Positions 1 through 64,000 of a stretch of DNA of 64,000 nucleotides are shown piece by piece; within the stretch, counting starts at the first letter, position 1, and each line of letters opens with the position of its first letter. This DNA comes from Escherichia phage vB_Ec-M-J. Location of the stretch: the sequence record OQ718158.1; one strand, given 5' to 3'. The notes beneath the pieces were generated by a model, which saw only the letters and a list, made by a program, of their open reading frames with translations, searched no databases and was not told where the DNA came from. The position numbers were made by a program, and so were the translations under genes.

Positions 1-2
1 CG

Positions 3-176
3 GTTGTGTCTATGTACAATGATGTGCAGCATGGAATTATCCCTGAAATTCTTCAAGATGGTCTAAATATTAACACAAAGATTCCAGCACAAGAGCCTGA
101 AGAGGTTGTTCAGCCTGAACCAGAACCTCCTATACGTAAAGTACTGGATCTGTCTGGCATCAAAATTAACATCTAA
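3..176 (+). CDS. hypothetical protein, 5'-truncated by window edge
   Basis: Frame +3 open from window start to TAA at 174-176; Pro/Glu-rich tail. Confidence 0.35.
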   Translation, partial: VVSMYNDVQHGIIPEILQDGLNINTKIPAQEPEEVVQPEPEPPIRKVLDLSGIKINI

Positions 177-198
177 AATACATTCAATAGGAGAAGTA

Positions 199-348
199 AT
201 GAGTAATCAAAAAATCGACTTAGTAGTAAAACTTCAAGAGATTCAAGCACTAGCTAAAGAACTTGATGAAAAACGTGCAGCAGCAGTTGATTCACTGTGT
301 GCAACAATTCTGACTGTTTTTGCAGATTACGAAAAGAAATCTGATTAA
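199..348 (+). CDS. hypothetical small protein
   Basis: ATG at 199 preceded by AGGAGAAG; hairpin terminator follows. Confidence 0.55.
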   Translation: MSNQKIDLVVKLQEIQALAKELDEKRAAAVDSLCATILTVFADYEKKSD

Positions 349-360
349 ACATTACTTTAT

Positions 361-388
361 ACCCAGTCTAGTACTGGGTATTTTTTTA
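361..388 (+). terminator. intrinsic terminator
   Basis: acccagtctagtactgggt hairpin followed by T7 run. Confidence 0.6.
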
Positions 389-398
389 AGGAAATAAA

Positions 399-791
399 AT
401 GACTGAATCAGAACTACATGAAATGATAGATTTCATTTATGAAATGATACAAGATAAAAATAACATCAATACAATTATTTCTGGTCCAAGACAAATTGGT
501 AATCAAATGACATATTCTTTATCTTTATGGATAAAACAGAACTACAAAGTTGATTGTTTGTATTTCCGTCCTGATATTGATGCTTATTATTTTGTCAATC
601 ATGATGCATTAATGAAACCAAATAAGCGTCCAGTTGATGATACCTTTGTGACACACCCATTTTACCTGGCTGATTCCGAAGAAGATGAGTTTCAAAAGAA
701 CACAACGTTAAGCCCAGGTGAAATTTGCATCCCTTACACACTAAAAGATAAAATGATTTACATCACAGAAGTTATGAAAACATGCTGGTAA
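399..791 (+). CDS. hypothetical protein (EE-FQ motif family)
   Basis: ORF with AAGGA SD; contains SEEDEFQKNT motif shared with dispersed paralogs. Confidence 0.65.
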   Translation: MTESELHEMIDFIYEMIQDKNNINTIISGPRQIGNQMTYSLSLWIKQNYKVDCLYFRPDIDAYYFVNHDALMKPNKRPVDDTFVTHPFYLADSEEDEFQKNTTLSPGEICIPYTLKDKMIYITEVMKTCW

Positions 792-839
792 GTGCAATGA
801 AACTCTGATATAATACAAATAATGATAATAGGAGGATAT

Positions 840-1058
840 ATGAAATTTATTAATTTTGATATTTCTAAGGTCAAAGAATTATTTGTAAGAAATGCAGTTT
901 ATGATATCATGTTACATAACGGTACTGTACAAGAAGATGTTGTATTGTTTTCGTTTGATGGTGAAAATCTCGAAACTATATATAAATTCAGCAACTTAGA
1001 TGGTGACTTTTGGGAAACCAGTGCTGTTAAAATGTATAGAATTAAAAAGGAGCAGTAA
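840..1058 (+). CDS. hypothetical protein
   Basis: ATG at 840 after AGGAGGA SD; track ORF 822 trimmed to SD-supported start. Confidence 0.6.
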   Translation: MKFINFDISKVKELFVRNAVYDIMLHNGTVQEDVVLFSFDGENLETIYKFSNLDGDFWETSAVKMYRIKKEQ

Positions 1059-1059
1059 T

Positions 1060-1548
1060 ATGCCAATTCGTGGTGTACCAGAACCATTAATGGAAGTTAT
1101 TAAGCATGTTCGCATTGGAGATCGAGAAGTTAATCTTCGCCGTAATAACATTTTTTACTTTAAAACTTCAGAAATGAGTTCTGTACAGATTGTCATTGGT
1201 ACATCTATTAAGATTACTCGTGTACTTGATGGTAGTACTGACTTCGTTGAATATAATGTACTTACTAATAAAGTAACGCATATATATAAATGGAGTGGGT
1301 ATAAAACTATTAAGTATGAATTTGACTTAGCTAGAACTGAAGAAGAACGATTTATGCTGAGTACTATCAATCCAGCAAACTATCCTGACCTTGATGCATT
1401 TTTGCTAATTTTAAAATTGTATAATGAAGCAAATCAGAAAGCCAAAGATTATGATAGAATCATGTATGAACGCCGAAAAGAACGTGCACAAAAAAGTTAT
1501 GATCTGTATGATAGCCCATACGTGAAATATAGTAAGGGGTCGAAATGA
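1060..1548 (+). CDS. hypothetical protein (EE-FQ motif family)
   Basis: ATG at 1060 after AAGGAG SD; TEEERFMLSTI motif. Confidence 0.6.
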   Translation: MPIRGVPEPLMEVIKHVRIGDREVNLRRNNIFYFKTSEMSSVQIVIGTSIKITRVLDGSTDFVEYNVLTNKVTHIYKWSGYKTIKYEFDLARTEEERFMLSTINPANYPDLDAFLLILKLYNEANQKAKDYDRIMYERRKERAQKSYDLYDSPYVKYSKGSK

Positions 1549-1949
1549 ATAAAGAAGTTCAAATTATCATAACTCCACCTATACAAAGTCTGGATGTATC
1601 CATTAGTGATTTTTTGGAAAAATACTATGAATGGTTTAATGAAGATTCAGTAATTTATAACCATTCATTACCTGATGGTTTCGTTGAGCTTATTGAATTA
1701 AATGCCAAATCACTATACTTCTGTGTTGAATACAATGATTATATGACAGATGAAGCATATCGTTTTCGTTGTACATTGTATCCTAACCATTTTTCCATTG
1801 GTTATAAAGACTATCAGTACTGCACCACAAACTATAGTGTAGAGGAAGAATTTCAGTACAATTTACTTTATCCTGATTTGGATTATACGATTGCAGTACT
1901 GTTGACTAAAATCATGGATTTTTATAAAGATAAATATAATGCAGCCTAA
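1545..1949 (+). CDS. hypothetical protein (EE-FQ motif family)
   Basis: ATGA overlap with upstream gene; VEEEFQYNLL motif. Confidence 0.6.
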   Translation: MNKEVQIIITPPIQSLDVSISDFLEKYYEWFNEDSVIYNHSLPDGFVELIELNAKSLYFCVEYNDYMTDEAYRFRCTLYPNHFSIGYKDYQYCTTNYSVEEEFQYNLLYPDLDYTIAVLLTKIMDFYKDKYNAA

Positions 1950-2124
1950 GACATTTGATGAGTGGTTTAATCTACACTATAATATAAATGCAGCAGATAT
2001 ATACTATTTTAAGCTTGAATTGTATATATCATTGCGTAACCCAATTGAGTACTATAACAACATTATCAATTGTGATGATTTTGGTACATATTTTAGTATA
2101 GCAGTCATGGACAAAATAAGATGA
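1939..2124 (+). CDS. hypothetical small protein
   Basis: 61-aa ORF overlapping neighbours. Confidence 0.45.
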   Translation: MQPKTFDEWFNLHYNINAADIYYFKLELYISLRNPIEYYNNIINCDDFGTYFSIAVMDKIR

Positions 2125-2294
2125 CACACAAAGAATGGTTAGATGAACTAAAATTTAAACATAATCCTTTTGGTTTTGGTATACGCCAAGGTCATTATGA
2201 TGTGTTAAAAGATAAACAACTTTTCAAATCATTTGTACTTGATGAGGATAGTAATCACTGGTACATCTATGAGCTTGCAATTAGGAAATAGAAG
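2121..2294 (+). CDS. hypothetical small protein, MTH(E/K)EW family
   Basis: 57-aa ORF, ATGA overlap; N-terminus MTHKEWLDEL similar to the tandem 54-aa genes at 3620-4106. Confidence 0.5.
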
Positions 2295-2301
2295 ATATAG
2301 T

Positions 2302-2651
<350 letters not shown>

Positions 2652-2664
2652 CGAGGAATCCAAA

Positions 2665-2862
2665 GTGACTAAAGCAGAACTTGTAGCATTATTGGAATCA
2701 TATCCCGATGATGCATGTATTGAAGTTGTTCATAGTGCGAGACATTTTGACATTGAAGATGTAGTACGTTATAATGATAAAGGTGTACTCATCATGGAAC
2801 TATGTATTGGTGAAATGAAAACTGTACCCGAATCAGAAAAACGTAAAAATAGTAAACCGTAA
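2665..2862 (+). CDS. hypothetical protein
   Basis: GTG start after ACGAGGAAT SD. Confidence 0.55.
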   Translation: MTKAELVALLESYPDDACIEVVHSARHFDIEDVVRYNDKGVLIMELCIGEMKTVPESEKRKNSKP

Positions 2863-2872
2863 GGAAAATAAA

Positions 2873-3091
2873 ATGGAATCTACTCTATTAGAAGTTATTA
2901 ACTCATTAAACGCTGGCGACAATGTTCAAGTACTCCTACAGGGATACCGTGTAAAAGGTTCAGTAGTTTTAGTTAATGACACCACTGTTGTTGTAACTGA
3001 AACTAACCCGTTTGACAGTAATGAACTTGCTAATATCCATATTGATATTAAAAGTATTATTGGTGTTGGTGTAACTAAACCACAAGAATAA
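2873..3091 (+). CDS. hypothetical protein
   Basis: AAGGAAAA SD then ATG. Confidence 0.6.
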   Translation: MESTLLEVINSLNAGDNVQVLLQGYRVKGSVVLVNDTTVVVTETNPFDSNELANIHIDIKSIIGVGVTKPQE

Positions 3092-3112
3092 CAATTGTTA
3101 TTGGGGATTACT

Positions 3113-3379
3113 ATGCATTTTGAAAAATTCAATACAAATCGTAACACACGCATTGACGTTCTTTATGAAACACAAGACTCAATAAGCATTCGTACACGTA
3201 GTGGTGATGTATATCATGACTGTACTATTGGTTGGGAACAGGGAAGAACACGTAGTGCAGAATTCGATAACTATCGCTTCTACCAAGGGGACACCACAAT
3301 CTGGCCTGAAGACGTAGAAGATATTGCGTTTGAAGATGAACATAAAGATGAATTTATAAAATTTAATCCCGAATCATAA
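3113..3379 (+). CDS. hypothetical protein
   Basis: ATG at 3113 after GGGGA; track start 3095 is TTG. Confidence 0.55.
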   Translation: MHFEKFNTNRNTRIDVLYETQDSISIRTRSGDVYHDCTIGWEQGRTRSAEFDNYRFYQGDTTIWPEDVEDIAFEDEHKDEFIKFNPES

Positions 3380-3396
3380 ATATTGGAACAGACTAT

Positions 3397-3512
<116 letters not shown>

Positions 3513-3516
3513 AAAT

Positions 3517-3602
<86 letters not shown>

Positions 3603-3619
3603 CAATTAAAGGTTAAACC

Positions 3620-3780
<161 letters not shown>

Positions 3781-3784
<4 letters not shown>

Positions 3785-3941
3785 CACATGAAGAATGGAT
3801 GAATGACATTAATTTTAGATATTCGGGTATCGGTAAATGGCTAAAGTATCATTGGGAATTCATTTCAGAGCCACATCTGTATGATAAACTTATCAACGAT
3901 CCAGCATATGAAATGTACTTAATTGAACTACTGGTACGAAT

Positions 3942-3945
<4 letters not shown>
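3781..3945 (+). CDS. hypothetical 54-aa protein, MTHEEW family copy 2
   Basis: Near-identical 5' half to copy 1; ATGA overlap. Confidence 0.55.
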
Positions 3946-4113
<168 letters not shown>

Positions 4114-4114
4114 G

Positions 4115-4536
<422 letters not shown>

Positions 4537-4540
<4 letters not shown>

Positions 4541-4565
4541 CTAAATAGTTCAGTACTGATATAAT
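4537..4565 (+). promoter_or_regulatory. sigma70-like promoter with cagtactg spacer
   Basis: TTGACT-N17-TATAAT. Confidence 0.6.
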
Positions 4566-4569
4566 GAAT

Positions 4570-4910
4570 TCCACAATCAGACGTATATGGTGTAAGTTAC
4601 GTCGATGTAATCCAGAACAAGATCTCTGGTACTCTAGGAAGTGGTGAATGTTAACCTAGACGGGTTTGATAATTGGACGATAGGCAATTATTACTTGACT
4701 AGCAGGTTTAAACTAGAGGTGACAGTCCTTTACCAAACTGGAAAACCGGATGGACTTTTATTTAAAAGGGTAAGGCGTGGAAATATGTTTACAGTAGTTG
4801 CTTTTAGTAGCCTGTACGCCCCACGTCAAGGTAGCCGAAAGGCAAGTTAAAACGGGTGGTTATAAAGCTGAATTAACAGCGGCGTTTAAAAGCGTCACCA
4901 TCCATTTTTT
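4570..4910 (+). ncRNA. candidate structured non-coding RNA (about 340 nt)
   Basis: Promoter-proximal, locally GC-richer, no convincing ORF, ends in T8 run. Confidence 0.3.
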
Positions 4911-4928
4911 TTAATTAAAGTTGGTGAT

Positions 4929-5568
<640 letters not shown>

Positions 5569-5572
5569 CAAA

Positions 5573-5730
<158 letters not shown>

Positions 5731-5755
5731 CAAAAAAAAACAATGAGAGGTATAA

Positions 5756-6253
<498 letters not shown>

Positions 6254-6254
6254 T

Positions 6255-6286
<32 letters not shown>

Positions 6287-6330
6287 GATTCCCGATTCAG
6301 TAGTTTTAAAGCAGACCCGTATGTGCCTAT

Positions 6331-6422
<92 letters not shown>

Positions 6423-6441
6423 AGAGGTACTTCGAGTATGC

Positions 6442-6493
<52 letters not shown>

Positions 6494-6582
6494 TCAGTAC
6501 TACTTTTTAATTGACATATCATTGGATGAGGTGTAATATGGTTCAAGAAGAAAACTGGGGTTTTTAACACAAAGAGGCCAAT

Positions 6583-6725
<143 letters not shown>

Positions 6726-6726
6726 A

Positions 6727-6766
<40 letters not shown>

Positions 6767-6882
6767 TCAGGTCGATTAGTTAAAAGAGTATAACACGGAC
6801 CTTGTAAGTCTGAATAATCAGTGCAATTCTGATATTGACCTCAAAAATGATATTTTTCTTACATATAAATACTCCATAATAT

Positions 6883-7290
6883 ATGGAGAACTATATGAAA
6901 GAAAAACGTTATTGTACATGTTGTAAAATTGAATTGGTTCGAAAGGGCCAAACAAAATATTGTAGTGTTGCATGTCAACAAGAGCTACAATATCAACAGA
7001 AAGTTGATAAATGGCTTAACGGTGAACATCCTGGATATAAAGGTATTACCATACAGTTATGTCCATTTGTGAGAAGATATCTACATGAAACACGCGGAAC
7101 TGCATGTGAAGAATGTGGATGGGATAAACGTCATCCAATAGATGGTGCAGTACTGACAGAAGTTGAGCACATTGATGGTGATGCTACAAATAATGACCTA
7201 CCAAATTTAAAAATCCTTTGCCCTAATTGTCATTCGATGACACCAACATTCAGAGCAAGGAACAAGAACTCCGCAAGGAATCGTAAATAA
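6883..7290 (+). CDS. HNH homing endonuclease
   Basis: N-terminal Cys cluster plus EVEHIDGD...NN...LCPNCHS HNH motif. Confidence 0.75.
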   Translation: MENYMKEKRYCTCCKIELVRKGQTKYCSVACQQELQYQQKVDKWLNGEHPGYKGITIQLCPFVRRYLHETRGTACEECGWDKRHPIDGAVLTEVEHIDGDATNNDLPNLKILCPNCHSMTPTFRARNKNSARNRK

Positions 7291-7306
7291 TTTTTTAAGG
7301 TACAAT

Positions 7307-7726
7307 ATGACATACAACATTGTTAAAATGGTGAACTACGTATTAAAAAACAACGCATGGTCACTGCATGATGTACAATTAGAAGATATTGGTGAAGTTA
7401 GAGTTTTTTGCTATGATGACGATTTGAACGAAACCACAGATTTGAGTAAATGTTTTAATATTTTTCTTGGTTATGAAATCGATAATCATTTTTATTCATT
7501 TGATGTGTATGTTGAACGAGTTAAAATCAGAATTTCTAATGTAAATAGTGATTATTTTGACACTATTATGATTGAATTGAATTTTGACGATATTGATACT
7601 GAAGAAAAATTCTTTCAGTACTGTCTCGTAAACGATCTAAATGGATTGACATTTGAGGACATTAAAGCTATACTTATAGTTCAAAGATTAATTCCAGAAG
7701 AGGTTATAAATCCCTTTAATGACTAG
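7307..7726 (+). CDS. hypothetical protein (EE-FQ motif family)
   Basis: TEEKFFQYCLVNDLNGLTFEDI motif; paralog of next gene. Confidence 0.6.
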   Translation: MTYNIVKMVNYVLKNNAWSLHDVQLEDIGEVRVFCYDDDLNETTDLSKCFNIFLGYEIDNHFYSFDVYVERVKIRISNVNSDYFDTIMIELNFDDIDTEEKFFQYCLVNDLNGLTFEDIKAILIVQRLIPEEVINPFND

Positions 7727-8078
7727 TTTAATAACTCGTATAATGCAAGATGTTCGTAAGAATCTTCATACTGGTAATTTTGATGATCCTAACATAAAAA
7801 TATTATGTTATGATGTATTCACACTGGTACACCCATCTGAATCTAATAATATATACATAGCATATACTTCTCCTAATATTTTGTATCAATTTGACTTATA
7901 TAGTACAATGGCTAAGATAACATTAGATGTTTCTAAGGAGCCATTTTTTATAGCAGTACGTGATTTTGAGTACACAGAAGAGTCATTATTCCAGTACTCA
8001 ATGATAAATGACATTGGTGACTTGACATTAGAAGAGATAAATGTTATAGTTGGTATGTGTCGTTTGATTAATCCATAA
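7719..8078 (+). CDS. hypothetical protein (EE-FQ motif family)
   Basis: TEESLFQYSMINDIGDLTLEEI motif; overlaps upstream gene by 8 nt. Confidence 0.6.
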   Translation: MTSLITRIMQDVRKNLHTGNFDDPNIKILCYDVFTLVHPSESNNIYIAYTSPNILYQFDLYSTMAKITLDVSKEPFFIAVRDFEYTEESLFQYSMINDIGDLTLEEINVIVGMCRLINP

Positions 8079-8091
8079 CTCGGAGCTTAAT

Positions 8092-8283
8092 ATGTTTTTG
8101 AATTTGTTATGCTTATTTGGTCGTACATTGGTTCTTGCTATTATTCATACACCTGGTATTCGTAATTATGTTTCTTATGAATTTAAGAAAAATTACCACA
8201 ACAATACTGAAGTTCGTGCAACTAAGATGTGCAAAGACTTCAATGGAGATGTTCCACCATTCAAGAAGTACGAGGATGAATAA
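8092..8283 (+). CDS. hypothetical protein
   Basis: GGAG SD; TAATG coupling to next gene. Confidence 0.5.
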   Translation: MFLNLLCLFGRTLVLAIIHTPGIRNYVSYEFKKNYHNNTEVRATKMCKDFNGDVPPFKKYEDE

Positions 8284-8567
8284 TGGAATTTATTGTTGCA
8301 CCTGATGAACTAAAAACATTCACGTTCCGAGACAATAACAATTATCCTTATACAAATCATTCATTGAATTCATTGCATGTTATTTCAATCATTGCATCTG
8401 AATACAGAGACAATCCATGTATTGATTTTAAAACCACTGATGGTGAATATACATGGGTAGTTCCGAACGATAAATACAGTTATCAGGGTGCAGTAGAGAT
8501 CCGCGACTCGATTCTAAAGCAAATCGAAGATGGACATACTCATCCTAAACTAAACATTCAGTACTGA
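8283..8567 (+). CDS. hypothetical protein
   Basis: TAATG overlap start. Confidence 0.55.
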   Translation: MEFIVAPDELKTFTFRDNNNYPYTNHSLNSLHVISIIASEYRDNPCIDFKTTDGEYTWVVPNDKYSYQGAVEIRDSILKQIEDGHTHPKLNIQY

Positions 8568-8726
8568 AATCGTTTAACCGGATAGCTTCTAGTCGGTACT
8601 GAATTCCTCCTTTTGTCTAGAAGCTATCACTCTTTTAAAGTATAATGATATCACCCTCATGGTTCATTATATTCGTTACCCTCTAACAGTATCTTTTTAT
8701 TCCTCTTTGATACTGTATTTTAGAAG

Positions 8727-8756
8727 TTGACATTTTTACTTCTACTGTGTTATACT
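8727..8756 (+). promoter_or_regulatory. sigma70-like promoter
   Basis: TTGACA-N18-TATACT. Confidence 0.5.
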
Positions 8757-8759
8757 TAA

Positions 8760-8795
8760 GGCTGATTCATTATGAATCGGCCTTTTTTCTTGTGG
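8760..8795 (+). terminator. hairpin plus T-run immediately downstream of promoter (attenuator-like)
   Basis: ggctgattca..tgaatcggcc stem followed by TTTTTTC. Confidence 0.4.
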
Positions 8796-8806
8796 GGATT
8801 AATGTA

Positions 8807-9223
8807 ATGAATAAAGAAGTTATTAGTTTAATGGATGAGTATATCAACCAAACATATCGTTTTATATTTTTTAATGCATTTGAGTCCAGGACAACGTATC
8901 ATTCTGGTGAATATGAGATAATAACTGGATCATTTCTTAACGGATACATGGAGTTTTTAGAACAAAGCGATAATGTTTTCATTTCCATATCTGAAAAACA
9001 TGGTGATGATTATGTTATTGATGTATGGCCTAATAAAGTAGAGATTGACACTACAAAGAAAATTGTAATTGATGTGGACGAATCATTGTATGATTTAACT
9101 GAAGATATGTATATGCAACTAAATTTCGTATACGATCTAACTAACATAAGTTATTCTAATCTAAGTAAATTATTTTATATTTGTGGTGTACTACATAAAA
9201 ACGTACAACAAAATAAAGGATAA
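8807..9223 (+). CDS. hypothetical protein (EE-FQ-like motif)
   Basis: ATG at 8807 (MNKEV); track ORF 8747 trimmed; TEDMYMQLNFVYDLTN motif. Confidence 0.55.
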   Translation: MNKEVISLMDEYINQTYRFIFFNAFESRTTYHSGEYEIITGSFLNGYMEFLEQSDNVFISISEKHGDDYVIDVWPNKVEIDTTKKIVIDVDESLYDLTEDMYMQLNFVYDLTNISYSNLSKLFYICGVLHKNVQQNKG

Positions 9224-9234
9224 ACATTTAAATG

Positions 9235-9263
9235 TTGACAATTGACAACATAAATGGTATCTT
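9235..9263 (+). promoter_or_regulatory. sigma70-like promoter
   Basis: TTGACA-N17-TATCTT with TG extension. Confidence 0.4.
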
Positions 9264-9295
9264 TGAAATTGCCAGAAACCTACGAGGAATATGAT

Positions 9296-9703
9296 ATGGT
9301 CAAAATTTTAAGTGACAATGCGGTTGATATTGTCATTGATGTACTTGAAAACAGTAATACATTTGAGAAGAAACACAGTACTGTATACTTCGGTAAAGAT
9401 TGTTGGCTGAACTATACATCTGATAGTTCATTTATAATTCGTGTTGAGAAGGGTGATATTGGATTAACGATACATGCTTCCTATACTAAAACAATCACTG
9501 TTATTGCCAACAAGCCAAGTACTTCTGATTTCTGGGATAGAATTGATGATTGTGACCATTTCATGTCAACATTCTATAAAACAGAAGAAGAACATTTCAT
9601 GGATAGTACTGTCAAAGAATTAGCTATTCCATTTAAACTTATGAAAGCAGCAAGAGATTTTATTTTAAAATACAAAAAAATAGGAGTTGATGATGCAATT
9701 TAA
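9296..9703 (+). CDS. hypothetical protein (EE-FQ motif family)
   Basis: ATG after ACGAGGAAT; KTEEEHFMDSTV motif; alternative start at 9254. Confidence 0.5.
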   Translation: MVKILSDNAVDIVIDVLENSNTFEKKHSTVYFGKDCWLNYTSDSSFIIRVEKGDIGLTIHASYTKTITVIANKPSTSDFWDRIDDCDHFMSTFYKTEEEHFMDSTVKELAIPFKLMKAARDFILKYKKIGVDDAI

Positions 9704-10139
9704 TGGTAAGGTTTCTAAAGTAGGTTTAGTTTTTGAAAATTGTGAGTTCATTGAGATTGATGTAAAGAATGTTTTATGGATGCATATTGCTGACGTGAAA
9801 ACTCTTTGTAGTCGTTTTTCCAACGGTCTAACTATTAGTACTGGTATTGGTGAGTTCGGTATTGCATTGCGTAGTGATACTCCATCGGATTTCATGGATA
9901 ACTCTACACTGTTAGACCGTTTAAAAATGCGTGATGTTACACACGTTTATCTTTATGATACTAATGGTGTTGAACAGCGTTATGTAGTTGAATGGGCTAA
10001 TTATAACCTTAGTGATCAATATTCAGTAAACCAGCGTGTTCAACTCACCCCTGGTGGTAATATTGTGTTTGTTAGTTCAACTGGTAAATTAATCAGTGTA
10101 GATGATGAAAGTATTGATCTATTCACTTCATATAACTAA
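9690..10139 (+). CDS. hypothetical protein
   Basis: AGGAG SD; overlaps upstream stop. Confidence 0.6.
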   Translation: MMQFNGKVSKVGLVFENCEFIEIDVKNVLWMHIADVKTLCSRFSNGLTISTGIGEFGIALRSDTPSDFMDNSTLLDRLKMRDVTHVYLYDTNGVEQRYVVEWANYNLSDQYSVNQRVQLTPGGNIVFVSSTGKLISVDDESIDLFTSYN

Positions 10140-10150
10140 TACGAGATAAT

Positions 10151-10570
10151 ATGAAAACAATCAAAACACATTTCAAAGATACATGGACAGAAGTAAGTAC
10201 TGGTAATATTCAAGATATTTTATACAGTACTGAAACTATTCATGTATATGATGAAGAGACAGCAGCCGAGCAGTTAAAGGTATTGCATCGTAGTGTAGGT
10301 GAACACACCGAGTACGGTGTCAAACATACTCGTGAATTGGTAAGTACTGATCATATTGACACCCGCACTGTAAATCTATCAAAAGAAGAAATGTTTGATT
10401 TTATTCTAAACAATACTTTAGCAATTCAACCAGATGGTTCACTATACAGTAAAACAGATGGTACACAAGTTCGTAAAAAGTACAATGTGACCATCAATGA
10501 TACGGTGATGTCTGGATATGATTTAGTTGATGCAATCAACGAGTACGTTTCTATGCAGAGGTTGAAATGA
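10151..10570 (+). CDS. hypothetical protein
   Basis: 139-aa ORF. Confidence 0.55.
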   Translation: MKTIKTHFKDTWTEVSTGNIQDILYSTETIHVYDEETAAEQLKVLHRSVGEHTEYGVKHTRELVSTDHIDTRTVNLSKEEMFDFILNNTLAIQPDGSLYSKTDGTQVRKKYNVTINDTVMSGYDLVDAINEYVSMQRLK

Positions 10571-10932
10571 TTAATCTGATATATTTTACAATTATTTGTT
10601 GCATTACTATTGTACTTTGTCGTCTAATTCATGTATACTCATATCATAAAGCGTTGAGAATCGAACAAGAGATTTACAACGAAAACCGTGAGCCAGAGCC
10701 AGAGAAGCTACCCCGCTCACCATATGCATTGAAGCGTGAGATGCATTCGGAGAGTAAGAAGTGGGGTTATGCAATAACCAAGCATGGTTATATCTACACT
10801 GCTGCAAATGGCTATTTTCAAATTCACCATGATCTTTCAGTTGCGATTGGAATTTTATGGGAAATGGAGGATATAGGTGGTTATGAGCGTACTAAATTCC
10901 CAAACTTACAAAATGATCCAGGAACTTCATGA
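10567..10932 (+). CDS. hypothetical membrane-anchored protein
   Basis: ATGA overlap; hydrophobic N-terminal helix. Confidence 0.55.
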   Translation: MINLIYFTIICCITIVLCRLIHVYSYHKALRIEQEIYNENREPEPEKLPRSPYALKREMHSESKKWGYAITKHGYIYTAANGYFQIHHDLSVAIGILWEMEDIGGYERTKFPNLQNDPGTS

Positions 10933-11086
10933 AGAACATGATATAATTGTAGATGTAGAAAAGAAGGAAGTTGTTATGAAGAAGCAAGCATACCGCATCT
11001 TAGACAACTTCTATCTTAAGGCATTTATAATGAAGTTCTGTGCAGACGAGCACTTAACAGGACGTGTTATACGCAAGGAGTCGTAG
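10913..11086 (+). CDS. hypothetical small protein
   Basis: ATG at 10913 overlapping upstream gene end. Confidence 0.4.
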   Translation: MIQELHEEHDIIVDVEKKEVVMKKQAYRILDNFYLKAFIMKFCADEHLTGRVIRKES

Positions 11087-11428
11087 ATGGACATGAGTTC
11101 AACAATTCAGTACTTGAGCGAGAATTTTGTCAAAATCATTTCACGTGGTGGTATGATTGTGCATCCTGAAACTGAAGATATGTATATCATTCGTTTTGAT
11201 GCAAATTCTTATGATCAAGTACTTGTTGTTTCGAAATTAGTAGGTTATAATGAAGTCGTTCAGTTCTGCTGTACCGAGTTCGGTATCTATATTAAAGATG
11301 CAGAAACCAATGAGATTTCACATTATTTTTATCACACACTGATGGGTACTAAAGATTTTGGATTGAAATTCAATGATTTAGTACAATGTCACTATATGTT
11401 TAAAACATACCCAGCATCTGGGAAATAA
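11087..11428 (+). CDS. hypothetical protein
   Basis: AGGAG SD then ATG. Confidence 0.6.
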   Translation: MDMSSTIQYLSENFVKIISRGGMIVHPETEDMYIIRFDANSYDQVLVVSKLVGYNEVVQFCCTEFGIYIKDAETNEISHYFYHTLMGTKDFGLKFNDLVQCHYMFKTYPASGK

Positions 11429-11439
11429 GGAGTAACAAT

Positions 11440-12255
11440 ATGAGCAACATTTTCTTCAAAACCATTTCCTTCAAAAAAGAATCTTACTCTTACGCTTATG
11501 TAGATGGTAAAGTACTCAATATCGTTCTAGATGGTGTTGATGTGCCTGTTCAATTTACCAGTCATCAAGAAGCGATTGAGGGTGCTCAAGAGCTTAACAG
11601 CTTACTAAATGGTATTGAGAAGAAACCTGAAGTTAAATCTGACCTTGATTTATTGGTTGACAAAATTAAAAGTGGTGAACTATTATCAATTCTAGACCAG
11701 TGTAATGAAAAATTACGTGGTGTTGTTGGTGATGTACGTACTACAGTTCAAGATCGTCTACTTGAGCAAGCATTCAAAGAAGTTACTAAGAAAACTGAAG
11801 AACGTGTTGAAGGTATGATTAAAAACATTGATGACGTTCTCACTCATATGTTCACCAAGCCATACGAATCAAGTACTGATTCTGAAGAGAAACAAGAAGA
11901 ACCAGTAGAACGCACCAAGCCATCTATTGTTACTAAAGTTAAACATAGTTTTGGTTCACTGGATGATGTATTTGGCTTTACAAATGTACGTGTTAGTACT
12001 GATGAAAAACCAGAAGTTGATGAAATGCTAATTGGTGACATGACAACTGGACAACTCAAAAAAGAGATTGATACCTTTGTTAATGAACTAATTAGTTCTG
12101 AACGTGCTGAAAATATGTTTAGCAGTATTTCAGCAAACTTCGGTAAAGAAGCAACTGAGCAAGCAGTACAGGCATTCAAAGATTTGATTTACACTGTTGC
12201 AATTGCTAATCCAGAACAAACACTGGAAGAAGTTCTACGTAAAAACTTCAAATAA
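11440..12255 (+). CDS. hypothetical acidic protein
   Basis: 271-aa ORF with AAGGAG SD; followed by terminator. Confidence 0.65.
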   Translation: MSNIFFKTISFKKESYSYAYVDGKVLNIVLDGVDVPVQFTSHQEAIEGAQELNSLLNGIEKKPEVKSDLDLLVDKIKSGELLSILDQCNEKLRGVVGDVRTTVQDRLLEQAFKEVTKKTEERVEGMIKNIDDVLTHMFTKPYESSTDSEEKQEEPVERTKPSIVTKVKHSFGSLDDVFGFTNVRVSTDEKPEVDEMLIGDMTTGQLKKEIDTFVNELISSERAENMFSSISANFGKEATEQAVQAFKDLIYTVAIANPEQTLEEVLRKNFK

Positions 12256-12261
12256 GATATA

Positions 12262-12298
12262 GATAAAAGAAAAGCCACTACAATGTAGTGGCTTTTTT
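12262..12298. terminator. bidirectional intrinsic terminator
   Basis: gccactacaatgtagtggc hairpin flanked by A-run and T-run between convergent genes. Confidence 0.65.
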
Positions 12299-12299
12299 G

Positions 12300-13457
12300 T
12301 TATGCGTTATAACCAACAATGACTACAGTACAGCCAAATGGTTCAACAACTTTTAATACAACATTATCATCTGCATCGAGTTCAACTTCACTTAGAACAA
12401 CATGATTGTCTTCAGCATATACTTGAACTTGTGGGAGGATTTTACCATGTTCACTGACAGGAATGGACAGTGTGTACATAGAATCACCATCAACTACCCA
12501 ATCACTATCGGTATACGTGTTGTGATATGGAGTGGTGTGTAAGGTTTTACCAATAATACTCAATGAGATTGGAGCGTCATCAGTTTGGTACACAGTAATA
12601 TTACCGCTAGGATCTACAATGAGGTCTACTCCAATTTGGAATAAATCACCACTGTATGCTTGTAGAGCAAGATACTCACCACGCTCATGCACAGTAGCTG
12701 GTACAGTTGCCATGTACATACCATCGGACGTGTACTCAAACTGAGATAGAAGTACTGAAGTAACGAAGTCAATATCTTCGCCGCTTTCTAGTATATCAAA
12801 TTCAATAGTTTTGGTATTATATATGTCAGAAGTGAGTATGATGGTTCCTTTACCGGATTGAGTAATTGGATCAACTGGAATACTAAAAACATCATCAATT
12901 ATTTCAGTTGTGAAGTACTCGGTTCCGTCAGGAAGTATAACGGTAATACGCATTCCAGTTGTATCAATGGCTGAACCTGCGTTGAATAGGCGACCACCTA
13001 CCAAATCATCACCTACGAACGTTGGGAACATAAGGATGTTGTCTATATCTCTATCTATAATCCCGCATTCAGGGGTGTACATATTATATAGTGTTTGTGA
13101 ACTACCTAGAATTGTTTTGTGCAAAAGAAACTTATAAACAAACCCAGTAGGATCTGATTCAAGTTTAGCATCTGAGTATCCTCTTACGAAAAAAGAGTTC
13201 TTTCTTATTTCACTTAGGATTTGGTCATTAGTTTTGTTGTAGTTTAATTGATATCCTTGTATATCCTTTGTTGTAATTTGTACTTTACGATAAATTACAT
13301 TACTTACAGGATCAAGTAAATCATATAATCTATGGCTTCTCTGACGATAGATTCGAACATTTTTGAGTTTAGTCCCATCGTTGAGAATTGCACCATCGAC
13401 TACATATCCACATTCACCGAACTTATATCGTCCAGCAGCAGCAATCGATCTTGACAT
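12300..13457 (-). CDS. hypothetical protein (lone minus-strand gene in plus-strand block)
   Basis: 385-aa ORF with GGAGGG SD upstream on minus strand. Confidence 0.65.
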   Translation of the reverse strand: MSRSIAAAGRYKFGECGYVVDGAILNDGTKLKNVRIYRQRSHRLYDLLDPVSNVIYRKVQITTKDIQGYQLNYNKTNDQILSEIRKNSFFVRGYSDAKLESDPTGFVYKFLLHKTILGSSQTLYNMYTPECGIIDRDIDNILMFPTFVGDDLVGGRLFNAGSAIDTTGMRITVILPDGTEYFTTEIIDDVFSIPVDPITQSGKGTIILTSDIYNTKTIEFDILESGEDIDFVTSVLLSQFEYTSDGMYMATVPATVHERGEYLALQAYSGDLFQIGVDLIVDPSGNITVYQTDDAPISLSIIGKTLHTTPYHNTYTDSDWVVDGDSMYTLSIPVSEHGKILPQVQVYAEDNHVVLSEVELDADDNVVLKVVEPFGCTVVIVGYNA

Positions 13458-13517
13458 TCATCCCTCCATTGGTATAATTATTATAACGTATTTATTCTAG
13501 ATAGGTAAAAAAGCACC

Positions 13518-13546
13518 TTGACTGAGTTGTGTTTTTGACGTATACT
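13518..13546 (+). promoter_or_regulatory. sigma70-like promoter
   Basis: TTGACT-N17-TATACT. Confidence 0.55.
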
Positions 13547-13573
13547 TAAATGGAATATCAATAAGGGGATTTT

Positions 13574-14158
13574 ATGAGTGTTGTAGAAAAACGTTTAGTA
13601 CTGAAAAATGGTAAAATGACTGTTAAGCTATACAAAGATGAAGCTGATTCTTTTATGGCTAAAGCAATTGAGAAATCCGAACGATATAAAATTCTTGCAC
13701 CTGCAAGTAAATCGCCGTATGGGTTTAATCACGCTCACAGTCATTTTGTTGGTATGGTATGTGAACATGCTTCATTTGTACTTTTTAATGAAATTGAAAA
13801 CTATTCAGGTATTGCACTTAACATCGATCCAGCGTTCCAAAGTGATGGACGTGATGGGGAATGTGATATCAAAGTAAACAACTTAAGAATTGAAGTGAAA
13901 GGTATCAAGTACAAATCGTGGACCGACTTTGGACCATGTGTTAGTACTCGACAGTTAAAAAATATACAGAAAAAAGCTGACGTTATTCTGTGGGTATTGT
14001 ATAATGAGAAAAAGCAAGAATTCACATTTGAGGGATTCAACTATGTAAAAGACATTAGTTCGATTCCAGTTGTGCTAACAGGTGTACCAGGGCGACCAAT
14101 GATTGAAAATCACCCAGTACTGAGTATTATTAAACCACTTCAGGAGTTACCATTATGA
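13574..14158 (+). CDS. hypothetical protein
   Basis: 194-aa ORF after AAGGGG SD. Confidence 0.65.
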   Translation: MSVVEKRLVLKNGKMTVKLYKDEADSFMAKAIEKSERYKILAPASKSPYGFNHAHSHFVGMVCEHASFVLFNEIENYSGIALNIDPAFQSDGRDGECDIKVNNLRIEVKGIKYKSWTDFGPCVSTRQLKNIQKKADVILWVLYNEKKQEFTFEGFNYVKDISSIPVVLTGVPGRPMIENHPVLSIIKPLQELPL

Positions 14159-14382
14159 TTACTGCCACTGTATATCAAGATATTAATGAAGAATTTAATT
14201 CTAAAATTGCATTTTTATCCTTTCCCGTATTGCCAGCTATTGGTGCTACGTTGAATCTTACAATCTGTGGCTTTGAAAAATACTATGAAGTACTAGATAT
14301 TGAGTACTGTGCAGATGTTTATTCATGCAACAGTGAGATTGCTATTCCTGTGCAAATCGACATTATTGTAAAAGAGGTTTGA
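14155..14382 (+). CDS. hypothetical protein
   Basis: ATGA overlap. Confidence 0.55.
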   Translation: MITATVYQDINEEFNSKIAFLSFPVLPAIGATLNLTICGFEKYYEVLDIEYCADVYSCNSEIAIPVQIDIIVKEV

Positions 14383-14843
14383 TTATGTTTAAACACTTTC
14401 TAGTAATCACTGCTGTTGTATTCAGTACTTCCTGCTTTGTTGCACCAGTACATGCGGAAGACCAGCGTCAAACAATCAAGACGATTGGAACAGGGAAAGC
14501 CCAACCAAAACGTACTGCTGAAGAATACATGCCTGAGATGCGTGAACGTTACCGCCAGCAATACCGTGAAAAACATGCTAATGATAAGCCTATCAAAAAG
14601 CATAAATGGAATGTAGTCAAATCGCCATCGTTTTGTGCTGGGTATGCTAAGGTTAAGGATGAACAGCACAACAAACAGTACTATAAAGATATGTACACAT
14701 TCTATGATTCGAGGATCTCGGATGATGACATGATGGCTGCTAAGGTTGATAAAGAAGAATTTCTTCAGGGTTATGACATGACCGATGATGACAAGATCAT
14801 GGAATGTGTTGAAGTATATGAAAAATACAGAGGTTTTGAATGA
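14379..14843 (+). CDS. hypothetical secreted protein
   Basis: ATGA overlap; signal-peptide-like N-terminus ending VHAEDQ. Confidence 0.6.
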   Translation: MIMFKHFLVITAVVFSTSCFVAPVHAEDQRQTIKTIGTGKAQPKRTAEEYMPEMRERYRQQYREKHANDKPIKKHKWNVVKSPSFCAGYAKVKDEQHNKQYYKDMYTFYDSRISDDDMMAAKVDKEEFLQGYDMTDDDKIMECVEVYEKYRGFE

Positions 14844-15283
14844 CACTTTTGCTGATTCTAGGTTTATTAGTGTCATATTTCATTTTTCTTAACATCTTCT
14901 CTGATGCATCACATTTTGCATATGCTTCAGCTATTGCAAAACACGAAGGGATAAAGAAGTATATTCCTGCATTGTTATTCTCATATATGTACCATCCAAG
15001 GTACTTTACACTAGGTGTGTTTGACAAGTATGTATACGACGAAAAAGCACTCAATGAAATTGAATACTTTGTAAGAACTCATGCTAATAACAATCCAAAA
15101 TCATTAATTAACTTTACTGATAATCGCAAACGTGTTAGTATTAGAAGTGACTTGTATCCTACCAGTCACTTTCATCTAGGCGATTGTAGTGTGTACAGGG
15201 TTAGATACGAAAACTTACTGTTACCACCATCACATATAAGATACATAGAAAAATACTTGTTGAAATGTGTTGACTCCAAATAG
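14840..15283 (+). CDS. hypothetical membrane-associated protein
   Basis: ATGA overlap; N-terminal hydrophobic helix. Confidence 0.55.
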   Translation: MTLLLILGLLVSYFIFLNIFSDASHFAYASAIAKHEGIKKYIPALLFSYMYHPRYFTLGVFDKYVYDEKALNEIEYFVRTHANNNPKSLINFTDNRKRVSIRSDLYPTSHFHLGDCSVYRVRYENLLLPPSHIRYIEKYLLKCVDSK

Positions 15284-15336
15284 TAAATGGCAGTATAATA
15301 GCTTCGTACCGCAATAACTGACAAGAGGATTTAACG

Positions 15337-15795
15337 ATGGACGTATTAGCTACTCAATTCAAACGCAACGCAGAAGAACGTGAAGGTTACCTAAGTATCA
15401 GTGAAGTGGTTGAAGATGGATTCAAGCAGTACATTTTCAACAGTGCAATTAAACTGAAGCCAACAAAAGATTCACCGGACCGCAGCTTCACCAAGTGGAT
15501 TGCATTCTGGGAAGAGTCACCAATTGCAATCGAAATGACTGTCATCACTACAGTACTGGAAACTGGTTACATCAAAGCAATTGTAGTTGATAAGAAAGTT
15601 CGTACTCTTGATGAAATCGGGACATACCCAGCACGTAACTCTAAAGTATTTGGGTGTTTAGTTGATGGTAAGTTTATGATTGAAAAAGATGCTAAGAACT
15701 ATGTAATTGATAAACTACAAACCAGTGCTACTAAACAGGAAGTCGTAGACCAGAACGCAGTGGATGCTATTAAAAAGGCATGGGGTCTGAAATAA
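15337..15795 (+). CDS. hypothetical protein
   Basis: AGAGGA SD. Confidence 0.6.
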   Translation: MDVLATQFKRNAEEREGYLSISEVVEDGFKQYIFNSAIKLKPTKDSPDRSFTKWIAFWEESPIAIEMTVITTVLETGYIKAIVVDKKVRTLDEIGTYPARNSKVFGCLVDGKFMIEKDAKNYVIDKLQTSATKQEVVDQNAVDAIKKAWGLK

Positions 15796-16217
15796 TGTTC
15801 ACACTTAGCAATGCAAAGTATCTATTTCTTATTGCTATTATTGGTTGGGTGATGGCTCCAGTGCTTAATGCACTGGGGTTTCCAGACGGACATAAACTTG
15901 TAAATGTTTCAGGTGTAATCCAGGGCATTTCATGGTATTCATTGATTATATTTTCTATATGTATTCATACATTTGCACGTGATCACCGCCGTCTGCTTTT
16001 TGTTAAAGTATTCGGTACTAAGAGATATAGTTTTGTGTTTACATTTATTTTAATACCATGTATTATCTATGCTTTTGTATTTGATTACTATACTTATCTG
16101 TGGGTGTGTGGTTCTATGTTTGTTATGTTGGAATATACAAGAACTGTTCAAAACTCATATGCTGATGAGTATTATGATCTTGAAGTTAAACGAAAATTAA
16201 CGGAGCTAAACAAATGA
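15795..16217 (+). CDS. hypothetical membrane protein
   Basis: TAATG coupling; multiple hydrophobic segments. Confidence 0.55.
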   Translation: MFTLSNAKYLFLIAIIGWVMAPVLNALGFPDGHKLVNVSGVIQGISWYSLIIFSICIHTFARDHRRLLFVKVFGTKRYSFVFTFILIPCIIYAFVFDYYTYLWVCGSMFVMLEYTRTVQNSYADEYYDLEVKRKLTELNK

Positions 16218-16639
16218 GGGGATACAATAAGATTTGTATTTTTGTATTTTTAGTTTGTGCAATCAATACATTTGGATATTACTGTACTGAAAACAACATT
16301 TCATATGGTTTAAATCCTTTGTGGTTTACAATTGCCAATGTAGCACAAATTGGTATTGCTGTTATGTCTGCACTTATGTTCTGTCCAATTGTCACTATGG
16401 ATACTGATCATGAAAGGCTTGGATTTATCCGTGATACTGGAGACGAACCTTACAGTAGATTGATTGTGTTGTATCCATTTATTGTTATTTTAGGTACTAA
16501 CATCCAACTTGGGTCTTTATCTAATAGTGTTACTTCAGCAGCCATTACAGTCTTTGCATTCACATTTTTTATGGTACACAAATCAGTACTCAAATGGCAC
16601 ATCACCAAAATGGCAGAGAAAGGTACGGAAAACAGTTGA
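16214..16639 (+). CDS. hypothetical membrane protein
   Basis: ATGA overlap; multiple hydrophobic segments. Confidence 0.55.
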   Translation: MRGYNKICIFVFLVCAINTFGYYCTENNISYGLNPLWFTIANVAQIGIAVMSALMFCPIVTMDTDHERLGFIRDTGDEPYSRLIVLYPFIVILGTNIQLGSLSNSVTSAAITVFAFTFFMVHKSVLKWHITKMAEKGTENS

Positions 16640-16664
16640 CGTGAGTTATTGAGAGATATATAAT
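16636..16664 (+). promoter_or_regulatory. sigma70-like promoter
   Basis: TTGACG-N17-TATAAT. Confidence 0.55.
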
Positions 16665-16698
16665 TATTACATCAAAACTGGGAAATGGTAAGGAACTT

Positions 16699-16950
16699 AT
16701 GAACATCGATAAGGTCAAAGAACTTAGTGAAGCACTAATTAAGAACGAAGAAGCTTGTGAAGAACTTCGCAGTACTATCAAAGTTGAGTACGCACGTCTT
16801 CAAGCTATGCTTCAGGAATCCGAATGGGTTGTAACTAAATCTATCGAAGCAATCTATAAGGATATCGAATCCCTTTTCAACAAGAAAAGTAAGATTGAAT
16901 CTGATTCATATAACAAACGTAAAGAGTTATCTACTGCACTTGGTATCTAA
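16699..16950 (+). CDS. hypothetical protein
   Basis: AAGGAA SD. Confidence 0.55.
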   Translation: MNIDKVKELSEALIKNEEACEELRSTIKVEYARLQAMLQESEWVVTKSIEAIYKDIESLFNKKSKIESDSYNKRKELSTALGI

Positions 16951-16956
16951 AAGTAT

Positions 16957-16985
16957 TTGACTTAACCAATAACATGGAGTACAAT
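16957..16985 (+). promoter_or_regulatory. sigma70-like promoter
   Basis: TTGACT-N17-TACAAT. Confidence 0.5.
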
Positions 16986-17024
16986 GTGCTCCTAATTTAA
17001 TTATCAGCTAAAAAGGAAAACATT

Positions 17025-17285
17025 ATGAAATCTATTCTCGTTGCAGTTAACCTGGTTGCTTCCCCATCTTTTAACTTCAAACAAGTTGTTGCTGATAATC
17101 TGAAGAAGATCTGTCCAAACGCTGAATTGACTTTCTGTGTGTTTGATTCAGAAAAAGTAACTAAAGTTGATCTAAACTATCTTTTGAACGAAGTACAAAG
17201 TATTTCTGGTGAAAGTAGTTTGGAAGTACTGAATACGGTTGCTGATGACTATGATGATACACTGGTAATTTCGGAGAAATTCTAA
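17025..17285 (+). CDS. hypothetical protein
   Basis: AAGGAAA SD. Confidence 0.55.
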   Translation: MKSILVAVNLVASPSFNFKQVVADNLKKICPNAELTFCVFDSEKVTKVDLNYLLNEVQSISGESSLEVLNTVADDYDDTLVISEKF

Positions 17286-17290
17286 ATCCA

Positions 17291-17710
17291 ATGCTTAGAT
17301 TTATACATTACTTAATCAGTAAGTTCTTTGGTTATTATACTATTGAAGGTAAAGCTACGCTTGCACATAAAATCTTTGTAGCATTATGTGTGGGTGATTA
17401 TGACGTATTGAATAAGCACTGTAAATCTAAAGCATGTATTGACATAATGGCACTTCGTATCTATGAGTGTCAGTTCAATAGATATAATTTTTACCAGTAC
17501 AGATATGATAAAGATGATTTTGATAGCATTAAAATGCTAAAGAATTTATGTAATAATAAAAAGAATATGCATATATCTGAATTTGTTGCATTGTATTTTT
17601 ATTTAAAAAGTTCATTATACATGAATACACTACAACGCTTCGATACTAGAATTAATGTATTCAACGATAAAGAATTTTATATCTATGATAAATTTTTAGA
17701 TAAGGTTTAA
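17291..17710 (+). CDS. hypothetical protein
   Basis: 139-aa ORF. Confidence 0.5.
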   Translation: MLRFIHYLISKFFGYYTIEGKATLAHKIFVALCVGDYDVLNKHCKSKACIDIMALRIYECQFNRYNFYQYRYDKDDFDSIKMLKNLCNNKKNMHISEFVALYFYLKSSLYMNTLQRFDTRINVFNDKEFYIYDKFLDKV

Positions 17711-17711
17711 T

Positions 17712-18209
17712 ATGACAACTGTTTATATTGATAAACGCTTGGGAGTATTACTTACTGATTCAAAAGTGACATCAACTGAGCAACGTTCATTTTTGAACCT
17801 ATTCCCGTTGAAGCCAAAACTTAGTTATGGTGTAGTTTCACAAAAAACATTGTATGTACACGACCGACTGTTTAGTGCTTGCGGTGAGGTTAGTGAAATT
17901 AACAAAGTACTGAGATACTTGATTTCACAAGAGACTGTGATACCAGACCGCAAGGCGAGTTGTCACTGTGTTCTTGTGTCAAAAGATTACATCATTCACT
18001 TAATCGTTAATAAGGGTAAGTTTACCAAGAAGATTGATTATCTCCATAATGATTATACATTCTTTATGGGTAGTGGTGGTGAATACATGCTTGATGCAGC
18101 AGTACATGAAGAGTATAATACTCTTCTTGATAAGGTATTTGATACCTTCATGGATGTTCATAACCATGATATCTATACCGATGATAATATTAATGTATAC
18201 CGTTTTTGA
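17712..18209 (+). CDS. hypothetical protein
   Basis: 165-aa ORF. Confidence 0.55.
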   Translation: MTTVYIDKRLGVLLTDSKVTSTEQRSFLNLFPLKPKLSYGVVSQKTLYVHDRLFSACGEVSEINKVLRYLISQETVIPDRKASCHCVLVSKDYIIHLIVNKGKFTKKIDYLHNDYTFFMGSGGEYMLDAAVHEEYNTLLDKVFDTFMDVHNHDIYTDDNINVYRF

Positions 18210-18231
18210 TTTCATTCATTAGGAGAAGTAA

Positions 18232-19200
18232 GTGAAAAAGCTTGATTTAAATGCAATTTCTGAAGAAGTACTGGATGAGTGTTTTGCTAGTGAAGAAGTC
18301 AACGTATTAGAGGCTCTTGATTCCGTAGAAGAAGAAGAAGAACATGACGGTCACAAGTTTGAGAAACCAAAAACAGGTATCAGCTTAACTCGCCCTAAAG
18401 GGATAACGAATGAAATGCTCATCCAAGCAGTGCGTGATGGCATAGACGTTAAAAAGAACATTGACCTTTTGGTTCGCTACAACTATCCAATGGTAGTAAG
18501 TGTTGCACGTAAGTGTACATGTTTTATCCCATTTGAAGATAAGATTTCTTATGGTGTTGAAGGTTTAATGCGAGCAATTCATACGTTCGACACTACCAAA
18601 AATGTTAAGTTCATTACATATGCAACAACAACTGTGTACATGACAATCTATAACGAAAGTGCAGATGCTAATTATCTAGTGCATTTCCCACGTTATATGA
18701 GTGTTAATAACATTTATGTGAAACGTTGTGTTGAAGAGTATCAAAGGAAACATGGTAAATACCCAACTCCTGAGATGGTGTCAAAAGAGACTGGTATTGA
18801 GATTCAACACGTTAAGAATTGTCTAACTTACAATAACACTTATGTAGCATTGAATATGAAAATGAGTAATGATTCAGAAAGTACATTATCTGACATTGTT
18901 ACTTCAGTTGAACCTGATTACAACTTAGGTGTAGAAACTGTCAGTACCCCACTGGTACAAAGTATTGCAGAAATGATGAGTAACCTATCTACCAAAGACC
19001 GTGAATTGATTGAACGTGTACATGGTATTGGTTCTTATTCTGAACCAGAAACGCTACGAGAAATCATTGAGAGTGGTTTTGAAGATGAGAAGGGTAAGGT
19101 CATGACTGCTCGTTCTTCATTGCACCGTAAGTACTCTGAAGCAATGGAACGACTGCGTAAGATGGTTAAGACAAAAGGTTATGAGTTCGAAGATTTTTAA
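18232..19200 (+). CDS. RNA polymerase sigma factor, sigma-70 family (phage-encoded)
   Basis: GTG start after AGGAGAAG; region-2-like GVEGLMRAIHTFD...KFITYATTTVYMTI and region-4-like LSTKDRELIERVHGIGSYSEPETLREI; acidic N-terminus. Confidence 0.6.
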   Translation: MKKLDLNAISEEVLDECFASEEVNVLEALDSVEEEEEHDGHKFEKPKTGISLTRPKGITNEMLIQAVRDGIDVKKNIDLLVRYNYPMVVSVARKCTCFIPFEDKISYGVEGLMRAIHTFDTTKNVKFITYATTTVYMTIYNESADANYLVHFPRYMSVNNIYVKRCVEEYQRKHGKYPTPEMVSKETGIEIQHVKNCLTYNNTYVALNMKMSNDSESTLSDIVTSVEPDYNLGVETVSTPLVQSIAEMMSNLSTKDRELIERVHGIGSYSEPETLREIIESGFEDEKGKVMTARSSLHRKYSEAMERLRKMVKTKGYEFEDF

Positions 19201-19207
19201 GATTAAA

Positions 19208-19236
19208 GGGTTGACTTCGGTCAGCCCTTTTTTTAT
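19208..19236 (+). terminator. intrinsic terminator (PeSL-like hairpin lacking the -10)
   Basis: gggttgacttcggtcagccc UUCG-loop hairpin followed by T7. Confidence 0.65.
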
Positions 19237-19239
19237 GGG

Positions 19240-19760
19240 ACAAATTTATTAATGGTGATACAATGATCTATGTACAATCACAATGACAGTACTGGTACTG
19301 ACAATCTTCCCCTACTTCACTTGAAAATGTAAAGGATAGATGAGCTTTTCATTGTAGCGAACAGCAAAAGAAACCCGTTAGATGTGGGCATAGTTTGAAC
19401 CCCTCACGGCAATGCGGCTGTATAAAGAACCACGTTAGGATAGCTGGTGGTTCCTCGATAGACATATAAGGATAACACCTTACGAATTATCTAAGGGAGA
19501 GTTATCGAATTTTGTACAGGAAAGTTGCGTCCAAAATTTGAGTACTCACATTAAGTATTTGATTGCATAGATACTTAATGAAGATACACTATGTTTAAAA
19601 GTGTAGACCGTCATATGAAACTGAAGTAGAGAGAAACAGGATGACCCGCTTTCGCACTCGTTATGAGTAATCTTCAATGCAATAGCTCTGATACCATTAG
19701 CGTCAAATTTCCCTCCGTGCGGGGGGGAAGAAAAATCCCTTCCTCAAATCCCGTCAATAT
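19240..19760 (+). ncRNA. ORF-free structured region, candidate non-coding RNA
   Basis: About 520 nt with no ORF of 60 aa or more on either strand, locally GC-richer, between terminator and next promoter. Confidence 0.3.
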
Positions 19761-19769
19761 TAAAAGTCC

Positions 19770-19798
19770 TTGACAGTTATGATTCATTCGCGTAGAAT
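19770..19798 (+). promoter_or_regulatory. sigma70-like promoter
   Basis: TTGACA-N17-TAGAAT. Confidence 0.55.
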
Positions 19799-19862
19799 AC
19801 GTAGTATTAGAAGCGAACAGACATCTCGAAGAGATGGATGATTAACCACTAAGGAATATCTA

Positions 19863-20072
19863 ATGAATTCAGTAATCTTTTTAATTATTGCTCTTTCACC
19901 ACAATCTGGTGTACAAATCACCCCAATGAATTCAATGAATCAATGCATTGCAGTACGTGACAGTACGTATGAACAAGTAAACAGCGTTTCACTTAGAACA
20001 GTTGGTGAAGAATTAATGTGGTGTTACAATAGTAATACTAAAGAAAAACTAATTGTTGGACAAACAGAATGA
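19863..20072 (+). CDS. hypothetical secreted protein
   Basis: AAGGAA SD; hydrophobic N-terminus. Confidence 0.55.
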   Translation: MNSVIFLIIALSPQSGVQITPMNSMNQCIAVRDSTYEQVNSVSLRTVGEELMWCYNSNTKEKLIVGQTE

Positions 20073-20296
20073 GTTATGGTGTTCGTTTTGAGATTCGTTC
20101 TATTGTTATCAATGACGAGAAACAAGCATCGTTGGATGACGATATACGAGAACTATATCTATCATGTATCCGTGCAAAATCTGAAGCAGATGCATTATCA
20201 CAAATGATTGGTTTTAATTTCTTTCATGGATACTATTTGGTACGAGTTATCGAAGTTAAAAAAGTCACTTTTGAGTGTCTTGCTGGAGAAATATAA
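20069..20296 (+). CDS. hypothetical protein
   Basis: ATGA overlap. Confidence 0.55.
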   Translation: MSYGVRFEIRSIVINDEKQASLDDDIRELYLSCIRAKSEADALSQMIGFNFFHGYYLVRVIEVKKVTFECLAGEI

Positions 20297-20297
20297 A

Positions 20298-21092
20298 ATG
20301 AGCACTATAGATGAATTGATTCGCCGGAATTCAAAATACTACGAACCATCAGAAATTGTCGGCAACATTACTAAATCTGAGTTCGGACCAAATACTCGAA
20401 AACTCATTCATGTAATGTCACGTGATGGCTTTAAATGTGATTGTTGTGGTGAATCCAATGTGGTATTCACTTTACATAAGCACAGTACTAAAGACCGTTA
20501 TAAATTCAGACCTTATGTACTTAAAGGGAAACGCCTTGTACGCATGACGTTAGACCATAATGTACTAGACTGTCTTCAGGGCGGTAATGATAAAGAGAAC
20601 ATGACTGCATTGTGTGAGGATTGTAACGCATTACGCCAGCATAAGTTTGCTGAGTACAGTGAGTTTAAGTACTGGTATCATAACGCAGATCGTTCCATCG
20701 AGCCTGACGTTAACTACTGCTTCATTGAGTACATTAAGAATGCAAAAGATACATACATTCTAAAATCAATGTCACCTATTACAGTGTTCCCTGAGAATCT
20801 ATTCAGTACTATGCAGCGTGATTTTAAACGTGGTATCATTAATGCATTCAAACACTTAGACAAAGGTATCAAGCACTTTGAGGTGCAATGCTTAAATGAA
20901 GGAATGAATCGTTTAGTACAAATTTACATGAAATCATTTATAGGTGTTGACACCGCACGTCTACCAGTATATAATTACTTTATTGAAAGCGAAGAAGGTG
21001 AATCACTTCGTGATTATGGTGAAAGATTTAATAATAAAGTTTTCACTGCAATCGCAAACGAGATTCATTACTATAAACCATATGTAATTTAA
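20298..21092 (+). CDS. HNH-family endonuclease-like protein
   Basis: ATG at 20298; KCDCCGE...LDHNVLDC...ALCEDCNALRQHK Cys/His/Asn motif. Confidence 0.5.
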   Translation: MSTIDELIRRNSKYYEPSEIVGNITKSEFGPNTRKLIHVMSRDGFKCDCCGESNVVFTLHKHSTKDRYKFRPYVLKGKRLVRMTLDHNVLDCLQGGNDKENMTALCEDCNALRQHKFAEYSEFKYWYHNADRSIEPDVNYCFIEYIKNAKDTYILKSMSPITVFPENLFSTMQRDFKRGIINAFKHLDKGIKHFEVQCLNEGMNRLVQIYMKSFIGVDTARLPVYNYFIESEEGESLRDYGERFNNKVFTAIANEIHYYKPYVI

Positions 21093-21106
21093 TTAGAGGA
21101 TATATC

Positions 21107-21289
21107 ATGCAAATCATCATTCTTATCGTAGGTATCATTCTTGGTGTATATGGTCACTCCTGGATGAACGAGAAGTTCCCTAATACCCGTCCTGAGTATT
21201 GCAGTACTAATGTATTCCAGAATAGTGATAAACCAAAGGATAGTATTGGTAAGAAACTGGACAAAGTACTTGACGTAATCAACGAATAA
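21107..21289 (+). CDS. hypothetical small membrane protein
   Basis: GAGGA SD; N-terminal TM helix. Confidence 0.5.
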   Translation: MQIIILIVGIILGVYGHSWMNEKFPNTRPEYCSTNVFQNSDKPKDSIGKKLDKVLDVINE

Positions 21290-21298
21290 GGGTAAAGT

Positions 21299-21499
21299 AT
21301 GTTTAAATCAAATACAAATGTTGGTAAGAAGGTTCAATTACTTGAGGATGTATCCACTATGAGTGGAACCTTCACTAAAGGTCACATCATGACTATTATT
21401 GCCGAAACATCCCGTGGGTGGGATTTGGAAGATGCTGATGGTAATCGCATCCTTGAGGCTGGATTCTATGGTCATCGTGAATATAAAATCATTGATTAA
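21299..21499 (+). CDS. hypothetical protein
   Basis: 66-aa ORF. Confidence 0.5.
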   Translation: MFKSNTNVGKKVQLLEDVSTMSGTFTKGHIMTIIAETSRGWDLEDADGNRILEAGFYGHREYKIID

Positions 21500-21595
21500 G
21501 GATGCAACATGACTTTAGAGATTGTCTTTGGTATTGTTAGCTTAGTCGTCTGTGTGGGTTGGTTTGGGTATCTGATGATTTTTGGTGATTAATAC

Positions 21596-21623
21596 TTGAC
21601 ATAAGATATCAGTACTGTATAAT
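21596..21623 (+). promoter_or_regulatory. sigma70-like promoter with cagtactg spacer
   Basis: TTGACA-N16-TATAAT followed by gtttatatcaaa. Confidence 0.6.
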
Positions 21624-21668
21624 GTTTATATCAAACGACACCCACTTTAACAAATAATAGGAAATATT

Positions 21669-21947
21669 ATGTCTTTTACCAAAGAAGAACGTGACCTTAT
21701 TAAAAAAGCAATCTGGTTTTATGCTAATGAAGGGGAGTGCGATGAAGAAAAAGCACGTGAACTGTGTAATATCCTTGAGCAGAAACAAGAACTGAAAGTT
21801 TATCGTATCCGTGTTTTGGATGACGGGGATCGTATTGTCCTAGCTGAAACAAAAGAAGAAGCAGAACAAATCTTCACTGATAAAAACGAAAATCCACATT
21901 GGATGGAAGAAGTCTGTGAAGTAAAAAAAGGTACTTATATCGATTGA
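21669..21947 (+). CDS. hypothetical acidic protein
   Basis: 92-aa ORF downstream of promoter. Confidence 0.6.
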   Translation: MSFTKEERDLIKKAIWFYANEGECDEEKARELCNILEQKQELKVYRIRVLDDGDRIVLAETKEEAEQIFTDKNENPHWMEEVCEVKKGTYID

Positions 21948-21972
21948 CTGTACTGAATAATAGCAGTATAAT
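21945..21972 (+). promoter_or_regulatory. sigma70-like promoter
   Basis: TTGACT-N16-TATAAT followed by gtttatatcaaa. Confidence 0.55.
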
Positions 21973-22065
21973 GTTTATATCAAAGGGAATGCAGTGAAAG
22001 GAAAGACAGCATAATCGTACTCGTCACTGCGTTTCCACCCTTTTAAATTAAATGAGGAATTAACT

Positions 22066-22374
22066 ATGTTTCAAACTAACACTCAAGGTTTTGTAATCAT
22101 CGATTTGAATCAAAACAGCGGTTATTGGATGAAACCTACTGACGCATGTATGCAGTTTGATTTTTTAGGTTACAGGATTAGTGTAAGTACTGGTGCTTCT
22201 GTACTGCGTGGTGGTTGTATCGTTGAACATCTGGTAACTGATCCAGAAGGTCGTGAGTATGAAATCGCAGGTTCAGTACAAGATGCCATTATGTTTGTAT
22301 GTCAGCGTGAAATGAATAGTTCGAATTCAAATGCACTGACTCATGCTCTTTCTCAAGAAGTGGAGGTTCGTTAA
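22066..22374 (+). CDS. hypothetical protein
   Basis: GAGGAA SD. Confidence 0.6.
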   Translation: MFQTNTQGFVIIDLNQNSGYWMKPTDACMQFDFLGYRISVSTGASVLRGGCIVEHLVTDPEGREYEIAGSVQDAIMFVCQREMNSSNSNALTHALSQEVEVR

Positions 22375-22625
22375 TGAAATATATCGTAGCAGTACTCGTT
22401 GCATTTTTACTCACTGCATGTGACGCTTCAACCAAAGAACGCACAAGTGATTTTATTCTCCCTATTGAATTACAAGAAGCAGGATGTAAGATTTATCGTA
22501 TGCAAAAGGATGGTGCTGGCGTAACCTTGTATACAGTTTATTGCCCTAATGCAAATACCAGTACTGGATACAGCAGCGGTAAAACACGAATCAATACTTC
22601 AGTGATTAATGGAGTACAACAATGA
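22374..22625 (+). CDS. putative lipoprotein
   Basis: TAATG coupling; signal peptide with lipobox LLTAC. Confidence 0.6.
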   Translation: MKYIVAVLVAFLLTACDASTKERTSDFILPIELQEAGCKIYRMQKDGAGVTLYTVYCPNANTSTGYSSGKTRINTSVINGVQQ

Positions 22626-22990
22626 GCCTTGATACAACCCGTGCAACAGATTTATTAACTCGTATGAATAATGAAGAATTTCTTGCTGAAATAAAGTACA
22701 AGCTTGAAAAACTGGCACGAAGTGCTGAAGTAATTGAAGTTGAAGGTCACTTACCAATGGACCAATTCCATACGTTCAACGAAGATATGGTTTATTATCC
22801 AAATGAAATTTGGATTGAGTGGGAGTCATGGACTAACAAAACTCTACGCATTGAAGGTTATTGTGTGAATTATGAATCTGAACCTGGTGATGTTACAAAA
22901 ACTCTCTCCATTTGGTGTACAAAAACACATGAACTCGTTGAGGTGAATTTGAATTATATGAAAGGTTTCCGTTGGGGTGATGTTCAATGA
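22622..22990 (+). CDS. hypothetical protein
   Basis: ATGA overlap. Confidence 0.55.
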   Translation: MSLDTTRATDLLTRMNNEEFLAEIKYKLEKLARSAEVIEVEGHLPMDQFHTFNEDMVYYPNEIWIEWESWTNKTLRIEGYCVNYESEPGDVTKTLSIWCTKTHELVEVNLNYMKGFRWGDVQ

Positions 22991-23262
22991 TTAAAAAACT
23001 ATTGACAGTTGTCTTTGTATTCTGTACAATGTTTCTTACAGCATGTAATGATGACGGCAGGTTTAGTGCAAAAGACTTAGTTCGTCAGGATTGTACATTC
23101 ACAGGTAAGTCTTTTATTAACGAGTATGAAATATGTACACAATCAGGTCGTATCTGTGGTGGTTGGGAAAAACGTCAGGAGCGATTGTATGTATATGAAT
23201 GCCCTGGTCATCTCAACAAAGTACTAAGCACACACAAACTTGTTTATGATAAGGTTGAATAA
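22987..23262 (+). CDS. putative lipoprotein
   Basis: ATGA overlap; signal peptide with lipobox FLTAC. Confidence 0.6.
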   Translation: MIKKLLTVVFVFCTMFLTACNDDGRFSAKDLVRQDCTFTGKSFINEYEICTQSGRICGGWEKRQERLYVYECPGHLNKVLSTHKLVYDKVE

Positions 23263-23477
23263 TGACTACCAATGAAATGATGCAGGTTATTTGGGATAAA
23301 GGTTGCGATCTTAAAATCACCAGTACTGATGTTCGTGTATTCAAAACTGAATATATGGAGTACTTGGACCTTGATACTTATAATAATATTGTATCAATTG
23401 AACACAAAGGTGCAGTACTGGAAACAATTGACGTAGTACTGAAGAAAGCTACCGACCTATTAGGAGCGGCAGTGTGA
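23262..23477 (+). CDS. hypothetical protein
   Basis: TAATG coupling. Confidence 0.55.
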   Translation: MTTNEMMQVIWDKGCDLKITSTDVRVFKTEYMEYLDLDTYNNIVSIEHKGAVLETIDVVLKKATDLLGAAV

Positions 23478-23620
23478 ATAACAAAGAGTGGGAAGAGTAC
23501 CGTAAGAAGTGCAGGGAGTTTGATAAAGAACTAACTGGTACAGTGAATGCAGTAATGTGGGTATCTGTAATTATTGCAGTTCTTGCGTTGGGTGCTATTA
23601 TTATTAATAAATTATTCTAA
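23474..23620 (+). CDS. hypothetical small membrane protein (48 aa)
   Basis: GTG start overlapping upstream stop (GTGTGA); C-terminal TM helix; below track cutoff. Confidence 0.3.
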   Translation: MNNKEWEEYRKKCREFDKELTGTVNAVMWVSVIIAVLALGAIIINKLF

Positions 23621-23630
23621 GGCGAATATC

Positions 23631-23831
23631 ATGTTTACTTTATATCTCGCAGTAGTTCTCACCAATGGTGAAATCACTCGTACTATTGGTGAAGGTGTAT
23701 ATAAAACACCAGACCAGTGCTACTCTGCTACTCATTGGCCTCGCGATAGTGGGGATGAAACTCGCACTGAATTCAAATGCATGAAAGTAAAAGGTGATTT
23801 TGTTAACCTTAAGGTTATCGAGGCGAAATAA
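23631..23831 (+). CDS. hypothetical protein
   Basis: ATG at 23631 after AAGGCGA; track ORF 23574 trimmed. Confidence 0.5.
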   Translation: MFTLYLAVVLTNGEITRTIGEGVYKTPDQCYSATHWPRDSGDETRTEFKCMKVKGDFVNLKVIEAK

Positions 23832-24346
23832 TGGATATTAATGAGTTGTTGATCTTATTGTTTAATCGTGGAAATGATGTAAGACGTTCTGAATATCAAG
23901 ACAAAATTCACATTGAAACTGATAAATGTTATGGTAAAACAACTCATGAGATTTTGAAGCCAAATGGCAAACGATATGCCGATGTATGTTTTCATGAACG
24001 AAGTGATGGTAGTGAAATAATCAGTACTGAAATTGTGTTTTATGATAGATCCTCGGAAGGTTCGTATGAAATAGAACTTATATATTGTCCTGGTTCAGAA
24101 ACACACAATAAACGTCAGATATTATATGATGTTTATTCACCTCCAGGTGTAGCTGAATATTTTGTTATTGATTACAGTACTGAAGAAAGTGTGTTTCAAC
24201 AGAGCTTGATTCATAACTTCCAGTTGAATGATCCAAATGTACCAAAGTTGTTCAAACTACTCGATACTATCGATGTTGATTTTGAATTTGTTATGTGCAT
24301 TAGAACTTCCTTGATCGATGAATTTATGGAACTACTTAATATATGA
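23831..24346 (+). CDS. hypothetical protein (EE-FQ motif family)
   Basis: TAATG coupling; TEESVFQQSLIHN motif. Confidence 0.6.
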   Translation: MDINELLILLFNRGNDVRRSEYQDKIHIETDKCYGKTTHEILKPNGKRYADVCFHERSDGSEIISTEIVFYDRSSEGSYEIELIYCPGSETHNKRQILYDVYSPPGVAEYFVIDYSTEESVFQQSLIHNFQLNDPNVPKLFKLLDTIDVDFEFVMCIRTSLIDEFMELLNI

Positions 24347-24564
24347 ATCGTTACTACATTGTGTATGAGCATGTATCTGAGTTTAATAATGTACGTGGTT
24401 ATAAGAAAGAAGTACAGAAGATTGATGTATTTGTTCGTGCATTAAGTCCAACACATGCACTATTTAAATTGTTTGATGAAGTAACTAAGTACAACACACC
24501 AAAAACACAACGCTATATTGAAACAGTACATAGTGTAATACTCACTGAATATGATGGAGAATGA
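24343..24564 (+). CDS. hypothetical protein
   Basis: ATGA overlap. Confidence 0.55.
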   Translation: MNRYYIVYEHVSEFNNVRGYKKEVQKIDVFVRALSPTHALFKLFDEVTKYNTPKTQRYIETVHSVILTEYDGE

Positions 24565-24567
24565 CAA

Positions 24568-24786
24568 ATGAATTTATATCTAGTTGAAGGGTCAGTACAA
24601 GTATCCAAGCAAGACGGAGAAGGGTATCGTTTTTCACATGTAGAATATTTTAAGTACGTAGTAAAGGCCGATGGTCAGTACGACGCAGAAATTCAGGTTG
24701 AAGAATCATTCCGTAAGAAGAATGATATTGGTAAATTTGAATACCAAGACTTACAATTCACTGTATGGCCTAGCATTAATGACTAA
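24568..24786 (+). CDS. hypothetical protein
   Basis: GGAGA SD. Confidence 0.55.
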   Translation: MNLYLVEGSVQVSKQDGEGYRFSHVEYFKYVVKADGQYDAEIQVEESFRKKNDIGKFEYQDLQFTVWPSIND

Positions 24787-24787
24787 G

Positions 24788-24991
24788 ATGTGGTGGTGTC
24801 ATGGTGTCTACAATGTCTATGAATATGGTAGATTCAAAATGAGCAGCACCTATGCCAGACGTGTTAATGCGAAAAACCAAGTTGATGCTGCTTGTGAGAT
24901 TGTAGAGTGGTATGCAGAGTTCAATGCAATTGATTTTATGTACGAAATAGTTACAATAAATGTTGTACAAATTGACACGTCTTTGATATAA
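24788..24991 (+). CDS. hypothetical protein
   Basis: ATG at 24788 just after upstream stop. Confidence 0.45.
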   Translation: MWWCHGVYNVYEYGRFKMSSTYARRVNAKNQVDAACEIVEWYAEFNAIDFMYEIVTINVVQIDTSLI

Positions 24992-25025
24992 TAACTGTAT
25001 CAAAACAACCGCAACTGAGGATACT

Positions 25026-25688
25026 ATGTTAGTTAATCTTAATTTCATCACTTCTCCTGATTGGGCATTGCGTGGTGTTTCTTTGAACTTTAAAGAAACT
25101 AATTTCGACTACATTGGTGATTGTACTTTAGTTAATGCTAAATTTGATCCTCATCATCCTTTTTGGGCTGAAATTCATGATCCTAATGTAAACAATAGTA
25201 CATCTGTTATGACTATTGTACAGACGAAACATACAGGTATCCTCGCAGGTTACAGACCAGGACATGCGATTGAACACTTCACTGATTATGATGTAGTAGA
25301 TGAGTATCCAATGATCCATGAAGATGGAAGTTTATACACGTCAGAAGACTTCCGTGCTATCTTTAATAGTACTGATGACATTCTACCAAGTGGTCGTCCA
25401 CGTCCTGAGTCTTATCTTATGCACTCGTCTTATGGTGTAGCAGATACGCTTGAACAGATTTTGACGAAGTACAAGAACCTTATTGAAGGTCCAGAAGAAA
25501 TTGTCATGTGCTATCATCCAGTACTGAAGTCTGACCAACCAGAGAGTGGTGGGTGGCGTTGGCATAAGAATGGTGAGTACATCGGTACTAAGCGTAGTAA
25601 AGAACGCTTTGAGTACTTGTATGATGAGCCAGATGTTGAGGTTGTTTTATGTTATAATTTTCTTAAGGTGAAAAAGAAATGTATCTAG
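25026..25688 (+). CDS. hypothetical protein
   Basis: 220-aa ORF with GAGGA SD. Confidence 0.65.
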   Translation: MLVNLNFITSPDWALRGVSLNFKETNFDYIGDCTLVNAKFDPHHPFWAEIHDPNVNNSTSVMTIVQTKHTGILAGYRPGHAIEHFTDYDVVDEYPMIHEDGSLYTSEDFRAIFNSTDDILPSGRPRPESYLMHSSYGVADTLEQILTKYKNLIEGPEEIVMCYHPVLKSDQPESGGWRWHKNGEYIGTKRSKERFEYLYDEPDVEVVLCYNFLKVKKKCI

Positions 25689-25921
25689 TATTGAGTTTTG
25701 TAGTTGCATTATTGTTTATGTTCTACCCTACACTAGTAGCAGTAGCCACTAAACGAAAGCTGGTGGATATCACTACTGTATTCTTGCTAAACGTGGCACT
25801 CGTTCTAGTGTCTATTATAATTCCCGTGAGCTTTACGGTTATTGATATGGCATCTGTATTACTATTCGTCTTCAGTTATCTTATGCTTATTGAAGAAAAA
25901 CCTGTTGACAAACGTTTGTAG
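25679..25921 (+). CDS. hypothetical membrane protein
   Basis: Two hydrophobic helices. Confidence 0.5.
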   Translation: MYLVLSFVVALLFMFYPTLVAVATKRKLVDITTVFLLNVALVLVSIIIPVSFTVIDMASVLLFVFSYLMLIEEKPVDKRL

Positions 25922-25932
25922 TACTGTATAAT
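25905..25932 (+). promoter_or_regulatory. sigma70-like promoter
   Basis: TTGACA-N16-TATAAT overlapping upstream gene end. Confidence 0.5.
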
Positions 25933-25979
25933 GGTTCTTGTAGTCTGAAACTTAACACTTAAACTTGAGGATATAAAAC

Positions 25980-26306
25980 ATGTTATCAGTTCTAATTTCA
26001 ATTCCTGCTCTAATTCTGTTATGGGTTATGGTTTTCGAATTCTTCATTAAAGACGAAACCGAGCGTGATGAGTTTCGTGAGTTGTTTATGTTAGACTCAC
26101 CCATTGTACGAATCTTCTTCGTTGTAGTACTTATTTCAGTACTGTCATGGTTAGTAAATTTTGTATTACCAATTGGACCATTTGTTTCAATTATGAATTT
26201 AGTTGAGAACATTGTTGGTATTGTGTGGTTTACTAATGCATTGTTTGCTGGTAAAGTTTCCATTTGGTTTGATATCTTGAAAGATAAACTAACTAGTAAG
26301 AAGTAA
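25980..26306 (+). CDS. hypothetical membrane protein
   Basis: GAGGA SD; hydrophobic segments. Confidence 0.55.
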   Translation: MLSVLISIPALILLWVMVFEFFIKDETERDEFRELFMLDSPIVRIFFVVVLISVLSWLVNFVLPIGPFVSIMNLVENIVGIVWFTNALFAGKVSIWFDILKDKLTSKK

Positions 26307-26384
26307 CGTTCAAAAAGTCTCTAATAGTATTAAATACTTCTGTACAAATAATATGTGCAGAAGTATTGCTCGTTAGAGGTTATA

Positions 26385-26750
26385 ATGAAAAAATATATAA
26401 GAATGATAATGGTGTTTGTAGTATTCATGCTTTATTCAAGGTTCAGTACAGCCGTACCTGCTTACCTTGATTGTATGGGAAACGATGGAACATGGCATGT
26501 ACTTTCTAATGACCCACAAAATGGAAACAATATTGTCGTAGATAATGAGGTTTACCGTTTCAGGGCCGAGAGTTTGATTGGGAATAAAAAGGTATCGACA
26601 TATAAATCAGATGCTGGTATAATAGCAAATGTAATATTGATAGTGGACCCCAAGACAAAGGATGGGGATATTTACATAGTCATTTATCAAGATTCGTCGA
26701 ACAAACGCGATCAGGATATTGATAAATTGAATATTCATTGTGAACTGTAA
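26385..26750 (+). CDS. hypothetical secreted protein
   Basis: ATG at 26385 after AGAGG; signal-peptide-like N-terminus. Confidence 0.55.
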   Translation: MKKYIRMIMVFVVFMLYSRFSTAVPAYLDCMGNDGTWHVLSNDPQNGNNIVVDNEVYRFRAESLIGNKKVSTYKSDAGIIANVILIVDPKTKDGDIYIVIYQDSSNKRDQDIDKLNIHCEL

Positions 26751-26760
26751 GGTATAACAA

Positions 26761-27144
26761 ATGATAAACGATGTAATGCTTTATGTATTAATTACTCCGA
26801 TTCTTATTAACTCAGTAATAACTATTTCAATGGCATTATTTGGTATAGTAGCAATTGTTTATGCGGTTAGTACTGGAAAGTATACTTTAATTAGTAAGGT
26901 TGATTCATGGTTCGCATCTGATAGTGTACCATATTCAGCTAGTATGATTACGATTGGTATTCTAATCGTTGCATTTACACTGCACTGTATTGGTTTTATT
27001 AATACAAGTATTTTTTCAGTTTTTATTGGTCTATCATTATATCCATCACTTTGGTACTTGATTTATGTAATCGATGTTTGGTATAATAACTACAAGCAGT
27101 ACAAAGTGAAGAAATCCATTTTATCCAAAGGAAACAAATCATGA
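26761..27144 (+). CDS. hypothetical membrane protein
   Basis: Several TM helices. Confidence 0.55.
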   Translation: MINDVMLYVLITPILINSVITISMALFGIVAIVYAVSTGKYTLISKVDSWFASDSVPYSASMITIGILIVAFTLHCIGFINTSIFSVFIGLSLYPSLWYLIYVIDVWYNNYKQYKVKKSILSKGNKS

Positions 27145-27491
27145 AAGTAATTTTGTTTTTTGTTTGTATGATTATATGTGGTATGTCTTATGCAGAACCA
27201 TTACCTGGACTAGTCTGTACTGAAGGTGATATTAAACACATTTACCAAGGTGATAGCGATGACCATACTATCGTTTATATCGATGGTGAAGTGTATAATT
27301 TTGTTAAAGAACATACTGTAGGTGACATTAGTTTTACGCAGTACTCGAATGATACTGATCCCAATATGCTTGCATTTCTTCAAGTTGATGTATATGAAGA
27401 AAGTAATGGTGAACAGTATGTTAAACTTGTGATGATGCGTAAGGCAGCAAAACAGGCAACATTCGGTGGCTTGTGTAAATATGAGGACTAA
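27141..27491 (+). CDS. hypothetical secreted protein
   Basis: ATGA overlap; signal peptide. Confidence 0.55.
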   Translation: MKVILFFVCMIICGMSYAEPLPGLVCTEGDIKHIYQGDSDDHTIVYIDGEVYNFVKEHTVGDISFTQYSNDTDPNMLAFLQVDVYEESNGEQYVKLVMMRKAAKQATFGGLCKYED

Positions 27492-27495
27492 ACAT

Positions 27496-27687
27496 ATGTT
27501 GATTTATCAATGTGATAACATTCGTGTTATGCAGCATCCCTACTTACAAATCTTTGATGTGCAGCAGTATATGGAAGGTGATGACCCAAGAACCTATGGT
27601 CGTAAGTATGATTACTTCACTGTAAAGCAGTGTCATAACATCAAAGAAGTACGACAATTAGTTCAAGAACTTCAAAATAAAGGTTGA
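27496..27687 (+). CDS. hypothetical protein
   Basis: ATG at 27496 after GAGGA; stop overlaps -35 of next cassette. Confidence 0.5.
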   Translation: MLIYQCDNIRVMQHPYLQIFDVQQYMEGDDPRTYGRKYDYFTVKQCHNIKEVRQLVQELQNKG

Positions 27688-27713
27688 CTTCGGTCAACCT
27701 TTTTTGTTATAAT
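27681..27713 (+). promoter_or_regulatory. PeSL-like promoter/UUCG-hairpin cassette
   Basis: aggTTGACTtcggtcaacct hairpin containing the -35, T-run, TATAAT 18 nt downstream. Confidence 0.6.
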
Positions 27714-27742
27714 TACTTCATCAACTACTGGGGATTTTAATT

Positions 27743-28183
27743 ATGTACGTATATCGTTTTGAACTTAAATTCAGTTATATTGAACCTAACTTAGATCCAG
27801 CAAAAACAGTAGGGCCGTTCGCACGGTACTCTTCACGATACAGTACTAAAAATGGATTTGACCGTTTGTGCATGACCACGCCTTCGCAATTCCAACCAGA
27901 ACCAACTGAAGATGGAATCTATTCAATCAAACGTGGCTGGGCATTTGGCTGTCAGAGTTTGAATGATTTGTTTAAGTTCTTTACTATGGACTTGGGTAAA
28001 TTACATCGTGCAGGGTTTGCTGTATCAGTATATGAAGTTCCTGATAATCATGTTGACATTGGTCGTAGTCAGGTTCAGTACTATTGTGGTAGTGCCAATC
28101 TGGTTCGTATTATGTCAGTGAGAGAAGCAAAGGATGAGTACCGCCAAAGTAAAAGAGTAATACATGAGGCTGTATATGGATAA
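27743..28183 (+). CDS. hypothetical protein
   Basis: 146-aa ORF downstream of cassette. Confidence 0.6.
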   Translation: MYVYRFELKFSYIEPNLDPAKTVGPFARYSSRYSTKNGFDRLCMTTPSQFQPEPTEDGIYSIKRGWAFGCQSLNDLFKFFTMDLGKLHRAGFAVSVYEVPDNHVDIGRSQVQYYCGSANLVRIMSVREAKDEYRQSKRVIHEAVYG

Positions 28184-28520
28184 GACTCAAATAGAATTAA
28201 AAAAATTTGTATCGTTTTATCTACCCAATGACCCACGTTGTACACAATATGATGTTGCATATTACAATGCATTGACTACACAGTTAATGAAGAAATTCAA
28301 ACAGTGTTTGACTGTATTCAATGATGATGGTAGACGTAGATATAGAATCATTCCAATGAATGATGAAAACGATAACTACTTTGACTTTGATGTTGTTTTT
28401 CGAGCATATAATGATGATAGAATAAAATTAAATTATGAGCAAATAATGCTTGACCTCAGTGTTATCTGTGTTATAATTACTCACATAGCCGAACTTGATG
28501 GTTTAAAAGAATGGTATTAA
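28176..28520 (+). CDS. hypothetical protein
   Basis: ATG at 28176 overlapping upstream gene end. Confidence 0.5.
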   Translation: MDKTQIELKKFVSFYLPNDPRCTQYDVAYYNALTTQLMKKFKQCLTVFNDDGRRRYRIIPMNDENDNYFDFDVVFRAYNDDRIKLNYEQIMLDLSVICVIITHIAELDGLKEWY

Positions 28521-28534
28521 CTTAGAGGATAATC

Positions 28535-28801
28535 ATGAAGCTTAAATTACAATACAATGGTTTTACTTTGCGTAACGACACTGAGTTTGTCAATCGTTCA
28601 CCAGGTGCTGAGTTGTTTTTGCGAGAGATGAACATTCCTTTCGTCATCACTACTGTTGGTGACCGTGAAGTGCTACAATACGCAGAGCATCCAGTTATTG
28701 ATGTTCCGTGGTATTCTGAGCATATGTATATGGATATGGCCCGTCGCTACGACTGTAAGTTCGTAGTTGAAGGTGATAAAATTACAGTCCAATTCAAATA
28801 A
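28535..28801 (+). CDS. hypothetical protein
   Basis: GAGGA SD. Confidence 0.6.
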   Translation: MKLKLQYNGFTLRNDTEFVNRSPGAELFLREMNIPFVITTVGDREVLQYAEHPVIDVPWYSEHMYMDMARRYDCKFVVEGDKITVQFK

Positions 28802-28812
28802 GGTAACTTAAA

Positions 28813-29106
28813 ATGATCAGTACTTCAGTAAATGCAAGCATCGTGGCAGACGTAGAAATGGTTAAAGAATGTACAGACGAAACCCTTCGCAACATGTACA
28901 TCAATGATTTGATTTCAGAGTACGGAAGTCGTGGTGTTCATGAGTTTGTTCGCCTAAGCGGTGAATTGATGAAGAATCGCATTCGTATGAAGCTTAATGT
29001 GCATCCAAAAGCATGGGCGTTTACAATGAAGTACGCTGAAGATATTGTTGAGTTGCGTCGCAATGATGTGTATAATCGTTTACACAATGGTACATTAAAG
29101 GACTAA
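28813..29106 (+). CDS. hypothetical protein
   Basis: AAGG SD. Confidence 0.55.
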   Translation: MISTSVNASIVADVEMVKECTDETLRNMYINDLISEYGSRGVHEFVRLSGELMKNRIRMKLNVHPKAWAFTMKYAEDIVELRRNDVYNRLHNGTLKD

Positions 29107-29156
29107 ATTATAGGAATCCGTAAAAGGATTCCTGTTCTTGTTTATAAGGTAATAAA

Positions 29157-29381
29157 ATGAAATATCTAGTACTAGTACTGCTATTCTTGAGTACTGTTGT
29201 ATGTGCTAAACCAAAGTATCATGTAGTGTGTATCAACGAGATGGAAGGATATACTGAAACATATAAGAACCATATTGTTGAAGTTGCAGCCCAAGGTTCC
29301 TATGGGACCATCATCTTCCTTAAGAACAATGTGATTGTTCAGTACAAAAAAGATTCAAATTGTAAAGTGACTAAAAAATGA
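29157..29381 (+). CDS. hypothetical secreted protein
   Basis: Signal peptide MKYLVLVLLFLSTVVCA. Confidence 0.55.
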   Translation: MKYLVLVLLFLSTVVCAKPKYHVVCINEMEGYTETYKNHIVEVAAQGSYGTIIFLKNNVIVQYKKDSNCKVTKK

Positions 29382-29451
29382 TCTAGATCAATTTTTCAGA
29401 TATTCTCTGTAAATAATAGCAGTACAGAACATTATTTTACGGAGGTGTAAT

Positions 29452-29688
29452 ATGGAAACTATAATCATCATATGTGCGTTGTTTGCATTTTTGGTAATGT
29501 GGTCACCAACATTCATTGCATATAAAATGAAAAATAAAAATGCAGAAGCAATTATGTACGTAAACTTATGTTGCATACTAACTTATGGAATACTTTTATT
29601 CTTTACTGAATTTACATTAATCCCAGTAGTAGTTTGTTCATCAATGTTTATTTGGTTGTTTCTGCTTTATGAATCTATTAAAAAATAA
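29452..29688 (+). CDS. hypothetical membrane protein
   Basis: GGAGGTG SD; TM helices. Confidence 0.55.
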   Translation: METIIIICALFAFLVMWSPTFIAYKMKNKNAEAIMYVNLCCILTYGILLFFTEFTLIPVVVCSSMFIWLFLLYESIKK

Positions 29689-29742
29689 AAGATATAGGGT
29701 TGGTAATATGCCATCCCTTTTACTTTATGTGGGGTTTAATTA

Positions 29743-30315
29743 ATGAATAGAAAAGGTAAGTTCAAAGTATCAAAGAAGAACAAAAGTTCTAGATTTAGAC
29801 CTATAACTTTAACTTTTAAGGCTAAAGAAGAATTAACTGCACTTAGTAAAAAGATAATTTCATCTAAGATTAAAGTATCATACGTAAATTCGGTAAAATT
29901 TCAGAAGGTTAAACCACAAGACAAACTCATTTCACTTATATTTAAACGTAATGATTTTGAGATATTAGTAGATGATTATAGAGCCTATAATGCTGGATTC
30001 ATTCATGTCACTTGTAATACCGAACTAACTGAGTTGGAACATTTGACATGTATCATAAGTGTAGATAACGGTGTGGTGAAGTACAATTTTTTACATTTTA
30101 CCAATATCAATAATGGAATGGGTGTACAATCCAGACCTATAGTACCTACATGTGATGTGACTAATTTAGCAAAGCTCAATGAAGAAGAATATTTTCAAGA
30201 AAGCATTGTAACTGAGCATTTAGATGCTATAATAGCAACTTACAAAGAATGCATATGGGTTTTGAATGCGATAAAGCCCAAATTGTGTTTAATGAATGTC
30301 GTTCGTGATTTATAA
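29743..30315 (+). CDS. hypothetical protein (EE-FQ motif family)
   Basis: NEEEYFQESIV motif. Confidence 0.6.
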   Translation: MNRKGKFKVSKKNKSSRFRPITLTFKAKEELTALSKKIISSKIKVSYVNSVKFQKVKPQDKLISLIFKRNDFEILVDDYRAYNAGFIHVTCNTELTELEHLTCIISVDNGVVKYNFLHFTNINNGMGVQSRPIVPTCDVTNLAKLNEEEYFQESIVTEHLDAIIATYKECIWVLNAIKPKLCLMNVVRDL

Positions 30316-30328
30316 CTGGAGATGTAGT

Positions 30329-30772
30329 ATGGGTTGGATTAACGTTAATAGCATTGAACTAAATGAGCAAGACATATTTGCCTTTGTTAATTTGGTAGAG
30401 AACATTGCTATTAAAGGTCGTCTGTTTAGTTCATCGGACGGTAAAAAATGGATCTCTCTTATGAACGACAATGGCGAGATTTATGACGTTATGCAACTAC
30501 CTCATTGGGCTTATAAGAATACATCTGATGATGTGATGGCTGCTGTTATGCGTGAGTTTGAGAAGCTGCCAGGTGGTGATATTAAGAACATCGTATTCAA
30601 TGCAGAACGCATGAACTACACACCAGAGCAGCTTCAACAGTTGGCAATTGCTGCCTATCAAGCTGCCATTAAGAAACCTGAATGTGTGATATTAAAGTAC
30701 ACACCGAACTTGAAGTTAACACTAGAAGATATGGATTCCTTTATCTTCAGTTCAGAACTTAAACAGTACTGA
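30329..30772 (+). CDS. hypothetical protein
   Basis: ATG at 30329 after GGAGATG. Confidence 0.55.
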   Translation: MGWINVNSIELNEQDIFAFVNLVENIAIKGRLFSSSDGKKWISLMNDNGEIYDVMQLPHWAYKNTSDDVMAAVMREFEKLPGGDIKNIVFNAERMNYTPEQLQQLAIAAYQAAIKKPECVILKYTPNLKLTLEDMDSFIFSSELKQY

Positions 30773-30883
30773 TTTGACTTTGGAACAACCATTTCATATG
30801 TGATATAATCTTAAGTGTCTGTTGAAATAAACAGCACATGAAGTATAAATATTAAAGTAATTTATCTCTTTAAGGAGTATGAA

Positions 30884-31267
30884 ATGGTTGATAAATGGAA
30901 TAAGAAAGATCCATCGCATGATGTGGATATTTCTGGAATTGATAATGCACATAAGCATAAGTATCTTGATTCACTAGGTCTACTAAAGCCTGACCAAAGT
31001 CTTGCACATGATCGTCCTTCACGCGAAAAAGCTTTCAGTTTAGAATCACTAGGCCATGAATTGAATCGTGTATTTGAAGATCATCCAATTTATGTACGTG
31101 ATATCATTGAGAAACTTAAAGTGACTCCTAAAGAGCACTTCAAGGCAACAGTACACGCAGCATTCCGTGCACTACATGAAGCACTAAAGAAAACTCATAA
31201 CCTTCGTAAGATTCATGATGATATCGTGAACTCTATTGAAGGCGAAAAACATAAGTTTAAAAAATAA
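30884..31267 (+). CDS. hypothetical basic protein with SLGLL motif
   Basis: AAGGAG SD; KYLDSLGLLKP motif shared with 32115 gene. Confidence 0.6.
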   Translation: MVDKWNKKDPSHDVDISGIDNAHKHKYLDSLGLLKPDQSLAHDRPSREKAFSLESLGHELNRVFEDHPIYVRDIIEKLKVTPKEHFKATVHAAFRALHEALKKTHNLRKIHDDIVNSIEGEKHKFKK

Positions 31268-31274
31268 TTAAAAG

Positions 31275-31307
31275 GGGTTGACTTCAGTCAGCCCTTTGTC
31301 GTATAAT
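31275..31307 (+). promoter_or_regulatory. PeSL-like promoter/hairpin cassette
   Basis: gggTTGACTtcagtcagccc hairpin, TATAAT 18 nt downstream. Confidence 0.55.
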
Positions 31308-31354
31308 ATTTTCATCAAGTGATACAAAATACAAACAACGTGAGGTATTAAATT

Positions 31355-31468
31355 ATGCAAGGTACTAAATTCATCATCGCTGCCCTAATCGCTGCTGTTG
31401 TAGTGGGTACAGTATGTTATTCAATTGACACCTATATCAATACACCTAGTGTTGAACAAACCAAATAA
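31355..31468 (+). CDS. hypothetical small membrane protein (37 aa)
   Basis: GAGG SD; single TM helix; below track cutoff. Confidence 0.4.
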   Translation: MQGTKFIIAALIAAVVVGTVCYSIDTYINTPSVEQTK

Positions 31469-31476
31469 GGGATATC

Positions 31477-31740
31477 ATGGCTGAAACATTATCACTATAT
31501 GCGTTAGTACTGTTATTTGTCGGATTTCTTCCCGCACTCATTACAGCCATTCGTGTTGTTAAACATGAAGCTGCATTGATTGTATGTAGTATTGGGTCGA
31601 ACATTCTATTGTATTTCTTTTTGACAAACACTATTGTACTGTTCGCTTTCTTTATCATGATTCTGTGGGTACTTGTAATTCTCGGATTCTTCATTTGGTC
31701 ATTGGTTGATCCTAAGAAAAAAACAGGAGAAGTGAAATGA
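31477..31740 (+). CDS. hypothetical membrane protein
   Basis: TM helices. Confidence 0.55.
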   Translation: MAETLSLYALVLLFVGFLPALITAIRVVKHEAALIVCSIGSNILLYFFLTNTIVLFAFFIMILWVLVILGFFIWSLVDPKKKTGEVK

Positions 31741-32033
31741 AATTAATTATTGTAATGATGATGTTTTTGGCTTTCCCAGTACTGGCTACTCCTAATCTGG
31801 ACTGCACACTGTTGCGTTCAGATGGTGACACACTTGAAATCAACACATATGAACTCTTTGGTCCAAGTGTAGTGGAGAATGAAACCACCTACAATTTCAA
31901 AGCTATTGACTTTGAAGGTAATGTTCCAGTACTAACTACAATGACTATTGACAAAACTACTTTACTCGGACGAATCACCACACAACGCGGAGAAAGTAAA
32001 ACATTCACAGCGAAAGCTGACTGTAACTACTAA
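31737..32033 (+). CDS. hypothetical secreted protein
   Basis: ATGA overlap; signal peptide. Confidence 0.55.
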   Translation: MKLIIVMMMFLAFPVLATPNLDCTLLRSDGDTLEINTYELFGPSVVENETTYNFKAIDFEGNVPVLTTMTIDKTTLLGRITTQRGESKTFTAKADCNY

Positions 32034-32045
32034 TGGTATAGTACA

Positions 32046-32076
32046 GTGAAAATAGGGTTGACTTCGGTCAACCTTT
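32046..32076 (+). promoter_or_regulatory. PeSL-like promoter/UUCG-hairpin cassette
   Basis: ggTTGACTtcggtcaacc hairpin, TATACT 17 nt downstream. Confidence 0.55.
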
Positions 32077-32114
32077 TCTTTATACTATAAATATAGTCAT
32101 AGAGAATAAACAAT

Positions 32115-33626
32115 ATGAAATCTATGGAGAGAAATCAAATGCCAGGTCAATTTACTGATAAAAATGGCGGGAACATGGCAGGTCACTCTGATAAATGGAG
32201 TGAACGCAATCGTCGTCAAAATAGCTACCAAGCAGGACAGGGGTCACGTGGTTCACGTAATCAAGGGACAGGTTTAGCTGGTAAGGCAAACGCAGAAGCA
32301 GGTGAAGTTAAGAGTACTGAGAACATGACTGAGCTAGAAAAGCTACGTTATGTTAACTCATTAGGTCTTCTTAACGCAACACAGAAACAACGCCTTGCTG
32401 ATATGGAACGTGCTGAGAAAGAACAAGAAGTTCCTAAAGAAGAACCAAAACCAGAAGCTCCTAAAGCAGCTAACCCTGTTAAAGAGTTATCTGATAACTT
32501 AGGTAAGATCTTTGCTAACAAACCACAGTTGATTCAGGGTATTGTCAAAGCACTACAGGCAGTTCCTAAAGAAGAACTCAAAGGTAAAGCACAAGCTGTA
32601 CTTGATGCAATGAAAGGTAATAAGAGCACTGAACCTACTGAAGTATTCAGTACTATCATGCGTGCACTTGAAGGTACACACAAAGAAGATTCCAAAGAAC
32701 CTGAACAGGGTGAAGCAAGTCTTGATGGTATTCTTAAAACTTTTGATAGTATTGGTAAAGCAGACCGTGCTAATGCCCAGCAAGTCAAGAATGTACTGGC
32801 TAAACTTGAAAACCGTTTAGAAGGTAAAGATGATAAGGTTAAGCTCGTATCAGATGCAGTTAACAGTGCACTTAAATCTTATGTACAAGGTGAGAAAAGT
32901 CGCTTCGTAACAGCTATGGATGCTGCATTCAACACTATGAAAAAGTATGAAGCAGAACATGGTGAGAAAGTGACACCTGATGGATATCTACTACGTAAAG
33001 ATGAAGAAGGTGCAGTTGAACAGAAAGATGTTGAGCCTGAGCAAGAAGATCTACCTGATACCGTTGATATGGATGGATACATTCATCGTCCTGAGATGGA
33101 AGAGTTTGGGTCAGATAAAGAAGGTTTTGAACATGCAATGGCAGTATATAAAGCATTAGTTAAAAATCCAGATTATGCTAACCGTTTTGTTGACGAGTTT
33201 GATAGTGCATGGAATAACTACAAAGAGAAAGGTTATGATTTCCCTGCTGAAGCTGCATTCTTTGAACTTGGTAAACTATTAGCTAAACATGGAATTGACG
33301 TTGGTTCATCTGATTCCGAAGGTATGGAAGAAGAACATCTTGAAATGACTGATAAATCAATTCATGAACTTCAAAAGTTAATGATGTGGATATCCGAGAT
33401 TGGTAAAAAAGCAGGTGCTGATAGTAAAAGTATCAACAAAAATATTAGTTGGATTAAAGATAATGTTGGTAACAATGCTCGTAAACTTCAAAAGGCTTGG
33501 GCTGATTTAGTAAATGGTGCAGATGATGTTGACATTGAATCACCAGAAGCATATGAGTATGCACTAACTACACTTGATAACTCATTCAAAGAGTACGACC
33601 GTGGTGTTGGAAAGGATAAAAAATAA
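32115..33626 (+). CDS. hypothetical charged Lys/Glu-rich protein (503 aa) with SLGLL motif
   Basis: Long ORF; RYVNSLGLLNAT motif; start codon uncertain. Confidence 0.65.
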   Translation: MKSMERNQMPGQFTDKNGGNMAGHSDKWSERNRRQNSYQAGQGSRGSRNQGTGLAGKANAEAGEVKSTENMTELEKLRYVNSLGLLNATQKQRLADMERAEKEQEVPKEEPKPEAPKAANPVKELSDNLGKIFANKPQLIQGIVKALQAVPKEELKGKAQAVLDAMKGNKSTEPTEVFSTIMRALEGTHKEDSKEPEQGEASLDGILKTFDSIGKADRANAQQVKNVLAKLENRLEGKDDKVKLVSDAVNSALKSYVQGEKSRFVTAMDAAFNTMKKYEAEHGEKVTPDGYLLRKDEEGAVEQKDVEPEQEDLPDTVDMDGYIHRPEMEEFGSDKEGFEHAMAVYKALVKNPDYANRFVDEFDSAWNNYKEKGYDFPAEAAFFELGKLLAKHGIDVGSSDSEGMEEEHLEMTDKSIHELQKLMMWISEIGKKAGADSKSINKNISWIKDNVGNNARKLQKAWADLVNGADDVDIESPEAYEYALTTLDNSFKEYDRGVGKDKK

Positions 33627-33635
33627 ACATTTAAA

Positions 33636-33667
33636 AGGTTGACTTCGGTCAACCTTTTTTTGTAAAT
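33636..33667 (+). promoter_or_regulatory. PeSL-like cassette (weak -10)
   Basis: aggTTGACTtcggtcaacct hairpin plus T-run; -10 only GTAAAT. Confidence 0.45.
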
Positions 33668-33697
33668 ATTGTAGAGGGTTTTATAAGAGGTAATGCA

Positions 33698-33949
33698 ATG
33701 TTTAAATATGTTTTATTTTCACTTGTATTGTTTACTGATATAGTTTATAGTACTGAATACCAGTGCTCCATTGCTAGACAGGAGTTTAGAAACGGTGAGT
33801 TCTATACCAAGTCTTACACTAGAGGATTGGTACATGACAATAATAAAACTATAGGGTTCAATGCATTTGATAACAAAGATCGATATACGTCTGGAATACT
33901 ATCTGAACGTAAGTCTGATATACTAGGTATCGAGCGTGAATTCCGGTGA
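33698..33949 (+). CDS. hypothetical secreted protein
   Basis: Hydrophobic N-terminus. Confidence 0.5.
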   Translation: MFKYVLFSLVLFTDIVYSTEYQCSIARQEFRNGEFYTKSYTRGLVHDNNKTIGFNAFDNKDRYTSGILSERKSDILGIEREFR

Positions 33950-33959
33950 CACGGTTGCA

Positions 33960-34310
33960 ATGTGTAATGATATTGAGAGTACTAAGAAAGTATATACTAA
34001 TGGTGAAAATACTTTTAGATTCCACAATCTTACTACTAATGAAAGTTTATACTTCTACAACTGTAAAGAGTTCATTAAACCTGTGGATAACTCATGTGAT
34101 ATGCCGGAGCCAAAAGCTGCTGTATGTGAGGAACCACAATCCAAAGCTGACAAAGATTCAAAAGATAAGAAAGACAAAGCTGACAAATCGGATAAAAAAG
34201 AAAACAAAAAGAAAGCTAAAGATGATAAAGATAAAAAGTCCCCTAAGCCAAATCCATTTGAAAAGCCAAAGAATGAAAAGCCAAAACCAGACATGACATG
34301 TAAAATATAA
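33960..34310 (+). CDS. hypothetical Cys-containing protein with Lys/Asp-rich tail
   Basis: ATG at 33960; low-complexity KDKKDKADKSDKK tail. Confidence 0.45.
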   Translation: MCNDIESTKKVYTNGENTFRFHNLTTNESLYFYNCKEFIKPVDNSCDMPEPKAAVCEEPQSKADKDSKDKKDKADKSDKKENKKKAKDDKDKKSPKPNPFEKPKNEKPKPDMTCKI

Positions 34311-34317
34311 AAGAAAA

Positions 34318-34350
34318 GGGTTGACTTCGGTCGGCCTTTTTTGCTATAAT
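34318..34350 (+). promoter_or_regulatory. PeSL-like promoter/UUCG-hairpin cassette
   Basis: gggTTGACTtcggtcggcc hairpin, T-run, TATAAT, conserved leader catttcatcaact. Confidence 0.6.
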
Positions 34351-34376
34351 CATTTCATCAACTACTGGAGGCAAAC

Positions 34377-34790
34377 ATGTTAAAAGTTATTTTCCGTTCT
34401 ATCAGTTCATTACTTCTTATGATTAGTTCAGTTTGTTATGCAAATGAAGTATCTGATTTATTTGAGAAGAATTACCCAACTGCACAAGAGATGGGTGTTT
34501 TAAAATGCAAGCTAACTTCGTACAACATCATCGGCAGTAAACTTGTACTAGAACATGAACGTAGTACACCAATCCCTCTAGTAGAAGAAGGTAGTACCTT
34601 TAGCTTCAAGTACGGGGTGAACGTAACATCTGGTGTAATGAACAATGTTGATGCAGAGACTGGTTCAACATGGAGTACTAGCGGTAAAGATGTGTTTCAT
34701 CGTATGCGTGAAAATGGTAAACTGAAGTACGTATATGAAAGTTCATTCATGAAACGTGTATTCATTATAAAAAATTGTGTACCAGCATAA
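34377..34790 (+). CDS. hypothetical secreted protein
   Basis: GGAGG SD; signal peptide. Confidence 0.6.
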   Translation: MLKVIFRSISSLLLMISSVCYANEVSDLFEKNYPTAQEMGVLKCKLTSYNIIGSKLVLEHERSTPIPLVEEGSTFSFKYGVNVTSGVMNNVDAETGSTWSTSGKDVFHRMRENGKLKYVYESSFMKRVFIIKNCVPA

Positions 34791-34801
34791 GGAACAACAT
34801 C

Positions 34802-35077
34802 ATGCGTTCATTTGAAAACTTAATAGGTAAACTTCGCTTACAAGAAATTGAAGCTGATGTGAAGGAATTATCTGAAACTAAGAGTTACATTCATTTAGAT
34901 GAACTGTTTATTAAGTACGGTGAGATTGGTTTTAAGTCATTATTTGTGTTTGTCATGAAGGTGCATAGTTTAAAGTACTTTGATTTGAGTTCAAAAGACG
35001 GACAACCAAATCTGTATTACATGTATTATCTTAAGAACATAGACGAAGCTAATACATTATTCTTAGAATATATGTAG
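34802..35077 (+). CDS. hypothetical protein
   Basis: ATG at 34802 after AAGGAAC. Confidence 0.5.
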   Translation: MRSFENLIGKLRLQEIEADVKELSETKSYIHLDELFIKYGEIGFKSLFVFVMKVHSLKYFDLSSKDGQPNLYYMYYLKNIDEANTLFLEYM

Positions 35078-35086
35078 GGGTAAAAA

Positions 35087-35425
35087 ATGGAACAACATTT
35101 TGAATTAATTAATAAGGTATCATTTTATGTAGTATCATTAATTTGGGTGTATTACATGTTTTGTTACATTATTGCATTCTTCCGATACACGACCTTGTAT
35201 CAACGCATATACTACGATGCACCCATTTCATTTATGATGTTCTGTGCATGTACGTGGGGGATAATTGAAGCACTGGTATGTGGATATAGTACTGACGAAT
35301 TAAATCTCGTATCGGGGTTGACATTACTAACAATTGCCATTATGATAGCTACTGTTCCGATATTTTTGCTCTTTAAACTGCTTCATCGTATCGATGAGTG
35401 GCGTAATAAAATCCCTGAAAAGTAA
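35087..35425 (+). CDS. small 3-TM membrane protein, family copy A
   Basis: Three hydrophobic helices; C-terminal WRNKIPEK. Confidence 0.6.
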   Translation: MEQHFELINKVSFYVVSLIWVYYMFCYIIAFFRYTTLYQRIYYDAPISFMMFCACTWGIIEALVCGYSTDELNLVSGLTLLTIAIMIATVPIFLLFKLLHRIDEWRNKIPEK

Positions 35426-35434
35426 GGATTGATA

Positions 35435-35776
35435 ATGATTTTTTACACTAATGCGTTTGCTTATGCCGTTGCATCAATCTACATTGTGTACTTCTTATTT
35501 GGTGGAGTACTGTACTTCTTTAAGTACAAAACATTGTTTAACCGAATGTATCCAAATCACCCAATTGTAGTAGTACTTTTGATGATTTCTGTTGCTCACA
35601 TCATTGTAGAAACAATAATGGGTATCAGTGCAGTACATTACAGTCTAGGTACTATTGTGATTATTACTATGATCATCGCATACATTTTAGTAATGGGTTC
35701 TGGTTTATTTGGGAATGTAGCAATGAAATTGTATAATCGAATTAAAACCTTACGTGATAATCTACCGGAGCGTTGA
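35435..35776 (+). CDS. small 3-TM membrane protein, family copy B
   Basis: C-terminal LRDNLPER; tandem to copy A. Confidence 0.6.
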   Translation: MIFYTNAFAYAVASIYIVYFLFGGVLYFFKYKTLFNRMYPNHPIVVVLLMISVAHIIVETIMGISAVHYSLGTIVIITMIIAYILVMGSGLFGNVAMKLYNRIKTLRDNLPER

Positions 35777-35777
35777 G

Positions 35778-36122
35778 ATGTATAATTTAAATTTAATCTC
35801 ATATATCATAACAACACTGTTTACTTTCTATACCTTTGTCGGTATACTCCTACTGTACTTTAAATTTTATAAACTCTTTGACCGTTTATATCCATCATTG
35901 GAACATGAATTCTTATTGGTGATGTACATCTGTTTAACGTGTATGTCTACATTTTTCACTGTATTTGATGGTATCATCGGTATTAAAGCTGAAGATCCAA
36001 ATGGCAGTACACTTGTTGCCTTTATCCTGGTAGGATTCTTCGGTACTTATATCACTTTCATTTCAACATGGTCTGTGGTTGATTATCTCATTAGATTACG
36101 AGATAAAATGCCAAATCGATAG
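35778..36122 (+). CDS. small 3-TM membrane protein, family copy C
   Basis: C-terminal LRDKMPNR; ATG 2 nt after upstream stop. Confidence 0.6.
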   Translation: MYNLNLISYIITTLFTFYTFVGILLLYFKFYKLFDRLYPSLEHEFLLVMYICLTCMSTFFTVFDGIIGIKAEDPNGSTLVAFILVGFFGTYITFISTWSVVDYLIRLRDKMPNR

Positions 36123-36131
36123 GGGATTGCT

Positions 36132-36389
36132 ATGTTTGCATTGCGTAATAAAAATACAAAAGAGATTCTATGTATCTCAACAGTATGGGATTGTGCAGGA
36201 AGTGAAATGATCCTCGAAGAAGGTTCAGGTGATTGTGTTTATGTTGTTCATGATCGTCGCGAACTGGAATCATTACTTGATGAATTTAATGCTGGTGGAA
36301 ATCCTAAAAGTACTCAATTCCCTGAGATCAGGAATCCAGCACCACCAGGCTCTTATGAAATTCTACAACTGTGGGAGATGGATAAGTAA
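36132..36389 (+). CDS. hypothetical protein
   Basis: 85-aa ORF. Confidence 0.55.
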   Translation: MFALRNKNTKEILCISTVWDCAGSEMILEEGSGDCVYVVHDRRELESLLDEFNAGGNPKSTQFPEIRNPAPPGSYEILQLWEMDK

Positions 36390-36769
36390 TGCGACAAATG
36401 CACAAAGTAACCGAGCTAAACAAGCGTCTGATTAAACAATCAATGTTTGAGGATAAAGAGTCTTACTATAACTTCAAACGTGCTGTAGAGGCTGCTATCC
36501 ACATTCAGAAGCTTAAAGATAGTGGATGTATTATTCTCGAAAATGGTTCTGACGTTGTTACTGATGACTTCAGTGTAGCGTTTGATGTTTCACCTGATGG
36601 TTCGCTATCAATGCCACGCTTAGGGACTGGTGACATGACTGTGTGGGTAGGTTTCACTATGGGGAATGTACCAGGCACGGTGTATGTAGATGATGCTGAG
36701 TTGAAAGAAAGCTTTAAAAACTTATCGCATCTTGAACCACAATACGCACATGAAATGAATTTATTTTGA
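36389..36769 (+). CDS. hypothetical protein
   Basis: TAATG coupling. Confidence 0.55.
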   Translation: MRQMHKVTELNKRLIKQSMFEDKESYYNFKRAVEAAIHIQKLKDSGCIILENGSDVVTDDFSVAFDVSPDGSLSMPRLGTGDMTVWVGFTMGNVPGTVYVDDAELKESFKNLSHLEPQYAHEMNLF

Positions 36770-36770
36770 G

Positions 36771-36799
36771 TTGACAAACTCATTCAGTACTGTATAATG
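36771..36799 (+). promoter_or_regulatory. sigma70-like promoter with cagtactg spacer
   Basis: TTGACA-N17-TATAAT followed by gtttatcaa. Confidence 0.6.
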
Positions 36800-36845
36800 T
36801 TTATCAAGGGGATGAACTTCTCATCCCCACAATCGAGGAATTGTC

Positions 36846-37400
36846 ATGATTACTTTTAAGAAAACTGCTAACCACATCCATGAGATCTACATTAACGGTC
36901 ACAAAGCTGGCCTTCTTCGTTTACTCGCCCATCATCCGAATATTACCGTATCTGATAATGAACCTAAAGATTGGCGTGTATTTTTCTTTGGAAAGTACAG
37001 TGATTTTCAAGTATCAAACCTGAAGAACATTCGTTCAGTATGCACGTTAACTGAAATTAAAGAAAAGTTAACCAAAGCATTGAAAACTAATCCAGATGGT
37101 GTTCTTCCACCTGATAACTTTGTAGAGAAAGGATATGCCTTAGCTCATTTCAAAGATGGTACTATTCAATCTATCAGTACTGAATATGAATATCAATGGA
37201 CTGAGTACTTCACTTATGGATCGCGTAATACATTGATGGCTTCACGTAGTAAATTGGAAGAAGTACTGACTCGTATGAATGAACGCGAGCGTCAGTACTA
37301 TGACAAACCAGAAATGTGGAGTTCAACTTACATTGACCGTATTGACTATGTTATTATGACTCCAATCTTTGACACTGCTTACTATGATTCTTTGAAATAA
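36846..37400 (+). CDS. hypothetical protein
   Basis: CGAGGAA SD; 184 aa. Confidence 0.65.
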   Translation: MITFKKTANHIHEIYINGHKAGLLRLLAHHPNITVSDNEPKDWRVFFFGKYSDFQVSNLKNIRSVCTLTEIKEKLTKALKTNPDGVLPPDNFVEKGYALAHFKDGTIQSISTEYEYQWTEYFTYGSRNTLMASRSKLEEVLTRMNERERQYYDKPEMWSSTYIDRIDYVIMTPIFDTAYYDSLK

Positions 37401-37411
37401 GGATAACTTAT

Positions 37412-37588
37412 ATGAAACTACGTACTCGTAATCGACTGATGGATGCACTGTACCATGAACAGCTTTCACTGAATGAAGTGAAGCGACAGTTAATGTACAC
37501 ATATCTGTTACCCGCTCGCATTGCAAAACAACGTGCTAAAGAATTGCTGAAAGAAGCAATCGAGTACTGGGAATCTGATTCGTACTAA
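37412..37588 (+). CDS. hypothetical small basic protein (58 aa)
   Basis: AAGGA SD; below track cutoff; the overlapping antisense track ORF is rejected. Confidence 0.45.
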   Translation: MKLRTRNRLMDALYHEQLSLNEVKRQLMYTYLLPARIAKQRAKELLKEAIEYWESDSY

Positions 37589-37616
37589 TTGTCACGTTAA
37601 TTAAGTGAGGCGATAA

Positions 37617-37868
37617 ATGAAAATTTTATTAGTTCTAATACTACTAATTGTTTTACCATTTACGTTAGTATCCCCTGAACTTGCATGGAATGTGTTTGTG
37701 TACTTACTATGTACTATGATAGTAAATGGTATCTTGTTCTTAGTTCTATTCATAAATGGAATAGGACACGGTGGAGGATGGACCAGTACTGCTGATATTG
37801 TACATAAAACCACTATGTCTTTATTTGTAGTGTGGAATTTATTCTGGACTTGGTTTGTGTTCTTCTAA
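37617..37868 (+). CDS. hypothetical membrane protein
   Basis: GAGG SD; TM helices. Confidence 0.55.
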   Translation: MKILLVLILLIVLPFTLVSPELAWNVFVYLLCTMIVNGILFLVLFINGIGHGGGWTSTADIVHKTTMSLFVVWNLFWTWFVFF

Positions 37869-37878
37869 TTAAAAAAAT

Positions 37879-38250
37879 ATGAATATAGATTTGAAAGGTG
37901 CAACACGAACTGTCATACTCATTGGGGAATATGCTATCAAGATTCCAACCTTTAAAAGTTGGAAGCTATTCTTAACAGGGATGATAGCTAACCTCAATGA
38001 ACGTTCGTGGATGCAGTACTCCAAGCGTAGTGATACTGGTATCTGTCCTACTTTGTGGTCATCATGTACTGGACTAGTAACTGTACAGAAACGTTGTAAG
38101 CCAGTACAACATAGGGGTTTATTTTGGGTGGAGTTGTGTGCTTTAGCATTGAATTCAGAGTTAAGTACTGACTTCTTCTATTCAGATGCGAAGCCAGAAA
38201 ACTTTGGGTATCTGTGTGGTAAGTTGGTTAAACTTGATTATGGAGATTAA
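37879..38250 (+). CDS. hypothetical protein
   Basis: 123-aa ORF. Confidence 0.5.
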   Translation: MNIDLKGATRTVILIGEYAIKIPTFKSWKLFLTGMIANLNERSWMQYSKRSDTGICPTLWSSCTGLVTVQKRCKPVQHRGLFWVELCALALNSELSTDFFYSDAKPENFGYLCGKLVKLDYGD

Positions 38251-38251
38251 T

Positions 38252-38521
38252 ATGTACGCATTGTATAATAAAGAAAAGAAACGATTTGCTAAGGTTGAAA
38301 TTTCGATTGATACATTTGATATGTTGGAGTACTGTATTGTAACGGACTTATATGCTAACTTGTATTACGTTCTTGATGACGTATCAGTACTGCAACGATT
38401 GCTTGAGAATTCCAAAAGTCAATGCCAGGGCATCCATGATGGTTCATCTTATGAAACACCTGAGTGTTCCTACGGCTATCTGGACGGGTATGAGATTGTG
38501 AAGTTGGGGATTGTTGAATAA
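38252..38521 (+). CDS. hypothetical protein
   Basis: ATG at 38252 after GGAGA. Confidence 0.5.
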   Translation: MYALYNKEKKRFAKVEISIDTFDMLEYCIVTDLYANLYYVLDDVSVLQRLLENSKSQCQGIHDGSSYETPECSYGYLDGYEIVKLGIVE

Positions 38522-38533
38522 ATGGATTAAACA

Positions 38534-38947
38534 ATGAAGAAGTGTATCACGTGTAATATTGAAAAAGACATTAGTGAATTTGGTATAAGAAGTGATACTG
38601 GGAAACATAGAAATACATGCAAAGGTTGTAGTAATATTACCAGTAAGAAAACCAGAAATAAAAAAACTGATGTCAAAAAACTTGAAGAAATCAAAAGAAA
38701 AAATAAAGATTTCATGACCAGAGTTAAATCATTTTATGGTTGTAGTGTTTGTATGATGAAGTATCCAGAATGTTTAGACTTTCACCATCTTGACCCTAAT
38801 ACCAAAGAACATACACCAAGTTCTATGTTCAGTAAAAGTCGAGATGCTATCAAAGATGAAATTCGAAAGTGTATGATTCTTTGTTCTAATCACCATCGCA
38901 TGGTACATTCTGGTAGACTATGTTTGATTGAAAGAAAAAAGGGTTGA
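38534..38947 (+). CDS. HNH homing endonuclease
   Basis: CxxC pairs plus DFHHLDPNTKEH...ILCSNHHRMVH; stop codon lies within the -35 of the next cassette. Confidence 0.7.
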   Translation: MKKCITCNIEKDISEFGIRSDTGKHRNTCKGCSNITSKKTRNKKTDVKKLEEIKRKNKDFMTRVKSFYGCSVCMMKYPECLDFHHLDPNTKEHTPSSMFSKSRDAIKDEIRKCMILCSNHHRMVHSGRLCLIERKKG

Positions 38948-38973
38948 CTTCGGTCAGCCCTTTTTGCTATAAT
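38941..38973 (+). promoter_or_regulatory. PeSL-like promoter/UUCG-hairpin cassette
   Basis: gggTTGACTtcggtcagccc hairpin, T-run, TATAAT. Confidence 0.65.
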
Positions 38974-39001
38974 CATTTCATCGAAACGAGAGGATGAATA
39001 C

Positions 39002-39517
39002 ATGACACGCATTAACTTAGTACACGTTAAAGAACTTGCTGACCAACATCTGATGGCTGAATATCGTGAACTCCCACGTGTGTTTGGTGCTGTACAAAAA
39101 CATGTTCAAGCACGTAAGCGAGTCCGTGATTTCAAAATTAACAGTACTTACCTGTTAGGTTCAGGTCATGTAACATTCTTCTACAACAAGTTATTGTACT
39201 TACAGAAGCGTCATATTGATATTGTTAACGAATGTTTGCGTCGTGGTATGAAGATTCAAAACACTGAAGTAAACGACATTAGCGGATTCCCTGCTGAGTT
39301 TTGTAATGACTACGTACCATCGGAGTCAGAGATTAAAATGTCTCGTGAGCGTTTGATTGAGAAGCTCCAGATGAAGCCTACGTGGTATAAATTTACTGAC
39401 GTTGAACGCCCACAGTACGTTAAAGATATGCAGGACGTAAGTAGTAATATAGAATCTAGTACTGATATGTTAGACGAAATTGAAGAACAAATCAAAGATG
39501 AAATGAATAATTATTAA
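39002..39517 (+). CDS. denV: endonuclease V (pyrimidine-dimer DNA glycosylase/AP lyase), T4 DenV homolog
   Basis: N-terminus [35 protein letters not shown]...RVRDFKI...GHVTFFY closely matches T4 endonuclease V as recalled from memory. Confidence 0.8.
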
Positions 39518-39522
39518 AGGTA

Positions 39523-39540
39523 AGGGTTAACTTCGGTCAC
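39523..39540 (+). repeat. degenerate remnant of PeSL-like cassette
   Basis: gggttaacttcggtcac resembles the cassette hairpin but lacks T-run and -10. Confidence 0.35.
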
Positions 39541-39555
39541 ACAAAGGAACATAAC

Positions 39556-39750
39556 ATGTTATTAGTATATTCAAAGCGTTTCTGGATTTCTTTTATTGTA
39601 CTATCGCTTATCGGCTTCGGTGTGAGTATACTCTTTTCGTGGGATGAATTGGGTACATGGTATTATGAAGTTCCGTGGTACATGAAGATAGCTCCTTGTT
39701 ATGCGGCATTGTTCGTGTCATTCCTTATTGTTGTCTTCAGCGAGGATTAG
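39556..39750 (+). CDS. hypothetical membrane protein
   Basis: AAGGAA SD; two TM helices. Confidence 0.55.
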   Translation: MLLVYSKRFWISFIVLSLIGFGVSILFSWDELGTWYYEVPWYMKIAPCYAALFVSFLIVVFSED

Positions 39751-39801
39751 TTGATGTAGTAGGTGCTACACCAAAGTATTTGGATATTTGAGATATAAAC
39801 A

Positions 39802-39830
39802 TTGACACCTGTTCTATCTTTCTGTATTAT
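39802..39830 (+). promoter_or_regulatory. sigma70-like promoter
   Basis: TTGACA-N17-TATTAT. Confidence 0.5.
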
Positions 39831-39856
39831 GTACATCACCAAATGAGGAATACCAC

Positions 39857-40216
39857 ATGGCATCTTTAAGTGAAATCGCGGAATACAACCCACTAACAAT
39901 CTCAACAATTCAACGTACAAAAACTTTTTATTTCCGTCCTGCTGATGGATGGAAACGTGGAATGAATGGTGACTATCGAGTACTGGAAGATGCACTCGTC
40001 GAGCGTATCAACTCTGAACTACATAAGTATGAAGGTGTTAAAGTTGTGCGTTCAACTTCTCGTTATTTTGAGTACTACATTGAGTCTTCAACTGTAAATG
40101 AAAACTCATCATTCTCGGTGGATAACACTGATATTCTTCGCAATGCAGTTGGTCTGTTATGCAACATTGCTGAGGAAATGGGATTAACTATTACTACAAT
40201 GAGTGAATTAGAATGA
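39857..40216 (+). CDS. hypothetical protein
   Basis: GAGGAA SD. Confidence 0.6.
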   Translation: MASLSEIAEYNPLTISTIQRTKTFYFRPADGWKRGMNGDYRVLEDALVERINSELHKYEGVKVVRSTSRYFEYYIESSTVNENSSFSVDNTDILRNAVGLLCNIAEEMGLTITTMSELE

Positions 40217-40410
40217 TTAAAACTTTTATTCTTACTATGGTATTTGGGTCTTATGGGTATGGTGGTGGTGTAGCAACAGTTGAGTATCCATTATACGAAG
40301 ATTGTAAGGCCGCCGCTGAAGTGTTTGTAAAAACAACCAAAGATTTAGCAACTGTCACTGATGCAAAAGCTTGGTGTACAACTAAAAATACACCAGAAAC
40401 TAAGAAATAA
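40213..40410 (+). CDS. hypothetical secreted/membrane protein
   Basis: ATGA overlap; hydrophobic N-terminus. Confidence 0.5.
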   Translation: MIKTFILTMVFGSYGYGGGVATVEYPLYEDCKAAAEVFVKTTKDLATVTDAKAWCTTKNTPETKK

Positions 40411-40418
40411 AAAATAAA

Positions 40419-40451
40419 GGGTTGACTTCGGTCAGCCCTTTTTGCTATAAT
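40419..40451 (+). promoter_or_regulatory. PeSL-like promoter/UUCG-hairpin cassette
   Basis: Near-identical copy of cassette at 38941 and 41830. Confidence 0.65.
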
Positions 40452-40477
40452 TATTTCATCAACTGATGAGGTAACAA

Positions 40478-40714
40478 ATGAAACTATCTTTTATACGATT
40501 AGCTGAATTTTTCGGTACTAATGTAATTACTCTACAACAAATCGCAGATAATACATCATTAACTACTCAAGAAGTACTTGACTTAGATGTAATTCAGTGC
40601 GATAATACTTCCATCGATTACAAAGAAGGTCTTGTCGAAAAAGATAAGATTCAAGCTAAGATTAATGGTGCTGGACGGGTTCAGTACTGGAAAGGAGTTT
40701 TAAGTAATGTATAA
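40478..40714 (+). CDS. hypothetical protein
   Basis: GAGG SD in conserved cassette leader. Confidence 0.55.
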   Translation: MKLSFIRLAEFFGTNVITLQQIADNTSLTTQEVLDLDVIQCDNTSIDYKEGLVEKDKIQAKINGAGRVQYWKGVLSNV

Positions 40715-41822
40715 ATTTTATTTTAATGACGATGGTGAAAAAGTTTATTTCCACGAAGAACTTGGTATGCGTTTTGAATGGATGCACGCGGAAGACATTG
40801 AACAATTTTCTTGTGGAAAAACTGCCAAAGACCACGTTGATGACATAGAGGCATCATTCTATGATTTAGGAATAACTGATATCACAATTTTGGGTATTGG
40901 TGTGTCAAACGCAGCTGAATTTGGTATTTCTGGAAATTCACATGCTAAAATCGTCTTAAAAAAAGACGATATCATCTATAATAATTATAAAATAACTGCT
41001 TTTAAAACAAAGCTTAATAAGTTGTCAGAAGGTGATGGTATTAAGTTATCTTTTTCATACACAAATGATAATTATTACTATTACGTAACCAAACTTGCAA
41101 AATTACAATCTAAAAACTGTCATATACATCCAAATGAAATAATTGATAATGGAATTTCATCTAAAATAAAATTCACATATAGTGATGGTGTAACTGTACC
41201 TAGAAGAATAAATGATATATTGACAAAAACTAAAATTAATGTGAGTTATTTTGTAGATGATGATATTAGAGATGGGGTAGCTTTAAATCGATGTAGAGAA
41301 TTGAAATATCATTTTCAGTCTATTTACAAGCATGAGAATGGACGATACTTTGTAAAATATGAGTGTACTAGAGGTCATCAATGTGATCAAGACTATCATG
41401 CATTTACTGGTACAGCGAAGCAATCATGTGGTGTGTGTTCTAAACTTAAGACACACTCATATGGTCATAATGATACCATGAAATTTTTAAGGAATTTGCA
41501 TATTACAATAACGGAAAAAACTTTCAATGATTTGAAAGATAAAATGAAACTTCCATATGATTTTTATGTGAAAGATTTAAATGCGTTGATAGAATATGAC
41601 GGTAGTGATCATTTTAAAAATAAGTCATCTCGAAACAATTTTATTGATCGTCAGAAGAAAGATAAAATGAAAACGGAGTACGCAATCAACAATGGATATA
41701 ACTTCCTACGAATTGCATATTATGAAGGTCATCTTGAAGTACTGGAATCTTTCCTGAAACTCATCGAAGAGAACCCAGGAAAGCAAATCGTACAGATTTA
41801 TGGTGATGTGAAAATCATCTAA
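40707..41822 (+). CDS. putative nuclease with C-terminal Vsr/DUF559-like domain
   Basis: C-terminal ALIEYDGSDHF...RQKKD...NGYNFLRI pattern plus internal Cys cluster; family assignment from memory. Confidence 0.4.
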   Translation: MYKFYFNDDGEKVYFHEELGMRFEWMHAEDIEQFSCGKTAKDHVDDIEASFYDLGITDITILGIGVSNAAEFGISGNSHAKIVLKKDDIIYNNYKITAFKTKLNKLSEGDGIKLSFSYTNDNYYYYVTKLAKLQSKNCHIHPNEIIDNGISSKIKFTYSDGVTVPRRINDILTKTKINVSYFVDDDIRDGVALNRCRELKYHFQSIYKHENGRYFVKYECTRGHQCDQDYHAFTGTAKQSCGVCSKLKTHSYGHNDTMKFLRNLHITITEKTFNDLKDKMKLPYDFYVKDLNALIEYDGSDHFKNKSSRNNFIDRQKKDKMKTEYAINNGYNFLRIAYYEGHLEVLESFLKLIEENPGKQIVQIYGDVKII

Positions 41823-41829
41823 AACAAAA

Positions 41830-41862
41830 AGGGTTGACTTCGGTCAGCCCTTTTTGCTATAA
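41830..41862 (+). promoter_or_regulatory. PeSL-like promoter/UUCG-hairpin cassette
   Basis: gggTTGACTtcggtcagccc hairpin, T-run, TATAAT, leader catttcatcaactgatgagg. Confidence 0.65.
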
Positions 41863-41891
41863 TCATTTCATCAACTGATGAGGATAACGAA

Positions 41892-42662
41892 ATGACCAGA
41901 GAAGCACGTAGCATTCAAATCCAGAAAAACTTCAACTCCATGATGGTTGCTCTTGAGTGTTTGCTCGACGATAACAGTACTGTAAAAAGTATGGTTGTCA
42001 GCGGTGCACCTGGTGTTGGTAAGACTTACACCCTGTCACAACGCCTCCAGAAAGCTCATGACGCAGCAGAATGGAACGTAGCTACTATCAGTGGTAAGAT
42101 GACTACTCTTGCTCTGTACGAAGTTCTGTACAAGAATCGTCACAGCACTAACGTATTAGTACTGGATGATATGGACAGCATCTTTGATTCAGAAGACGGT
42201 ATGAACCTGCTCAAAGCAGTACTGGACAGCGGTAAACGTACTGTGTCTTACATGACTAGCTCTAAGTACTTAACTACCAACGGTATCCCTAACAGCTTTG
42301 ATTTTAACGGTCGTATCGTATTCATTACTAACAAAGATTTAGCACTGAATGCTAAAGCTAAAACCAAAATGTCTGCTCACTATGCTGCTCTTATGTCTCG
42401 CTCTGTGTATGTTGACTTACAGATCCAGACTAAAAGCGATATCATGATTCACATTGAAAACGTAATGAACAAGACCAACATCCTGTCAACTAAAGGTGTT
42501 AATAGTAATGGTAGCAAAGCAATCCTGAATTGGATGCTGAAACATGAAGATGCACTTCGTGCCCCTTCACTGCGTATGCCTCTGTTGATTTCAGCAGTAT
42601 ACAACAACAACCCGTATGATTGGGAAGAGCAGTGCGAAAACTTGTTCCTTGAGAAAATTTAA
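41892..42662 (+). CDS. P-loop NTPase (AAA-like ATPase)
   Basis: Walker A SGAPGVGKT, Walker B VLVLDDMD, sensor-like RIVFITN. Confidence 0.65.
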   Translation: MTREARSIQIQKNFNSMMVALECLLDDNSTVKSMVVSGAPGVGKTYTLSQRLQKAHDAAEWNVATISGKMTTLALYEVLYKNRHSTNVLVLDDMDSIFDSEDGMNLLKAVLDSGKRTVSYMTSSKYLTTNGIPNSFDFNGRIVFITNKDLALNAKAKTKMSAHYAALMSRSVYVDLQIQTKSDIMIHIENVMNKTNILSTKGVNSNGSKAILNWMLKHEDALRAPSLRMPLLISAVYNNNPYDWEEQCENLFLEKI

Positions 42663-42729
42663 TTACATGTATTGACAGCACTACACTATGGTAGTACTAT
42701 AACTTAATATTCACCACCGGAGATACGAT

Positions 42730-43068
42730 ATGCTTGAGTTTTTTAATTCAGATACAATGCTTAGTATTACTTTGATTTATCTGTTTGGTTTTTTCTTTTA
42801 TCATGCACTAGTTGTAGTACTATGGTATTTTAAAAAGAAAATTGTTTTCAAACTGTATCCTGATGGAAATATTTCACTACTTCTTTTCACTATTATCCAA
42901 GGTATGTTTGCAATTGTTGGTCTTATCGCACACTTAATTTATTGTGCTAATCCACAGTTGAACTCAATATCACAATATATTGTTTTCCTTGGATTACTAA
43001 TTTGGGTGCTGATATACTTGTTTAATCTCATCATTAATGGTAGAGCAAAAATTCGTGGGGACTTCTAA
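42730..43068 (+). CDS. small 3-TM membrane protein, family copy D
   Basis: GGAGA SD; three hydrophobic helices. Confidence 0.6.
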   Translation: MLEFFNSDTMLSITLIYLFGFFFYHALVVVLWYFKKKIVFKLYPDGNISLLLFTIIQGMFAIVGLIAHLIYCANPQLNSISQYIVFLGLLIWVLIYLFNLIINGRAKIRGDF

Positions 43069-43415
43069 TGTTTGAATCTTATCTTGAGTTTTTAAAGAGT
43101 AGTTCTGTTGCACATTCAATTGCAGGGATTATTCTAACAGGTTATGTAACATTTTGGGTAGTTATGTTTCTAGGATGGTATTTTAAACGACAATTCTATA
43201 AGCGTAATGGTGAAGATTTTATGAATTCTTTCATTAATCAATCGTTGTTTGCATCAACATTGATAGCATGTATTGTAGCAACACTCACAGGAAAGGTACT
43301 GCCAGCATTCTCCGCAGTTTACGGTACATTGGGTATGATATGTGTAGTTTTTTACTTGACCATTAAACTTTGTTGTGTTATGATTGAACTTCGAAACAAG
43401 ATACCGGAGGAATGA
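43068..43415 (+). CDS. small 3-TM membrane protein, family copy E
   Basis: TAATG coupling; C-terminal ELRNKIPEE. Confidence 0.6.
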   Translation: MFESYLEFLKSSSVAHSIAGIILTGYVTFWVVMFLGWYFKRQFYKRNGEDFMNSFINQSLFASTLIACIVATLTGKVLPAFSAVYGTLGMICVVFYLTIKLCCVMIELRNKIPEE

Positions 43416-43750
43416 TGGAATATTTTTTACACTTACTGCCGTGGTATATGAAAGTTAGTACTATGTACTATATTCTTAGTGCTGGATTCTACTTTCTGAT
43501 GTGGTTCTTCAAACGACCAATTTCAGTATTCATCTCTGATAACATGCTGCAATTAAAATTACACGCATGGTTTTTTATGGCGATGTTTATGCCTATTATT
43601 CACTACTCAATGATTAGTAGAGGTTTACGTTCTAATGGTGAACCAATTATATTAGTATTCTATTGGGGTTCAACTATTGCATATGTAAGTTTGTTGTTGA
43701 TCCCAGCCGTTCATAAATTGCGTTCTAAAGTTCCTGATGCGAGGTACTAA
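43412..43750 (+). CDS. small 3-TM membrane protein, family copy F
   Basis: ATGA coupling; C-terminal HKLRSKVPDARY. Confidence 0.6.
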   Translation: MMEYFLHLLPWYMKVSTMYYILSAGFYFLMWFFKRPISVFISDNMLQLKLHAWFFMAMFMPIIHYSMISRGLRSNGEPIILVFYWGSTIAYVSLLLIPAVHKLRSKVPDARY

Positions 43751-44064
43751 TGGATATCGTAACATTGATTTACACGTTGTATTCATTCTATTTTATTATG
43801 TGTTGGGTTGGATTTTTATTTGTACTGAAAATGTTTGATTATGTTGAAAAACAGATAAAAGAATTTTGTATTCCTTTTATTGGGTCAACCATAATTAGTA
43901 TTACTTGTTTGTATTATTTGGTATGTGATCCACCTGTTAATACAGCAATGATTGACTTCATGTTATTACCAACAACTGTTATTTTTTTATGTAGTCTGAT
44001 GCCACCGATTAGTCGTGGGCTAACCGAATTTAGACGCAATCAAAAGCGTAAACGAGGGATGTGA
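43750..44064 (+). CDS. small membrane protein, family copy G
   Basis: TAATG coupling; basic C-terminus. Confidence 0.55.
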   Translation: MDIVTLIYTLYSFYFIMCWVGFLFVLKMFDYVEKQIKEFCIPFIGSTIISITCLYYLVCDPPVNTAMIDFMLLPTTVIFLCSLMPPISRGLTEFRRNQKRKRGM

Positions 44065-44432
44065 TGGAAATTGCACTTATTATATTAACTGCTATGTTGT
44101 TTATTAGTACAATTGTTATTATTGGCAAGTTCTTCTGTGTATCCTTCTTGGAAACCGTATACGATGAAATTGCTGATGATTATGAATTACATGCGGGATT
44201 TTTTACTACGTATTGGATTAGTTTATTACTACTTATCACTGTATGGATTTTACATATATTCAAATGGGGTATGGTAGATGGTGATCCAGTACTGGCAATT
44301 ATCTGTGTAGTGTTTGGTCTACTCGGTGGTGCTGTCCATAATCTGATGGTAATTTGGCAAACCGTACAATATGTATTAGTTCCACATTTTCAGAGAATGC
44401 ACCAAAGCATCAAATACCGCAAACGAGGATAA
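44061..44432 (+). CDS. small membrane protein, family copy H
   Basis: ATGA coupling; basic C-terminus. Confidence 0.55.
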   Translation: MMEIALIILTAMLFISTIVIIGKFFCVSFLETVYDEIADDYELHAGFFTTYWISLLLLITVWILHIFKWGMVDGDPVLAIICVVFGLLGGAVHNLMVIWQTVQYVLVPHFQRMHQSIKYRKRG

Positions 44433-44433
44433 C

Positions 44434-44796
44434 ATGAATAATATTGAATTATCTTTTATTGGTCAATTAATGGTAATGGCGTATACATTTATCTTCTCAC
44501 TGAATGCATTCGTGTGCATTGGGAAGTACTTCCATAAGCGACCATTATCAAATATATATGATGTAATACAAAGGAGATATAGTCCAGCATATACTGTGTT
44601 GAGTACAGCATTCAATTTTGGTTTTATTCTAATGCTGGTTGCATTATTAACATCGAGTTCGAATTTTATAACATTTGGTATTATGGTATGTTCACTAACA
44701 CTGTGTGTGGTTATTCTCTGTGCATCAGTTGAGTTGATGGCGTGGATGTATAATAAGATTTCCGAAATCCATGAGCGTTTAGGTAAGAGGAACTAA
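44434..44796 (+). CDS. small membrane protein, family copy I
   Basis: GAGGA SD; basic C-terminus. Confidence 0.55.
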   Translation: MNNIELSFIGQLMVMAYTFIFSLNAFVCIGKYFHKRPLSNIYDVIQRRYSPAYTVLSTAFNFGFILMLVALLTSSSNFITFGIMVCSLTLCVVILCASVELMAWMYNKISEIHERLGKRN

Positions 44797-44797
44797 A

Positions 44798-45169
44798 ATG
44801 AGTTATCGTGAAATATTTTCGATCATTACTATTATTGTGTTTAGTTTAGGTTCTTTGATTTGGTTATTGTATTACTTCTGTGTAACCCCAGTATATAATA
44901 TGCTAAATTCAGTACGCTCTGATGTTGGTATTGTTTCTTTTATTATCTTCATGGCATATTATATGCTAAGTATCACAGGTTTGGTTTTGGTTGTTATCTT
45001 TGACCTTGGACCGAATCAAGATGGTATGGAGGTGTGGGAATTGATAACGATGTTTGCATGTATGATACCTGCATTTGGTGTATGTGCTGGTGTATTTTAT
45101 GGGTTATGTAAAGGTGTGAACTACTTAAAAAATATCCACAATACTATTCGTAAAAAACGTATGTTATAA
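44798..45169 (+). CDS. small membrane protein, family copy J
   Basis: AGAGGAA SD; basic C-terminus. Confidence 0.55.
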   Translation: MSYREIFSIITIIVFSLGSLIWLLYYFCVTPVYNMLNSVRSDVGIVSFIIFMAYYMLSITGLVLVVIFDLGPNQDGMEVWELITMFACMIPAFGVCAGVFYGLCKGVNYLKNIHNTIRKKRML

Positions 45170-45172
45170 TAA

Positions 45173-45205
45173 AAAATCCAGTACTATAATAGTACTGGAT
45201 TAATT
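45173..45205. terminator. bidirectional terminator between convergent blocks
   Basis: ccagtactataatagtactgg palindromic hairpin flanked by A/T runs. Confidence 0.6.
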
Positions 45206-46330
45206 TTAATTATCTAAGCCACCAATTACACTGAACTGTGTGGTAACGTCTGAACTATTATCTATGTAAGTTCTTCGACCAACATAATATAGTTGTCCTT
45301 TTGCTTGAATAAAAGTTACGGTCCCTGTATTGAATGTTATAATATCATTGTATGTAATGTCAGGTGGTAGTGCTGCTGATAATGCAGTAACAGCACTTAA
45401 TGCAGCACTAGCACTACCATTTATACCAGCAGCAATACTACCAGTACCATAGAACTTATTATCTTTACCAATGAATACGTTGGCTGATGCTTGTGTAGCT
45501 GATGTTATTGCCTTACCAATTTGGAATGCGGTTCCTATGGTGTATGGTGTGCTCCTGGCTGCGTCTATGCTTTGTGTATATCCATCCCCTAGCTGACCAT
45601 TAACTTTGTCACCACATGAGTATAGAGTACCATTGAGGCTGTATATGATCCCACGGTTAGAGAAGCTAACAGCTTCTGCATTAGTCCATACTGGTGCGGT
45701 GTATGAGTTTACACGACTAGCGGTAGTTCCTAGACCTAGTATACCATATGTGTTATCACCACATCCAAACCATTGTCCAGAACTGTTTTGATAGAACACT
45801 GAACGTTCTGTTGATTCCATGCGTACAGCATCCACAGCACCACTTTTAACGAACGAAGTGGATGAGGATGTAGTACCAGTACCCAATGCACCATAAGTGT
45901 TTGTACCAATCGCATAGATTGATCCTAGTGGTGTCATAACACGTATGCAGTTATATCCCAATTGAACTTTACATTCAAATAGGTTGTCCCATATTTCAGG
46001 AACAGCAGAAAATAAATTTGTAATTTCGAACCATGATGTTGTCGAACCAGTTAATCCTATACTGCTTTTGTTTCCTAAAATGAAAACAGTTTTGTCCTTC
46101 TTAATTATCCATGATGATAGAAAGCCTATCTCACAGCTATGAACATTTGATTCGATTTGGGTAATATAATACTTAACGGTGTTATCACCCATAAATGCCG
46201 CAGCACCAGATGCAAAAAGGTTTCCAGTTTGTTTATTTAAAATGTAGTTATTGTTTCCATATACACTAACATCATAAGAACTTTCTTGTTTTTCGTTCCC
46301 ATAATCAAATAACAATACGAAAGGTAACAT
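45206..46330 (-). CDS. MLPF-family beta-propeller protein, paralog 1 of 15
   Basis: N-terminus MLPFVLLFDYGNE; RCC1-like blade CGDKVNGQLGDG; AAGGAG SD. Confidence 0.7.
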   Translation of the reverse strand: MLPFVLLFDYGNEKQESSYDVSVYGNNNYILNKQTGNLFASGAAAFMGDNTVKYYITQIESNVHSCEIGFLSSWIIKKDKTVFILGNKSSIGLTGSTTSWFEITNLFSAVPEIWDNLFECKVQLGYNCIRVMTPLGSIYAIGTNTYGALGTGTTSSSTSFVKSGAVDAVRMESTERSVFYQNSSGQWFGCGDNTYGILGLGTTASRVNSYTAPVWTNAEAVSFSNRGIIYSLNGTLYSCGDKVNGQLGDGYTQSIDAARSTPYTIGTAFQIGKAITSATQASANVFIGKDNKFYGTGSIAAGINGSASAALSAVTALSAALPPDITYNDIITFNTGTVTFIQAKGQLYYVGRRTYIDNSSDVTTQFSVIGGLDN

Positions 46331-46407
46331 GATAAAATCTCCTTGTGTTATACTTTATTTAATCATTTTATAATGTACAATTTTACAGCGATTTAATTGA
46401 GGTACTC
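46331..46407. promoter_or_regulatory. divergent promoter region
   Basis: A/T-rich 77-nt spacer between divergent starts, SD on each side. Confidence 0.4.
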
Positions 46408-47058
46408 ATGAATAAAAGAAGTAAGTTCTATCAAGAATATTTCACTAAACAGAAACGATTCACAAAAAAATACTTTACATCATCCCACCGACCAGTTGCA
46501 AGTTACAAACGTCCTAATACTAACTATCTTACTGGTGGCAAGTTTAGTGCAAAGTTCGAATTACTTATGCGTGAAAAGAATATCAAGATGCATTACGCAG
46601 AGACAAGAAAAAACTCATCAATTATTTGTTCTGATTTTCTTGAGTACGGTTGCTTAACTTATAAATTCAATGATGTATATTTGTATATTGATGTTGATTG
46701 TAACAGTACTCGTATGTTTGAGATTTCAATTCACCCAAATCACAACCGTTATATAAACATTAACTTGGTTGATAAAGTACTGATTGGTATATCTAGTACT
46801 GATGGTGGTGGATTTGAATTTATTGCTTCAAAATATGATGAAGATTTCGTACTTTACCCAGTACTTGATGATGTGAAAGATATTCTCAATTCATTAAAAG
46901 GAAGTCAATACAAATTATCTGAAGAACAGCTATTTCAGTACTCACTTATTCATGATGATATCGAGATATACTTAGAGTGTGCGAGAATCTTGGAGTATCT
47001 TTATAATGAACTAACAACAACTGGTAAAGTGACAGCATTCACATTATATAATATGTAA
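46408..47058 (+). CDS. hypothetical protein (EE-FQ motif family) embedded in the minus-strand array
   Basis: GAGG SD; SEEQLFQYSLIHDD motif. Confidence 0.6.
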   Translation: MNKRSKFYQEYFTKQKRFTKKYFTSSHRPVASYKRPNTNYLTGGKFSAKFELLMREKNIKMHYAETRKNSSIICSDFLEYGCLTYKFNDVYLYIDVDCNSTRMFEISIHPNHNRYININLVDKVLIGISSTDGGGFEFIASKYDEDFVLYPVLDDVKDILNSLKGSQYKLSEEQLFQYSLIHDDIEIYLECARILEYLYNELTTTGKVTAFTLYNM

Positions 47059-47091
47059 AAGAAAAAGCCAGTACATAGTACTGGCTTTATA
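47059..47091. terminator. bidirectional terminator
   Basis: gccagtacatagtactggc hairpin flanked by A-run and T-run. Confidence 0.6.
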
Positions 47092-48225
47092 TTAAACTGG
47101 TGGAGAATTATATGGCTCAAATTTATAAGTTGTCGTAGCAGTACCAGCAATGGCGTTGTTAGCTAGTATGTACATAGTCCTATAGTCGATTACTACCACA
47201 GTAATACTACCACCAAAAGCATAGTCTGTTATGTTATTAGTGTTGAATGGTAAATTAGATGAACTGGTCCATGTATTAGCTGTTGTGCTATTTGTACCAT
47301 TGGAATAGCCGACACTAGATGCACCAGTTGTCCATAAGTTTCCATCATTGAACAACGATACATGGTTAGCTGTATATGATTTATTAGGTATAGAACTATC
47401 AATTGGCGTATTCCAAACTTTAGTAACCCATGTTGTGACGGCTGTATTATTAGTAACACCATTACCTAACGAACCATTTATTGGTATACCTCTTATATAA
47501 GAAGTGTTAGTACTAGGGTCAACATATCCAAATGTATATGTATCAAATGCAAATTGAAAACAATCAGAACTCGGTAATGTGTACAGTAATGTATATGAAG
47601 ACGTGATTATTGATGAATTTGTACCGTTCACGCCTTGGTATAAAATACCACTACCCAATATTTGATTATTATTTTTTGTTATAGCAGTCATAGATGGATA
47701 TGTTTTTACTTCACGCACATCATTAGTTACATATGTTTGTGTTGATAATGCAACATTACTACCATTACCAATAACACCTGTATTTGCACCGCTTCCATAA
47801 AGTGAACCATCATTCAAAAGTACCATTGTGGCATTACTATTTCCAGTAATTGTTTTAATATTACTAACATCCACCGCAGCAAATACAGTTGATGTTAAAT
47901 CAGTGAAACGTGTATAATGTGATGTTGTGCCATTGATTGGTGTCGCAAAACCAGAATACAAAATTCTATTTTCTTTGGTAATAAGGAATGTTCCAGTAAC
48001 ACCGTTTGAATGGATATCAATAATATTATCGCCCATTAATACCCAATCACTTACGAATGTTGTACCAGCACCCAACCCATATGTCGTATTGTATCCACGT
48101 CCATACACTCTACCATCACTGAGTAATGTTACCACACATTGACCACCACCACCAAGGATAACTTTTTGGATAGTACTCTTTACTTTTATATTCCCGTACT
48201 TAACCATTCTTGCAAAAGGTAACAT
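47092..48225 (-). CDS. MLPF-family beta-propeller protein, paralog 2
   Basis: MLPFARMVKYGNIKV; Gly/Thr/Asn-rich body; conserved upstream box. Confidence 0.7.
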   Translation of the reverse strand: MLPFARMVKYGNIKVKSTIQKVILGGGGQCVVTLLSDGRVYGRGYNTTYGLGAGTTFVSDWVLMGDNIIDIHSNGVTGTFLITKENRILYSGFATPINGTTSHYTRFTDLTSTVFAAVDVSNIKTITGNSNATMVLLNDGSLYGSGANTGVIGNGSNVALSTQTYVTNDVREVKTYPSMTAITKNNNQILGSGILYQGVNGTNSSIITSSYTLLYTLPSSDCFQFAFDTYTFGYVDPSTNTSYIRGIPINGSLGNGVTNNTAVTTWVTKVWNTPIDSSIPNKSYTANHVSLFNDGNLWTTGASSVGYSNGTNSTTANTWTSSSNLPFNTNNITDYAFGGSITVVVIDYRTMYILANNAIAGTATTTYKFEPYNSPPV

Positions 48226-48295
48226 AATTCCCTCCTTTATTCTTTATACTATATTTAATCAAAAAGAAAAGCCAGTACTCTGTACTGGCATTATT
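48226..48295 (-). promoter_or_regulatory. array intergenic module: hairpin terminator plus conserved TATAA/SD box
   Basis: Minus-sense gccagtacagagtactggc-TTTTCTTTTTGATTAAATATAGTATAAAGAATAAAGGAGGGAATT-ATG. Confidence 0.55.
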
Positions 48296-49456
48296 TTAAA
48301 TTGGTGAATCTTCAACAAATATAGTACTAGCAGTACCACCAGATACTAGGTTAGTACCACTTGAATATATTTTGTTTCCATCTGTCATATATGTTTTACC
48401 ATAGCAACTTTGGATTTTAACATCTTTGAAATTCAAATCAGGAGTAATAGATTTAGTGTAAGTTAATACGTTAGTAGTTGAACCTGTACTTAATTGTCCA
48501 TAGTATGAAGTCGCTGAGTTATTACCAGCAACGTATACACCTGTGTCAGTAATAACAAAGTTAGAGTAATATCCGTACCCATATCCTATATCTAATATAT
48601 TTCCTTGTGGTTGATTTGCCACAACAGTTGTCAATATGTTGGTTGATGCTGCTGTATTAGTAGCAGCCTGTCCATATGATTGGTCACCACCAGTATACAC
48701 AGTAACAACAGACGTACTATTGTTTCTAGCAATACCTTGAACCATACCATTAACAGTACTTATAAATGCTATAGTACTAACAGTTGCTGGTAATCTATCT
48801 GATAATGCGAATACATTATAAAAACTCACGGTTGAAGTACTGTTAGTATCACCCTTAACTTCACCTGTGTAATATAGTCTACCACTTTCGGCAATAAACG
48901 AACACATGTTTATACCTGCAATAATCCTTTTCGGAACCGCACCACTTGGTATAATTGATTGTACTAAAGTAGAGAAACTGTTAGAATAAGAAGCATTCCC
49001 AAGCTGCCCTCCTGTGTTATAACCACCACTCCAAATTGTCCCATTACTCATAAGTATTGAAATGAAGTTATTCCCTAGTGATATTTCTGAAATTGTTCCT
49101 TGGGAATTAACTTGATTAATAACAGTTTGCATAGAAGTCCATGCATTAACAGATGATGTACCCATACACACATTGTATTGTCGCCCTGTGTATTGATATG
49201 TACCATCTGATTTGTGAATCATTGTAGCATACTGACCACACCATACATCAATGACATCCGATGCAGTTACTGTCCATGATGTTCTGGTTGTATTGTCTCC
49301 TAAACCCAACTGACCACTTGAATTGGAACCACGGGTATATAATTTACCATTACTACCCAATACCATAACCCAGTTATACCCTGCAACTAATTTTTTAATG
49401 GCAGCAGGGGATGGTGCAATGTTCCCGTAATCAAACAATCTTACAAAAGGTAACAT
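48296..49456 (-). CDS. MLPF-family beta-propeller protein, paralog 3
   Basis: Start set at MLPFVRLFDYGN (track ORF extends 13 codons upstream); GQLGLGDNTT and GGQLGN blades; AAGGAG SD. Confidence 0.7.
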   Translation of the reverse strand: MLPFVRLFDYGNIAPSPAAIKKLVAGYNWVMVLGSNGKLYTRGSNSSGQLGLGDNTTRTSWTVTASDVIDVWCGQYATMIHKSDGTYQYTGRQYNVCMGTSSVNAWTSMQTVINQVNSQGTISEISLGNNFISILMSNGTIWSGGYNTGGQLGNASYSNSFSTLVQSIIPSGAVPKRIIAGINMCSFIAESGRLYYTGEVKGDTNSTSTVSFYNVFALSDRLPATVSTIAFISTVNGMVQGIARNNSTSVVTVYTGGDQSYGQAATNTAASTNILTTVVANQPQGNILDIGYGYGYYSNFVITDTGVYVAGNNSATSYYGQLSTGSTTNVLTYTKSITPDLNFKDVKIQSCYGKTYMTDGNKIYSSGTNLVSGGTASTIFVEDSPI

Positions 49457-49469
49457 TTTTTTCTCCTTA

Positions 49470-50618
49470 TTATATTGATGGCATATCCAACACATATGAG
49501 TTGCTAGTAATTGATGAATATGTAGAATTTAAACCTGTACTATAAACATAATCACCTGCCCATAAGAATGTTCTATCCAATGTTGTATGTATTTCAATAT
49601 CATCATATGATGATAATGATATTTGTGCTAGTGTATATGTAGTAGCATCAATGTTTGAACCAATACCCAAAGTACCATTGTATTGTGATTGGGAGTTTTG
49701 ACCAGTTGCATATATACCAGATTTGGTTATTAAATGCTGATTGTACATTGACGTACCTTTAAACAATTTAATTAAATTAGAGTTAGGTGTAGTTATTGGT
49801 GCAGGAGCAAGTATTGTTGTTGTAGTGCCACCATCACCTAATTGTCCATATCGTTGGTAACCACCAGCGTATACCTGTTTAACTCCAGCCGTAGTTTCAA
49901 TAATAAAGAATGAACCATAGCCAGTAGTATTAAAGTCTATAATTTTATTTGTACTCAAACCAACATTATATCTAGTAAATGTTGTTGCATTTGCTGAACC
50001 ACCAGCATTCCCACCTACCATTTGCCCACTATAATAAAATGCTCCAGTACTGTCAGTATAAGCCATACAGTTCTCACTACCATAGATTTTTACTGGTGTA
50101 CTGGGGAAACTAGAGGTTATATTCACACATGTATTATATTTTGCAGTAGTTCCAGTAATTTCACCATTGTTGTTTTGCCCAATTACCCAAACTGTGTCAT
50201 CCGAACGTATAGCCATTGAGCTATAAAACGAGGATACAAATTGTTTAATAAAGGAACCAGGGAGAGAAGTAAGCATACTATTGATTTGTGCACTCACATT
50301 GGTCCATGTATTCACAACTGAATTGACACCTGCGGCTGCACCTGAACCAGAACTCCACCATGATTCATCATTCTTTTTAATCAATGTACCATTAGCAGAG
50401 CAATAAACATCAGCAACTGAACTATTAACTAATATCCATGCCCTCGCTGCTGTTGTATTACCAGTACCTAGCTGTCCTGCTGCATTACTACCCTTAGCAT
50501 ATAAATCTCCATTCTGCGTTAAAAGCATAGCATGTTGGTATCCAGTTGACAATTTCTTTATTTTTGGTAATGCTGGTGCTTCATTTCCATAATCAAACAT
50601 TCTAACAAAAGGTAACAT
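49470..50618 (-). CDS. MLPF-family beta-propeller protein, paralog 4
   Basis: MLPFVRMFDYGNEAP; AAGQLGTGNTT and YGQLGDGG blades; C-terminal YVLDMPSI. Confidence 0.7.
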   Translation of the reverse strand: MLPFVRMFDYGNEAPALPKIKKLSTGYQHAMLLTQNGDLYAKGSNAAGQLGTGNTTAARAWILVNSSVADVYCSANGTLIKKNDESWWSSGSGAAAGVNSVVNTWTNVSAQINSMLTSLPGSFIKQFVSSFYSSMAIRSDDTVWVIGQNNNGEITGTTAKYNTCVNITSSFPSTPVKIYGSENCMAYTDSTGAFYYSGQMVGGNAGGSANATTFTRYNVGLSTNKIIDFNTTGYGSFFIIETTAGVKQVYAGGYQRYGQLGDGGTTTTILAPAPITTPNSNLIKLFKGTSMYNQHLITKSGIYATGQNSQSQYNGTLGIGSNIDATTYTLAQISLSSYDDIEIHTTLDRTFLWAGDYVYSTGLNSTYSSITSNSYVLDMPSI

Positions 50619-50689
50619 AATTCCCTCCTTTATTCATTATACTATATTTAATCAAAAAGAAAAGCCAGTACTCAAGTACTGGCATTATC
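50619..50689 (-). promoter_or_regulatory. array intergenic module: hairpin terminator plus conserved TATAAT/SD box
   Basis: Minus-sense gccagtacttgagtactggc-TTTTCTTTTTGATTAAATATAGTATAATGAATAAAGGAGGGAATT-ATG. Confidence 0.55.
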
Positions 50690-51868
50690 TTAAAATTGTG
50701 GTAGTTGGTATTCAGTTAATGTCCATGTACCTGTAACTGTTCCATTCGGGGACATCCCTGTGTAGTATAATTTGCCACCAGCGTATACAAATAATGCATT
50801 GTCATTAGCAGCAACCATCGAAGTTTCTGGATCAAATACTACAGAAATTGGTAATTGTGATTGAACAAATACTGACGCATTGGTAGTTGAATTGTTACCA
50901 AGTTGTCCATAGTTGTTATACCCAGTACTGAAAATACGGCTACCATTTCTATATAATATACCCCTAGTACTTTGTGAATGTAGATCTATAAATTCAAAAT
51001 CGGAAACATTAGTTAATTGCAAATAAGTACTTTGTGGAGTTAGTGCTGTCTTATTCGTATTGGTTGTAACTCCATTACCTAATTGACCGTAAAATTGTGA
51101 TCCTAAACCATATAGCGGATAAGTACCATCTGAATAAAGAACTATACCCAACATCTTATTATGTGAAAGAATATCTATTGGATATTTCCCTGTACCAAAG
51201 TCGTATCTAGTCCAAGACGTTAATGTAGCCGACGCTGCCCCAGTTAACAAAGTACCAGTGGTAGTTGTGCCACATCGCCACGCTGAATTATCATTCTTAA
51301 TTATCCAAGTTGGACTATTAAAAAATGAACTAACCTTTTTAACATTAATATTGACCTGGGTTAATTCTGTAAGCATTGATGAACTTGAACCCAACTCATA
51401 TGTGGAGTTATTACCTATTGCATAAAGAACCCCACTATTTGTTAGTACAAACAAATTACGAACATTAGGATATATCTCTTTAATATCATCAATATTAATA
51501 CCCGAAAAATAAGAAGTACATTCCACAAAGGTAGTACTTTGTACTTCACTCGATGCACCTGTCCAGGTGTTCCATCCTGCATAATAAAATTTATTATCAT
51601 TAGTCTGTACTAAGCTATATGAAGAGTTCCTAGTGCACCAGAAATTTTTCACATTTTGCATTAATCGAACCCATGATGTCTGTGTTGTAGTATTACCCAG
51701 TCCGAAAATACCAGCATTGTTTCCACCGATACCCCACAAATCACCGTTACTATACTGTAGCATCAATGTATTGTTGGTGAACGCTGATGGTGCTTGCATT
51801 TTAATTACATTAGCTGATGGTGCAGGTTTAATATTCCCGTACTTAACCATTCTTGCAAAAGGTAACAT
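50690..51868 (-). CDS. MLPF-family beta-propeller protein, paralog 5
   Basis: MLPFARMVKYGNIKP; YGQLGNG blades; C-terminal EYQLPQF. Confidence 0.7.
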   Translation of the reverse strand: MLPFARMVKYGNIKPAPSANVIKMQAPSAFTNNTLMLQYSNGDLWGIGGNNAGIFGLGNTTTQTSWVRLMQNVKNFWCTRNSSYSLVQTNDNKFYYAGWNTWTGASSEVQSTTFVECTSYFSGINIDDIKEIYPNVRNLFVLTNSGVLYAIGNNSTYELGSSSSMLTELTQVNINVKKVSSFFNSPTWIIKNDNSAWRCGTTTTGTLLTGAASATLTSWTRYDFGTGKYPIDILSHNKMLGIVLYSDGTYPLYGLGSQFYGQLGNGVTTNTNKTALTPQSTYLQLTNVSDFEFIDLHSQSTRGILYRNGSRIFSTGYNNYGQLGNNSTTNASVFVQSQLPISVVFDPETSMVAANDNALFVYAGGKLYYTGMSPNGTVTGTWTLTEYQLPQF

Positions 51869-51943
51869 ATATTTTTCCTCCTTTATTCATTATACTATAT
51901 TTAATCAAAACGAAATGCCAGCACTCAAGTACTGGCATTATTG
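51869..51943 (-). promoter_or_regulatory. array intergenic module
   Basis: Same hairpin plus TATAATGAATAAAGGAGG box. Confidence 0.55.
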
Positions 51944-53134
51944 TTATAGTTGTCTTGGAGTATCAAGTACATATCTATTTGTACTAGGACCACCATCATC
52001 ATAAGTTCCGGTTGAATATATATTTTTCATATCAGCAGTTAGGAAAGTACGTAACGACCCTCGATATATTTTTATTTTATCATACATAGAATATGTTATT
52101 TCTGACGGCAATGGACATGCAGTAAATTTACCAATGGTAACATTAGAACCAACACCCAATGAACCAGCATAACTACTCGCATTTAAACCTGTTGCATATA
52201 CACCAGAACTCGTAACTAGTATACTAGATTGTGCTGGGTATCCAGTATGAATTGAATACAAAGTACCGGGTGGTAAGGTTGTACTATTATTTCCTAATAC
52301 TGCTCGTGCTGTACTAGACGTAGTGTTATTACCCCATGCCCCATTATTGGCGTTCCCACCCACTAGGAACTGACGTGCTCCTGTACTTGGATTCTCCACT
52401 AAAGCACTGACTGCACCAATTGTACATACAACATATTGTAATGTTTTTGTATATGTTGTACTTGGCTGATATAAAGTATATTGATTGTATGGAGTCCATG
52501 TATCAGTAGTACTTATACCTGATGTACTACCACCAATATATAAATTATTTTGTGTATCATAAAACATTACACAGCTATTTGTTGACTGTATTCGTGCAAT
52601 ATCAACATTAGGCGTGACAGCTTTTACAAATGATCCATCTGTTATTTGCTGAGTACTACCAGTACCATCAGCGAATTGTCTAGCCCCACTCCAACCAGTA
52701 CTCCATATTGTATTATTATCCATTAAGAAAGTAAACCAAGTAGTACCTGCATACATCTGTTTAATTGAAGTACCTGAACTTTGTGTGTACAAATTTTCAA
52801 TATATTGGTTATAACTTAAAAATGATGTAGTACTAGTTTCTAAACCAATATGACTACCATATCCACAATAAAAATAATTTAAGTCCTTATCTTGAACTAA
52901 CAAAGTTCCTTGTGTCATCCAGCAATCTTTGACATTTTCTCTAATTAATGTCCACGACCTTACTGCATTATTATTTCCGCGACCGAACTTCCCATAACTA
53001 TTATTTCCTCGTGCGTATAGTTGACCGTCAGTATAAAGTACAACCACATCAGTATCAGTTGGTATTATTTTCTTAATTAGAAGAGGTTCAGGTGTGATAT
53101 TCCCATAATCAAACAATCTAACAAAAGGTAACAT
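51944..53134 (-). CDS. MLPF-family beta-propeller protein, paralog 6
   Basis: MLPFVRLFDYGNITP; C-terminal YVLDTPRQL. Confidence 0.7.
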   Translation of the reverse strand: MLPFVRLFDYGNITPEPLLIKKIIPTDTDVVVLYTDGQLYARGNNSYGKFGRGNNNAVRSWTLIRENVKDCWMTQGTLLVQDKDLNYFYCGYGSHIGLETSTTSFLSYNQYIENLYTQSSGTSIKQMYAGTTWFTFLMDNNTIWSTGWSGARQFADGTGSTQQITDGSFVKAVTPNVDIARIQSTNSCVMFYDTQNNLYIGGSTSGISTTDTWTPYNQYTLYQPSTTYTKTLQYVVCTIGAVSALVENPSTGARQFLVGGNANNGAWGNNTTSSTARAVLGNNSTTLPPGTLYSIHTGYPAQSSILVTSSGVYATGLNASSYAGSLGVGSNVTIGKFTACPLPSEITYSMYDKIKIYRGSLRTFLTADMKNIYSTGTYDDGGPSTNRYVLDTPRQL

Positions 53135-53204
53135 ATTTTCCTCCTTTATTCATAATACTATATTTAACCAAAAAGAAAAGCCAGTACTTGATACTGGCGT
53201 AATG
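53135..53204 (-). promoter_or_regulatory. array intergenic module
   Basis: gccagtatcaagtactggc hairpin plus conserved box. Confidence 0.55.
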
Positions 53205-54347
53205 TCAATAAGCTTCCCACGGTAAGGGTGTCTTCCTAAATCCATACCTGGTTGTGGTCGCACCATCACCAGCAATGTATCGACCGATACCACATTGGTA
53301 TAACTCTGTACTACTACATATAGCACCACCAATAGTACCACTACTCCACAGAATTATATTAGAATATGTTATTGGTAAATCACTACATTTAGTATATACA
53401 CCAACGGTAGCAGTCCCACTAATACCACCAAACATACTTCGGTTAGCACCAGTATAATATATACCATCTGGACTCATAAATGCAGAGGTGTAAGTTGTAC
53501 TACAATCCACTGGACTTCTTATAGTATTAAGATCGCCTGGGTATGTCCTGACACCAAAGGTGTATACATTACCATCAGTTGTAATACCATTACCTAACTG
53601 CCCACTGTTTTGTCCACCACATGTAAGCAACAATGCAGAACCAGAAACAATTGCAGTAGCATTATACGAAGTACCCATCGCAATAGAAGCACCAGACAAT
53701 AGTTTTGGAGTAACAATAGCTGTTGTATTACCCTGGCCTAATTCACCATTGATATTTCGTCCCCATGCGTATATAGAAGTTGTATCCAATCGACATAGTA
53801 CTGAACCATAACTAAACGTATATCGCATGTCAATTACCGCATTAGGCAAATTAACCTTAGTTGCAACACTAATAACACCACCAGTAACACCACTGTTTGC
53901 GTTCATGTTACGACCATATGCATATAAAGAACCATCTGAAGTTTTAATATGCATCATACCATCTGTACAATACAATGCATCTATACTATCCACTGCAACC
54001 GGACCCATACTGGTAGTTATATCGGTCCACCCAAGCGTGGTAGTACTGGAAATTAAGTTATTTCCGGCGTATAGTATTCTATTATTATTAGTAACTACAA
54101 CTGTATATCTGGCAGTAACACCAATTAATCGAACATCAGTATATATCTTAGACCACGCACCTAATGAATTGGTGTTTGCATCCAAAAAGCCCAACTGCCC
54201 ATCTGTATTGTATCCAATACCCCATACATCACCTGCACTGTCCAATAACACTTCATGTGAAAATCCAATCTTAAAATCTTTTATTGTAGGAACTACCGGA
54301 ACTGGTGCAATATTCCCGTACTTAACCATTCTAGCAAAAGGTAACAT
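53205..54347 (-). CDS. MLPF-family beta-propeller protein, paralog 7
   Basis: MLPFARMVKYGNIAP; DGQLGF, GELGQGNTT and SGQLGNG blades. Confidence 0.7.
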   Translation of the reverse strand: MLPFARMVKYGNIAPVPVVPTIKDFKIGFSHEVLLDSAGDVWGIGYNTDGQLGFLDANTNSLGAWSKIYTDVRLIGVTARYTVVVTNNNRILYAGNNLISSTTTLGWTDITTSMGPVAVDSIDALYCTDGMMHIKTSDGSLYAYGRNMNANSGVTGGVISVATKVNLPNAVIDMRYTFSYGSVLCRLDTTSIYAWGRNINGELGQGNTTAIVTPKLLSGASIAMGTSYNATAIVSGSALLLTCGGQNSGQLGNGITTDGNVYTFGVRTYPGDLNTIRSPVDCSTTYTSAFMSPDGIYYTGANRSMFGGISGTATVGVYTKCSDLPITYSNIILWSSGTIGGAICSSTELYQCGIGRYIAGDGATTTRYGFRKTPLPWEAY

Positions 54348-54423
54348 AATTCCCTCCTTTATTCATTATACTATATTTAATACAAAAAAGAAAAGCCAGC
54401 ACTCAAGTACTGGCATTTTAATT
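54348..54423 (-). promoter_or_regulatory. array intergenic module
   Basis: Hairpin plus conserved box. Confidence 0.55.
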
Positions 54424-55572
54424 TTAACGAGGTATAACTATTTTTTTGAATAATCCAGTATTTCCTGCATTTTCTTCTTCATATGGAATTGTACCCATAC
54501 CAGCAGTTCTGCCACCATTCCCTGAACCATACAGTTCTCCATTCTTAATCATGAATGTTATCATATAACCATGTGTCATTTTATCATATGGAACTGGTTC
54601 AGTTATATTATTACATGCTCGCCATGTACTAATAACACTAGAGTTCGTTATACCATCACCTGATGCGTTTCCTCGACCAGCGAAATACCATATCCCACCT
54701 GCTCTAACGTGTGCTTCATAATTAGAACCACCTATGTAATCAATCGCAGTACTAGGAATACTAGAAGCTGGTATCTTTGTGATTGTTCTAAGACTGTTAA
54801 TAGTGCCATTAGTACCATCACCCAACTGTCCATATATTTGTGAACCGAATACATATAGCCCATCACTCTTTAATACGTAATTAGCACTATATGCATTTTC
54901 TGAATTTACCTGTAATACTCCAGTAGTAACAGTAGTCAATGTGGTGGTAGTTGTACCAGTCGAACCAATACTAGATTTATTCCCACTGTACTTTAATATT
55001 CCATTATTGTATAATACAAATGAAGCATTATCAGCGGTTACACCAATATCTTTAACATCAACTTCTGGTGTCAATGTCAGTACTGATACTCTTTGGTCAA
55101 CAGCCCCAGTAAAAACTTCACCGTTGTTATTGTAACCCATCTTATATAATTTATTATCTATTGTTAATAATAATGTAACGCCGTTTCCTATAACTATTTT
55201 ACTATATGTGTCATTCACATCATCAAAAATACCAAGTATTTCTGTCCATACACGATAAGTAGTATTAACACCACGATAGATTTGAGCACCAGTACTCCAC
55301 CATGTGCCATCATTTTTACGTACTAATATTCCATGTGTATTACCAGTAGTCCAAAATTCCTTTACATCAGTTAAACATAAAACCCACTCTTCAACTATAG
55401 TAGGAGAACTACTACCAGTACCTAATTGATAGTAAAAATTATGCCCTCTGCCATATAATCTTCCGTCTTCTAATAAAATAAACACATTATTCTGTAAAAC
55501 TTTTACCATCTTTATACCAACTGGCACAGGTGCTTCATTCCCATAATCAAACATTCTAACAAAAGGTAACAT
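54424..55572 (-). CDS. MLPF-family beta-propeller protein, paralog 8
   Basis: MLPFVRMFDYGNEAP; YYQLGTG and YGQLGDG blades. Confidence 0.7.
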   Translation of the reverse strand: MLPFVRMFDYGNEAPVPVGIKMVKVLQNNVFILLEDGRLYGRGHNFYYQLGTGSSSPTIVEEWVLCLTDVKEFWTTGNTHGILVRKNDGTWWSTGAQIYRGVNTTYRVWTEILGIFDDVNDTYSKIVIGNGVTLLLTIDNKLYKMGYNNNGEVFTGAVDQRVSVLTLTPEVDVKDIGVTADNASFVLYNNGILKYSGNKSSIGSTGTTTTTLTTVTTGVLQVNSENAYSANYVLKSDGLYVFGSQIYGQLGDGTNGTINSLRTITKIPASSIPSTAIDYIGGSNYEAHVRAGGIWYFAGRGNASGDGITNSSVISTWRACNNITEPVPYDKMTHGYMITFMIKNGELYGSGNGGRTAGMGTIPYEEENAGNTGLFKKIVIPR

Positions 55573-55643
55573 ATTTCCCTCCTTTATTCATTATACTATA
55601 TTTAATTCAAAAAGAAAAGCCAGTATCAAGTACTGGCATTATG
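55573..55643 (-). promoter_or_regulatory. array intergenic module
   Basis: Hairpin plus conserved box. Confidence 0.55.
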
Positions 55644-56753
55644 TTATTTTGGTAAATCAATTTTAGTAAAGACTGCAACATCCTCGCTTGCCCCTGGGAT
55701 GGCGTAATAAGAACCAGTACTATATACATCTCCGTCTTTTGTTAATATTGAAGTTAAACCATCACTAAAAAGAACATCACTAATCTCACTAACTGAAACA
55801 GGTAATTGTAAATTAGTAGCACTATATATTGCACCAGTTTGAGAATTGTTTAATCCCAAACCACGGTTCGCCCCAACACCCTTCTGATATGTACTAGTAA
55901 TTATAATTTGTGTAGCAGTATTTAATGCAGGTGAATTCGTCATAAACAACGGAGAACTATTAGGCAAAGAACTTACAGGAACTGCACGAAATGTAGTTGT
56001 ATCTGAACTAAGAAAGTTTGGCGTTTGACCACATACGAAATATGATGTACCATTATAGTAATTAAATGCATTACCACCTATAGCTGCATCTATTACTCCA
56101 GTACTACGTAATCCCCACGTGTTAATTTGTGTTCGGTTCCCCGTGCCATGCTGACCCCTGTCATTCCACCCAGAACTATATAACTTATTATCTAATGTAA
56201 TATACATACTGTCATTTGAATTCGTCATTACTTTACGCACATTAGTAGCACATTGAGTTAATGTGTAAATTGATGATGAACCAATACCTAAAGCACCACG
56301 ATATCCATTAGCCCCTGCACCATAGAGTACTGAACTAGTGCTAAGTACAAATATTAAACCATACGAACATACTATATCAGCAATTTCATTTACCGATAGT
56401 ACACTCGTAAACCACGCAGTCCTATCAACTAATACAGTACTGTAAGAAGTCCCAGTAGAAGACGAAAACCAATAAGTCTCACCAGCAGTCCATATAGTAT
56501 TGTCACTCTTAATAACAACAACTGTACGATCACCAGCAAAAAAATTAGTAACTTCTGTACTCACTAATCTCCATGAAGATACAGTGTTGGTATTACCATT
56601 TCCAGATTCACCACCTTGATTTCTACCTATGTAATATAAATCATGTGAATCAGTCAATAAGAATTGACCCTGTGTAGACGCACCAACTTTTATTATATTT
56701 TTAGGACCAGGTGTGATATTCCCATAATCAAACATTCTTACAAAAGGTAACAT
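55644..56753 (-). CDS. MLPF-family beta-propeller protein, paralog 9
   Basis: MLPFVRMFDYGNITP; RGQHGTGNRT blade; C-terminal FTKIDLPK. Confidence 0.7.
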   Translation of the reverse strand: MLPFVRMFDYGNITPGPKNIIKVGASTQGQFLLTDSHDLYYIGRNQGGESGNGNTNTVSSWRLVSTEVTNFFAGDRTVVVIKSDNTIWTAGETYWFSSSTGTSYSTVLVDRTAWFTSVLSVNEIADIVCSYGLIFVLSTSSVLYGAGANGYRGALGIGSSSIYTLTQCATNVRKVMTNSNDSMYITLDNKLYSSGWNDRGQHGTGNRTQINTWGLRSTGVIDAAIGGNAFNYYNGTSYFVCGQTPNFLSSDTTTFRAVPVSSLPNSSPLFMTNSPALNTATQIIITSTYQKGVGANRGLGLNNSQTGAIYSATNLQLPVSVSEISDVLFSDGLTSILTKDGDVYSTGSYYAIPGASEDVAVFTKIDLPK

Positions 56754-56763
56754 ATTTCTCTCC

Positions 56764-57894
56764 TTAATTTAATAATGCCCCTGGCAAATCCACTTTGACG
56801 AATTGTGCATATGCTGAGGAATTTTGATCAAAGTTTGGTCCCAATCCATAAAATGAGCTAATGCCGTCTTCATTTGTGTATATGATATAAACGTTCTTTA
56901 CATCATTTCCGCATATAAATCGAATGTCTTTCGTTTGTGTTCCCGCTGGAACATTACGAAGGTTCACAACGCCATTACTTGCATTGTTATCAGCCGACGC
57001 AATTGGTAATTGATTTTGACCATATTGACCACGCATATTTTTTGCATCTAAACCAAACACAGTATCTGATACCGCACCAACTTTCAAAAATGAACCAAAA
57101 CTATTATTGAATGACTTTGGAAATGTACCACTATAAACACTTCTCCCATCTGATAATACCGCTGAACTGAATTTCCCGCTATTCGATATGGCAAATTCAT
57201 TGTAAGGAAGTGTACCCATTTTGGTATATACAGAATATGAATTAGTGGAAGTATTATCAATAATCTTATTACCATTATATCCAATACCATACTGGTATCC
57301 GTCTGCATCTTGAACTATACACAAAGGACCACTTGGGGTTTGTGTCAACGAAACAACACGTTCAACTTGTATATCACCAAATGTATTTCTTCGCCATGTT
57401 CTATCTATTATAGTACTAGTATTACCCAAAGATAATGCCACACTATATAATAGATTGTTTTCAGTAAAAATGGCAACATAATATGCGTGGTTAATAACTT
57501 GCTTCATCCCAGCATCAATAACTTCCTGTGGAATATGATCAGTAACATCCAACCAATCAAGGTTAGATGATGCAATATCTGGAGTACTGAATTTGTCAAA
57601 TCTAGTTGAGCCACAAACTAGCACTCTATCATCATTTGTCAAAGCCACTGTGCTAGTCTGCATATTAGAACTGAATGATTTAACATTACTAATGTTAGAC
57701 TTGTACCAACCCTTATCAGCAGCACCCACCGTGAATCCGGTTCCCATTGATCCACTTGTACTTGTACCATAAGCCCACATCTCACCACTATATGTTAGTG
57801 CCATACAGTGGCTTCCATTTGCTTGGAAATCCTTTATACCAGTGGGAGCAACCACTGTATTCCCATAATCAAACATTCTAACAAAAGGTAACAT
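56764..57894 (-). CDS. MLPF-family protein, paralog 10
   Basis: MLPFVRMFDYGNTVV; only 10 nt from paralog 9 start; C-terminal FVKVDLPGALLN. Confidence 0.7.
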   Translation of the reverse strand: MLPFVRMFDYGNTVVAPTGIKDFQANGSHCMALTYSGEMWAYGTSTSGSMGTGFTVGAADKGWYKSNISNVKSFSSNMQTSTVALTNDDRVLVCGSTRFDKFSTPDIASSNLDWLDVTDHIPQEVIDAGMKQVINHAYYVAIFTENNLLYSVALSLGNTSTIIDRTWRRNTFGDIQVERVVSLTQTPSGPLCIVQDADGYQYGIGYNGNKIIDNTSTNSYSVYTKMGTLPYNEFAISNSGKFSSAVLSDGRSVYSGTFPKSFNNSFGSFLKVGAVSDTVFGLDAKNMRGQYGQNQLPIASADNNASNGVVNLRNVPAGTQTKDIRFICGNDVKNVYIIYTNEDGISSFYGLGPNFDQNSSAYAQFVKVDLPGALLN

Positions 57895-57971
57895 AACTAA
57901 TTCTCCAAATTCAAATAATTATAATGTATTTACAAAAAAAATACCAGCACATATTTCAGTACTGGTATCAT
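57895..57971 (-). promoter_or_regulatory. array intergenic module (variant box)
   Basis: Hairpin with cagtactg core plus TGTAAATACATTATAAT and GGAG SD. Confidence 0.5.
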
Positions 57972-59153
57972 TTATGGTAAAATGATAGATTGTAACGAAC
58001 TCATACCCAATGCTGGAACACTAGCCTGTGGTGCTGGAGAATTCAATTTTGGTGATGAAACCGCATATGACATTCCTGAACCCAAATCTGGATCAAAAAC
58101 TACAGCACAATAATTCCCACTATATATAAGTCCATTCTTGTATCCTTGTGCACTTTGAATGCATTTCGTGAACGTACCAATATCTGTAGTGGCATTTATT
58201 AAGTTCCTCCCACGATAACCGCAGGTGTATATGAAATTATCATCGCCTATGTACATACTAGAATCCCCAGAAGAACTACATAGATACGACATATAAGCAC
58301 GCATGTTTTTAGGAGCAACTGACAATGTACCTGCATAGAATTTATTATTCGAACCCGTAATATCACCATCACCCAATGCACCAAAACTTCCCCAGCCAGT
58401 ACCATAATATCTCTTATCACTCAAGAATATAATACAGTTGTTATTACACATCTTGACTTGATATATCAATGAAGGATCAACCCCAGGGAATGATTCAGTG
58501 TATGTTAGAACAGCCAGATCAGTACTAGCATTACATTGATGATATGTATTAGTACCAGCGGACAAGATTGTTCCATTAGCTAACAGAATTCTCGCAGTAC
58601 CAGTACCAGCAGTACAAGCAACTGCACTTCCTGCACTTCCGGTGTATATTTGTCTGAAAGTAAAGAAACCAACAGTTTTACTTCCCTGCCCACTCCAACC
58701 AGTATTATCAACTCCACACGCCCATACTGAACCATCTTGCATGATCATCATTACACCAAAGCGTTCTATTGAAATATAAACAATCTTCGTTGTATCAACT
58801 GCACTAAATCTAGAAGTTATATCAGTCCATACCTTAACACTTACCGCCGTCGCACTGGAAGTAGGATCTTCACCAGCTATCATTATCCTCCCATTGTTAG
58901 TAAGATACATTGTCTGACTATAACCAGTACTACAAAACTTAACACTATCAGTCTCTGGAACTTTTAACCACTCGTTGTAACGTGTTACGTTAGTGTTATT
59001 ACCTAACTGATAATAGTTATTCATCCCAGATACATATAACACACCATCCTTTATTAAACTATAAGTCGCACTATAGTCACTACAGGTATAACGTGTACCC
59101 ACAGGTCGCTCAACGACGTTCCCATAATCAAACATTCTAACAAAAGGTAACAT
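57972..59153 (-). CDS. MLPF-family protein, paralog 11
   Basis: MLPFVRMFDYGNVVE; divergent body. Confidence 0.7.
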   Translation of the reverse strand: MLPFVRMFDYGNVVERPVGTRYTCSDYSATYSLIKDGVLYVSGMNNYYQLGNNTNVTRYNEWLKVPETDSVKFCSTGYSQTMYLTNNGRIMIAGEDPTSSATAVSVKVWTDITSRFSAVDTTKIVYISIERFGVMMIMQDGSVWACGVDNTGWSGQGSKTVGFFTFRQIYTGSAGSAVACTAGTGTARILLANGTILSAGTNTYHQCNASTDLAVLTYTESFPGVDPSLIYQVKMCNNNCIIFLSDKRYYGTGWGSFGALGDGDITGSNNKFYAGTLSVAPKNMRAYMSYLCSSSGDSSMYIGDDNFIYTCGYRGRNLINATTDIGTFTKCIQSAQGYKNGLIYSGNYCAVVFDPDLGSGMSYAVSSPKLNSPAPQASVPALGMSSLQSIILP

Positions 59154-59226
59154 AATAAAATCTCCGTAATTAAATTATATAGTATTTACAAAAAATACCA
59201 GTACATATTTCAGTACTGACCTATTA
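59154..59226 (-). promoter_or_regulatory. array intergenic module (variant box)
   Basis: Hairpin plus GTAAATACTATATAAT and GGAGA SD. Confidence 0.5.
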
Positions 59227-60348
59227 TTAAAAGGGCAACGGTAACTCAGTAAAAGTACTTACGTCCGGTAAACCATACATTGAATTAGCATCACCACAGT
59301 AATACCACTTCGTAGAATCATGTACCACCGATAAACGCTGTGCACATAACACTTCCTGTATGTCATTAAACACCATCGGGACTAACTCATATGTATCCGC
59401 AAATGAAGATACACCACCACTCGCATGAAAAGTATTCGTCCCAGCATAAAATAACTGATTAGTGTTCTTACCCACAGCAAATGTCATCAATATCCCATCA
59501 TTCTCCCATAAAGAAGAAAACTTATCAACACTACCAGAAAGCTCTGTGTAAGTACTCGTAATGGCACTCGCAGCCGCCGCATTACCCATCTGTTTATTCA
59601 AGTTCTGTCCAGCAATAAAATATCTCGTGCGTGCACTAGAATCAGTATATAATAACCCAGTGTTCGTAGTCATCATTCCAATGTCCTTAATCGTCATACC
59701 AGTCTGTGAATAACTTAGATACGAAGTTAAACTACCATTATTACCCAACGAACCGTTATCACTCATGCCACAACGATGTAATATACCACTTGTATCAACG
59801 TAGATAGTACTAACTAAACTCGTATACAACTCTTGTACATTATTCGCAATAAACACAGCAGTCGCCTTATTACTAACCCCACCAAATGATAGGTTATTAT
59901 CAAATCCCTTAGCGTATAATTGATTATTAGTAGTCAATAATCCAATCGTGAAATAAGACATTTTCATATCCCTTACTGTACTCAAATCTACTGCCCCAAA
60001 TTGGTGCGTAACATCTGTCCATGTGAAAATCTGTGCACTACCAACACCACCCGTTTCAAACCATTTGTCACCACAGTACAATATGCGATTACCCTTAGTA
60101 AAGATAACTGTTACCAATCCACTACCACACGCAAACTTTACATCACTTCTAACCTTCGTCCAATCAAGTACATAGGTAGTGGTGTTATTACCTATACCTA
60201 ACTTGCCATAACGGTTATAACCACGCACCCACAAATCACCACTCTTAGTAATTAATAGTAATGCGTCTCCTGTACTTATTATTCGAAATCCCGAACTAGG
60301 ATCAGGTACTTCATTTCCATAATCAAACATTCTAACAAAAGGTAACAT
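59227..60348 (-). CDS. MLPF-family protein, paralog 12
   Basis: MLPFVRMFDYGNEVP; C-terminal FTELPLPF. Confidence 0.7.
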   Translation of the reverse strand: MLPFVRMFDYGNEVPDPSSGFRIISTGDALLLITKSGDLWVRGYNRYGKLGIGNNTTTYVLDWTKVRSDVKFACGSGLVTVIFTKGNRILYCGDKWFETGGVGSAQIFTWTDVTHQFGAVDLSTVRDMKMSYFTIGLLTTNNQLYAKGFDNNLSFGGVSNKATAVFIANNVQELYTSLVSTIYVDTSGILHRCGMSDNGSLGNNGSLTSYLSYSQTGMTIKDIGMMTTNTGLLYTDSSARTRYFIAGQNLNKQMGNAAAASAITSTYTELSGSVDKFSSLWENDGILMTFAVGKNTNQLFYAGTNTFHASGGVSSFADTYELVPMVFNDIQEVLCAQRLSVVHDSTKWYYCGDANSMYGLPDVSTFTELPLPF

Positions 60349-60421
60349 ATATCCCTCCTTTATTCATTATACTATATTTAATCAAAAAAGAAATGCCAGT
60401 ACTCAAGTACTGGCATAGTAT
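60349..60421 (-). promoter_or_regulatory. array intergenic module
   Basis: tgccagtactcaagtactggca hairpin plus conserved box. Confidence 0.55.
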
Positions 60422-61549
60422 TCAAAAAGGTAAATCAATTTGCTTAGTAATAATAGTATCTAACGGTATTGAACACAATGAGAAATTCTTTCCACCCGTA
60501 TTTTCAGGATTATATCCATTCATCCATACATTATTACCTTCGTAAAATGTATTCCAGTATAAAGACCCACTATATCGTGTATTCGAATTGAACGATGTAA
60601 AATTGAATTCTTGAAATGCTGTAAAATATGGAAGGGAACTTGAACTACTTCCCGTAAATGGGGTATGCCCAGTTGCTATTAGTTTGTTTGTATCTGCATT
60701 AATTAAAAATACAACACTAGTCGAATAGTCCAACGAATCAGGATGATATATATTACTCATATCACCTATAGTAAAACCAACATCAAAAACTTTACTATGT
60801 GCACCACTACCAGCAAAAGTAGTTCCAGTTGCATATATTTTATTATCAGATGTTATCATTACAAAACCAACACCAGAAACAAAACTGCATTTTATATCAT
60901 AAGATATATCATCAAACAACGGAACAAATGTGGTTGCATCACCCGATGTTGCTTTAACTTGAAAGCTGTTATTTGAACCTGAACCATATACAGTTCCATC
61001 GTTTTTAATCTTAAACAATGTATCGCCAAGGTAACCGCCAAATATATTATCCACATTAGTGTCAAGTACAGTCCACGCTGAAACATAATTTTTATGTCCT
61101 AAACCTAATGTACCACTTCGATTCCATCCTCTTCCATAAAGTGTTCCGTCTTTCATTAATATAAATGCTGTATAACCACATAACATTTTTTTAATTTGGG
61201 TAACATCTATACCAGTGAAATACACAGCCCAGTCAGTATATCCTTGTTGGAAAGTATTAGAATTCGTGAATGCATATGTTGAACCTGAACCATATATTTT
61301 ATCACCTTTAATAACAACGGAAAACGATCCTAACCATAAGTCATCAACTTCAGTTGTGATTTGTTGAACTGCTCCTAACGATACAAACTGTGTACTTAAA
61401 CCCGCATTATAGTTTGAATCTTCACCGTGTGCATATACAGTGCCATCTTGCATTAGAAACATTTCAAGAGTGTAACTAACAACACTTTTCTTTATATTAT
61501 TAACTTCGATTATATTCCCATAATCAAACATTCTAACAAAAGGTAACAT
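60422..61549 (-). CDS. MLPF-family protein, paralog 13
   Basis: MLPFVRMFDYGNIIE; C-terminal KQIDLPF. Confidence 0.7.
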   Translation of the reverse strand: MLPFVRMFDYGNIIEVNNIKKSVVSYTLEMFLMQDGTVYAHGEDSNYNAGLSTQFVSLGAVQQITTEVDDLWLGSFSVVIKGDKIYGSGSTYAFTNSNTFQQGYTDWAVYFTGIDVTQIKKMLCGYTAFILMKDGTLYGRGWNRSGTLGLGHKNYVSAWTVLDTNVDNIFGGYLGDTLFKIKNDGTVYGSGSNNSFQVKATSGDATTFVPLFDDISYDIKCSFVSGVGFVMITSDNKIYATGTTFAGSGAHSKVFDVGFTIGDMSNIYHPDSLDYSTSVVFLINADTNKLIATGHTPFTGSSSSSLPYFTAFQEFNFTSFNSNTRYSGSLYWNTFYEGNNVWMNGYNPENTGGKNFSLCSIPLDTIITKQIDLPF

Positions 61550-61618
61550 AATTCCCTCCTTTATTCATTATACTATATTTAATCAAAAAAAGCCAGTATC
61601 AAGTACTGGCATATTAAT
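61550..61618 (-). promoter_or_regulatory. array intergenic module
   Basis: Hairpin plus conserved box. Confidence 0.55.
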
Positions 61619-62767
61619 TTACTGCAAAAATGACATATCGACTTCTGTATAATTAAGAACGTTCTGTCCAGAAATACCACCCATTACTACTATTGCAAGG
61701 CCACAATAATATAATTTTCCAGTATCAGTAAGTATAAGTGAACCAGATGGGGTGCGTACCAAATTACAAGAGGTATTAAACGAAGTATATGAAGGAGTAT
61801 AGGAGTACTGATTAATATTATTACCAACACCTAATTGACCAGACGCGTTGCTTCCAGATGCATAAAGTACTTCATCACCTTTAACTATATGTGATGCCAT
61901 GTTACCAACACAAGTATATAAACTATAAACACCTGCACTCAATAATGTGGGGGTTTTATATTGTATATCAGTAGAAGAGGAAGTACCACCTGTACCAAAT
62001 TCGTTCCCATATTGTGCACCGAACTGTTTACCACAAGCGTACAAATTATTATCCGATTTGATAAAAAATGTACTCTGATAACTTACATTAAAATCTATAA
62101 CATCCGAAGAAATCATCGTCACCCCAGTAATAGAAGTTTGATTACCCGTGCCCAACTGGTAGTAATAGTTAAAACCACAACCCCATAAAGTATTATCTTC
62201 TCGCAAATAAATGTTACCAACTGCCTTTTTAACCGAAGTTATAGTATCTACTCTTTTGAATGTGTTAAAAGAATTAATGTTTGTGCCATCACCAAATGAT
62301 GATATGTTCGATATATTGTTAGCTCCACAACAATACAATGTACCATCGTTTGTTATCAAATTCACCTTCATATCATAAAAACTACTCATGTATTTTATAT
62401 CAGAAACATTAATACCACTTGATGTTATCCACGTAGTACAGTCCGTCCACAAAGTTTTTCTATCAGTTACACCAGTGAATGCCTTCGTGTTACCAGTGAT
62501 AAAAACTTTTCCAGTACCTTTCTCTTCATACAATTGACAATCACTACTGTTATCTTCCAATAGAACTCGTTTAACATTCTCCGCACAAAGAATAAATTTA
62601 CTCGATGCTACACCTGTACCAGTACCCCAATTCGTCGCAGAAGATGCATACAACTTATCAGTATAAGTATCATGAAGATACATAGAATCACTGGAATATA
62701 TTTTAAAACGCCCAGAGTTGGTAGGTGCTTCATTCCCATAATCAAACATTCTTACAAAAGGTAACAT
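61619..62767 (-). CDS. MLPF-family beta-propeller protein, paralog 14
   Basis: MLPFVRMFDYGNEAP; YYQLGTGNQT and SGQLGVGNN blades. Confidence 0.7.
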   Translation of the reverse strand: MLPFVRMFDYGNEAPTNSGRFKIYSSDSMYLHDTYTDKLYASSATNWGTGTGVASSKFILCAENVKRVLLEDNSSDCQLYEEKGTGKVFITGNTKAFTGVTDRKTLWTDCTTWITSSGINVSDIKYMSSFYDMKVNLITNDGTLYCCGANNISNISSFGDGTNINSFNTFKRVDTITSVKKAVGNIYLREDNTLWGCGFNYYYQLGTGNQTSITGVTMISSDVIDFNVSYQSTFFIKSDNNLYACGKQFGAQYGNEFGTGGTSSSTDIQYKTPTLLSAGVYSLYTCVGNMASHIVKGDEVLYASGSNASGQLGVGNNINQYSYTPSYTSFNTSCNLVRTPSGSLILTDTGKLYYCGLAIVVMGGISGQNVLNYTEVDMSFLQ

Positions 62768-62779
62768 ATTTCCTCCAAA

Positions 62780-63685
62780 TTATTTAAAAACATACTGCGT
62801 ATTAACACGTGTCCCGTTGTCGTAACCAAGTACGTAAAATATTTCAGCACTATTATTAGAGCCAAATAATGCACCAGTACTATTACTCAACGTTGTATTG
62901 ATAGCTAATGGTATCCATTTGTTTTGCTCGGCATCATATTTTAATAAATTTAATGCACCATAAGATACTGCATATATACCTTTGTCATATCTATTGTAAA
63001 TTATCTTACTAGGGTTAGCTCCACCAACTGCTGCCATTCTTGACCAAACCGCACTCTCTATGTGATATTTTTGTGCAGGAGTAGATCCTTGTCCTGTAAA
63101 ATATATGTAAGTACCATCAGTGCACATATCACCACCACCATTGTTTGTTGTATTCCCAGTAGTACCTAACGATGTCCATGTATTAGTACTCGGCGTATAA
63201 CTATATAATGCAGTATTAGACGGTGAACCCCACAAATATATCTTATCCCCTGTAGTAATCATCTTACTATATACTGCCTGGTTAGGTTTGCCAACACTTG
63301 TATTATTCAGTGTCCATGTATCAGAGCTTATGTCATATACATAAAAATTATTATTAGCAACATTCGCTGCACCTAAACCACCGAACAAATATATTTTTCC
63401 TTGATAGGCACACAATGCACTTCCATAGGTGGATACTGGTGGTGATGATAATTGTACCCATATTCTAGAATTTAAATTAAAACTCCATAACTGATTATCC
63501 TGGTTCGAAGTATTCATTATACCACCAAATATATAAGCAGTATTTCTTGATGCATCATACGTATAACCAAAGTTATTTCGTGCTGAAGGTACTGGTGATG
63601 TGGTAAATTGAGTTCGTATACCACCATTTGGGGCTGGTAATGGAGCTTCATTCCCATAATCAAACATTCTAACAAAAGGTAACAT
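62780..63685 (-). CDS. MLPF-family protein with kelch-like repeats, paralog 15
   Basis: Start set at MLPFVRMFDYGNEAP (track ORF extends 30 codons upstream); kelch-like IFGG / IYLFGG / IYLWG units. Confidence 0.65.
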   Translation of the reverse strand: MLPFVRMFDYGNEAPLPAPNGGIRTQFTTSPVPSARNNFGYTYDASRNTAYIFGGIMNTSNQDNQLWSFNLNSRIWVQLSSPPVSTYGSALCAYQGKIYLFGGLGAANVANNNFYVYDISSDTWTLNNTSVGKPNQAVYSKMITTGDKIYLWGSPSNTALYSYTPSTNTWTSLGTTGNTTNNGGGDMCTDGTYIYFTGQGSTPAQKYHIESAVWSRMAAVGGANPSKIIYNRYDKGIYAVSYGALNLLKYDAEQNKWIPLAINTTLSNSTGALFGSNNSAEIFYVLGYDNGTRVNTQYVFK

Positions 63686-63733
63686 ATTTCCTCCTTTATT
63701 CATTATATCATATTTACCCCATAAACAAAACCC
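63686..63733 (-). promoter_or_regulatory. conserved TATAAT/SD box upstream of paralog 15
   Basis: Minus-sense TAAATATGATATAATGAATAAAGGAGGAAAT-ATG. Confidence 0.5.
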
Positions 63734-63762
63734 TTGACATCCTTTCAGTACTGGTGTACTAT
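63734..63762 (+). promoter_or_regulatory. sigma70-like promoter
   Basis: TTGACA-N17-TACTAT with cagtactg in spacer. Confidence 0.5.
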
Positions 63763-63787
63763 AGAAGGAATACAAGGAGAACTACAC

Positions 63788-64000
63788 ATGACAGCTACAC
63801 TTAAGTACTACATTAATACTCTAAATGAACTAGAGTACGGTAAGTTTCTCGCGGATAGTTCGTGGCTAATTGAGCTAAAAACACATAACAGTACTGGATG
63901 TAACCTTATGCTGAACAATGCACTTGATACCCTTGTAGTGAGTATTTTACACAGCACCATCTGCGGGGATAGCAATAAACAATTATCAAAAATCTTAGTA
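63788..64000 (+). CDS. hypothetical protein, 3'-truncated by window end
   Basis: ATG after AAGGAGAA; open to window end. Confidence 0.5.
   Translation, partial: MTATLKYYINTLNELEYGKFLADSSWLIELKTHNSTGCNLMLNNALDTLVVSILHSTICGDSNKQLSKILV

Follow-up and report, generated by a model that had tools for sequence, protein, structure and literature searches.

The amino-acid motif EE(E)(F/Y)FQxS, which recurs in small genes of a 64 000-nucleotide stretch of the Escherichia phage vB_Ec-M-J genome (OQ718158.1; hereafter the window), marks a real, previously undescribed protein family. The window comes from an Asteriusvirus (PBECO4/121Q-like) jumbo phage, and the family, which is large and fast-diverging, is confined to the RaK2-like jumbo phages of Enterobacterales, a group taken here to include Asteriusvirus, Mimasvirus, Eneladusvirus, RaK2 and uncultured relatives. 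In these giant phages, diverged copies are encoded by the dozen in the presumed early-gene region. A sequence-only reading of the window had proposed a set of dispersed, diverged paralogs with a C-terminal motif, and support for this came from independent genomes, from an exhaustive search with family profiles and from structure models.

Motif and membership of the window genes

The 12 open reading frames singled out in that reading are all present on the plus strand, at the coordinates given below, and in all 12 the motif lies at roughly 70% of the protein length (relative position 0.57–0.79), 34–70 residues from the C-terminus. A strict pattern, [ST]EE.{1,2}F[QM], was found in eight of the 124 window proteins, whereas 1000 composition-preserving shuffles gave 0.03 on average and never more than one; the motif is thus above chance frequency, the reading having named chance-level occurrence without further alignable similarity as the outcome that would tell against a family. 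A looser pattern, fitted afterwards, hit exactly the 12 listed proteins (shuffle mean 0.35, maximum three), and a cruder chance test, in which the BLOSUM neighbours of single seeds were counted, had only a marginal outcome. The motif is part of an extended family signature, hPYxx[ST]-E-E-x-[YFL]-F-Q-x-S-[TL]-[VI]-x-D-h-x-x-[LI]-[TS]-h-E-[DE], which lies 30–70 residues from the C-terminus, with a second amphipathic helix at a constant distance behind it, in the 12 window members and 74 other aligned members.

Membership was judged with two profiles, one built from 23 family members without a BLAST link to any window protein and the other from 74 members, all from outside the window. The 23-member profile recovered nine window genes at E-values from 2.7e-9 to 2e-4, with noise starting at 0.38, and gave 0.033, 0.17 and 1.1 for genes 29743, 1545 and 399, respectively. 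With the 74-member profile, 11 of the 12 were recovered (E ≤ 0.0063), as was no further open reading frame of the window, many of the alignments covering nearly the whole model. Leave-one-out profiles ranked each member first. A profile of the 12 listed genes, the check that the reading had suggested, also brought up more motif-bearing small proteins, with about eight matches at E ≤ 1e-3 in each of GAP32 and Yersinia phage fHe-Yen9-04.

Gene 399 (399–791, 130 amino acids, motif SEEDEFQKNT from nucleotide 675) is a diverged, probable member: the motif stands at the family position, as had been claimed, but the independent family profile did not recover the gene, and hhalign gave P = 0.003 over the motif region only. 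Gene 1060 (1060–1548, 162 amino acids with a basic C-terminal tail, TEEERFMLST from nucleotide 1336) scored 1e-4 and 8e-9 (here and below, 23- and 74-member profile in that order) and has full-length BLAST links to metagenomic members (P0101, P0033 and P0044); its start was confirmed by a database protein (P0023). For the diverged gene 1545 (1545–1949, 134 amino acids, VEEEFQYNL from nucleotide 1839), nearly the whole 74-member profile was aligned at E = 0.0028, weaker but positive sequence evidence that suggests membership. Gene 4175 (4175–4540, 121 amino acids, TEEEYFQTST from nucleotide 4433) is a canonical member (4.3e-6 and 2e-10), with tblastn matches centred on the motif region in GAP32, CBB, Yen9-04, 7t3 and Kae01, and gene 4929 (4929–5300, 123 amino acids, AEDEFQKST from nucleotide 5190), which is followed by a tRNA-Ser gene at 5332, scored 3e-6 over nearly the full 23-member profile and 0.0063 with the other.

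Genes 7307 (7307–7726, 139 amino acids, TEEKFFQYCL from nucleotide 7598; 1.4e-7 and 3.5e-17) and 7719 (7719–8078, 119 amino acids, TEESLFQYSM from nucleotide 7974; 3.6e-7 with the 23-member profile) form a tandem pair, the latter being near the family consensus. Gene 8807 (8807–9223, 138 amino acids, TEDMYMQLNF from nucleotide 9098), previously called only probable, proved to be a member (1.3e-4 and 7e-8); it matches a metagenomic member (P0036) over 116 residues at a BLAST E-value of 1.4e-9, and its start was confirmed by a database protein (P0021). The top score with the 23-member profile, 2.7e-9 over profile positions 4–133, belongs to gene 9296 (9296–9703, 135 amino acids, or 149 with a start at 9254; TEEEHFMDST from nucleotide 9581). 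The remaining members are dispersed: gene 23831 (23831–24346, 171 amino acids, TEESVFQQSL from nucleotide 24179; 3.2e-5 and 1.4e-5); gene 29743 (29743–30315, 190 amino acids, pI 9.3, NEEEYFQESI from nucleotide 30178; 4.9e-5 with the 74-member profile and BLAST links to P0050, P0070 and P0080); and gene 46408 (46408–47058, 216 amino acids, SEEQLFQYSL from nucleotide 46918; 2e-4 and 3.6e-5), which matches P0052 over 141 residues at a BLAST E-value of 2e-6 and is flanked by two minus-strand genes of an array of paralogs of about 375 amino acids. Genes 29743 and 46408 both carry a basic N-terminal extension.

Family size, distribution and known relatives

The original estimate of at least 11 paralogs holds but is too low, as phage 121Q carries at least 10 further copies immediately upstream of the region matching the window, past its left edge. 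GAP32 and Yersinia phage Yen9-04 carry about 8–10 copies each and CBB at least five. Among 1.84 billion proteins we found 83 sequence clusters (representatives, E ≤ 1e-3), nearly all of 105–196 amino acids with a C-terminal match. In one metagenomic contig (L005), 34 of 36 consecutive genes are family members; another (L004) has 16 copies within 20 kb and a third (L006) at least seven. In the third contig two family genes flank an Acb2/Tad1-hairpin gene (PF24729), a hint of counter-defence from a single, anecdotal case.

None of 86 members matched Pfam at E ≤ 0.01, the 12 window genes giving only scattered matches at E > 0.08, and NCBIfam and PADLOC yielded isolated chance-level matches only. 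The same proteins are found in PHROG groups phrog_17453 (matched by gene 7719), 24321, 24941, 30746, 23322 and at least 25 others, all of unknown function. Window members match their own group at E-values from 1e-35 to 1e-111 and cross-matches between groups are weak, the family being divided among at least 30 unlinked groups, none with a function or a motif description. The main texts on RaK2 (paralogs make up about 10% of gene products; PMC3622015) and CBB (22 paralogous ORFs; PMC5259590) report the same gene-duplication phenomenon in the same lineage, and the family, its motif and its size are undescribed in their main-text passages on paralogs, duplication and promoters (for CBB, also motifs). 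BLAST-level paralog detection misses most family members.

Tandem small immunity proteins (SUKH/Imm), often acidic, α+β, highly diverged and with many binding targets, are a feature of bacterial polymorphic-toxin loci, and large DNA viruses also carry multigene families. The likeness, namely small, often acidic α+β proteins in long tandem diverged arrays, is one of analogy only: we found no sequence or fold match between these families and ours, and know of no toxin partner for the latter.

Predicted fold and presumed early-region context

The proteins are of about 105–220 residues, without signal peptide or membrane segment, and are usually acidic (median pI 4.78, net charge −8, compared with a median pI of 6.46 for the window genes); some carry extra N- or C-terminal extensions. 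Seven positions are conserved in at least 75% of members (T/S86, E87, E88, F91, Q92, S94 and D98), and in the N-terminal part the conserved positions are hydrophobic only. Structure prediction, also suggested in the sequence-only reading, gave AlphaFold models of the distant members 7719 (pLDDT 77.9, pTM 0.69) and 399 (pLDDT 80.8, pTM 0.77) that agree in topology. In the former the elements are a helix at residues 4–18, strands at 26–30, 45–51, 54–60 and 65–69, the motif helix at 87–96 and a last helix at 104–117; the latter reads H-E-E-E-E-(h)-H-H, with the motif helix at 94–103, and in both the motif helix has pLDDT values of 84–96. The predicted fold, based on these two models, whose input alignments both contained the family, would thus consist of a helix at the N-terminus, an antiparallel sheet of four strands and a C-terminal pair of helices, and the signature would correspond to helix 2, the following turn and the start of helix 3. 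Structural matches in BFVD are all to uncharacterised proteins (CBB, GAP32, Yen9-03/04, pEa_SNUABM_47 and RaK2), and no PDB match to the predicted fold was found. The MAM33/p32/gC1qBP fold, likewise acidic with a helix, a sheet and two helices, was considered and rejected, as the family did not match its defining features, namely PF02330 and a seven-stranded sheet that forms a trimeric ring.

Several family genes had been placed behind CAGTACTG-type promoters. This holds for gene 4175, directly upstream of which lies a sigma-70-type promoter (TTGACT-N16-TATAAT, 4116–4143, plus strand) with CAGTACTG in the spacer, but not for the others: the near-consensus sigma-70-type promoters at 7646–7674 (within the 3′ end of gene 7307, upstream of gene 7719) and 8727–8756 (upstream of gene 8807 and followed by a hairpin at 8758–8784), and the promoter-like site at 9235–9263 (10/12, upstream of gene 9296), all on the plus strand, are without CAGTACTG. 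Upstream of gene 399, AGTACTG falls in a terminator-like hairpin. Over positions 1–47 100, sigma-70 sites of at least 11/12 number 28 on the plus strand and none on the minus strand (1.9 expected), all 28 being co-oriented with the family genes. The family genes lie in this strongly sigma-70-promoted region and are therefore probably read by host RNA polymerase as soon as infection begins. Early expression is thus probable, judging from the promoter consensus and from the main text on CBB, whose authors presume the orthologous region, CBB_390-546, to be an early host-takeover region (PMC5259590). The CBB record labels the family genes ‘hypothetical protein’ and other genes of the same stretch ‘structural protein’, and this annotation is the basis for regarding the family products as putatively non-virion. 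The gene content of the region varies among close relatives, most of which cover only 49–84% of the first 10 kb, a further hint of counter-defence.

Proposed function and competing explanations

Our preferred explanation, held at a little under even confidence, is that these are early binding proteins, acting stoichiometrically in counter-defence or host takeover and belonging to one diverging family. The Thr/Ser and glutamates of the signature would form an N-terminal capping box of the motif helix, the invariant Phe and the adjacent aromatic residue would anchor this helix on the sheet, and the conserved Glu, Gln, Ser and Asp would lie on the same helix face as the Phe, burial here being judged from helical periodicity. 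Transcribed by host RNA polymerase from sigma-70 promoters at the onset of infection, the proteins would serve as non-enzymatic cytoplasmic binders; the conserved C-terminal module would hold the scaffold together and possibly touch a common partner, and the hypervariable N-terminal two-thirds would give each paralog a separate host target, either a defence protein or some other host protein. No member has a characterised homolog or is fused to a known domain. Polar residues conserved as strongly as E87, E88, Q92, S94 and D98 are more typical of functional sites than of a mere scaffold, and the proteins may thus share a ligand or partner, or even act as catalysts.

A conserved docking module joined to a variable substrate selector is the logic of viral F-box/PRANC families, and the proteins might be modular adaptors of this kind, the C-terminal two-helix module docking onto a single shared machine of host or phage origin, for instance a protease, a modifying enzyme or RNA polymerase, and the N-terminal part selecting substrates. 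The conservation, centred on about 45 C-terminal residues that include surface-type polar ones, fits such a role, as do N-terminal parts diverged past detection, a very high copy number and the terminal extensions of some members. We nevertheless consider it unlikely, because AlphaFold packs the module on the sheet as a single domain and because the face of the motif helix opposite the invariant Phe is variable, so that the conservation could be mostly structural. A shade less probably, the family could be the phage counterpart of F-box/PRANC-type adaptors or immunity-protein arrays, with a shared C-terminal module and an N-terminal sheet that captures varied host defence proteins or toxins; if so, the RaK2-like jumbo phages would bring with them a ready-made set of counter-defence binders built on a novel fold.

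It is similarly doubtful that the members are not whole-protein paralogs but carry a short C-terminal module spread by recombination onto unrelated N-terminal domains. Between subfamilies, sequence similarity beyond the C-terminal 45 or so residues was not detectable, except in the pair 7307/7719 (32% identity over 129 residues, E = 1.5e-11); with the motif and C-terminus deleted, the family profile lifted only 7307, 7719 and 8807 above noise, and leave-one-out profiles of the flanks alone gave no signal. Against this, lengths and motif positions are alike across members, many profile alignments reach nearly the whole model, the N-terminal helix and four strands are predicted in both distant members, helix 1 and strands 2–4 keep their hydrophobic periodicity, and the BFVD alignments span most of both proteins (120–144 columns, gaps included) at 13–16% identity.

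The recognition site of the TEV/NIa protease is ENLYFQ/S, and EEEYFQxS fits E-x-x-Y-x-Q. Proteolytic processing at the motif, whether TEV/NIa-like (E-x-x-Y-x-Q/S) or, via the glutamates, by a T4 gp21-type prohead protease, was rejected as very improbable, since the motif is predicted to be a well-packed helix, the residue after the Gln (P1′) is variable with the Ser one position late, Tyr occupies P3 in just 27% of members and the CBB record gives the family genes no structural annotation; we know of no cognate protease. That the motif is a matter of chance, or a by-product of over-represented AGTACT(G) or another nucleotide signal, is effectively refuted: AGTACT overlaps the codons directly behind F-Q in six of the 12 window members (in five of them as the 7-mer AGTACTG or CAGTACT), and in other phages, but the core T-E-E-x-x-F-Q lies upstream of it and uses synonymous codons freely, AGTACT occurs in two frames and at two offsets, the overlap is explained by a general codon-pair bias (genome-wide, S-T is AGT-ACT in 78 of 173 cases and Q-Y is CAG-TAC in 19 of 46), and the shuffles and independent genomes rule out chance.

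In phAPEC6, 83% of gene products are without an assigned function (PMC7247149). More than 80% of genes are functionally unassigned in RaK2-like jumbo phages, and the present analysis brings together at least 22 genes per Asteriusvirus genome, and no fewer than 30 PHROG groups that had stood apart, as a single family with a clear signature and a predicted fold. Able to occupy 34 of 36 genes in a row, and lying in a presumed early region that varies among close relatives, the family is a leading candidate for the determinants of host range or counter-defence. Several RaK2-like phages are under development for therapy against E. coli, Klebsiella and Salmonella, and the family profile offers a direct route to annotation and a means of choosing among the paralogs.

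The motif and its paralogs in the window

The 12 plus-strand ORFs named in the sequence-only reading by their starts (399, 1060, 1545, 4175, 4929, 7307, 7719, 8807, 9296, 23831, 29743 and 46408) are all present in the window, and every one encodes the motif (S/T)EE(E)x(F/Y)(F/M)Q(x)S(x)(I/V), at 57–79% of the protein length and 34–70 residues before the C-terminus. Recurrence by chance is the weakest explanation, the strict form [ST]EE.{1,2}F[QM] being found in eight of 124 window proteins, compared with a mean of 0.03 and a maximum of 1 in 1000 composition-preserving shuffles. A looser pattern, fitted post hoc, picked out exactly the same 12 proteins (0.35 expected). A single-seed BLOSUM neighbourhood test rose only marginally above shuffles; aromatic-rich seeds and the minus-strand paralog array accounted for most of its signal, and the pattern shuffles and independent profiles were used instead.

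When each member was omitted in turn from the family profile, it ranked first against some 223 other ORFs, a test that is partly circular because the members had been picked through the motif. With the motif masked, the same profiles detected nothing outside the tandem pair 7307/7719 (32% identity, E = 1.5e-11), and a profile restricted to the N-terminal part rose above noise for 7307, 7719 and 8807 alone, so that homology of the N-terminal regions between subfamilies cannot be shown from sequence.

A profile of the 12 proteins, searched over 40-kb stretches of the Cronobacter phage GAP32 and the Yersinia phage fHe-Yen9-04, found further signature-bearing small proteins, about eight in each (E ≤ 1e-3). 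In the reverse direction, a profile of 23 members that BLAST links to none of the window proteins scored 9296 (E = 2.7e-9), 7307 (1.4e-7), 7719 (3.6e-7), 4929 (3e-6), 4175 (4.3e-6), 23831 (3.2e-5), 1060 (1e-4), 8807 (1.3e-4), 46408 (2e-4), 29743 (0.033) and 1545 (0.17), with noise beginning at 0.38. When all 74 non-window members made up the profile, 11 of the 12 window genes matched at E ≤ 0.0063, many of the alignments running near the whole length of the model, and no window ORF besides those 11 passed. Gene 8807, previously rated only as probable, is a member by its reverse-test score and its place among the 11. For gene 399, the motif (hhalign P = 0.003) and a structure model whose input alignment contained the family point to membership, whereas its reverse-test score (E = 1.1) lies beyond the onset of noise and is not significant.

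Among 1.84 billion representative proteins, covered exhaustively, a family profile picked up 83 clusters (E ≤ 1e-3), of which almost every one has 105–196 residues and matches at the C-terminus; the single exception, a plant formin-like protein, was taken as spurious. A homolog search with the family alignment gave just 62 candidates, mostly close orthologs. The aligned matches from the exhaustive search define the signature hPYxx[ST]EEx[YFL]FQxS[TL][VI]xD h xx[LI][TS]hE[DE]. The interpretation as a dispersed family of diverged paralogs was right, and the family is both larger and better defined than it first appeared.

Distribution and relationship to known families

The first 10 kb of the window matches Escherichia jumbo phages of the PBECO4/121Q group (Asteriusvirus), with a top identity of 97.6% (EC.P1), and most relatives cover 49–84% of it, from which it follows that gene content there differs among close relatives. 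Phage 121Q carries at least ten more members in the 49 kb that directly precede the window equivalent (genes 80, 83–88, 93, 94 and 96), which implies at least 22 per Asteriusvirus. Upstream of the family cluster by a few tens of kb, the 121Q annotation also has a ClpS-like protease adaptor, an IF3-like protein and a DnaJ-like protein (121Q locus L007, 12462–13007, gene 48). At least five members occur in Pectobacterium phage CBB, and 16 in a 20-kb piece of one metagenomic contig (L004). In another (L005, logan:SRR26954460), members make up 34 of 36 consecutive back-to-back genes of 165–225 aa in the 20.5 kb covered of the 53-kb contig, with a median identity of 34% among BLAST-detectable pairs. 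To our knowledge, this run is among the longest tandem paralog arrays met in a phage contig. The Acb2/Tad1 hairpin is a known anti-defence family; in a third contig (L006), which has at least seven members, a 74-aa gene at 4354–4578 with a precomputed Acb2_Tad1_hairpin match (PF24729) is flanked by two family genes. Structural neighbours in BFVD were uncharacterised proteins of CBB, GAP32, Yen9-03/04, Erwinia phage pEa_SNUABM_47 and RaK2, and the family seems to be confined to RaK2-like jumbo phages. That it is real, very large and lineage-specific is firmly established.

It is equally firm that the family is without known relatives. Pfam matched none of 86 members, NCBIfam and PADLOC gave chance-level matches only, and the best E-value in a PDB sequence profile search was 1.7; PHROGs splits the family over at least 30 groups, every one listed as function unknown. 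The CBB record labels the family genes ‘hypothetical protein’ and other genes of the same stretch ‘structural protein’. Paralogs come up in general terms in passages of the papers on RaK2 and CBB (PMC3622015, PMC5259590), and passages of the latter presume an early, host-takeover role for genes of the region (PMC5259590); the passages of both that match term searches (PMC3622015, PMC5259590) contain no description of the family, and none was found in the other literature searched. This is a new, unnamed protein family inside a familiar category, the paralogous accessory genes of jumbo phages.

Other paralogous sets occur in the window. On the minus strand at 45206–64000 there are about 16 paralogs of some 375 aa, every one beginning MLPF(V/A)R(M/L)(F/V)(D/K)YGN, which are probably the array of closely related genes raised in the phAPEC6 paper in connection with the ‘hairy whiskers’ of the tail (PMC7247149). 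On the plus strand, at 35087–36122 (three genes) and 42730–45169 (seven genes), are small hydrophobic proteins of about 104–123 aa, many with a similar basic C-terminal tail, such as ..LR(N/D)K(I/M)P(E/N)(R/K); their sequences suggest a second family of paralogs, made up of membrane proteins.

Promoters, tRNA genes and the AGTACT word

The window has a GC content of about 35%, with genes on the plus strand up to about 47 kb. We take the genes at 18232–19200, at 6883–7290 and 38534–38947, and at 39002–39517, recognised by eye from their translations, to encode, respectively, a sigma-70-family sigma factor, two HNH-type endonucleases and a T4 endonuclease V-like protein; these putative genes share one region of the window. 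Between 1 and 47,100, sites that agree with the sigma-70 consensus at 11 or more of its 12 positions number 28 on the plus strand and none on the minus strand (1.9 expected), all co-oriented with the genes, and several have the common extended form TTGACTAAATAGTTCAGTACTG(A)TATAAT. Such sites lie directly upstream of 4175, 7719 and 8807, and a 10-of-12 site lies upstream of 9296. The location of the family in a sigma-70-promoted region is firm. The earlier placement of several members just downstream of CAGTACTG-type promoters holds for 4175, whereas the sites at 7719, 8807 and 9296 lack CAGTACTG.

Five tRNA genes lie within 3.4–6.8 kb of the window. In GAP32 (L001), the 3′ end of a member of about 210 aa (34539–35168) overlaps a tRNA-Cys gene (35155), as also happens in CBB and Yen9-04, suggesting co-transcription and processing. 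A special link to tRNA genes was rejected, because a tRNA follows three of eight GAP32 family genes compared with about 28% of all CDS in the stretch, by a rough count.

The palindromic word AGTACT(G) is found in promoter spacers, terminator-like hairpins and gene interiors; the window contains 178 copies of AGTACTG (9.4 expected) and 42 of CAGTACTG (about 0.7 expected). AGTACT falls across the codons right after F-Q in six of the 12 members, as Q-Y-S/C (CAG TAC T..) or S-T (AGT ACT), and in five of those six the 7-mer AGTACTG or CAGTACT is present. We considered whether the motif might be an artefact of the DNA word. Genome-wide, S-T is encoded as AGT-ACT in 78 of 173 cases (27 expected) and Q-Y as CAG-TAC in 19 of 46 (5 expected), so the overlap stems from a general bias to the word; since, in addition, the motif core uses synonymous codons freely, a DNA-level origin was rejected. 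The excess is common to every locus examined (GAP32, CBB, Yen9-04 and the three metagenomic relatives), which suggests that AGTACT(G) is a lineage-wide recognition or modification site, beyond a promoter element alone.

Predicted structure and possible roles

The AlphaFold2 model of gene 7719, built from the 86-sequence family alignment (pLDDT 77.9, pTM 0.69), has a helix at residues 4–18, strands at 26–30, 45–51, 54–60 and 65–69, a helix at 87–96 that contains the motif, and a helix at 104–117. The model of gene 399 agrees in topology (pLDDT 80.8, pTM 0.77), and its C-terminal module exceeds pLDDT 90. Conservation is concentrated at T/S86 (91%), E87 (87%), E88 (94%), F91 (98%), Q92 (89%), S94 (88%) and D98 (75%), with columns 89 and 93 variable, and in the N-terminal two thirds is confined to hydrophobic positions. 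A conserved C-terminal two-helix module is firmly supported, and the whole protein would form a single alpha/beta domain. A helical wheel places the conserved residues around Phe91 and the variable ones on the opposite face; accordingly, we interpret the motif as a capped helix, which would pack against the sheet by way of Phe91 and the aromatic residue before it. The same prediction of a packed helix makes it unlikely that the motif is a protease site, whether TEV-like or gp21-like.

The main rival to a role in host takeover or counter-defence is an adaptor logic, in which the conserved module docks one shared partner, and the strongly conserved polar residues keep it in play. Probability falls further, step by step, from module shuffling through a protease site and a DNA-level artefact to chance. 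We favour host takeover or counter-defence because of the small size and acidity of the proteins (median pI 4.78, net charge −8; window genes have a median pI of 6.46; the exceptions 1060, 29743 and 46408, which have extra terminal extensions, are neutral to basic, pI 7.6–9.3), because the family has expanded massively with fast divergence of its copies, because gene content varies among close relatives, and because an Acb2/Tad1-like gene is a neighbour in one contig. The proteins would be expressed early in the cytoplasm and may act as stoichiometric binders.

Follow-up and report, generated by a model that had tools for sequence, protein, structure and literature searches.

The window analysed here, a 64,000-nt stretch of DNA, comes from an Asteriusvirus-type jumbo coliphage of the 121Q/PBECO4 group. 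Five tRNA genes lie in it between positions 3423 and 6842, and among them is a region, 4567-4912, in which two folded non-coding RNAs, termed RNA1 and RNA2, are encoded next to each other and there is no protein gene (Table 1). Unrelated phages share this region as a unit with sharp borders, and covariation is seen at the base pairs predicted for it. The original prediction had placed here a promoter-driven, structured non-coding RNA, starting downstream of a promoter at 4537, locally richer in GC, ending in a T8 run and set in a tRNA cluster. The promoter, the T8 run and the tRNA-cluster setting were all recovered, as was the compositional difference, with a GC content of 40.5% in 4567-4912 compared to 31.3% and 29.0% in the flanking ORFs and 35.1% in the whole window. 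The non-coding, structured nature of the region is supported by many compensatory substitutions. The single candidate RNA of ~340 nt did not stand in that form, as the region comprises two independent RNA modules. Of the checks proposed with the prediction, RNA folding gave a mixed outcome. A single-sequence fold of the whole 343 nt was uninformative and not significant alone (z = -1.6), and the support for structure comes from comparative analysis.

The spacing of the promoter predicts a transcription start near 4571-4573. A start near 4572, as given by the -10 spacing, would cost RNA1 the first C of its 5' pseudoknot strand. A near-identical 29-bp promoter cassette, located 7 nt upstream of tRNA-Ser +1, drives tRNA-Ser. 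The ORF downstream of RNA2 encodes 123 aa and begins with an ATG at 4929, 17 nt past the T8 run. A decayed tRNA-like element and an HNH ORF were also observed in the window (Table 1).

Table 1. Features of the RNA1/RNA2 locus and its surroundings, in window coordinates.
Feature	Position	Strand	Details
Five tRNA genes	3423-6842		RNA1/RNA2 region among these
Decayed tRNA-like element	3517-3601		
Sigma-70-type promoter	4537-4565	+	TTGACT-17 nt-TATAAT, extended -10 TG, 11/12 match
RNA1, predicted multi-pseudoknot non-coding RNA (193 nt)	4567-4759	+	Covariance models, covariation, cross-family homology borders
RNA1 domain I, pseudoknot PK1/H4	4571-4660	+	4571-4574 pairs with 4641-4644 in the H4 loop
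H2 (enclosed by domain I)	4576-4584 / 4599-4606	+	5/8 pairs compensatory
H3 (enclosed by domain I)	4612-4615 / 4626-4629	+	
H4 (domain I)	4633-4638 / 4655-4660	+	100% paired, 4/6 pairs compensatory
H5 hairpin	4668-4692 (4668-4675 / 4685-4692)	+	7/8 pairs compensatory, 99% of cells paired
RNA1 domain III, compact H-type pseudoknot	4693-4716	+	H6' 4693-4697 / 4703-4707; H6 4699-4702 with 4713-4716
RNA1 domain IV, H7 + PK3	4714-4755	+	H7 4718-4722 / 4730-4734; loop GUCC 4725-4728 with 3'-terminal GGAC 4752-4755
69-aa ORF, GTG start, not a gene	4641-4850	+	Largest in region; covers parts of RNA1 and RNA2
A/U-rich single-stranded linker UUUUAUUUAAAAGG	4756-4769	+	Between RNA1 and RNA2; promoter inserted here in relatives
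RNA2, second structured RNA	4770-4904 (to 4912 with T run)	+	Covariation and minimum-energy fold
RNA2 5' long hairpin	4774-4780 / 4821-4827, closing 4790-4816	+	
RNA2 GNRA hairpin	4834-4843	+	
RNA2 Y-shaped 3' domain	7-bp closing stem 4854-4860 / 4897-4903; hairpins 4867-4880, 4881-4896	+	
T8 run	4905-4912	+	Directly after RNA2 7-bp closing stem plus one A
123-aa ORF	4929-5300		
Second promoter cassette (29 bp)	5297-5325		Drives tRNA-Ser
HNH ORF	6883-7290		

The 69-aa ORF is not a gene. The original prediction had doubted it because no Shine-Dalgarno site was seen, and this doubt was justified: the sole purine-rich stretch upstream, AGGAA, abuts the GTG start, so that no properly spaced site exists, and the frame is broken in most homologues. 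Stops or frameshifts were found in 12 of 16 other homologues, with breaks in RaK2, PM2, Pm5461, SdyM006, Mm5, the Aeromonas phages and the metagenome copies. Single-base indels occur in homologues of the ORF (+1 in Pm5461; -1 and +2 in Mm5), and in RaK2, JNE01 and the copy designated L013 it is split by an inserted promoter or a deletion. That this or another short ORF encodes a small protein is thus extremely improbable, despite the presence of the 69 codons and the 'hypothetical protein' annotated here in some database records. In addition to the broken frame, the tolerated single-base indels and the unsuitable start, the ORF bridges two modules that promoters separate or that are deleted independently, and the substitutions are compensatory in RNA helices. 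The 'hypothetical protein' annotations over this stretch in many deposited genomes are thereby corrected.

Homology between phage families begins and stops at the RNA1 borders, 4567 and 4759. The covariance models R1 and R2 score 224-243 bits at RNA1 of the window and 72-85 bits at the homologues of the Aeromonas phages and of the IMG/VR contig L006. In an alignment of 17 sequences, standard pairs fill 96% of the cells in which pairing is proposed, compared to 23-41% in slid controls. Compensatory changes were found in 27 of 48 pairs, a value matched by none of 500 shuffles, and since this signal comes largely from three clades (enteric, Aeromonas and L006) it reflects a modest number of independent substitution events. 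For the nested helices, the alignment was fitted to the model; this model did not contain PK1 and PK3, and both still covary. Collectively, the comparison of these sequences predicts that RNA1 consists of one hairpin with an invariant loop and three H-type pseudoknots (PK1/H4, H6'/H6 and H7/PK3), with both stems of each pseudoknot supported by covariation and with the 5' and 3' ends both inside pseudoknots.

The exchanges are spread over the molecule. Pair 5:78 of PK1 is CG in 11, GC in 5 and AU in 1 of the 17 sequences. In the domain III pseudoknot, H6' pair 128:140 is CG in 15, GC in 1 and AU in 1, H6' pair 127:141 is AU in 11 and CG in 5, and H6 pair 134:149 is UA in 14 and AU in 3. PK3 is 100% paired in the 17 sequences, with pair 159:189 present as GC in 10, AU in 6 and GU in 1, and pair 160:188 as UA in 13 and CG in 4, and five different standard pair types occur at H7 pair 155:165. 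H6 cannot form together with an alternative helix, 4714-4716 / 4738-4740. The H5 loop, GACGAUA (4676-4682), is invariant in 17/17 sequences and, together with ACGGG, makes up the invariant unpaired nucleotides of RNA1. One pair is UG in 17/17 sequences and another is GU in 13; on the opposite strand each would become an A-C mismatch, so that the structure is specific to the + strand and selection is placed on its transcript. A nested fold of the RNA1 sequence alone was no better than folds of shuffles (z = -0.7), as expected for a pseudoknotted fold, and lends the structure no independent support.

For RNA2, covariation and the minimum-energy fold (z = -2.9) give the same structure, with 98% of the pairs formed and compensatory changes in 8 of 36 pairs, which was reached by 0/500 shuffles. 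Modules of RNA2 recur separately in EJP2 and in Kuravirus. The T8 run after the RNA2 stem is probably an intrinsic termination signal in this phage group. It escaped a simple terminator scan, as the stem in front of it is the base of a branched domain. Conservation of the run is limited to the E. coli/Salmonella group: RaK2-type copies and that of L012 show a degraded form, AAAUUUUAA, and the EJP2 paralogue has none. The linker between the two RNAs is likely to be an endonuclease site of the RNase E type, at which the transcript would be cleaved.

Homologues of RNA1 were found in about 70 phage records and in a few metagenome or IMG/VR contigs. The carriers are jumbo phages (Asteriusvirus and Alcyoneusvirus), T4-like phages (Bragavirus and the Aeromonas Emmerichvirinae), T5-like phages (Novosibvirus) and one uncultured contig. 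The whole RNA unit is 97-100% identical within Asteriusvirus and 81% identical in RaK2/K64-1. RNA1 alone shows 85-91% identity in Bragavirus, Morganella phage Mm5 and the T5-like Novosibvirus, and its core is conserved in the Aeromonas T4-like phages and in L006. Although its flanks are unrelated, RNA1 is about 90% identical between jumbo, T4-like and T5-like phages, which suggests recent transfer of the exact RNA unit together with strong selection on it.

All examined copies of RNA1 lie within a tRNA cluster and are co-oriented with the tRNAs. In several phages RNA1 begins directly after the CCA of tRNA-Gly, tRNA-Leu or tRNA-Pro, and in PM2, SdyM006, Mm5 and Proteus phage 1 roughly 9-14 nt separate its end from the next tRNA. 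The downstream tRNA varies (tRNA-Asp, tRNA-Glu, tRNA-Ser or tRNA-Thr), with another promoter following elsewhere; in the T5-like Proteus phage (Novosibvirus), RNA1 sits between tRNA-Leu and tRNA-Ser. A segD-like gene adjoins the element in SdyM006. A search across lineages for a neighbouring protein common to the carriers of RNA1 found none.

RNA1 (4567-4759) and RNA2 (4770-4912) are independent modules that have been lost separately in relatives. RaK2, L013 and L012 have a separate promoter before each RNA, with a full promoter at the linker position. JNE01 is without RNA1 and has the promoter fused directly to RNA2, EJP2 is without RNA2 at this site, and in phAPEC6 just the promoter and the first 36 nt remain. 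These natural deletion variants demonstrate that the RNAs are not essential. For both RNAs, non-coding status, structure, family distribution, modularity and dispensability are thus directly supported.

Wider scans of IMG/VR by pattern, of metagenomes and of genome collections returned only known phages, L006 and L011-L014. Further candidates (L015-L017, L025 and L031-L039) were rejected as chance matches, judged by context or covariance model. No additional lineages came from BLAST searches that started from the diverged copies of L006 and AS-zj. Neither RNA1 nor RNA2 was present in 5,426 complete E. coli genomes, and the core motif was absent from a 185,579-species genome collection. In the published literature searched, the element was undescribed and its signature sequence words were not found.

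The Rfam covariance-model scan, another of the checks proposed at the outset, matched no known family. At the gathering threshold, Rfam 15 detected tRNAs only in the whole window. Permissive scans (E <= 10) of the window copy and of the AS-zj and L006 copies gave chance-level matches of about 14 bits, and that of the Kuravirus region gave only tRNAs and chance matches. Drum, ROOL, GOLLD, RNase P RNA, 6S, RtT, group I intron, riboswitch and self-cleaving ribozyme models were among the Rfam 15 families without a match. ARAGORN called no tRNA or tmRNA at 4567-4912, and cmscan with the tRNA and tmRNA models gave none at E <= 10. Words such as GACUGUCC and AACCGGAU resemble M1 RNA. RNase P RNA was rejected as an identity, as no covariance model matched and the shared word is located in a hairpin stem in M1 and in a pseudoknot loop in RNA1. 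HDV-like and preQ1-I-like readings of the pseudoknots were also rejected, as topology or loop lengths misfit and no model matched. RNA1 and RNA2 therefore belong to no known family, and RNA1 is a member of a new pseudoknot-rich RNA family, absent from Rfam, that occurs among the tRNA genes of unrelated phage groups.

The closest parallels are the non-tRNA stable RNAs of the T4 and T5 tRNA regions. The species 1 and species 2 RNAs of T4 (rnaC and rnaD) are small, stable and adjoining, and their genes lie where the T4 tRNA cluster ends, in the same orientation as the tRNAs; the likeness lies in two non-tRNA RNAs placed side by side in a tRNA island. However, rnaC and rnaD show no similarity to RNA1 or RNA2 by alignment, and R1 and R2 have no match in the T4 region. 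T4 rnaC has a tRNA-like T-arm, GGTTCGAATCC, whereas RNA1 is without one and is predicted to be built of pseudoknots. In T5, eight RNAs (I, III, IV, 1, 2, 2H, 3 and X) are annotated as 'stable RNA with unknown functions' and are scattered through the tRNA region between tRNAs, promoters and HNH endonuclease genes; these are unrelated to RNA1 and RNA2 by covariance model or short-word BLAST. As an operational class, phage tRNA-region stable RNAs (T4 rnaC/rnaD and T5 RNA I-X) share tRNA-cluster location, tRNA strand and non-coding status, all of which were found for RNA1. Since there is no homology, RNA1 is a new family within this operational class and not a homologue of its T4 and T5 members.

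Several other explanations of the locus were considered. The unit lies between a promoter and the 123-aa ORF, with the RNA2 stem and T8 run 17 nt before the ATG, an arrangement that would suit a cis-acting leader or attenuator in which a riboswitch-like 5' UTR and a terminator control that ORF. H6 and the alternative helix both stay paired through the same substitution, seen as three-way covariation at 4700, 4715 and 4739, which could mean a conformational switch. We consider such a leader very unlikely, because the feature downstream of RNA1 differs in every lineage, no neighbouring protein is common to the lineages, the T run is not kept in RaK2, L012 or EJP2, and no riboswitch family matches. 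Still less probable is an element that acts as DNA and has no RNA function, for example an origin of replication, a site of recombination or homing, or the remnant of a tRNA gene cluster. Homing endonuclease genes do riddle the tRNA islands of T4- and T5-like phages (the segD-like gene of SdyM006, the HNH ORF of the window and the T5 heg genes), and a decayed tRNA-like element lies nearby. Against this, pairing is kept up by G-U pairs, which the opposite strand would carry as A-C mismatches; a DNA site bound by protein would not be expected to show compensatory changes in nine helices; the RNA1/RNA2 region matches no tRNA model; and the orientation is always that of the tRNAs.

A self-cleaving or otherwise catalytic RNA1 that cuts tRNA-cluster transcripts, for example releasing the 3' end of the upstream tRNA, is somewhat more plausible than either of these but still unlikely. 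Theta ribozymes, which are HDV-like, are documented adjacent to phage tRNAs (PMC10879173). The start of RNA1 immediately after the upstream tRNA CCA in several lineages would fit such an activity, as would the dense pseudoknots with invariant unpaired GACGAUA and ACGGG. However, no Rfam 15 ribozyme model matched at E <= 10, and the order of elements in domain I, PK1-[H2][H3]-H4-PK1'-H4', differs from the HDV-type order P1-P2-P3-P3'-P1'-P4-P2'. Domain I does not fit the HDV nested double pseudoknot, as there is no P3 hairpin between the crossing strands and only AA between H4 and PK1'. Moreover, in the phage of the window, RaK2 and L012, RNA1 follows a promoter and not a tRNA, leaving nothing to release.

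The reading that we favour, and regard as probable, is that RNA1 and RNA2 are accessory, trans-acting stable RNAs that are matured by the tRNA-processing machinery; we infer their processing route, stability, trans action and target. In the phage of the window, the strong host-type promoter at 4537 would transcribe both RNA1 (about 190 nt) and RNA2 (about 140 nt), cleavage within the A/U-rich linker would release them from each other, and the branched 3' domain of RNA2 would double as a terminator. In T4-like and T5-like phages, RNA1 would instead be transcribed within a precursor that carries several tRNAs. The encoded CCA is followed directly by AAUU, with which RNA1 starts, and the 5' end of RNA1 may thus be made where the 3' end of the upstream tRNA is released. 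Its 3' end would result from an RNase P cut at the next tRNA, followed by trimming to the terminal pseudoknot. Termini that are locked in pseudoknots and abut tRNA ends suggest that RNA1 would accumulate as a discrete, stable species. The mature RNAs would be dispensable, and their most likely binding partner would be a conserved component, from host or phage, of tRNA metabolism, of translation or of a defence that targets tRNAs.

Phage tRNA clusters have been described as counter-defence loci against tRNA-cleaving immune systems that are shuffled by homing endonucleases (PMC13096335). A more far-reaching proposal, which we regard as speculative and rather doubtful, is that RNA1 represents a new functional class of phage RNA: a self-contained, horizontally mobile, 190-nt triple-pseudoknot RNA whose 3' pseudoknot domain mimics a tRNA acceptor arm, or which is catalytic, and which thereby captures or neutralises a factor that the host uses in tRNA processing, in translation or in anti-phage defence by tRNA cleavage. 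If this is true, the non-tRNA cargo of phage tRNA islands would be anti-defence or takeover machinery. To our knowledge, the non-tRNA 'stable RNAs' of the T4 and T5 tRNA clusters have never been explained, and this roughly 50-year-old puzzle would gain a tractable model, aided by the natural knock-outs phAPEC6, JNE01 and EJP2. To this class RNA1 brings an unusual, well-supported fold, identity across phages, deletion variants for genetics and a family that has no Rfam entry.

Other structured RNAs resemble RNA1 in setting, processing or shape. Drum, ROOL and GOLLD are large or ornate orphan structured RNAs that are often encoded near tRNAs in phages and prophages. ROOL and GOLLD greatly exceed RNA1 in size, and the carriers of RNA1 are virulent phages of Enterobacterales and Aeromonas. 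The E. coli RtT RNA and 3'ETS-leuZ-like sponges are cut from tRNA precursors by tRNA-processing nucleases and then act in trans, so these host tRNA-operon RNAs follow the same processing logic as proposed for RNA1. However, RtT gave no Rfam match, and the spacer sponges are short and unstructured compared to the compact pseudoknotted fold predicted for RNA1. Consecutive H-type pseudoknots occur in the upstream pseudoknot domain of TMV, the tRNA-like structure of TYMV and tmRNA. These RNAs also have a 3' end that leaves a coaxial pseudoknot helix, as does domain IV of RNA1, in which PK3, H7 and the alternative helix would together form 12 bp. RNA1 is without a T-loop, an anticodon-like arm and a conserved NCCA 3' tail, and its likeness to the plant-virus and tmRNA ends is one of architecture only. 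In PA5oct, a jumbo phage related to 121Q and RaK2, the ORF-free regions ncRNA001 and ncRNA002 are very highly transcribed, with ncRNAs at 2-5% of phage reads in RNA-seq (PMC7318152). These ncRNAs are not homologous to RNA1 and do not lie in a tRNA cluster; their transcription shows that such jumbo phages express abundant non-coding RNAs.

Comparison with related phages supports the original prediction of a structured non-coding RNA and sharpens it into two elements, the RNA1 family and a second structured RNA, RNA2. We regard it as very nearly certain that both are structured non-coding RNA genes. By BLAST, 4100-5350 matched Asteriusvirus jumbo coliphages (121Q, PBECO4, Turkey3 and Ecwhy_1) at 94-99% identity. 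The promoter and the terminal T8 run described in the prediction were both found, and the proposed position in a tRNA cluster was borne out by an island of five tRNA genes, all on the + strand, from 3423 to 6842. The region is indeed locally GC-richer: G+C is 40.5% across 4567-4912, whereas the two flanking ORFs reach only 31.3% and 29.0% and the window averages 35.1%. The prediction had looked to an Rfam covariance-model scan and RNA folding as checks. Rfam 15 matched tRNAs only, and the whole stretch folded alone was unremarkable (z = -1.6), so the argument is built on comparative analysis across related phages.

Features of the RNA1/RNA2 region and the basis of each assignment
Feature	Position	Strand	Basis
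Sigma-70 promoter, near-consensus, extended -10 (P4537)	4537-4565	+	promoter scan
RNA1	4567-4759	+	comparative anatomy, covariation
RNA2	4770-4912	+	comparative anatomy, covariation, fold
T8 run	4905-4912	+	sequence

The largest frame in the region, a GTG-started ORF of 69 codons (4641-4850), had been reported and doubted as a gene, and this doubt was justified. When each homologue was translated in this frame, early stops were found in PM2 and SdyM006 (codon 3) and RaK2 (codon 17), several stops were found in the copies from Aeromonas phages and from the uncultured 120-kb contig L006, and single-base indels shifted the frame in Pm5461, Mm5 and the metagenome contig L012. The ORF also spans RNA1 and RNA2, modules that are separated or deleted independently in relatives. 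The region is not coding.

The RNA1 structure was drawn by eye from alignments, and RNAalifold independently found helices H4, H6', H7 and the alternative helix Halt. A covariance model, R1, was built with nested helices only from 11 enteric-type sequences. It detected the copies in Aeromonas phages and L006 with scores of 72-85 bits (E about 1e-21 to 1e-25), and all 17 distinct RNA1 sequences were aligned to it. Standard pairs occupied 96% of pair cells in this alignment, with both-side changes at 27 of the 48 pairs. None of 500 column shuffles reached the observed values, and shifting the partners by 1-3 columns gave only 23-41% pairing. The pseudoknot helices PK1 and PK3 had no part in the model and hence none in fitting the alignment; their pairing still holds. 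One PK1 pair (4571-4574 with 4641-4644) is CG in 11 sequences, GC in 5 and AU in 1; in PK3 (4725-4728 with 4752-4755), one pair is GC in 10, AU in 6 and GU in 1, and another is UA in 13 and CG in 4. Nested folding of RNA1 alone was no better than shuffles (z = -0.7), as expected because a third of the pairs are pseudoknotted.

The RNA1 structure obtained in this way consists of four parts. Domain I is a pseudoknot formed by pairing of the 5' end with the H4 loop, with hairpins H2 and H3 enclosed. It is followed by H5, a hairpin whose loop, GACGAUA, is invariant, by a compact H-type pseudoknot (domain III, H6'/H6) and by a second one (domain IV, H7/PK3) that locks the 3' end. G-U pairs are frequent, making the fold specific to the + strand transcript. 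In the Ceceduovirus clade (AS-zj, CC2 and AP1), 4715 (RNA1 position 149) is changed from A to U, and the same phages carry U to A changes at both alternative partners, 4700 (position 134, helix H6) and 4739 (position 173, Halt). Two mutually exclusive helices, H6 and Halt, are therefore both kept; this three-way covariation may reflect alternative conformers, a base triple or a coincidence in a single lineage.

The RNA2 alignment comprised eight sequences, including the L012 variant, a 3'-half paralogue from EJP2 and a 5'-hairpin homologue from a Kuravirus. Of its cells 98% were paired, with compensatory changes at 8 of 36 pairs, compared to 30-48% pairing in slid controls. No shuffle reached the observed values on four of five measures, and 1 of 500 did so on the fifth. 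The minimum-energy fold of the window's RNA2 was the same structure (z = -2.9). In its 3' domain, two hairpins are closed by a 7-bp stem; in this phage A and U8 follow, and the domain probably terminates transcription there. RaK2, L012 and EJP2 have a degraded U run or none, so the domain is more than a terminator.

The distribution of the two RNAs was examined by sensitive BLAST with 4566-4916 (351 nt). The whole query matched E. coli and Salmonella jumbo phages at 97-100% and the Klebsiella RaK2/K64-1 group at ~81%. Only the first ~188 nt matched, at 85-91%, in quite different families: the T4-like Bragavirus (Proteus PM2, Pm5461 and Shigella SdyM006), Morganella Mm5 and the T5-like Novosibvirus (Proteus phages 1 and 2). 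A ~64-nt core matched the Aeromonas T4-like phages 65, avDM6, AS-zj, CC2 and AP1. Most matching records carry no annotation at the element. Complete E. coli genomes held no copy of either RNA, and the core motif was absent from a collection with one genome per bacterial species. The RNA1 family is small and, as far as the searched collections show, occurs only in virulent phages infecting Enterobacterales and Aeromonas, within their tRNA islands.

RNA1 and RNA2 are separable modules. A complete promoter is inserted between them in RaK2 and the metagenome contigs L012 and L013; JNE01 lacks RNA1, with the window's promoter joined directly to the first base of RNA2, and EJP2 keeps RNA1 and lacks RNA2 at that site. 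These insertions and separate losses indicate that both are accessory and independently gained or lost. Some Asteriusvirus genomes have naturally lost both RNAs. In phAPEC6 (L040, about 740-800), the downstream ORF follows immediately on the promoter and the 5'-most 36 nt of RNA1, which provides a ready-made knock-out; BLAST of 4100-5350 revealed the same deletion in G17 and Sharanji.

In every lineage examined, RNA1 lies within a tRNA cluster on the same strand as the tRNAs: between tRNA-Gly and tRNA-Asp in PM2 and SdyM006, tRNA-Leu and tRNA-Ser in Proteus phage 1, and tRNA-Pro and tRNA-Thr in Aeromonas phages, and upstream of tRNA-Glu in Mm5 and tRNA-Thr in L006, for which a search found no close isolate relative. 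Homology begins at AAUUCCAC (AAUUAGCAC in Aeromonas), 0 or 1 base past the encoded CCA of the upstream tRNA, and ends at GGAUGGNN, ~9-14 nt upstream of the next tRNA in T4-like and T5-like enteric phages. The window's neighbouring proteins have no homologue at the RNA1 loci of other lineages, so the RNA alone is shared. A segD-like homing-endonuclease gene lies near RNA1 in SdyM006, and such nearby genes are a plausible vehicle for RNA1 transfer. A 135-aa ORF at 6883-7290 (+), adjoining tRNA-Thr, has Cys pairs and an HNH-type motif (EVEHIDGD...NLKILCPNCH) and probably encodes a homing endonuclease like those mobilising T4 and T5 tRNA regions. In Aeromonas T4-like phages (L018-L021 and L004), RNA1 and tRNA-Thr are separated by an additional segment of ~85 nt that contains two long hairpins (about 1284-1368 of L018); the BLAST match to phage ZPAH1 stops short of it, so it may be another separable module.

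Transcription would start from P4537, at ~4572 if spaced as in the cassette at 5297, and the transcript would then lack the first C of PK1; promoter spacing in RaK2 and L012 would set +1 at RNA1 nucleotide 1. In tRNA-flanked copies, the 5' end would be made at CCA|AAUU, where the 3' end of the upstream tRNA is released, and the 3' end by an RNase P cut at the next tRNA and trimming to PK3. We consider such tRNA-type maturation reasonably likely. RNA1 is expected to be stable, since both termini are buried in pseudoknots. It is dispensable, mobile and highly conserved in sequence across hosts, properties that suggest an accessory role in trans on a conserved host or phage factor; that this role is directed at a protein or at defence is a tentative proposal.

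The closest known kind is the stable RNAs of phage tRNA regions. T4 rnaC and rnaD and eight T5 RNAs annotated 'stable RNA with unknown functions' resemble RNA1 and RNA2 in position, strand and non-coding nature, but have no sequence or structure in common with them. Rfam includes the tRNA-associated phage RNAs Drum, ROOL and GOLLD; these gave no match, and neither did ribozymes, RNase P RNA, tmRNA or riboswitches. PA5oct, a jumbo phage related to 121Q and RaK2, produces ncRNAs in abundance (PMC7318152), but these are unrelated. A literature search found no mention of the element. RNA1 is a new RNA family and RNA2 a second structured RNA. The two belong to a kind of phage gene that has been known for some time but is unexplained, and the structure and cross-family mobility are striking and testable.

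Several related elements were observed in other phages. The EJP2 paralogue (L028, 1495-1605), a diverged RNA2 3' half, lies exactly between tRNA-Ser and tRNA-Arg and consists of a GNRA hairpin and a Y-shaped domain whose closing stem shows compensatory changes; the RNA2 3' domain therefore also exists as a tRNA-flanked unit. Escherichia phage vB-EcoP-XT18 (L027, Kuravirus) has a ~790-nt ORF-free, G+C-rich region (1014-1802) ~1 kb downstream of tRNA-Arg and without an Rfam match. Here the RNA2 5'-hairpin homologue (1502-1560) precedes two RNA1 signature words, first GGACGAUAU, in the loop of a hairpin, and then CAGAUGGAG, and the region may be a larger modular RNA with parts common to RNA1 and RNA2. 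The reverse strand of L012 (JACCDR011713278.1) carries four successive promoter-driven small RNA genes, namely RNA1, then a ~165-nt RNA of no named kind with an 18-bp long-range closing stem (CAACGGTGAGTAACATTG / CAATGTTACTCACCATTG), then a tRNA-like gene and lastly RNA2, which suggests further undescribed RNAs in such islands.

Within the window, P4537 is one of three near-identical promoter cassettes (TTGACTAAATAGTTCAGTACTG-ATATAAT) in 1.2 kb, the others being at 4116-4143 and 5297-5325 (+). The -10 hexamer of the last ends 7 nt upstream of the first base of tRNA-Ser (5332); with this spacing, the tRNA would be made without a 5' leader, independently of RNase P. Directly 3' of tRNA-Ser(tga) is a tRNA-like element (3517-3601, +), missed by ARAGORN and Rfam, with a 7-bp acceptor stem (CCGGGCG/CGCCUGG), a T-arm (GCAGG-UUCGAGU-CCUGU), an encoded CCA, an anticodon-like loop CUUCUAA (UCU, Arg) and a 23-nt extra segment, and without a D-arm. 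This element may be a tRNA-Arg that has decayed or is non-canonical; the corresponding site in EJP2 carries a normal tRNA-Arg. The interval from the element to the promoter at 4116 holds a small paralogous gene array of three 54-aa ORFs (3620-4106, +), arranged in tandem and abutting, each starting MTHEEWM.

Follow-up and report, generated by a model that had tools for sequence, protein, structure and literature searches.

The Escherichia coli jumbo phage vB_Ec-M-J is an Asteriusvirus (121Q/PBECO4-like), and the 64,000-nucleotide stretch of its DNA analysed here (the window) carries four nuclease ORFs, all on the + strand at the coordinates originally reported: HNH-A (6883-7290), HNH-B (20298-21092), HNH-C (38534-38947) and nuclease D (40707-41822). 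Freestanding site-specific endonuclease genes have long been familiar from T4- and T5-type phages. The nuclease likeness of all four ORFs is far above chance in Pfam and PHROG profile searches, and by fold and motif we judge them to be genuine nuclease genes. The Pfam matches are borderline or weak for A, C and D and the PHROG matches are strong, as follows: HNH-A matches Pfam HNH at 21.4 bits (exactly the gathering cut-off; E 2.8e-4) and PHROG 1271 'HNH endonuclease' at 5.9e-18; HNH-B matches PHROG 35175 'HNH endonuclease' at 3.3e-148; HNH-C matches Pfam HNH_2 at only E 0.067 and PHROG 2255 'HNH endonuclease' at 9.3e-32; and nuclease D matches Pfam DUF559 at only E 0.14, PHROG 559 at 5e-27 and PHROG 9084 'homing endonuclease' at 1.2e-19. 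HNH motifs can be read in both A (CxxC...EVEHIDGD...N...CPNCH) and C (CSVC...LDFHHLD...N...CSNHH), the latter having an N-terminal zinc ribbon and a C-terminal HNH domain. The original prediction of freestanding nuclease genes, two clearly HNH (A and C), one HNH-like (B) and one with a C-terminal Vsr/DUF559-like motif (D), is thus borne out by a nuclease-family match for each of the four.

HNH-B is a 264-aa HNH/HNN nuclease with a C-terminal helical domain. The longest ORF begins at TTG 20208; the start previously assigned, ATG 20298, is the correct one, and annotated homologues are 795 bp long. The gene is found at the same position in every Asteriusvirus record and is 76-79% identical to that of 121Q (neighbouring genes, 60-92%), and distant homologues with 26-43% identity are present in related jumbo-phage genera. 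Residues C47, C50, T84, D86, H87, N101, C106, C109, N110 and R113 are invariant in the family, and judged by this invariant active site the enzyme is catalytically intact. We take HNH-B to be vertically inherited in the Rak2-like jumbo phages and presumably of use to the phage itself, with DNA processing or attack on host DNA as guesses. The gene is followed, 550 nt downstream, by a small indel (21636-21965). The suggestion that the insertion points of all four nuclease genes mark homing or gene-conversion hotspots accordingly fails for this gene, which shows only neighbour-like divergence at a fixed place, and it holds for the sporadic loci. A, C and D each occupy an intergenic slot that some close relatives also fill and that in others is empty, degraded or otherwise filled.

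HNH-A lies just downstream of a divergent, A/T-rich tRNA-Thr(UGU) gene (6770-6842, + strand), which is recognized by ARAGORN as tRNA-Thr(tgt) and by the Rfam tRNA model (52.8 bits, every stem paired). Its D-loop lacks GG, its T-loop is UGCAAUU, and it is identical in WPEC5 and TH47 (100%) and shares 55% identity with the JP4/WPEC3 resident allele. The true HNH-A start is likely ATG 6895, since an SD sequence (GGAG) lies at 6885-6888 and this start matches the 396-bp WPEC5 annotation. Both the SD sequence and this AUG fall within a predicted RNA hairpin (6862-6897, + strand; -11 kcal/mol, z = -5.3 against shuffles), which could possibly damp HNH-A translation and whose inner stem is retained in EC.P1. 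The tRNA and nuclease genes form a 527-nt cassette (6770-7296) with sharp junctions that stands in place of one or two resident, host-like tRNA-Thr genes; it is carried by 3 of 36 related records, always as tRNA-Thr plus HNH together. Certain Asteriusvirus tRNA-Thr genes are identical to the host gene, the fEgEco12 type being E. coli thrU, and the resident HNH-less tRNA-Thr of JP4 differs from fEgEco12 copy 1 at ten positions, nine of them in the anticodon stem.

The linkage of HNH-A to this tRNA extends well outside the genus. Homologues adjoin tRNA-Thr(UGU) in at least five other phage groups, and the association spans Demerecviridae, Vequintavirinae, Straboviridae, Kyanoviridae, Mimasvirus and Asteriusvirus. 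The tRNA is adjacent in seven of the eight phage-collection homologues first examined and also in EK80 and PMBT27 (the linked cases being HdH2, GAP32, OC, B01, EK80, XbC2, Ro1, LPCS28 and PMBT27), in 9 of 11 IMG/VR loci whose homologues have at least 50% identity, and in 14 of 24 full-length IMG/VR loci; across both collections it lies on either side of the nuclease gene. Remoter homologues adjoin other tRNAs. The GAP32 HNH gene is 82.8% identical to HNH-A over 238 nt, and the GAP32 and window genomes have no other DNA similarity in this region. Among T5-like phages the two HNH-bearing genomes, which are related to each other, have the tRNA-Thr anticodon-stem allele ACGGT/ACCGT and the 15 HNH-less loci have GTTGC/GCATC; outside this compensatory swap the two sets of tRNA-Thr are nearly identical. 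We found no description in the literature of an HNH family whose link to tRNA-Thr(UGU) extends over many phage families, or of such an HNH bringing its own tRNA allele in Asteriusvirus.

HNH-C is inserted exactly between the stop codon of an upstream 111-aa ORF and a promoter/terminator stem-loop upstream of denV, as read from the junctions. In related genomes the site is intact in nine, internally deleted in seven (all with one common 317-nt deletion), empty in eight and filled by another insert in three, a series of invasion, decay and loss that fits the life cycle of a homing endonuclease. At high identity the gene is restricted to Asteriusvirus (identity drops to 47.7% in the next homologue, that of GAP32), and its copies are 94-100% identical between two clades whose identity elsewhere is about 72-86%. 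Within 120 nt of flank, occupied and empty sites show no 'immunity' polymorphism that would tell them apart. The adjacent denV gene (39002-39517, + strand; PHROG 1183 at 8.5e-59 and relatives' annotation) encodes a T4 endonuclease V-type pyrimidine-dimer glycosylase; it is a resident repair gene separating the C and D slots, not a homing nuclease. Relatives with other nuclease types differ in the 3' end of denV, from 39406 onwards.

Nuclease D (371 aa) has a Vsr/DUF559/EDxHD-type PD-(D/E)xK nuclease domain at its C-terminus (about residues 265-371), and a Cys-rich, zinc-finger-like stretch is part of its N-terminal and middle regions; relatives match DUF4379 or CapR. The public label 'HNH endonuclease' on a protein identical to D is a misnomer, D being Vsr/DUF559-like. 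Its start is overlapped by 8 nt by a 78-aa ORF (MKLSFIRLAEFFGT..., 40478-40714, + strand; PHROG 34150 at 3.5e-53) that is 92-95% identical to those of 121Q and JP4 and lies before the variable nuclease in every occupied genome (371 aa in the window, 372 in JP4, 382 in TH47, 487 in 121Q and 471 in Turkey3); it is a candidate anchor or target gene. Across relatives the slot holds nothing or one of at least three unrelated nuclease types. A tblastn search of the window with the other nuclease types known from relatives gave no additional copies. The D ORF itself is 62-78% identical to that of JP4 within flanks that are 90-98% identical. Both C and D lie in a tract (36.4-40.8 kb) with 96-98% inter-clade identity against a background of 72-86%, which suggests recent exchange near these genes. 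Between denV and the 78-aa ORF, three small ORFs of 64, 119 and 65 aa make up a variable module (39556-40410, + strand); the last of them (40213-40410) is missing in all nine relatives compared. The phages fEgEco12 and EC.P1 lack a 2.3-kb segment here, with the deletion mapped to 39540-41827.

The ends of the C and D modules carry repeated stem-loop/promoter elements. At 38941-38973 (+ strand) a terminator-type stem-loop (GGGTTGAC-TTCG-GTCAGCCC and a T run) contains an embedded TTGACT -35 and TGCTATAAT -10, and the HNH-C stop codon is inside its stem. The sequence GGTTGACTTCGGTCAGCC occurs ten times in the window (0.02 expected), each copy with a sigma-70 promoter matching at 11 of 12 positions. 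Copies of the element are located at the C 3' end (38942), past denV (39525), before the 78-aa ORF (40420) and past D (41832). The second of these is a degenerate stem-loop with three mismatches (39525-39542, + strand) and bounds the fEgEco12/EC.P1 deletion on the left; the third (40419-40451, + strand) opens the transcription unit of the 78-aa ORF and D; and the fourth (41831-41863, + strand) closes the D module and forms the right end of the same deletion. These elements resemble PeSLs (promoter-early stem-loops), the mobile composite hairpin/promoter cassettes that flank inserted, deleted or replaced segments in T4-type phages (PMC2839356, PMC4122927), in being repeated, intergenic, terminator-like hairpins that overlap a sigma-70 promoter at the ends of indels and replacements; they differ in sequence and in residing in a Rak2-like jumbo phage. 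Their coincidence with breakpoints would suggest a role in recombination.

The folds, motifs, patterns of presence and absence, junctions, tRNA-Thr linkage and allele differences above are direct observations, and how might they have arisen? We consider it likely that the four genes fall into two classes, with A, C and D selfish or semi-selfish site-specific endonucleases and B a conserved resident gene. For the former, we infer cleavage, targets, direction of transfer and copying mechanism as follows: in a mixed infection the A, C or D enzyme would cut the allele that lacks its gene, and recombinational repair would then copy the nuclease gene and flanking DNA into the cut genome. Among the three, A appears to be the clearest homing-type case; its target would probably be the resident tRNA-Thr gene, most likely the anticodon-stem DNA, and the linked tRNA-Thr allele would probably be a cleavage-immune version. 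The direction of transfer at A is ambiguous, in that the cassette could be ancestral (it is present in GAP32 and XbC2, with a remnant in CBB) and the host-identical tRNA-Thr could be a later invader of the locus. D, a Vsr-like (EDxHD/Hef-type) nuclease, would compete with unrelated nucleases for the slot past the 78-aa ORF. The four-nuclease set is mostly ordinary phage biology, and the neat detail is that A travels with a threonine tRNA gene.

Several other explanations bear on parts of this interpretation. The presence and absence of C and D could reflect modular shuffling at the PeSL-like stem-loops, with the nucleases as passive cargo and no homing; since the 2.3-kb deletion runs from element to element (the 39525 copy to the 41832 copy) and the highly over-represented, promoter-bearing elements lie exactly at the module ends, plain homologous recombination of the kind documented for T4-type phages (PMC2839356, PMC4122927) may suffice there. 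We nevertheless think it somewhat unlikely, as it leaves unexplained the frequency of nucleases among the variable cargo (four or more unrelated nuclease-like types at D), the left junction of C directly follows the upstream stop codon and is not at an element, and A has no such element; moreover, shuffling is compatible with homing, because a double-strand break would stimulate recombination at repeats. The three enzymes might also have been domesticated as weapons of inter-phage competition or for excluding co-infecting relatives, cutting rival genomes to bias marker inheritance or block replication, and so be more than purely selfish passengers. This involves the same biochemistry as homing, has precedents in T4 Seg/Mob marker exclusion and the SegB-driven inheritance of the tRNA region (PMC2330249), and agrees with the high-identity tract around C and D; A might even cut host DNA, given the host-identical tRNA-Thr of some Asteriusvirus genomes. 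The frequent decay (seven records with one deleted C allele) and outright absence of these genes speak against a strong benefit, however, and we regard such domestication as unlikely.

A different objection applies to A alone, namely that its tRNA-Thr linkage and the stem differences reflect selection by host defences that target tRNAs, or simple co-inheritance inside tRNA clusters, in which HNH genes are prone to accumulate, and that A is not a tRNA-Thr homing endonuclease. Phage tRNAs are reported to escape host anticodon nucleases through an altered anticodon arm (PMC10264068), phage tRNA clusters commonly harbour freestanding nucleases (PMC2330249), HNH-less resident alleles too vary mainly in the anticodon stem, and distant HNH-A homologues sit beside other tRNAs. 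The neighbour is, however, specifically tRNA-Thr(UGU) at 9 of the 11 close IMG/VR loci and in most phage-collection homologues, its occurrence on either side of the gene is hard to obtain from co-inheritance alone, and the stem allele of the T5-like phages tracks HNH presence perfectly (2/2 versus 15/15), so we consider this objection rather unlikely to be correct. Finally, HNH-B could be a homing endonuclease already swept to fixation in the genus, as its PHROG and GenBank labels ('HNH endonuclease') and the nearby indel might suggest. This is very improbable: its place is the same in all Asteriusvirus records, its divergence from 121Q is in line with that of its neighbours, and the invariance of catalytic and zinc residues in a family reaching other jumbo-phage genera indicates long purifying selection, not decay after fixation.

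The nearest parallels to A are the freestanding homing endonucleases of phage tRNA clusters, T4 segB and T5 F-TflI/II/IV; SegB demonstrably causes the tRNA region to be inherited preferentially (PMC2330249). Like these, A is an intergenic nuclease gene within a tRNA cluster, is present in some strains and missing from close relatives, and has adjacent tRNA alleles that differ between carriers and non-carriers; its apparently hairpin-sequestered RBS recalls their tight control of expression. A is an HNH enzyme, as are F-TflI/II/IV, whereas SegB is GIY-YIG, and A differs from all of them in that its family is tied to tRNA-Thr(UGU) and in Asteriusvirus has its own tRNA allele. A and C also resemble the PHROG 2255/1271 HNH proteins of FelixO1-like phages, T5-like phages and GAP32 in their beta-beta-alpha-metal fold with paired CxxC zinc sites, their similar size (about 130-140 aa) and the scatter of their homologues across unrelated phages; no determined target site was found for a close relative of either. 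For D the closest known systems are the EDxHD/Vsr-like homing endonucleases, namely I-Bth0305I and the freestanding Hef-type enzymes of phages. D is freestanding, unlike the intron-encoded I-Bth0305I with its NUMOD/HTH DNA-binding repeats, and has a distinct N-terminal region with the Cys-rich stretch described above. In sequence, D appears closer to DUF559 (ExDGxxH) than to the published EDxHD logo.

The window is a long series of small + strand genes of about 35% G+C adjoining a tRNA cluster, and a megablast search with its 6-46 kb portion gives 95-99% identity to the E. coli jumbo phages WPEC5, EC.P1, Turkey3, BF17, fEgEco12, TH47, CMSTMSU and WPEC3; for the 121Q/PBECO4 clade (genus Asteriusvirus) the value is about 85%. 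The four freestanding nuclease genes of the original prediction all exist as open reading frames on the + strand, and several independent lines of evidence identify each as a nuclease; we refer to them as the HNH genes A (6883-7290), B (20298-21092) and C (38534-38947) and the Vsr/DUF559-like gene D (40707-41822). Checking them by domain search, as had been proposed, gave PHROG HNH family matches for A (PHROG 1271, 5.9e-18), B (PHROG 35175, 3.3e-148) and C (PHROG 2255, 9.3e-32), and these three proteins conform to the HNH fold in three dimensions. By sequence reading A has the motif CxxC...EVEH...N...CxxCH in the textbook HNH order, and the corresponding motifs are TLDH...N...CEDCN in B and FHH...N...NHH in C. 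Pfam alone is a poor test here, one that wrongly rejects B, C and D: A alone reaches the gathering score (HNH, 21.4 bits, exactly at the cut-off), which neither B (E 0.02) nor C (E 0.067) attains. A tblastn search of the window with every nuclease type seen in the relatives found no further nuclease paralogues or remnants. The gene at 13574-14158, annotated as a "putative endonuclease" in fEgEco12 (g508), was considered and rejected as a nuclease; it has no Pfam match at E <=0.05 and belongs to PHROG 16175, a function-unknown family.

The insertion points of these genes had also been read as likely homing or gene-conversion hotspots, and comparison of the flanks with those of relatives divides the four. 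The slots of A, C and D are variably occupied, and for these sporadically present genes the reading stands; B lies at the same position in all Asteriusvirus records and is never absent, and for it the reading fails. That freestanding homing endonucleases make the genomes of large phages mosaic is well known, so the general finding comes as no surprise. Precedents exist for all of its elements: for HNH and Vsr-like freestanding endonucleases in such phages, for nucleases within tRNA clusters (T4 SegB, T5 F-Tfl) and for modular shuffling of the promoter-early stem-loop (PeSL) type. Homing at A, C and D is a mechanism that we infer from sequence patterns.

Alignment with nine relatives shows that gene A is part of a cassette (6770-7296) in which a tRNA-Thr(UGU) gene (6770-6842), a 40-nt spacer and the HNH gene behave as one unit. 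Six of the nine relatives have one or two tandem tRNA-Thr genes at this site and nothing else, and in a phage-collection census the cassette was present in 3 of 36 related records, the remaining records having the flanks only. The cassette tRNA-Thr is just 55% identical to the resident tRNA-Thr of relatives that lack A; it is A/T-rich with a D-loop that has no GG and an odd T-loop, and it nonetheless scores 52.8 bits as a tRNA with all of its stems paired. EC.P1 has the same HNH gene linked to a second tRNA variant with compensatory T-stem changes. The start codon of A is probably the ATG at 6895, with the Shine-Dalgarno sequence GGAG upstream, and a predicted hairpin at 6862-6897 (-11 kcal/mol, z = -5.3) covers both, which recalls the tight expression control discussed for the SegB and T5 F-Tfl enzymes (PMC2330249).

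Is the link between the A family and tRNA-Thr(UGU) peculiar to these jumbo phages? A tRNA-Thr(UGU) gene also adjoins the A homologues of the T5-like phages HdH2 and PMBT27, Sugarlandvirus B01 and EK80, Mimasvirus GAP32 (whose gene is 82.8% identical to A in nucleotide sequence) and XbC2, Vequintavirinae phage Ro1, Straboviridae phage LPCS28 and Ochrobactrum phage OC; among the homologues checked, that of CB7 alone lacks such a neighbour. In IMG/VR a tRNA-Thr(tgt) neighbour is found at 9 of 11 loci with at least 50% identity and at 14 of 24 full-length loci, upstream of the gene at some and downstream at others. Phage CBB has an HNH remnant directly after tRNA-Thr, and the paper describing its genome mentions an HNH located "at the end of" a tRNA gene (PMC5259590). 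The T5-like phages, in which the HNH frame, where present, is inserted with its stop codon running into base 1 of tRNA-Thr, appear to be an independent replicate of the link. Their HNH-linked and HNH-less tRNA-Thr alleles differ almost only in the anticodon stem, where all five base pairs are swapped compensatorily; the stem is ACGGT/ACCGT in both of the HNH-containing genomes and GTTGC/GCATC at all 15 loci lacking HNH. Our literature search found nothing relevant on an HNH/tRNA-Thr association, and we could not find described either the strict tRNA-Thr(UGU) linkage of this family across six phage groups or the compensatory anticodon-stem allele.

From these patterns we infer that the A family comprises homing endonucleases with a target in the tRNA-Thr gene, probably its anticodon-stem DNA, to which the linked allele would be immune. 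The wider proposal, that A represents a widespread, undescribed homing lineage dedicated to the tRNA-Thr(UGU) gene (again probably the anticodon-stem DNA) that spreads between unrelated phage families with a cleavage-immune allele or through forced compensatory rewriting of the anticodon stem, we put forward tentatively; if it is true, selfish nucleases would directly drive the turnover of phage tRNA genes and the diversification of their sequences. Direction is ambiguous in Asteriusvirus, where the cassette could be ancestral and a host-like tRNA the invader. The resident tRNA-Thr(UGU) of fEgEco12 (copy 1, at 7988-8061 of that sequence), and also that of CMSTMSU, shows 100% identity to a tRNA-Thr carried on the chromosome in 5,420 complete E. 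coli genomes, which suggests capture from the host gene or conversion by it. Because some resident phage copies match it exactly, the host thrU-type gene might also be cut by A in Asteriusvirus. The anticodon-arm diversity could instead have arisen through selection by host tRNA-targeting nucleases, a force that has been described (PMC10264068). The homing reading of the A family, with its link across six phage groups and immunity-like alleles, offers a testable model of selfish nucleases shaping phage tRNA gene sets, and would make A a candidate for a new sequence-specific nuclease whose target can be predicted.

Other features of the tRNA cluster were observed along the way. A second nuclease slot lies between tRNA-Ser and tRNA-Ser/Met (5422-5755 in the window, 5500-6024 and 41524-42066 in the compared loci L007 and L001, respectively); it holds a 174-aa HNH gene (NUMOD4-type by annotation) in Turkey3, WPEC3 and JP4 and a 180-aa HNH gene in WPEC5. 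This slot carries no gene in the window, whose tRNA-Met/Asn stretch at 5570-5755 does not align with those four phages. At 3517-3595 (+), directly after tRNA-Ser(tga), is a weak tRNA-like sequence (Rfam tRNA, 32.6 bits) that ARAGORN does not call; the equivalent in 121Q is tRNA-Leu(taa), so this may be a decaying tRNA gene. Three consecutive overlapping 165-bp open reading frames of 54 aa each occupy 3620-4106, three 165-bp genes are annotated in relatives as well, and they look like a tandem triplication.

Gene C is present in several states among the related records: intact in 9, carrying the same 317-nt internal deletion (38550-38866, with both gene ends kept) in 7, cleanly missing from 8 and, in 3, exchanged for a different short insert. 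These alleles have the appearance of a classic invade-decay-loss series. The empty site reads ...GTTGAATAA|AGAAAAGGGTTGAC; the insert starts directly after the upstream stop codon and closes with a sequence that nearly repeats that of the empty site, and the stem of a promoter/terminator hairpin contains the HNH stop codon. No fixed flank difference of the kind expected for an immunity polymorphism separates occupied from empty sites within 120 nt (six occupied, two deleted and four empty genomes). Were C to home, its target would probably be disrupted by the insertion itself. Intact C is found in both clades at 94-100% identity, whereas the clades are otherwise 72-86% identical. In nucleotide sequence the segments 36400-40800 and 41800-42200 are 94-98% identical to the 121Q/JP4 clade, with 96-98% across 36.4-40.8 kb, where most of the window reaches just 72-86%; this suggests that the tract holding the C and D slots was recently exchanged between the clades, whatever the driver. 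This inter-clade identity, that of C itself and the resemblance of A to the GAP32 gene are compatible with lateral spread, and are no proof of nuclease-driven conversion.

The Vsr/DUF559-like assignment made for D was correct. Its Pfam DUF559 match is weak (E 0.14), residues D285, E296, D298, H302 and D319 are invariant in 25 relatives, and the C-terminal catalytic domain has the Vsr endonuclease fold; the nuclease domain places D with the Vsr-like, EDxHD-type homing endonucleases, and the public label "HNH endonuclease" on proteins of this type is wrong. D differs from the I-Bth0305I type, which has NUMOD/HTH repeats and resides in introns or inteins: D is freestanding with an 8-nt overlap with the upstream open reading frame, its N-terminal part is Cys-rich with no NUMOD matches, and its relatives carry DUF4379, DUF723 or CapR modules rather than NUMOD/HTH. 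The invariant residues of D may be counterparts of the composite-motif residues E170, D196, H213 and D222 of I-Bth0305I (PMC3239194); a PDB sequence-profile search with D gave no match. The EDxHD family as its authors define it takes in freestanding phage Hef-type enzymes (PMC3239194).

The slot that D occupies lies between denV (39002-39517), a T4 endonuclease V-type repair gene, and a conserved AAA-like gene (41892-42662), and its content differs wildly among relatives. D-type proteins of 371-382 aa are found in the window, JP4 and TH47 with mutual identities of just 59% and ~35-49%, and D's own type in the window and three records at 59.7% identity; elsewhere there are other nucleases or an empty slot. 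In 121Q the slot encodes a protein of 487 aa with CapR repeats, and in Turkey3 two proteins, of 471 and 365 aa. Repeat-rich proteins of 230-516 aa occupy a second sub-slot, immediately downstream of a shorter denV, in WPEC5, Turkey3 and WPEC3. T5orf172/GIY-like C-terminal domains were considered for the WPEC3, Turkey3 and 121Q nucleases and Pfam supported none of them, the sole assignment being the CapR repeats of 121Q gp221. A conserved 78-aa open reading frame (40478-40714, PHROG 34150) is always upstream of the D-slot nuclease. Compared with JP4, the window is 90-98% identical in the flanks but only 62-78% in the D open reading frame. The AAA-like ATPase gene is itself 62-78% identical in WPEC3, which has a different nuclease, against 98-100% in the other close relatives, and thus flanking alleles co-vary with nuclease type. 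A 65-aa open reading frame at 40213-40410 has no counterpart in the nine compared relatives and no PHROG match; JP4 has an unrelated 203-aa open reading frame in its place. With several unrelated nuclease families in contention for it, this slot downstream of denV lends itself naturally to the study of competition between homing elements.

Could the polymorphism of this region arise without any nuclease action? A 33-nt composite element, GGGTTGACTTCGGTCAGCCCTTTTTGCTATAAT, is present in 10 copies in the window (0.02 expected), at 19209, 27682, 31276, 32056, 33637, 34319, 38942, 39525, 40420 and 41832, all on the + strand. It consists of a hairpin, GGGTTGAC-TTCG-GTCAGCCC, with a T run and an embedded TTGACT/TGCTATAAT promoter; four promoter-like sites at 38-42 kb match the sigma-70 consensus at 11 of 12 positions, and three of these are the promoter that the element itself carries, TTGACT-18-TATAAT, which has an extended -10 TG. 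The same element was matched in Rak2, K64-1, Erwinia and Serratia jumbo phages and Vibrio phage phi-pp2. In having a repeated intergenic stem-loop and an overlapping sigma-70 promoter at indel boundaries it shares the architecture of PeSLs, the "mobile regulatory cassettes" through which modules are shuffled in T4-type phages (PMC2839356, PMC4122927), its promoter activity and recombination being predicted. Recombination between such elements could yield the polymorphism by itself: the copies at 38942, 39525, 40420 and 41832 bracket the 3' end of C, denV, a small-ORF module and the module of the 78-aa frame plus D, and the deletion that leaves the D slot empty in fEgEco12 and EC.P1 runs from element copy to element copy. 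Such shuffling leaves unexplained, however, why nucleases dominate the cargo and how the left junction of C arose, and it is inapplicable to A.

Gene B is a different case. It is 76-79% identical to its counterparts in 121Q and JP4, its immediate neighbours being 60-92% identical and the regional median 87% (lower quartile 75%). A word-indexed protein search gave close relatives alone, and an exhaustive HMMER search was needed to reveal the family, which is small (~26 representatives below E 1e-10, each of 260-330 aa); alignment of 23 members showed two CxxC pairs and T84, D86, H87, N101, N110 and R113 to be invariant. The C-terminal helical domain has no structural match. B is thus vertically inherited under purifying selection, so the idea of an insertion point fails for it, and "HNH endonucleases" of the B type should not be taken as mobile elements. 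The corrected labels of B and D, like the A-family link and the contested denV slot, matter for the annotation of therapeutic jumbo phages. Downstream of B, the segment 21636-21965, which contains a 92-aa open reading frame (21669-21947, PHROG 24324), has a presence/absence polymorphism of its own; the frame is absent in WPEC3, fEgEco12, CMSTMSU, TH47 and EC.P1 and present in WPEC5, Turkey3, JP4 and 121Q.
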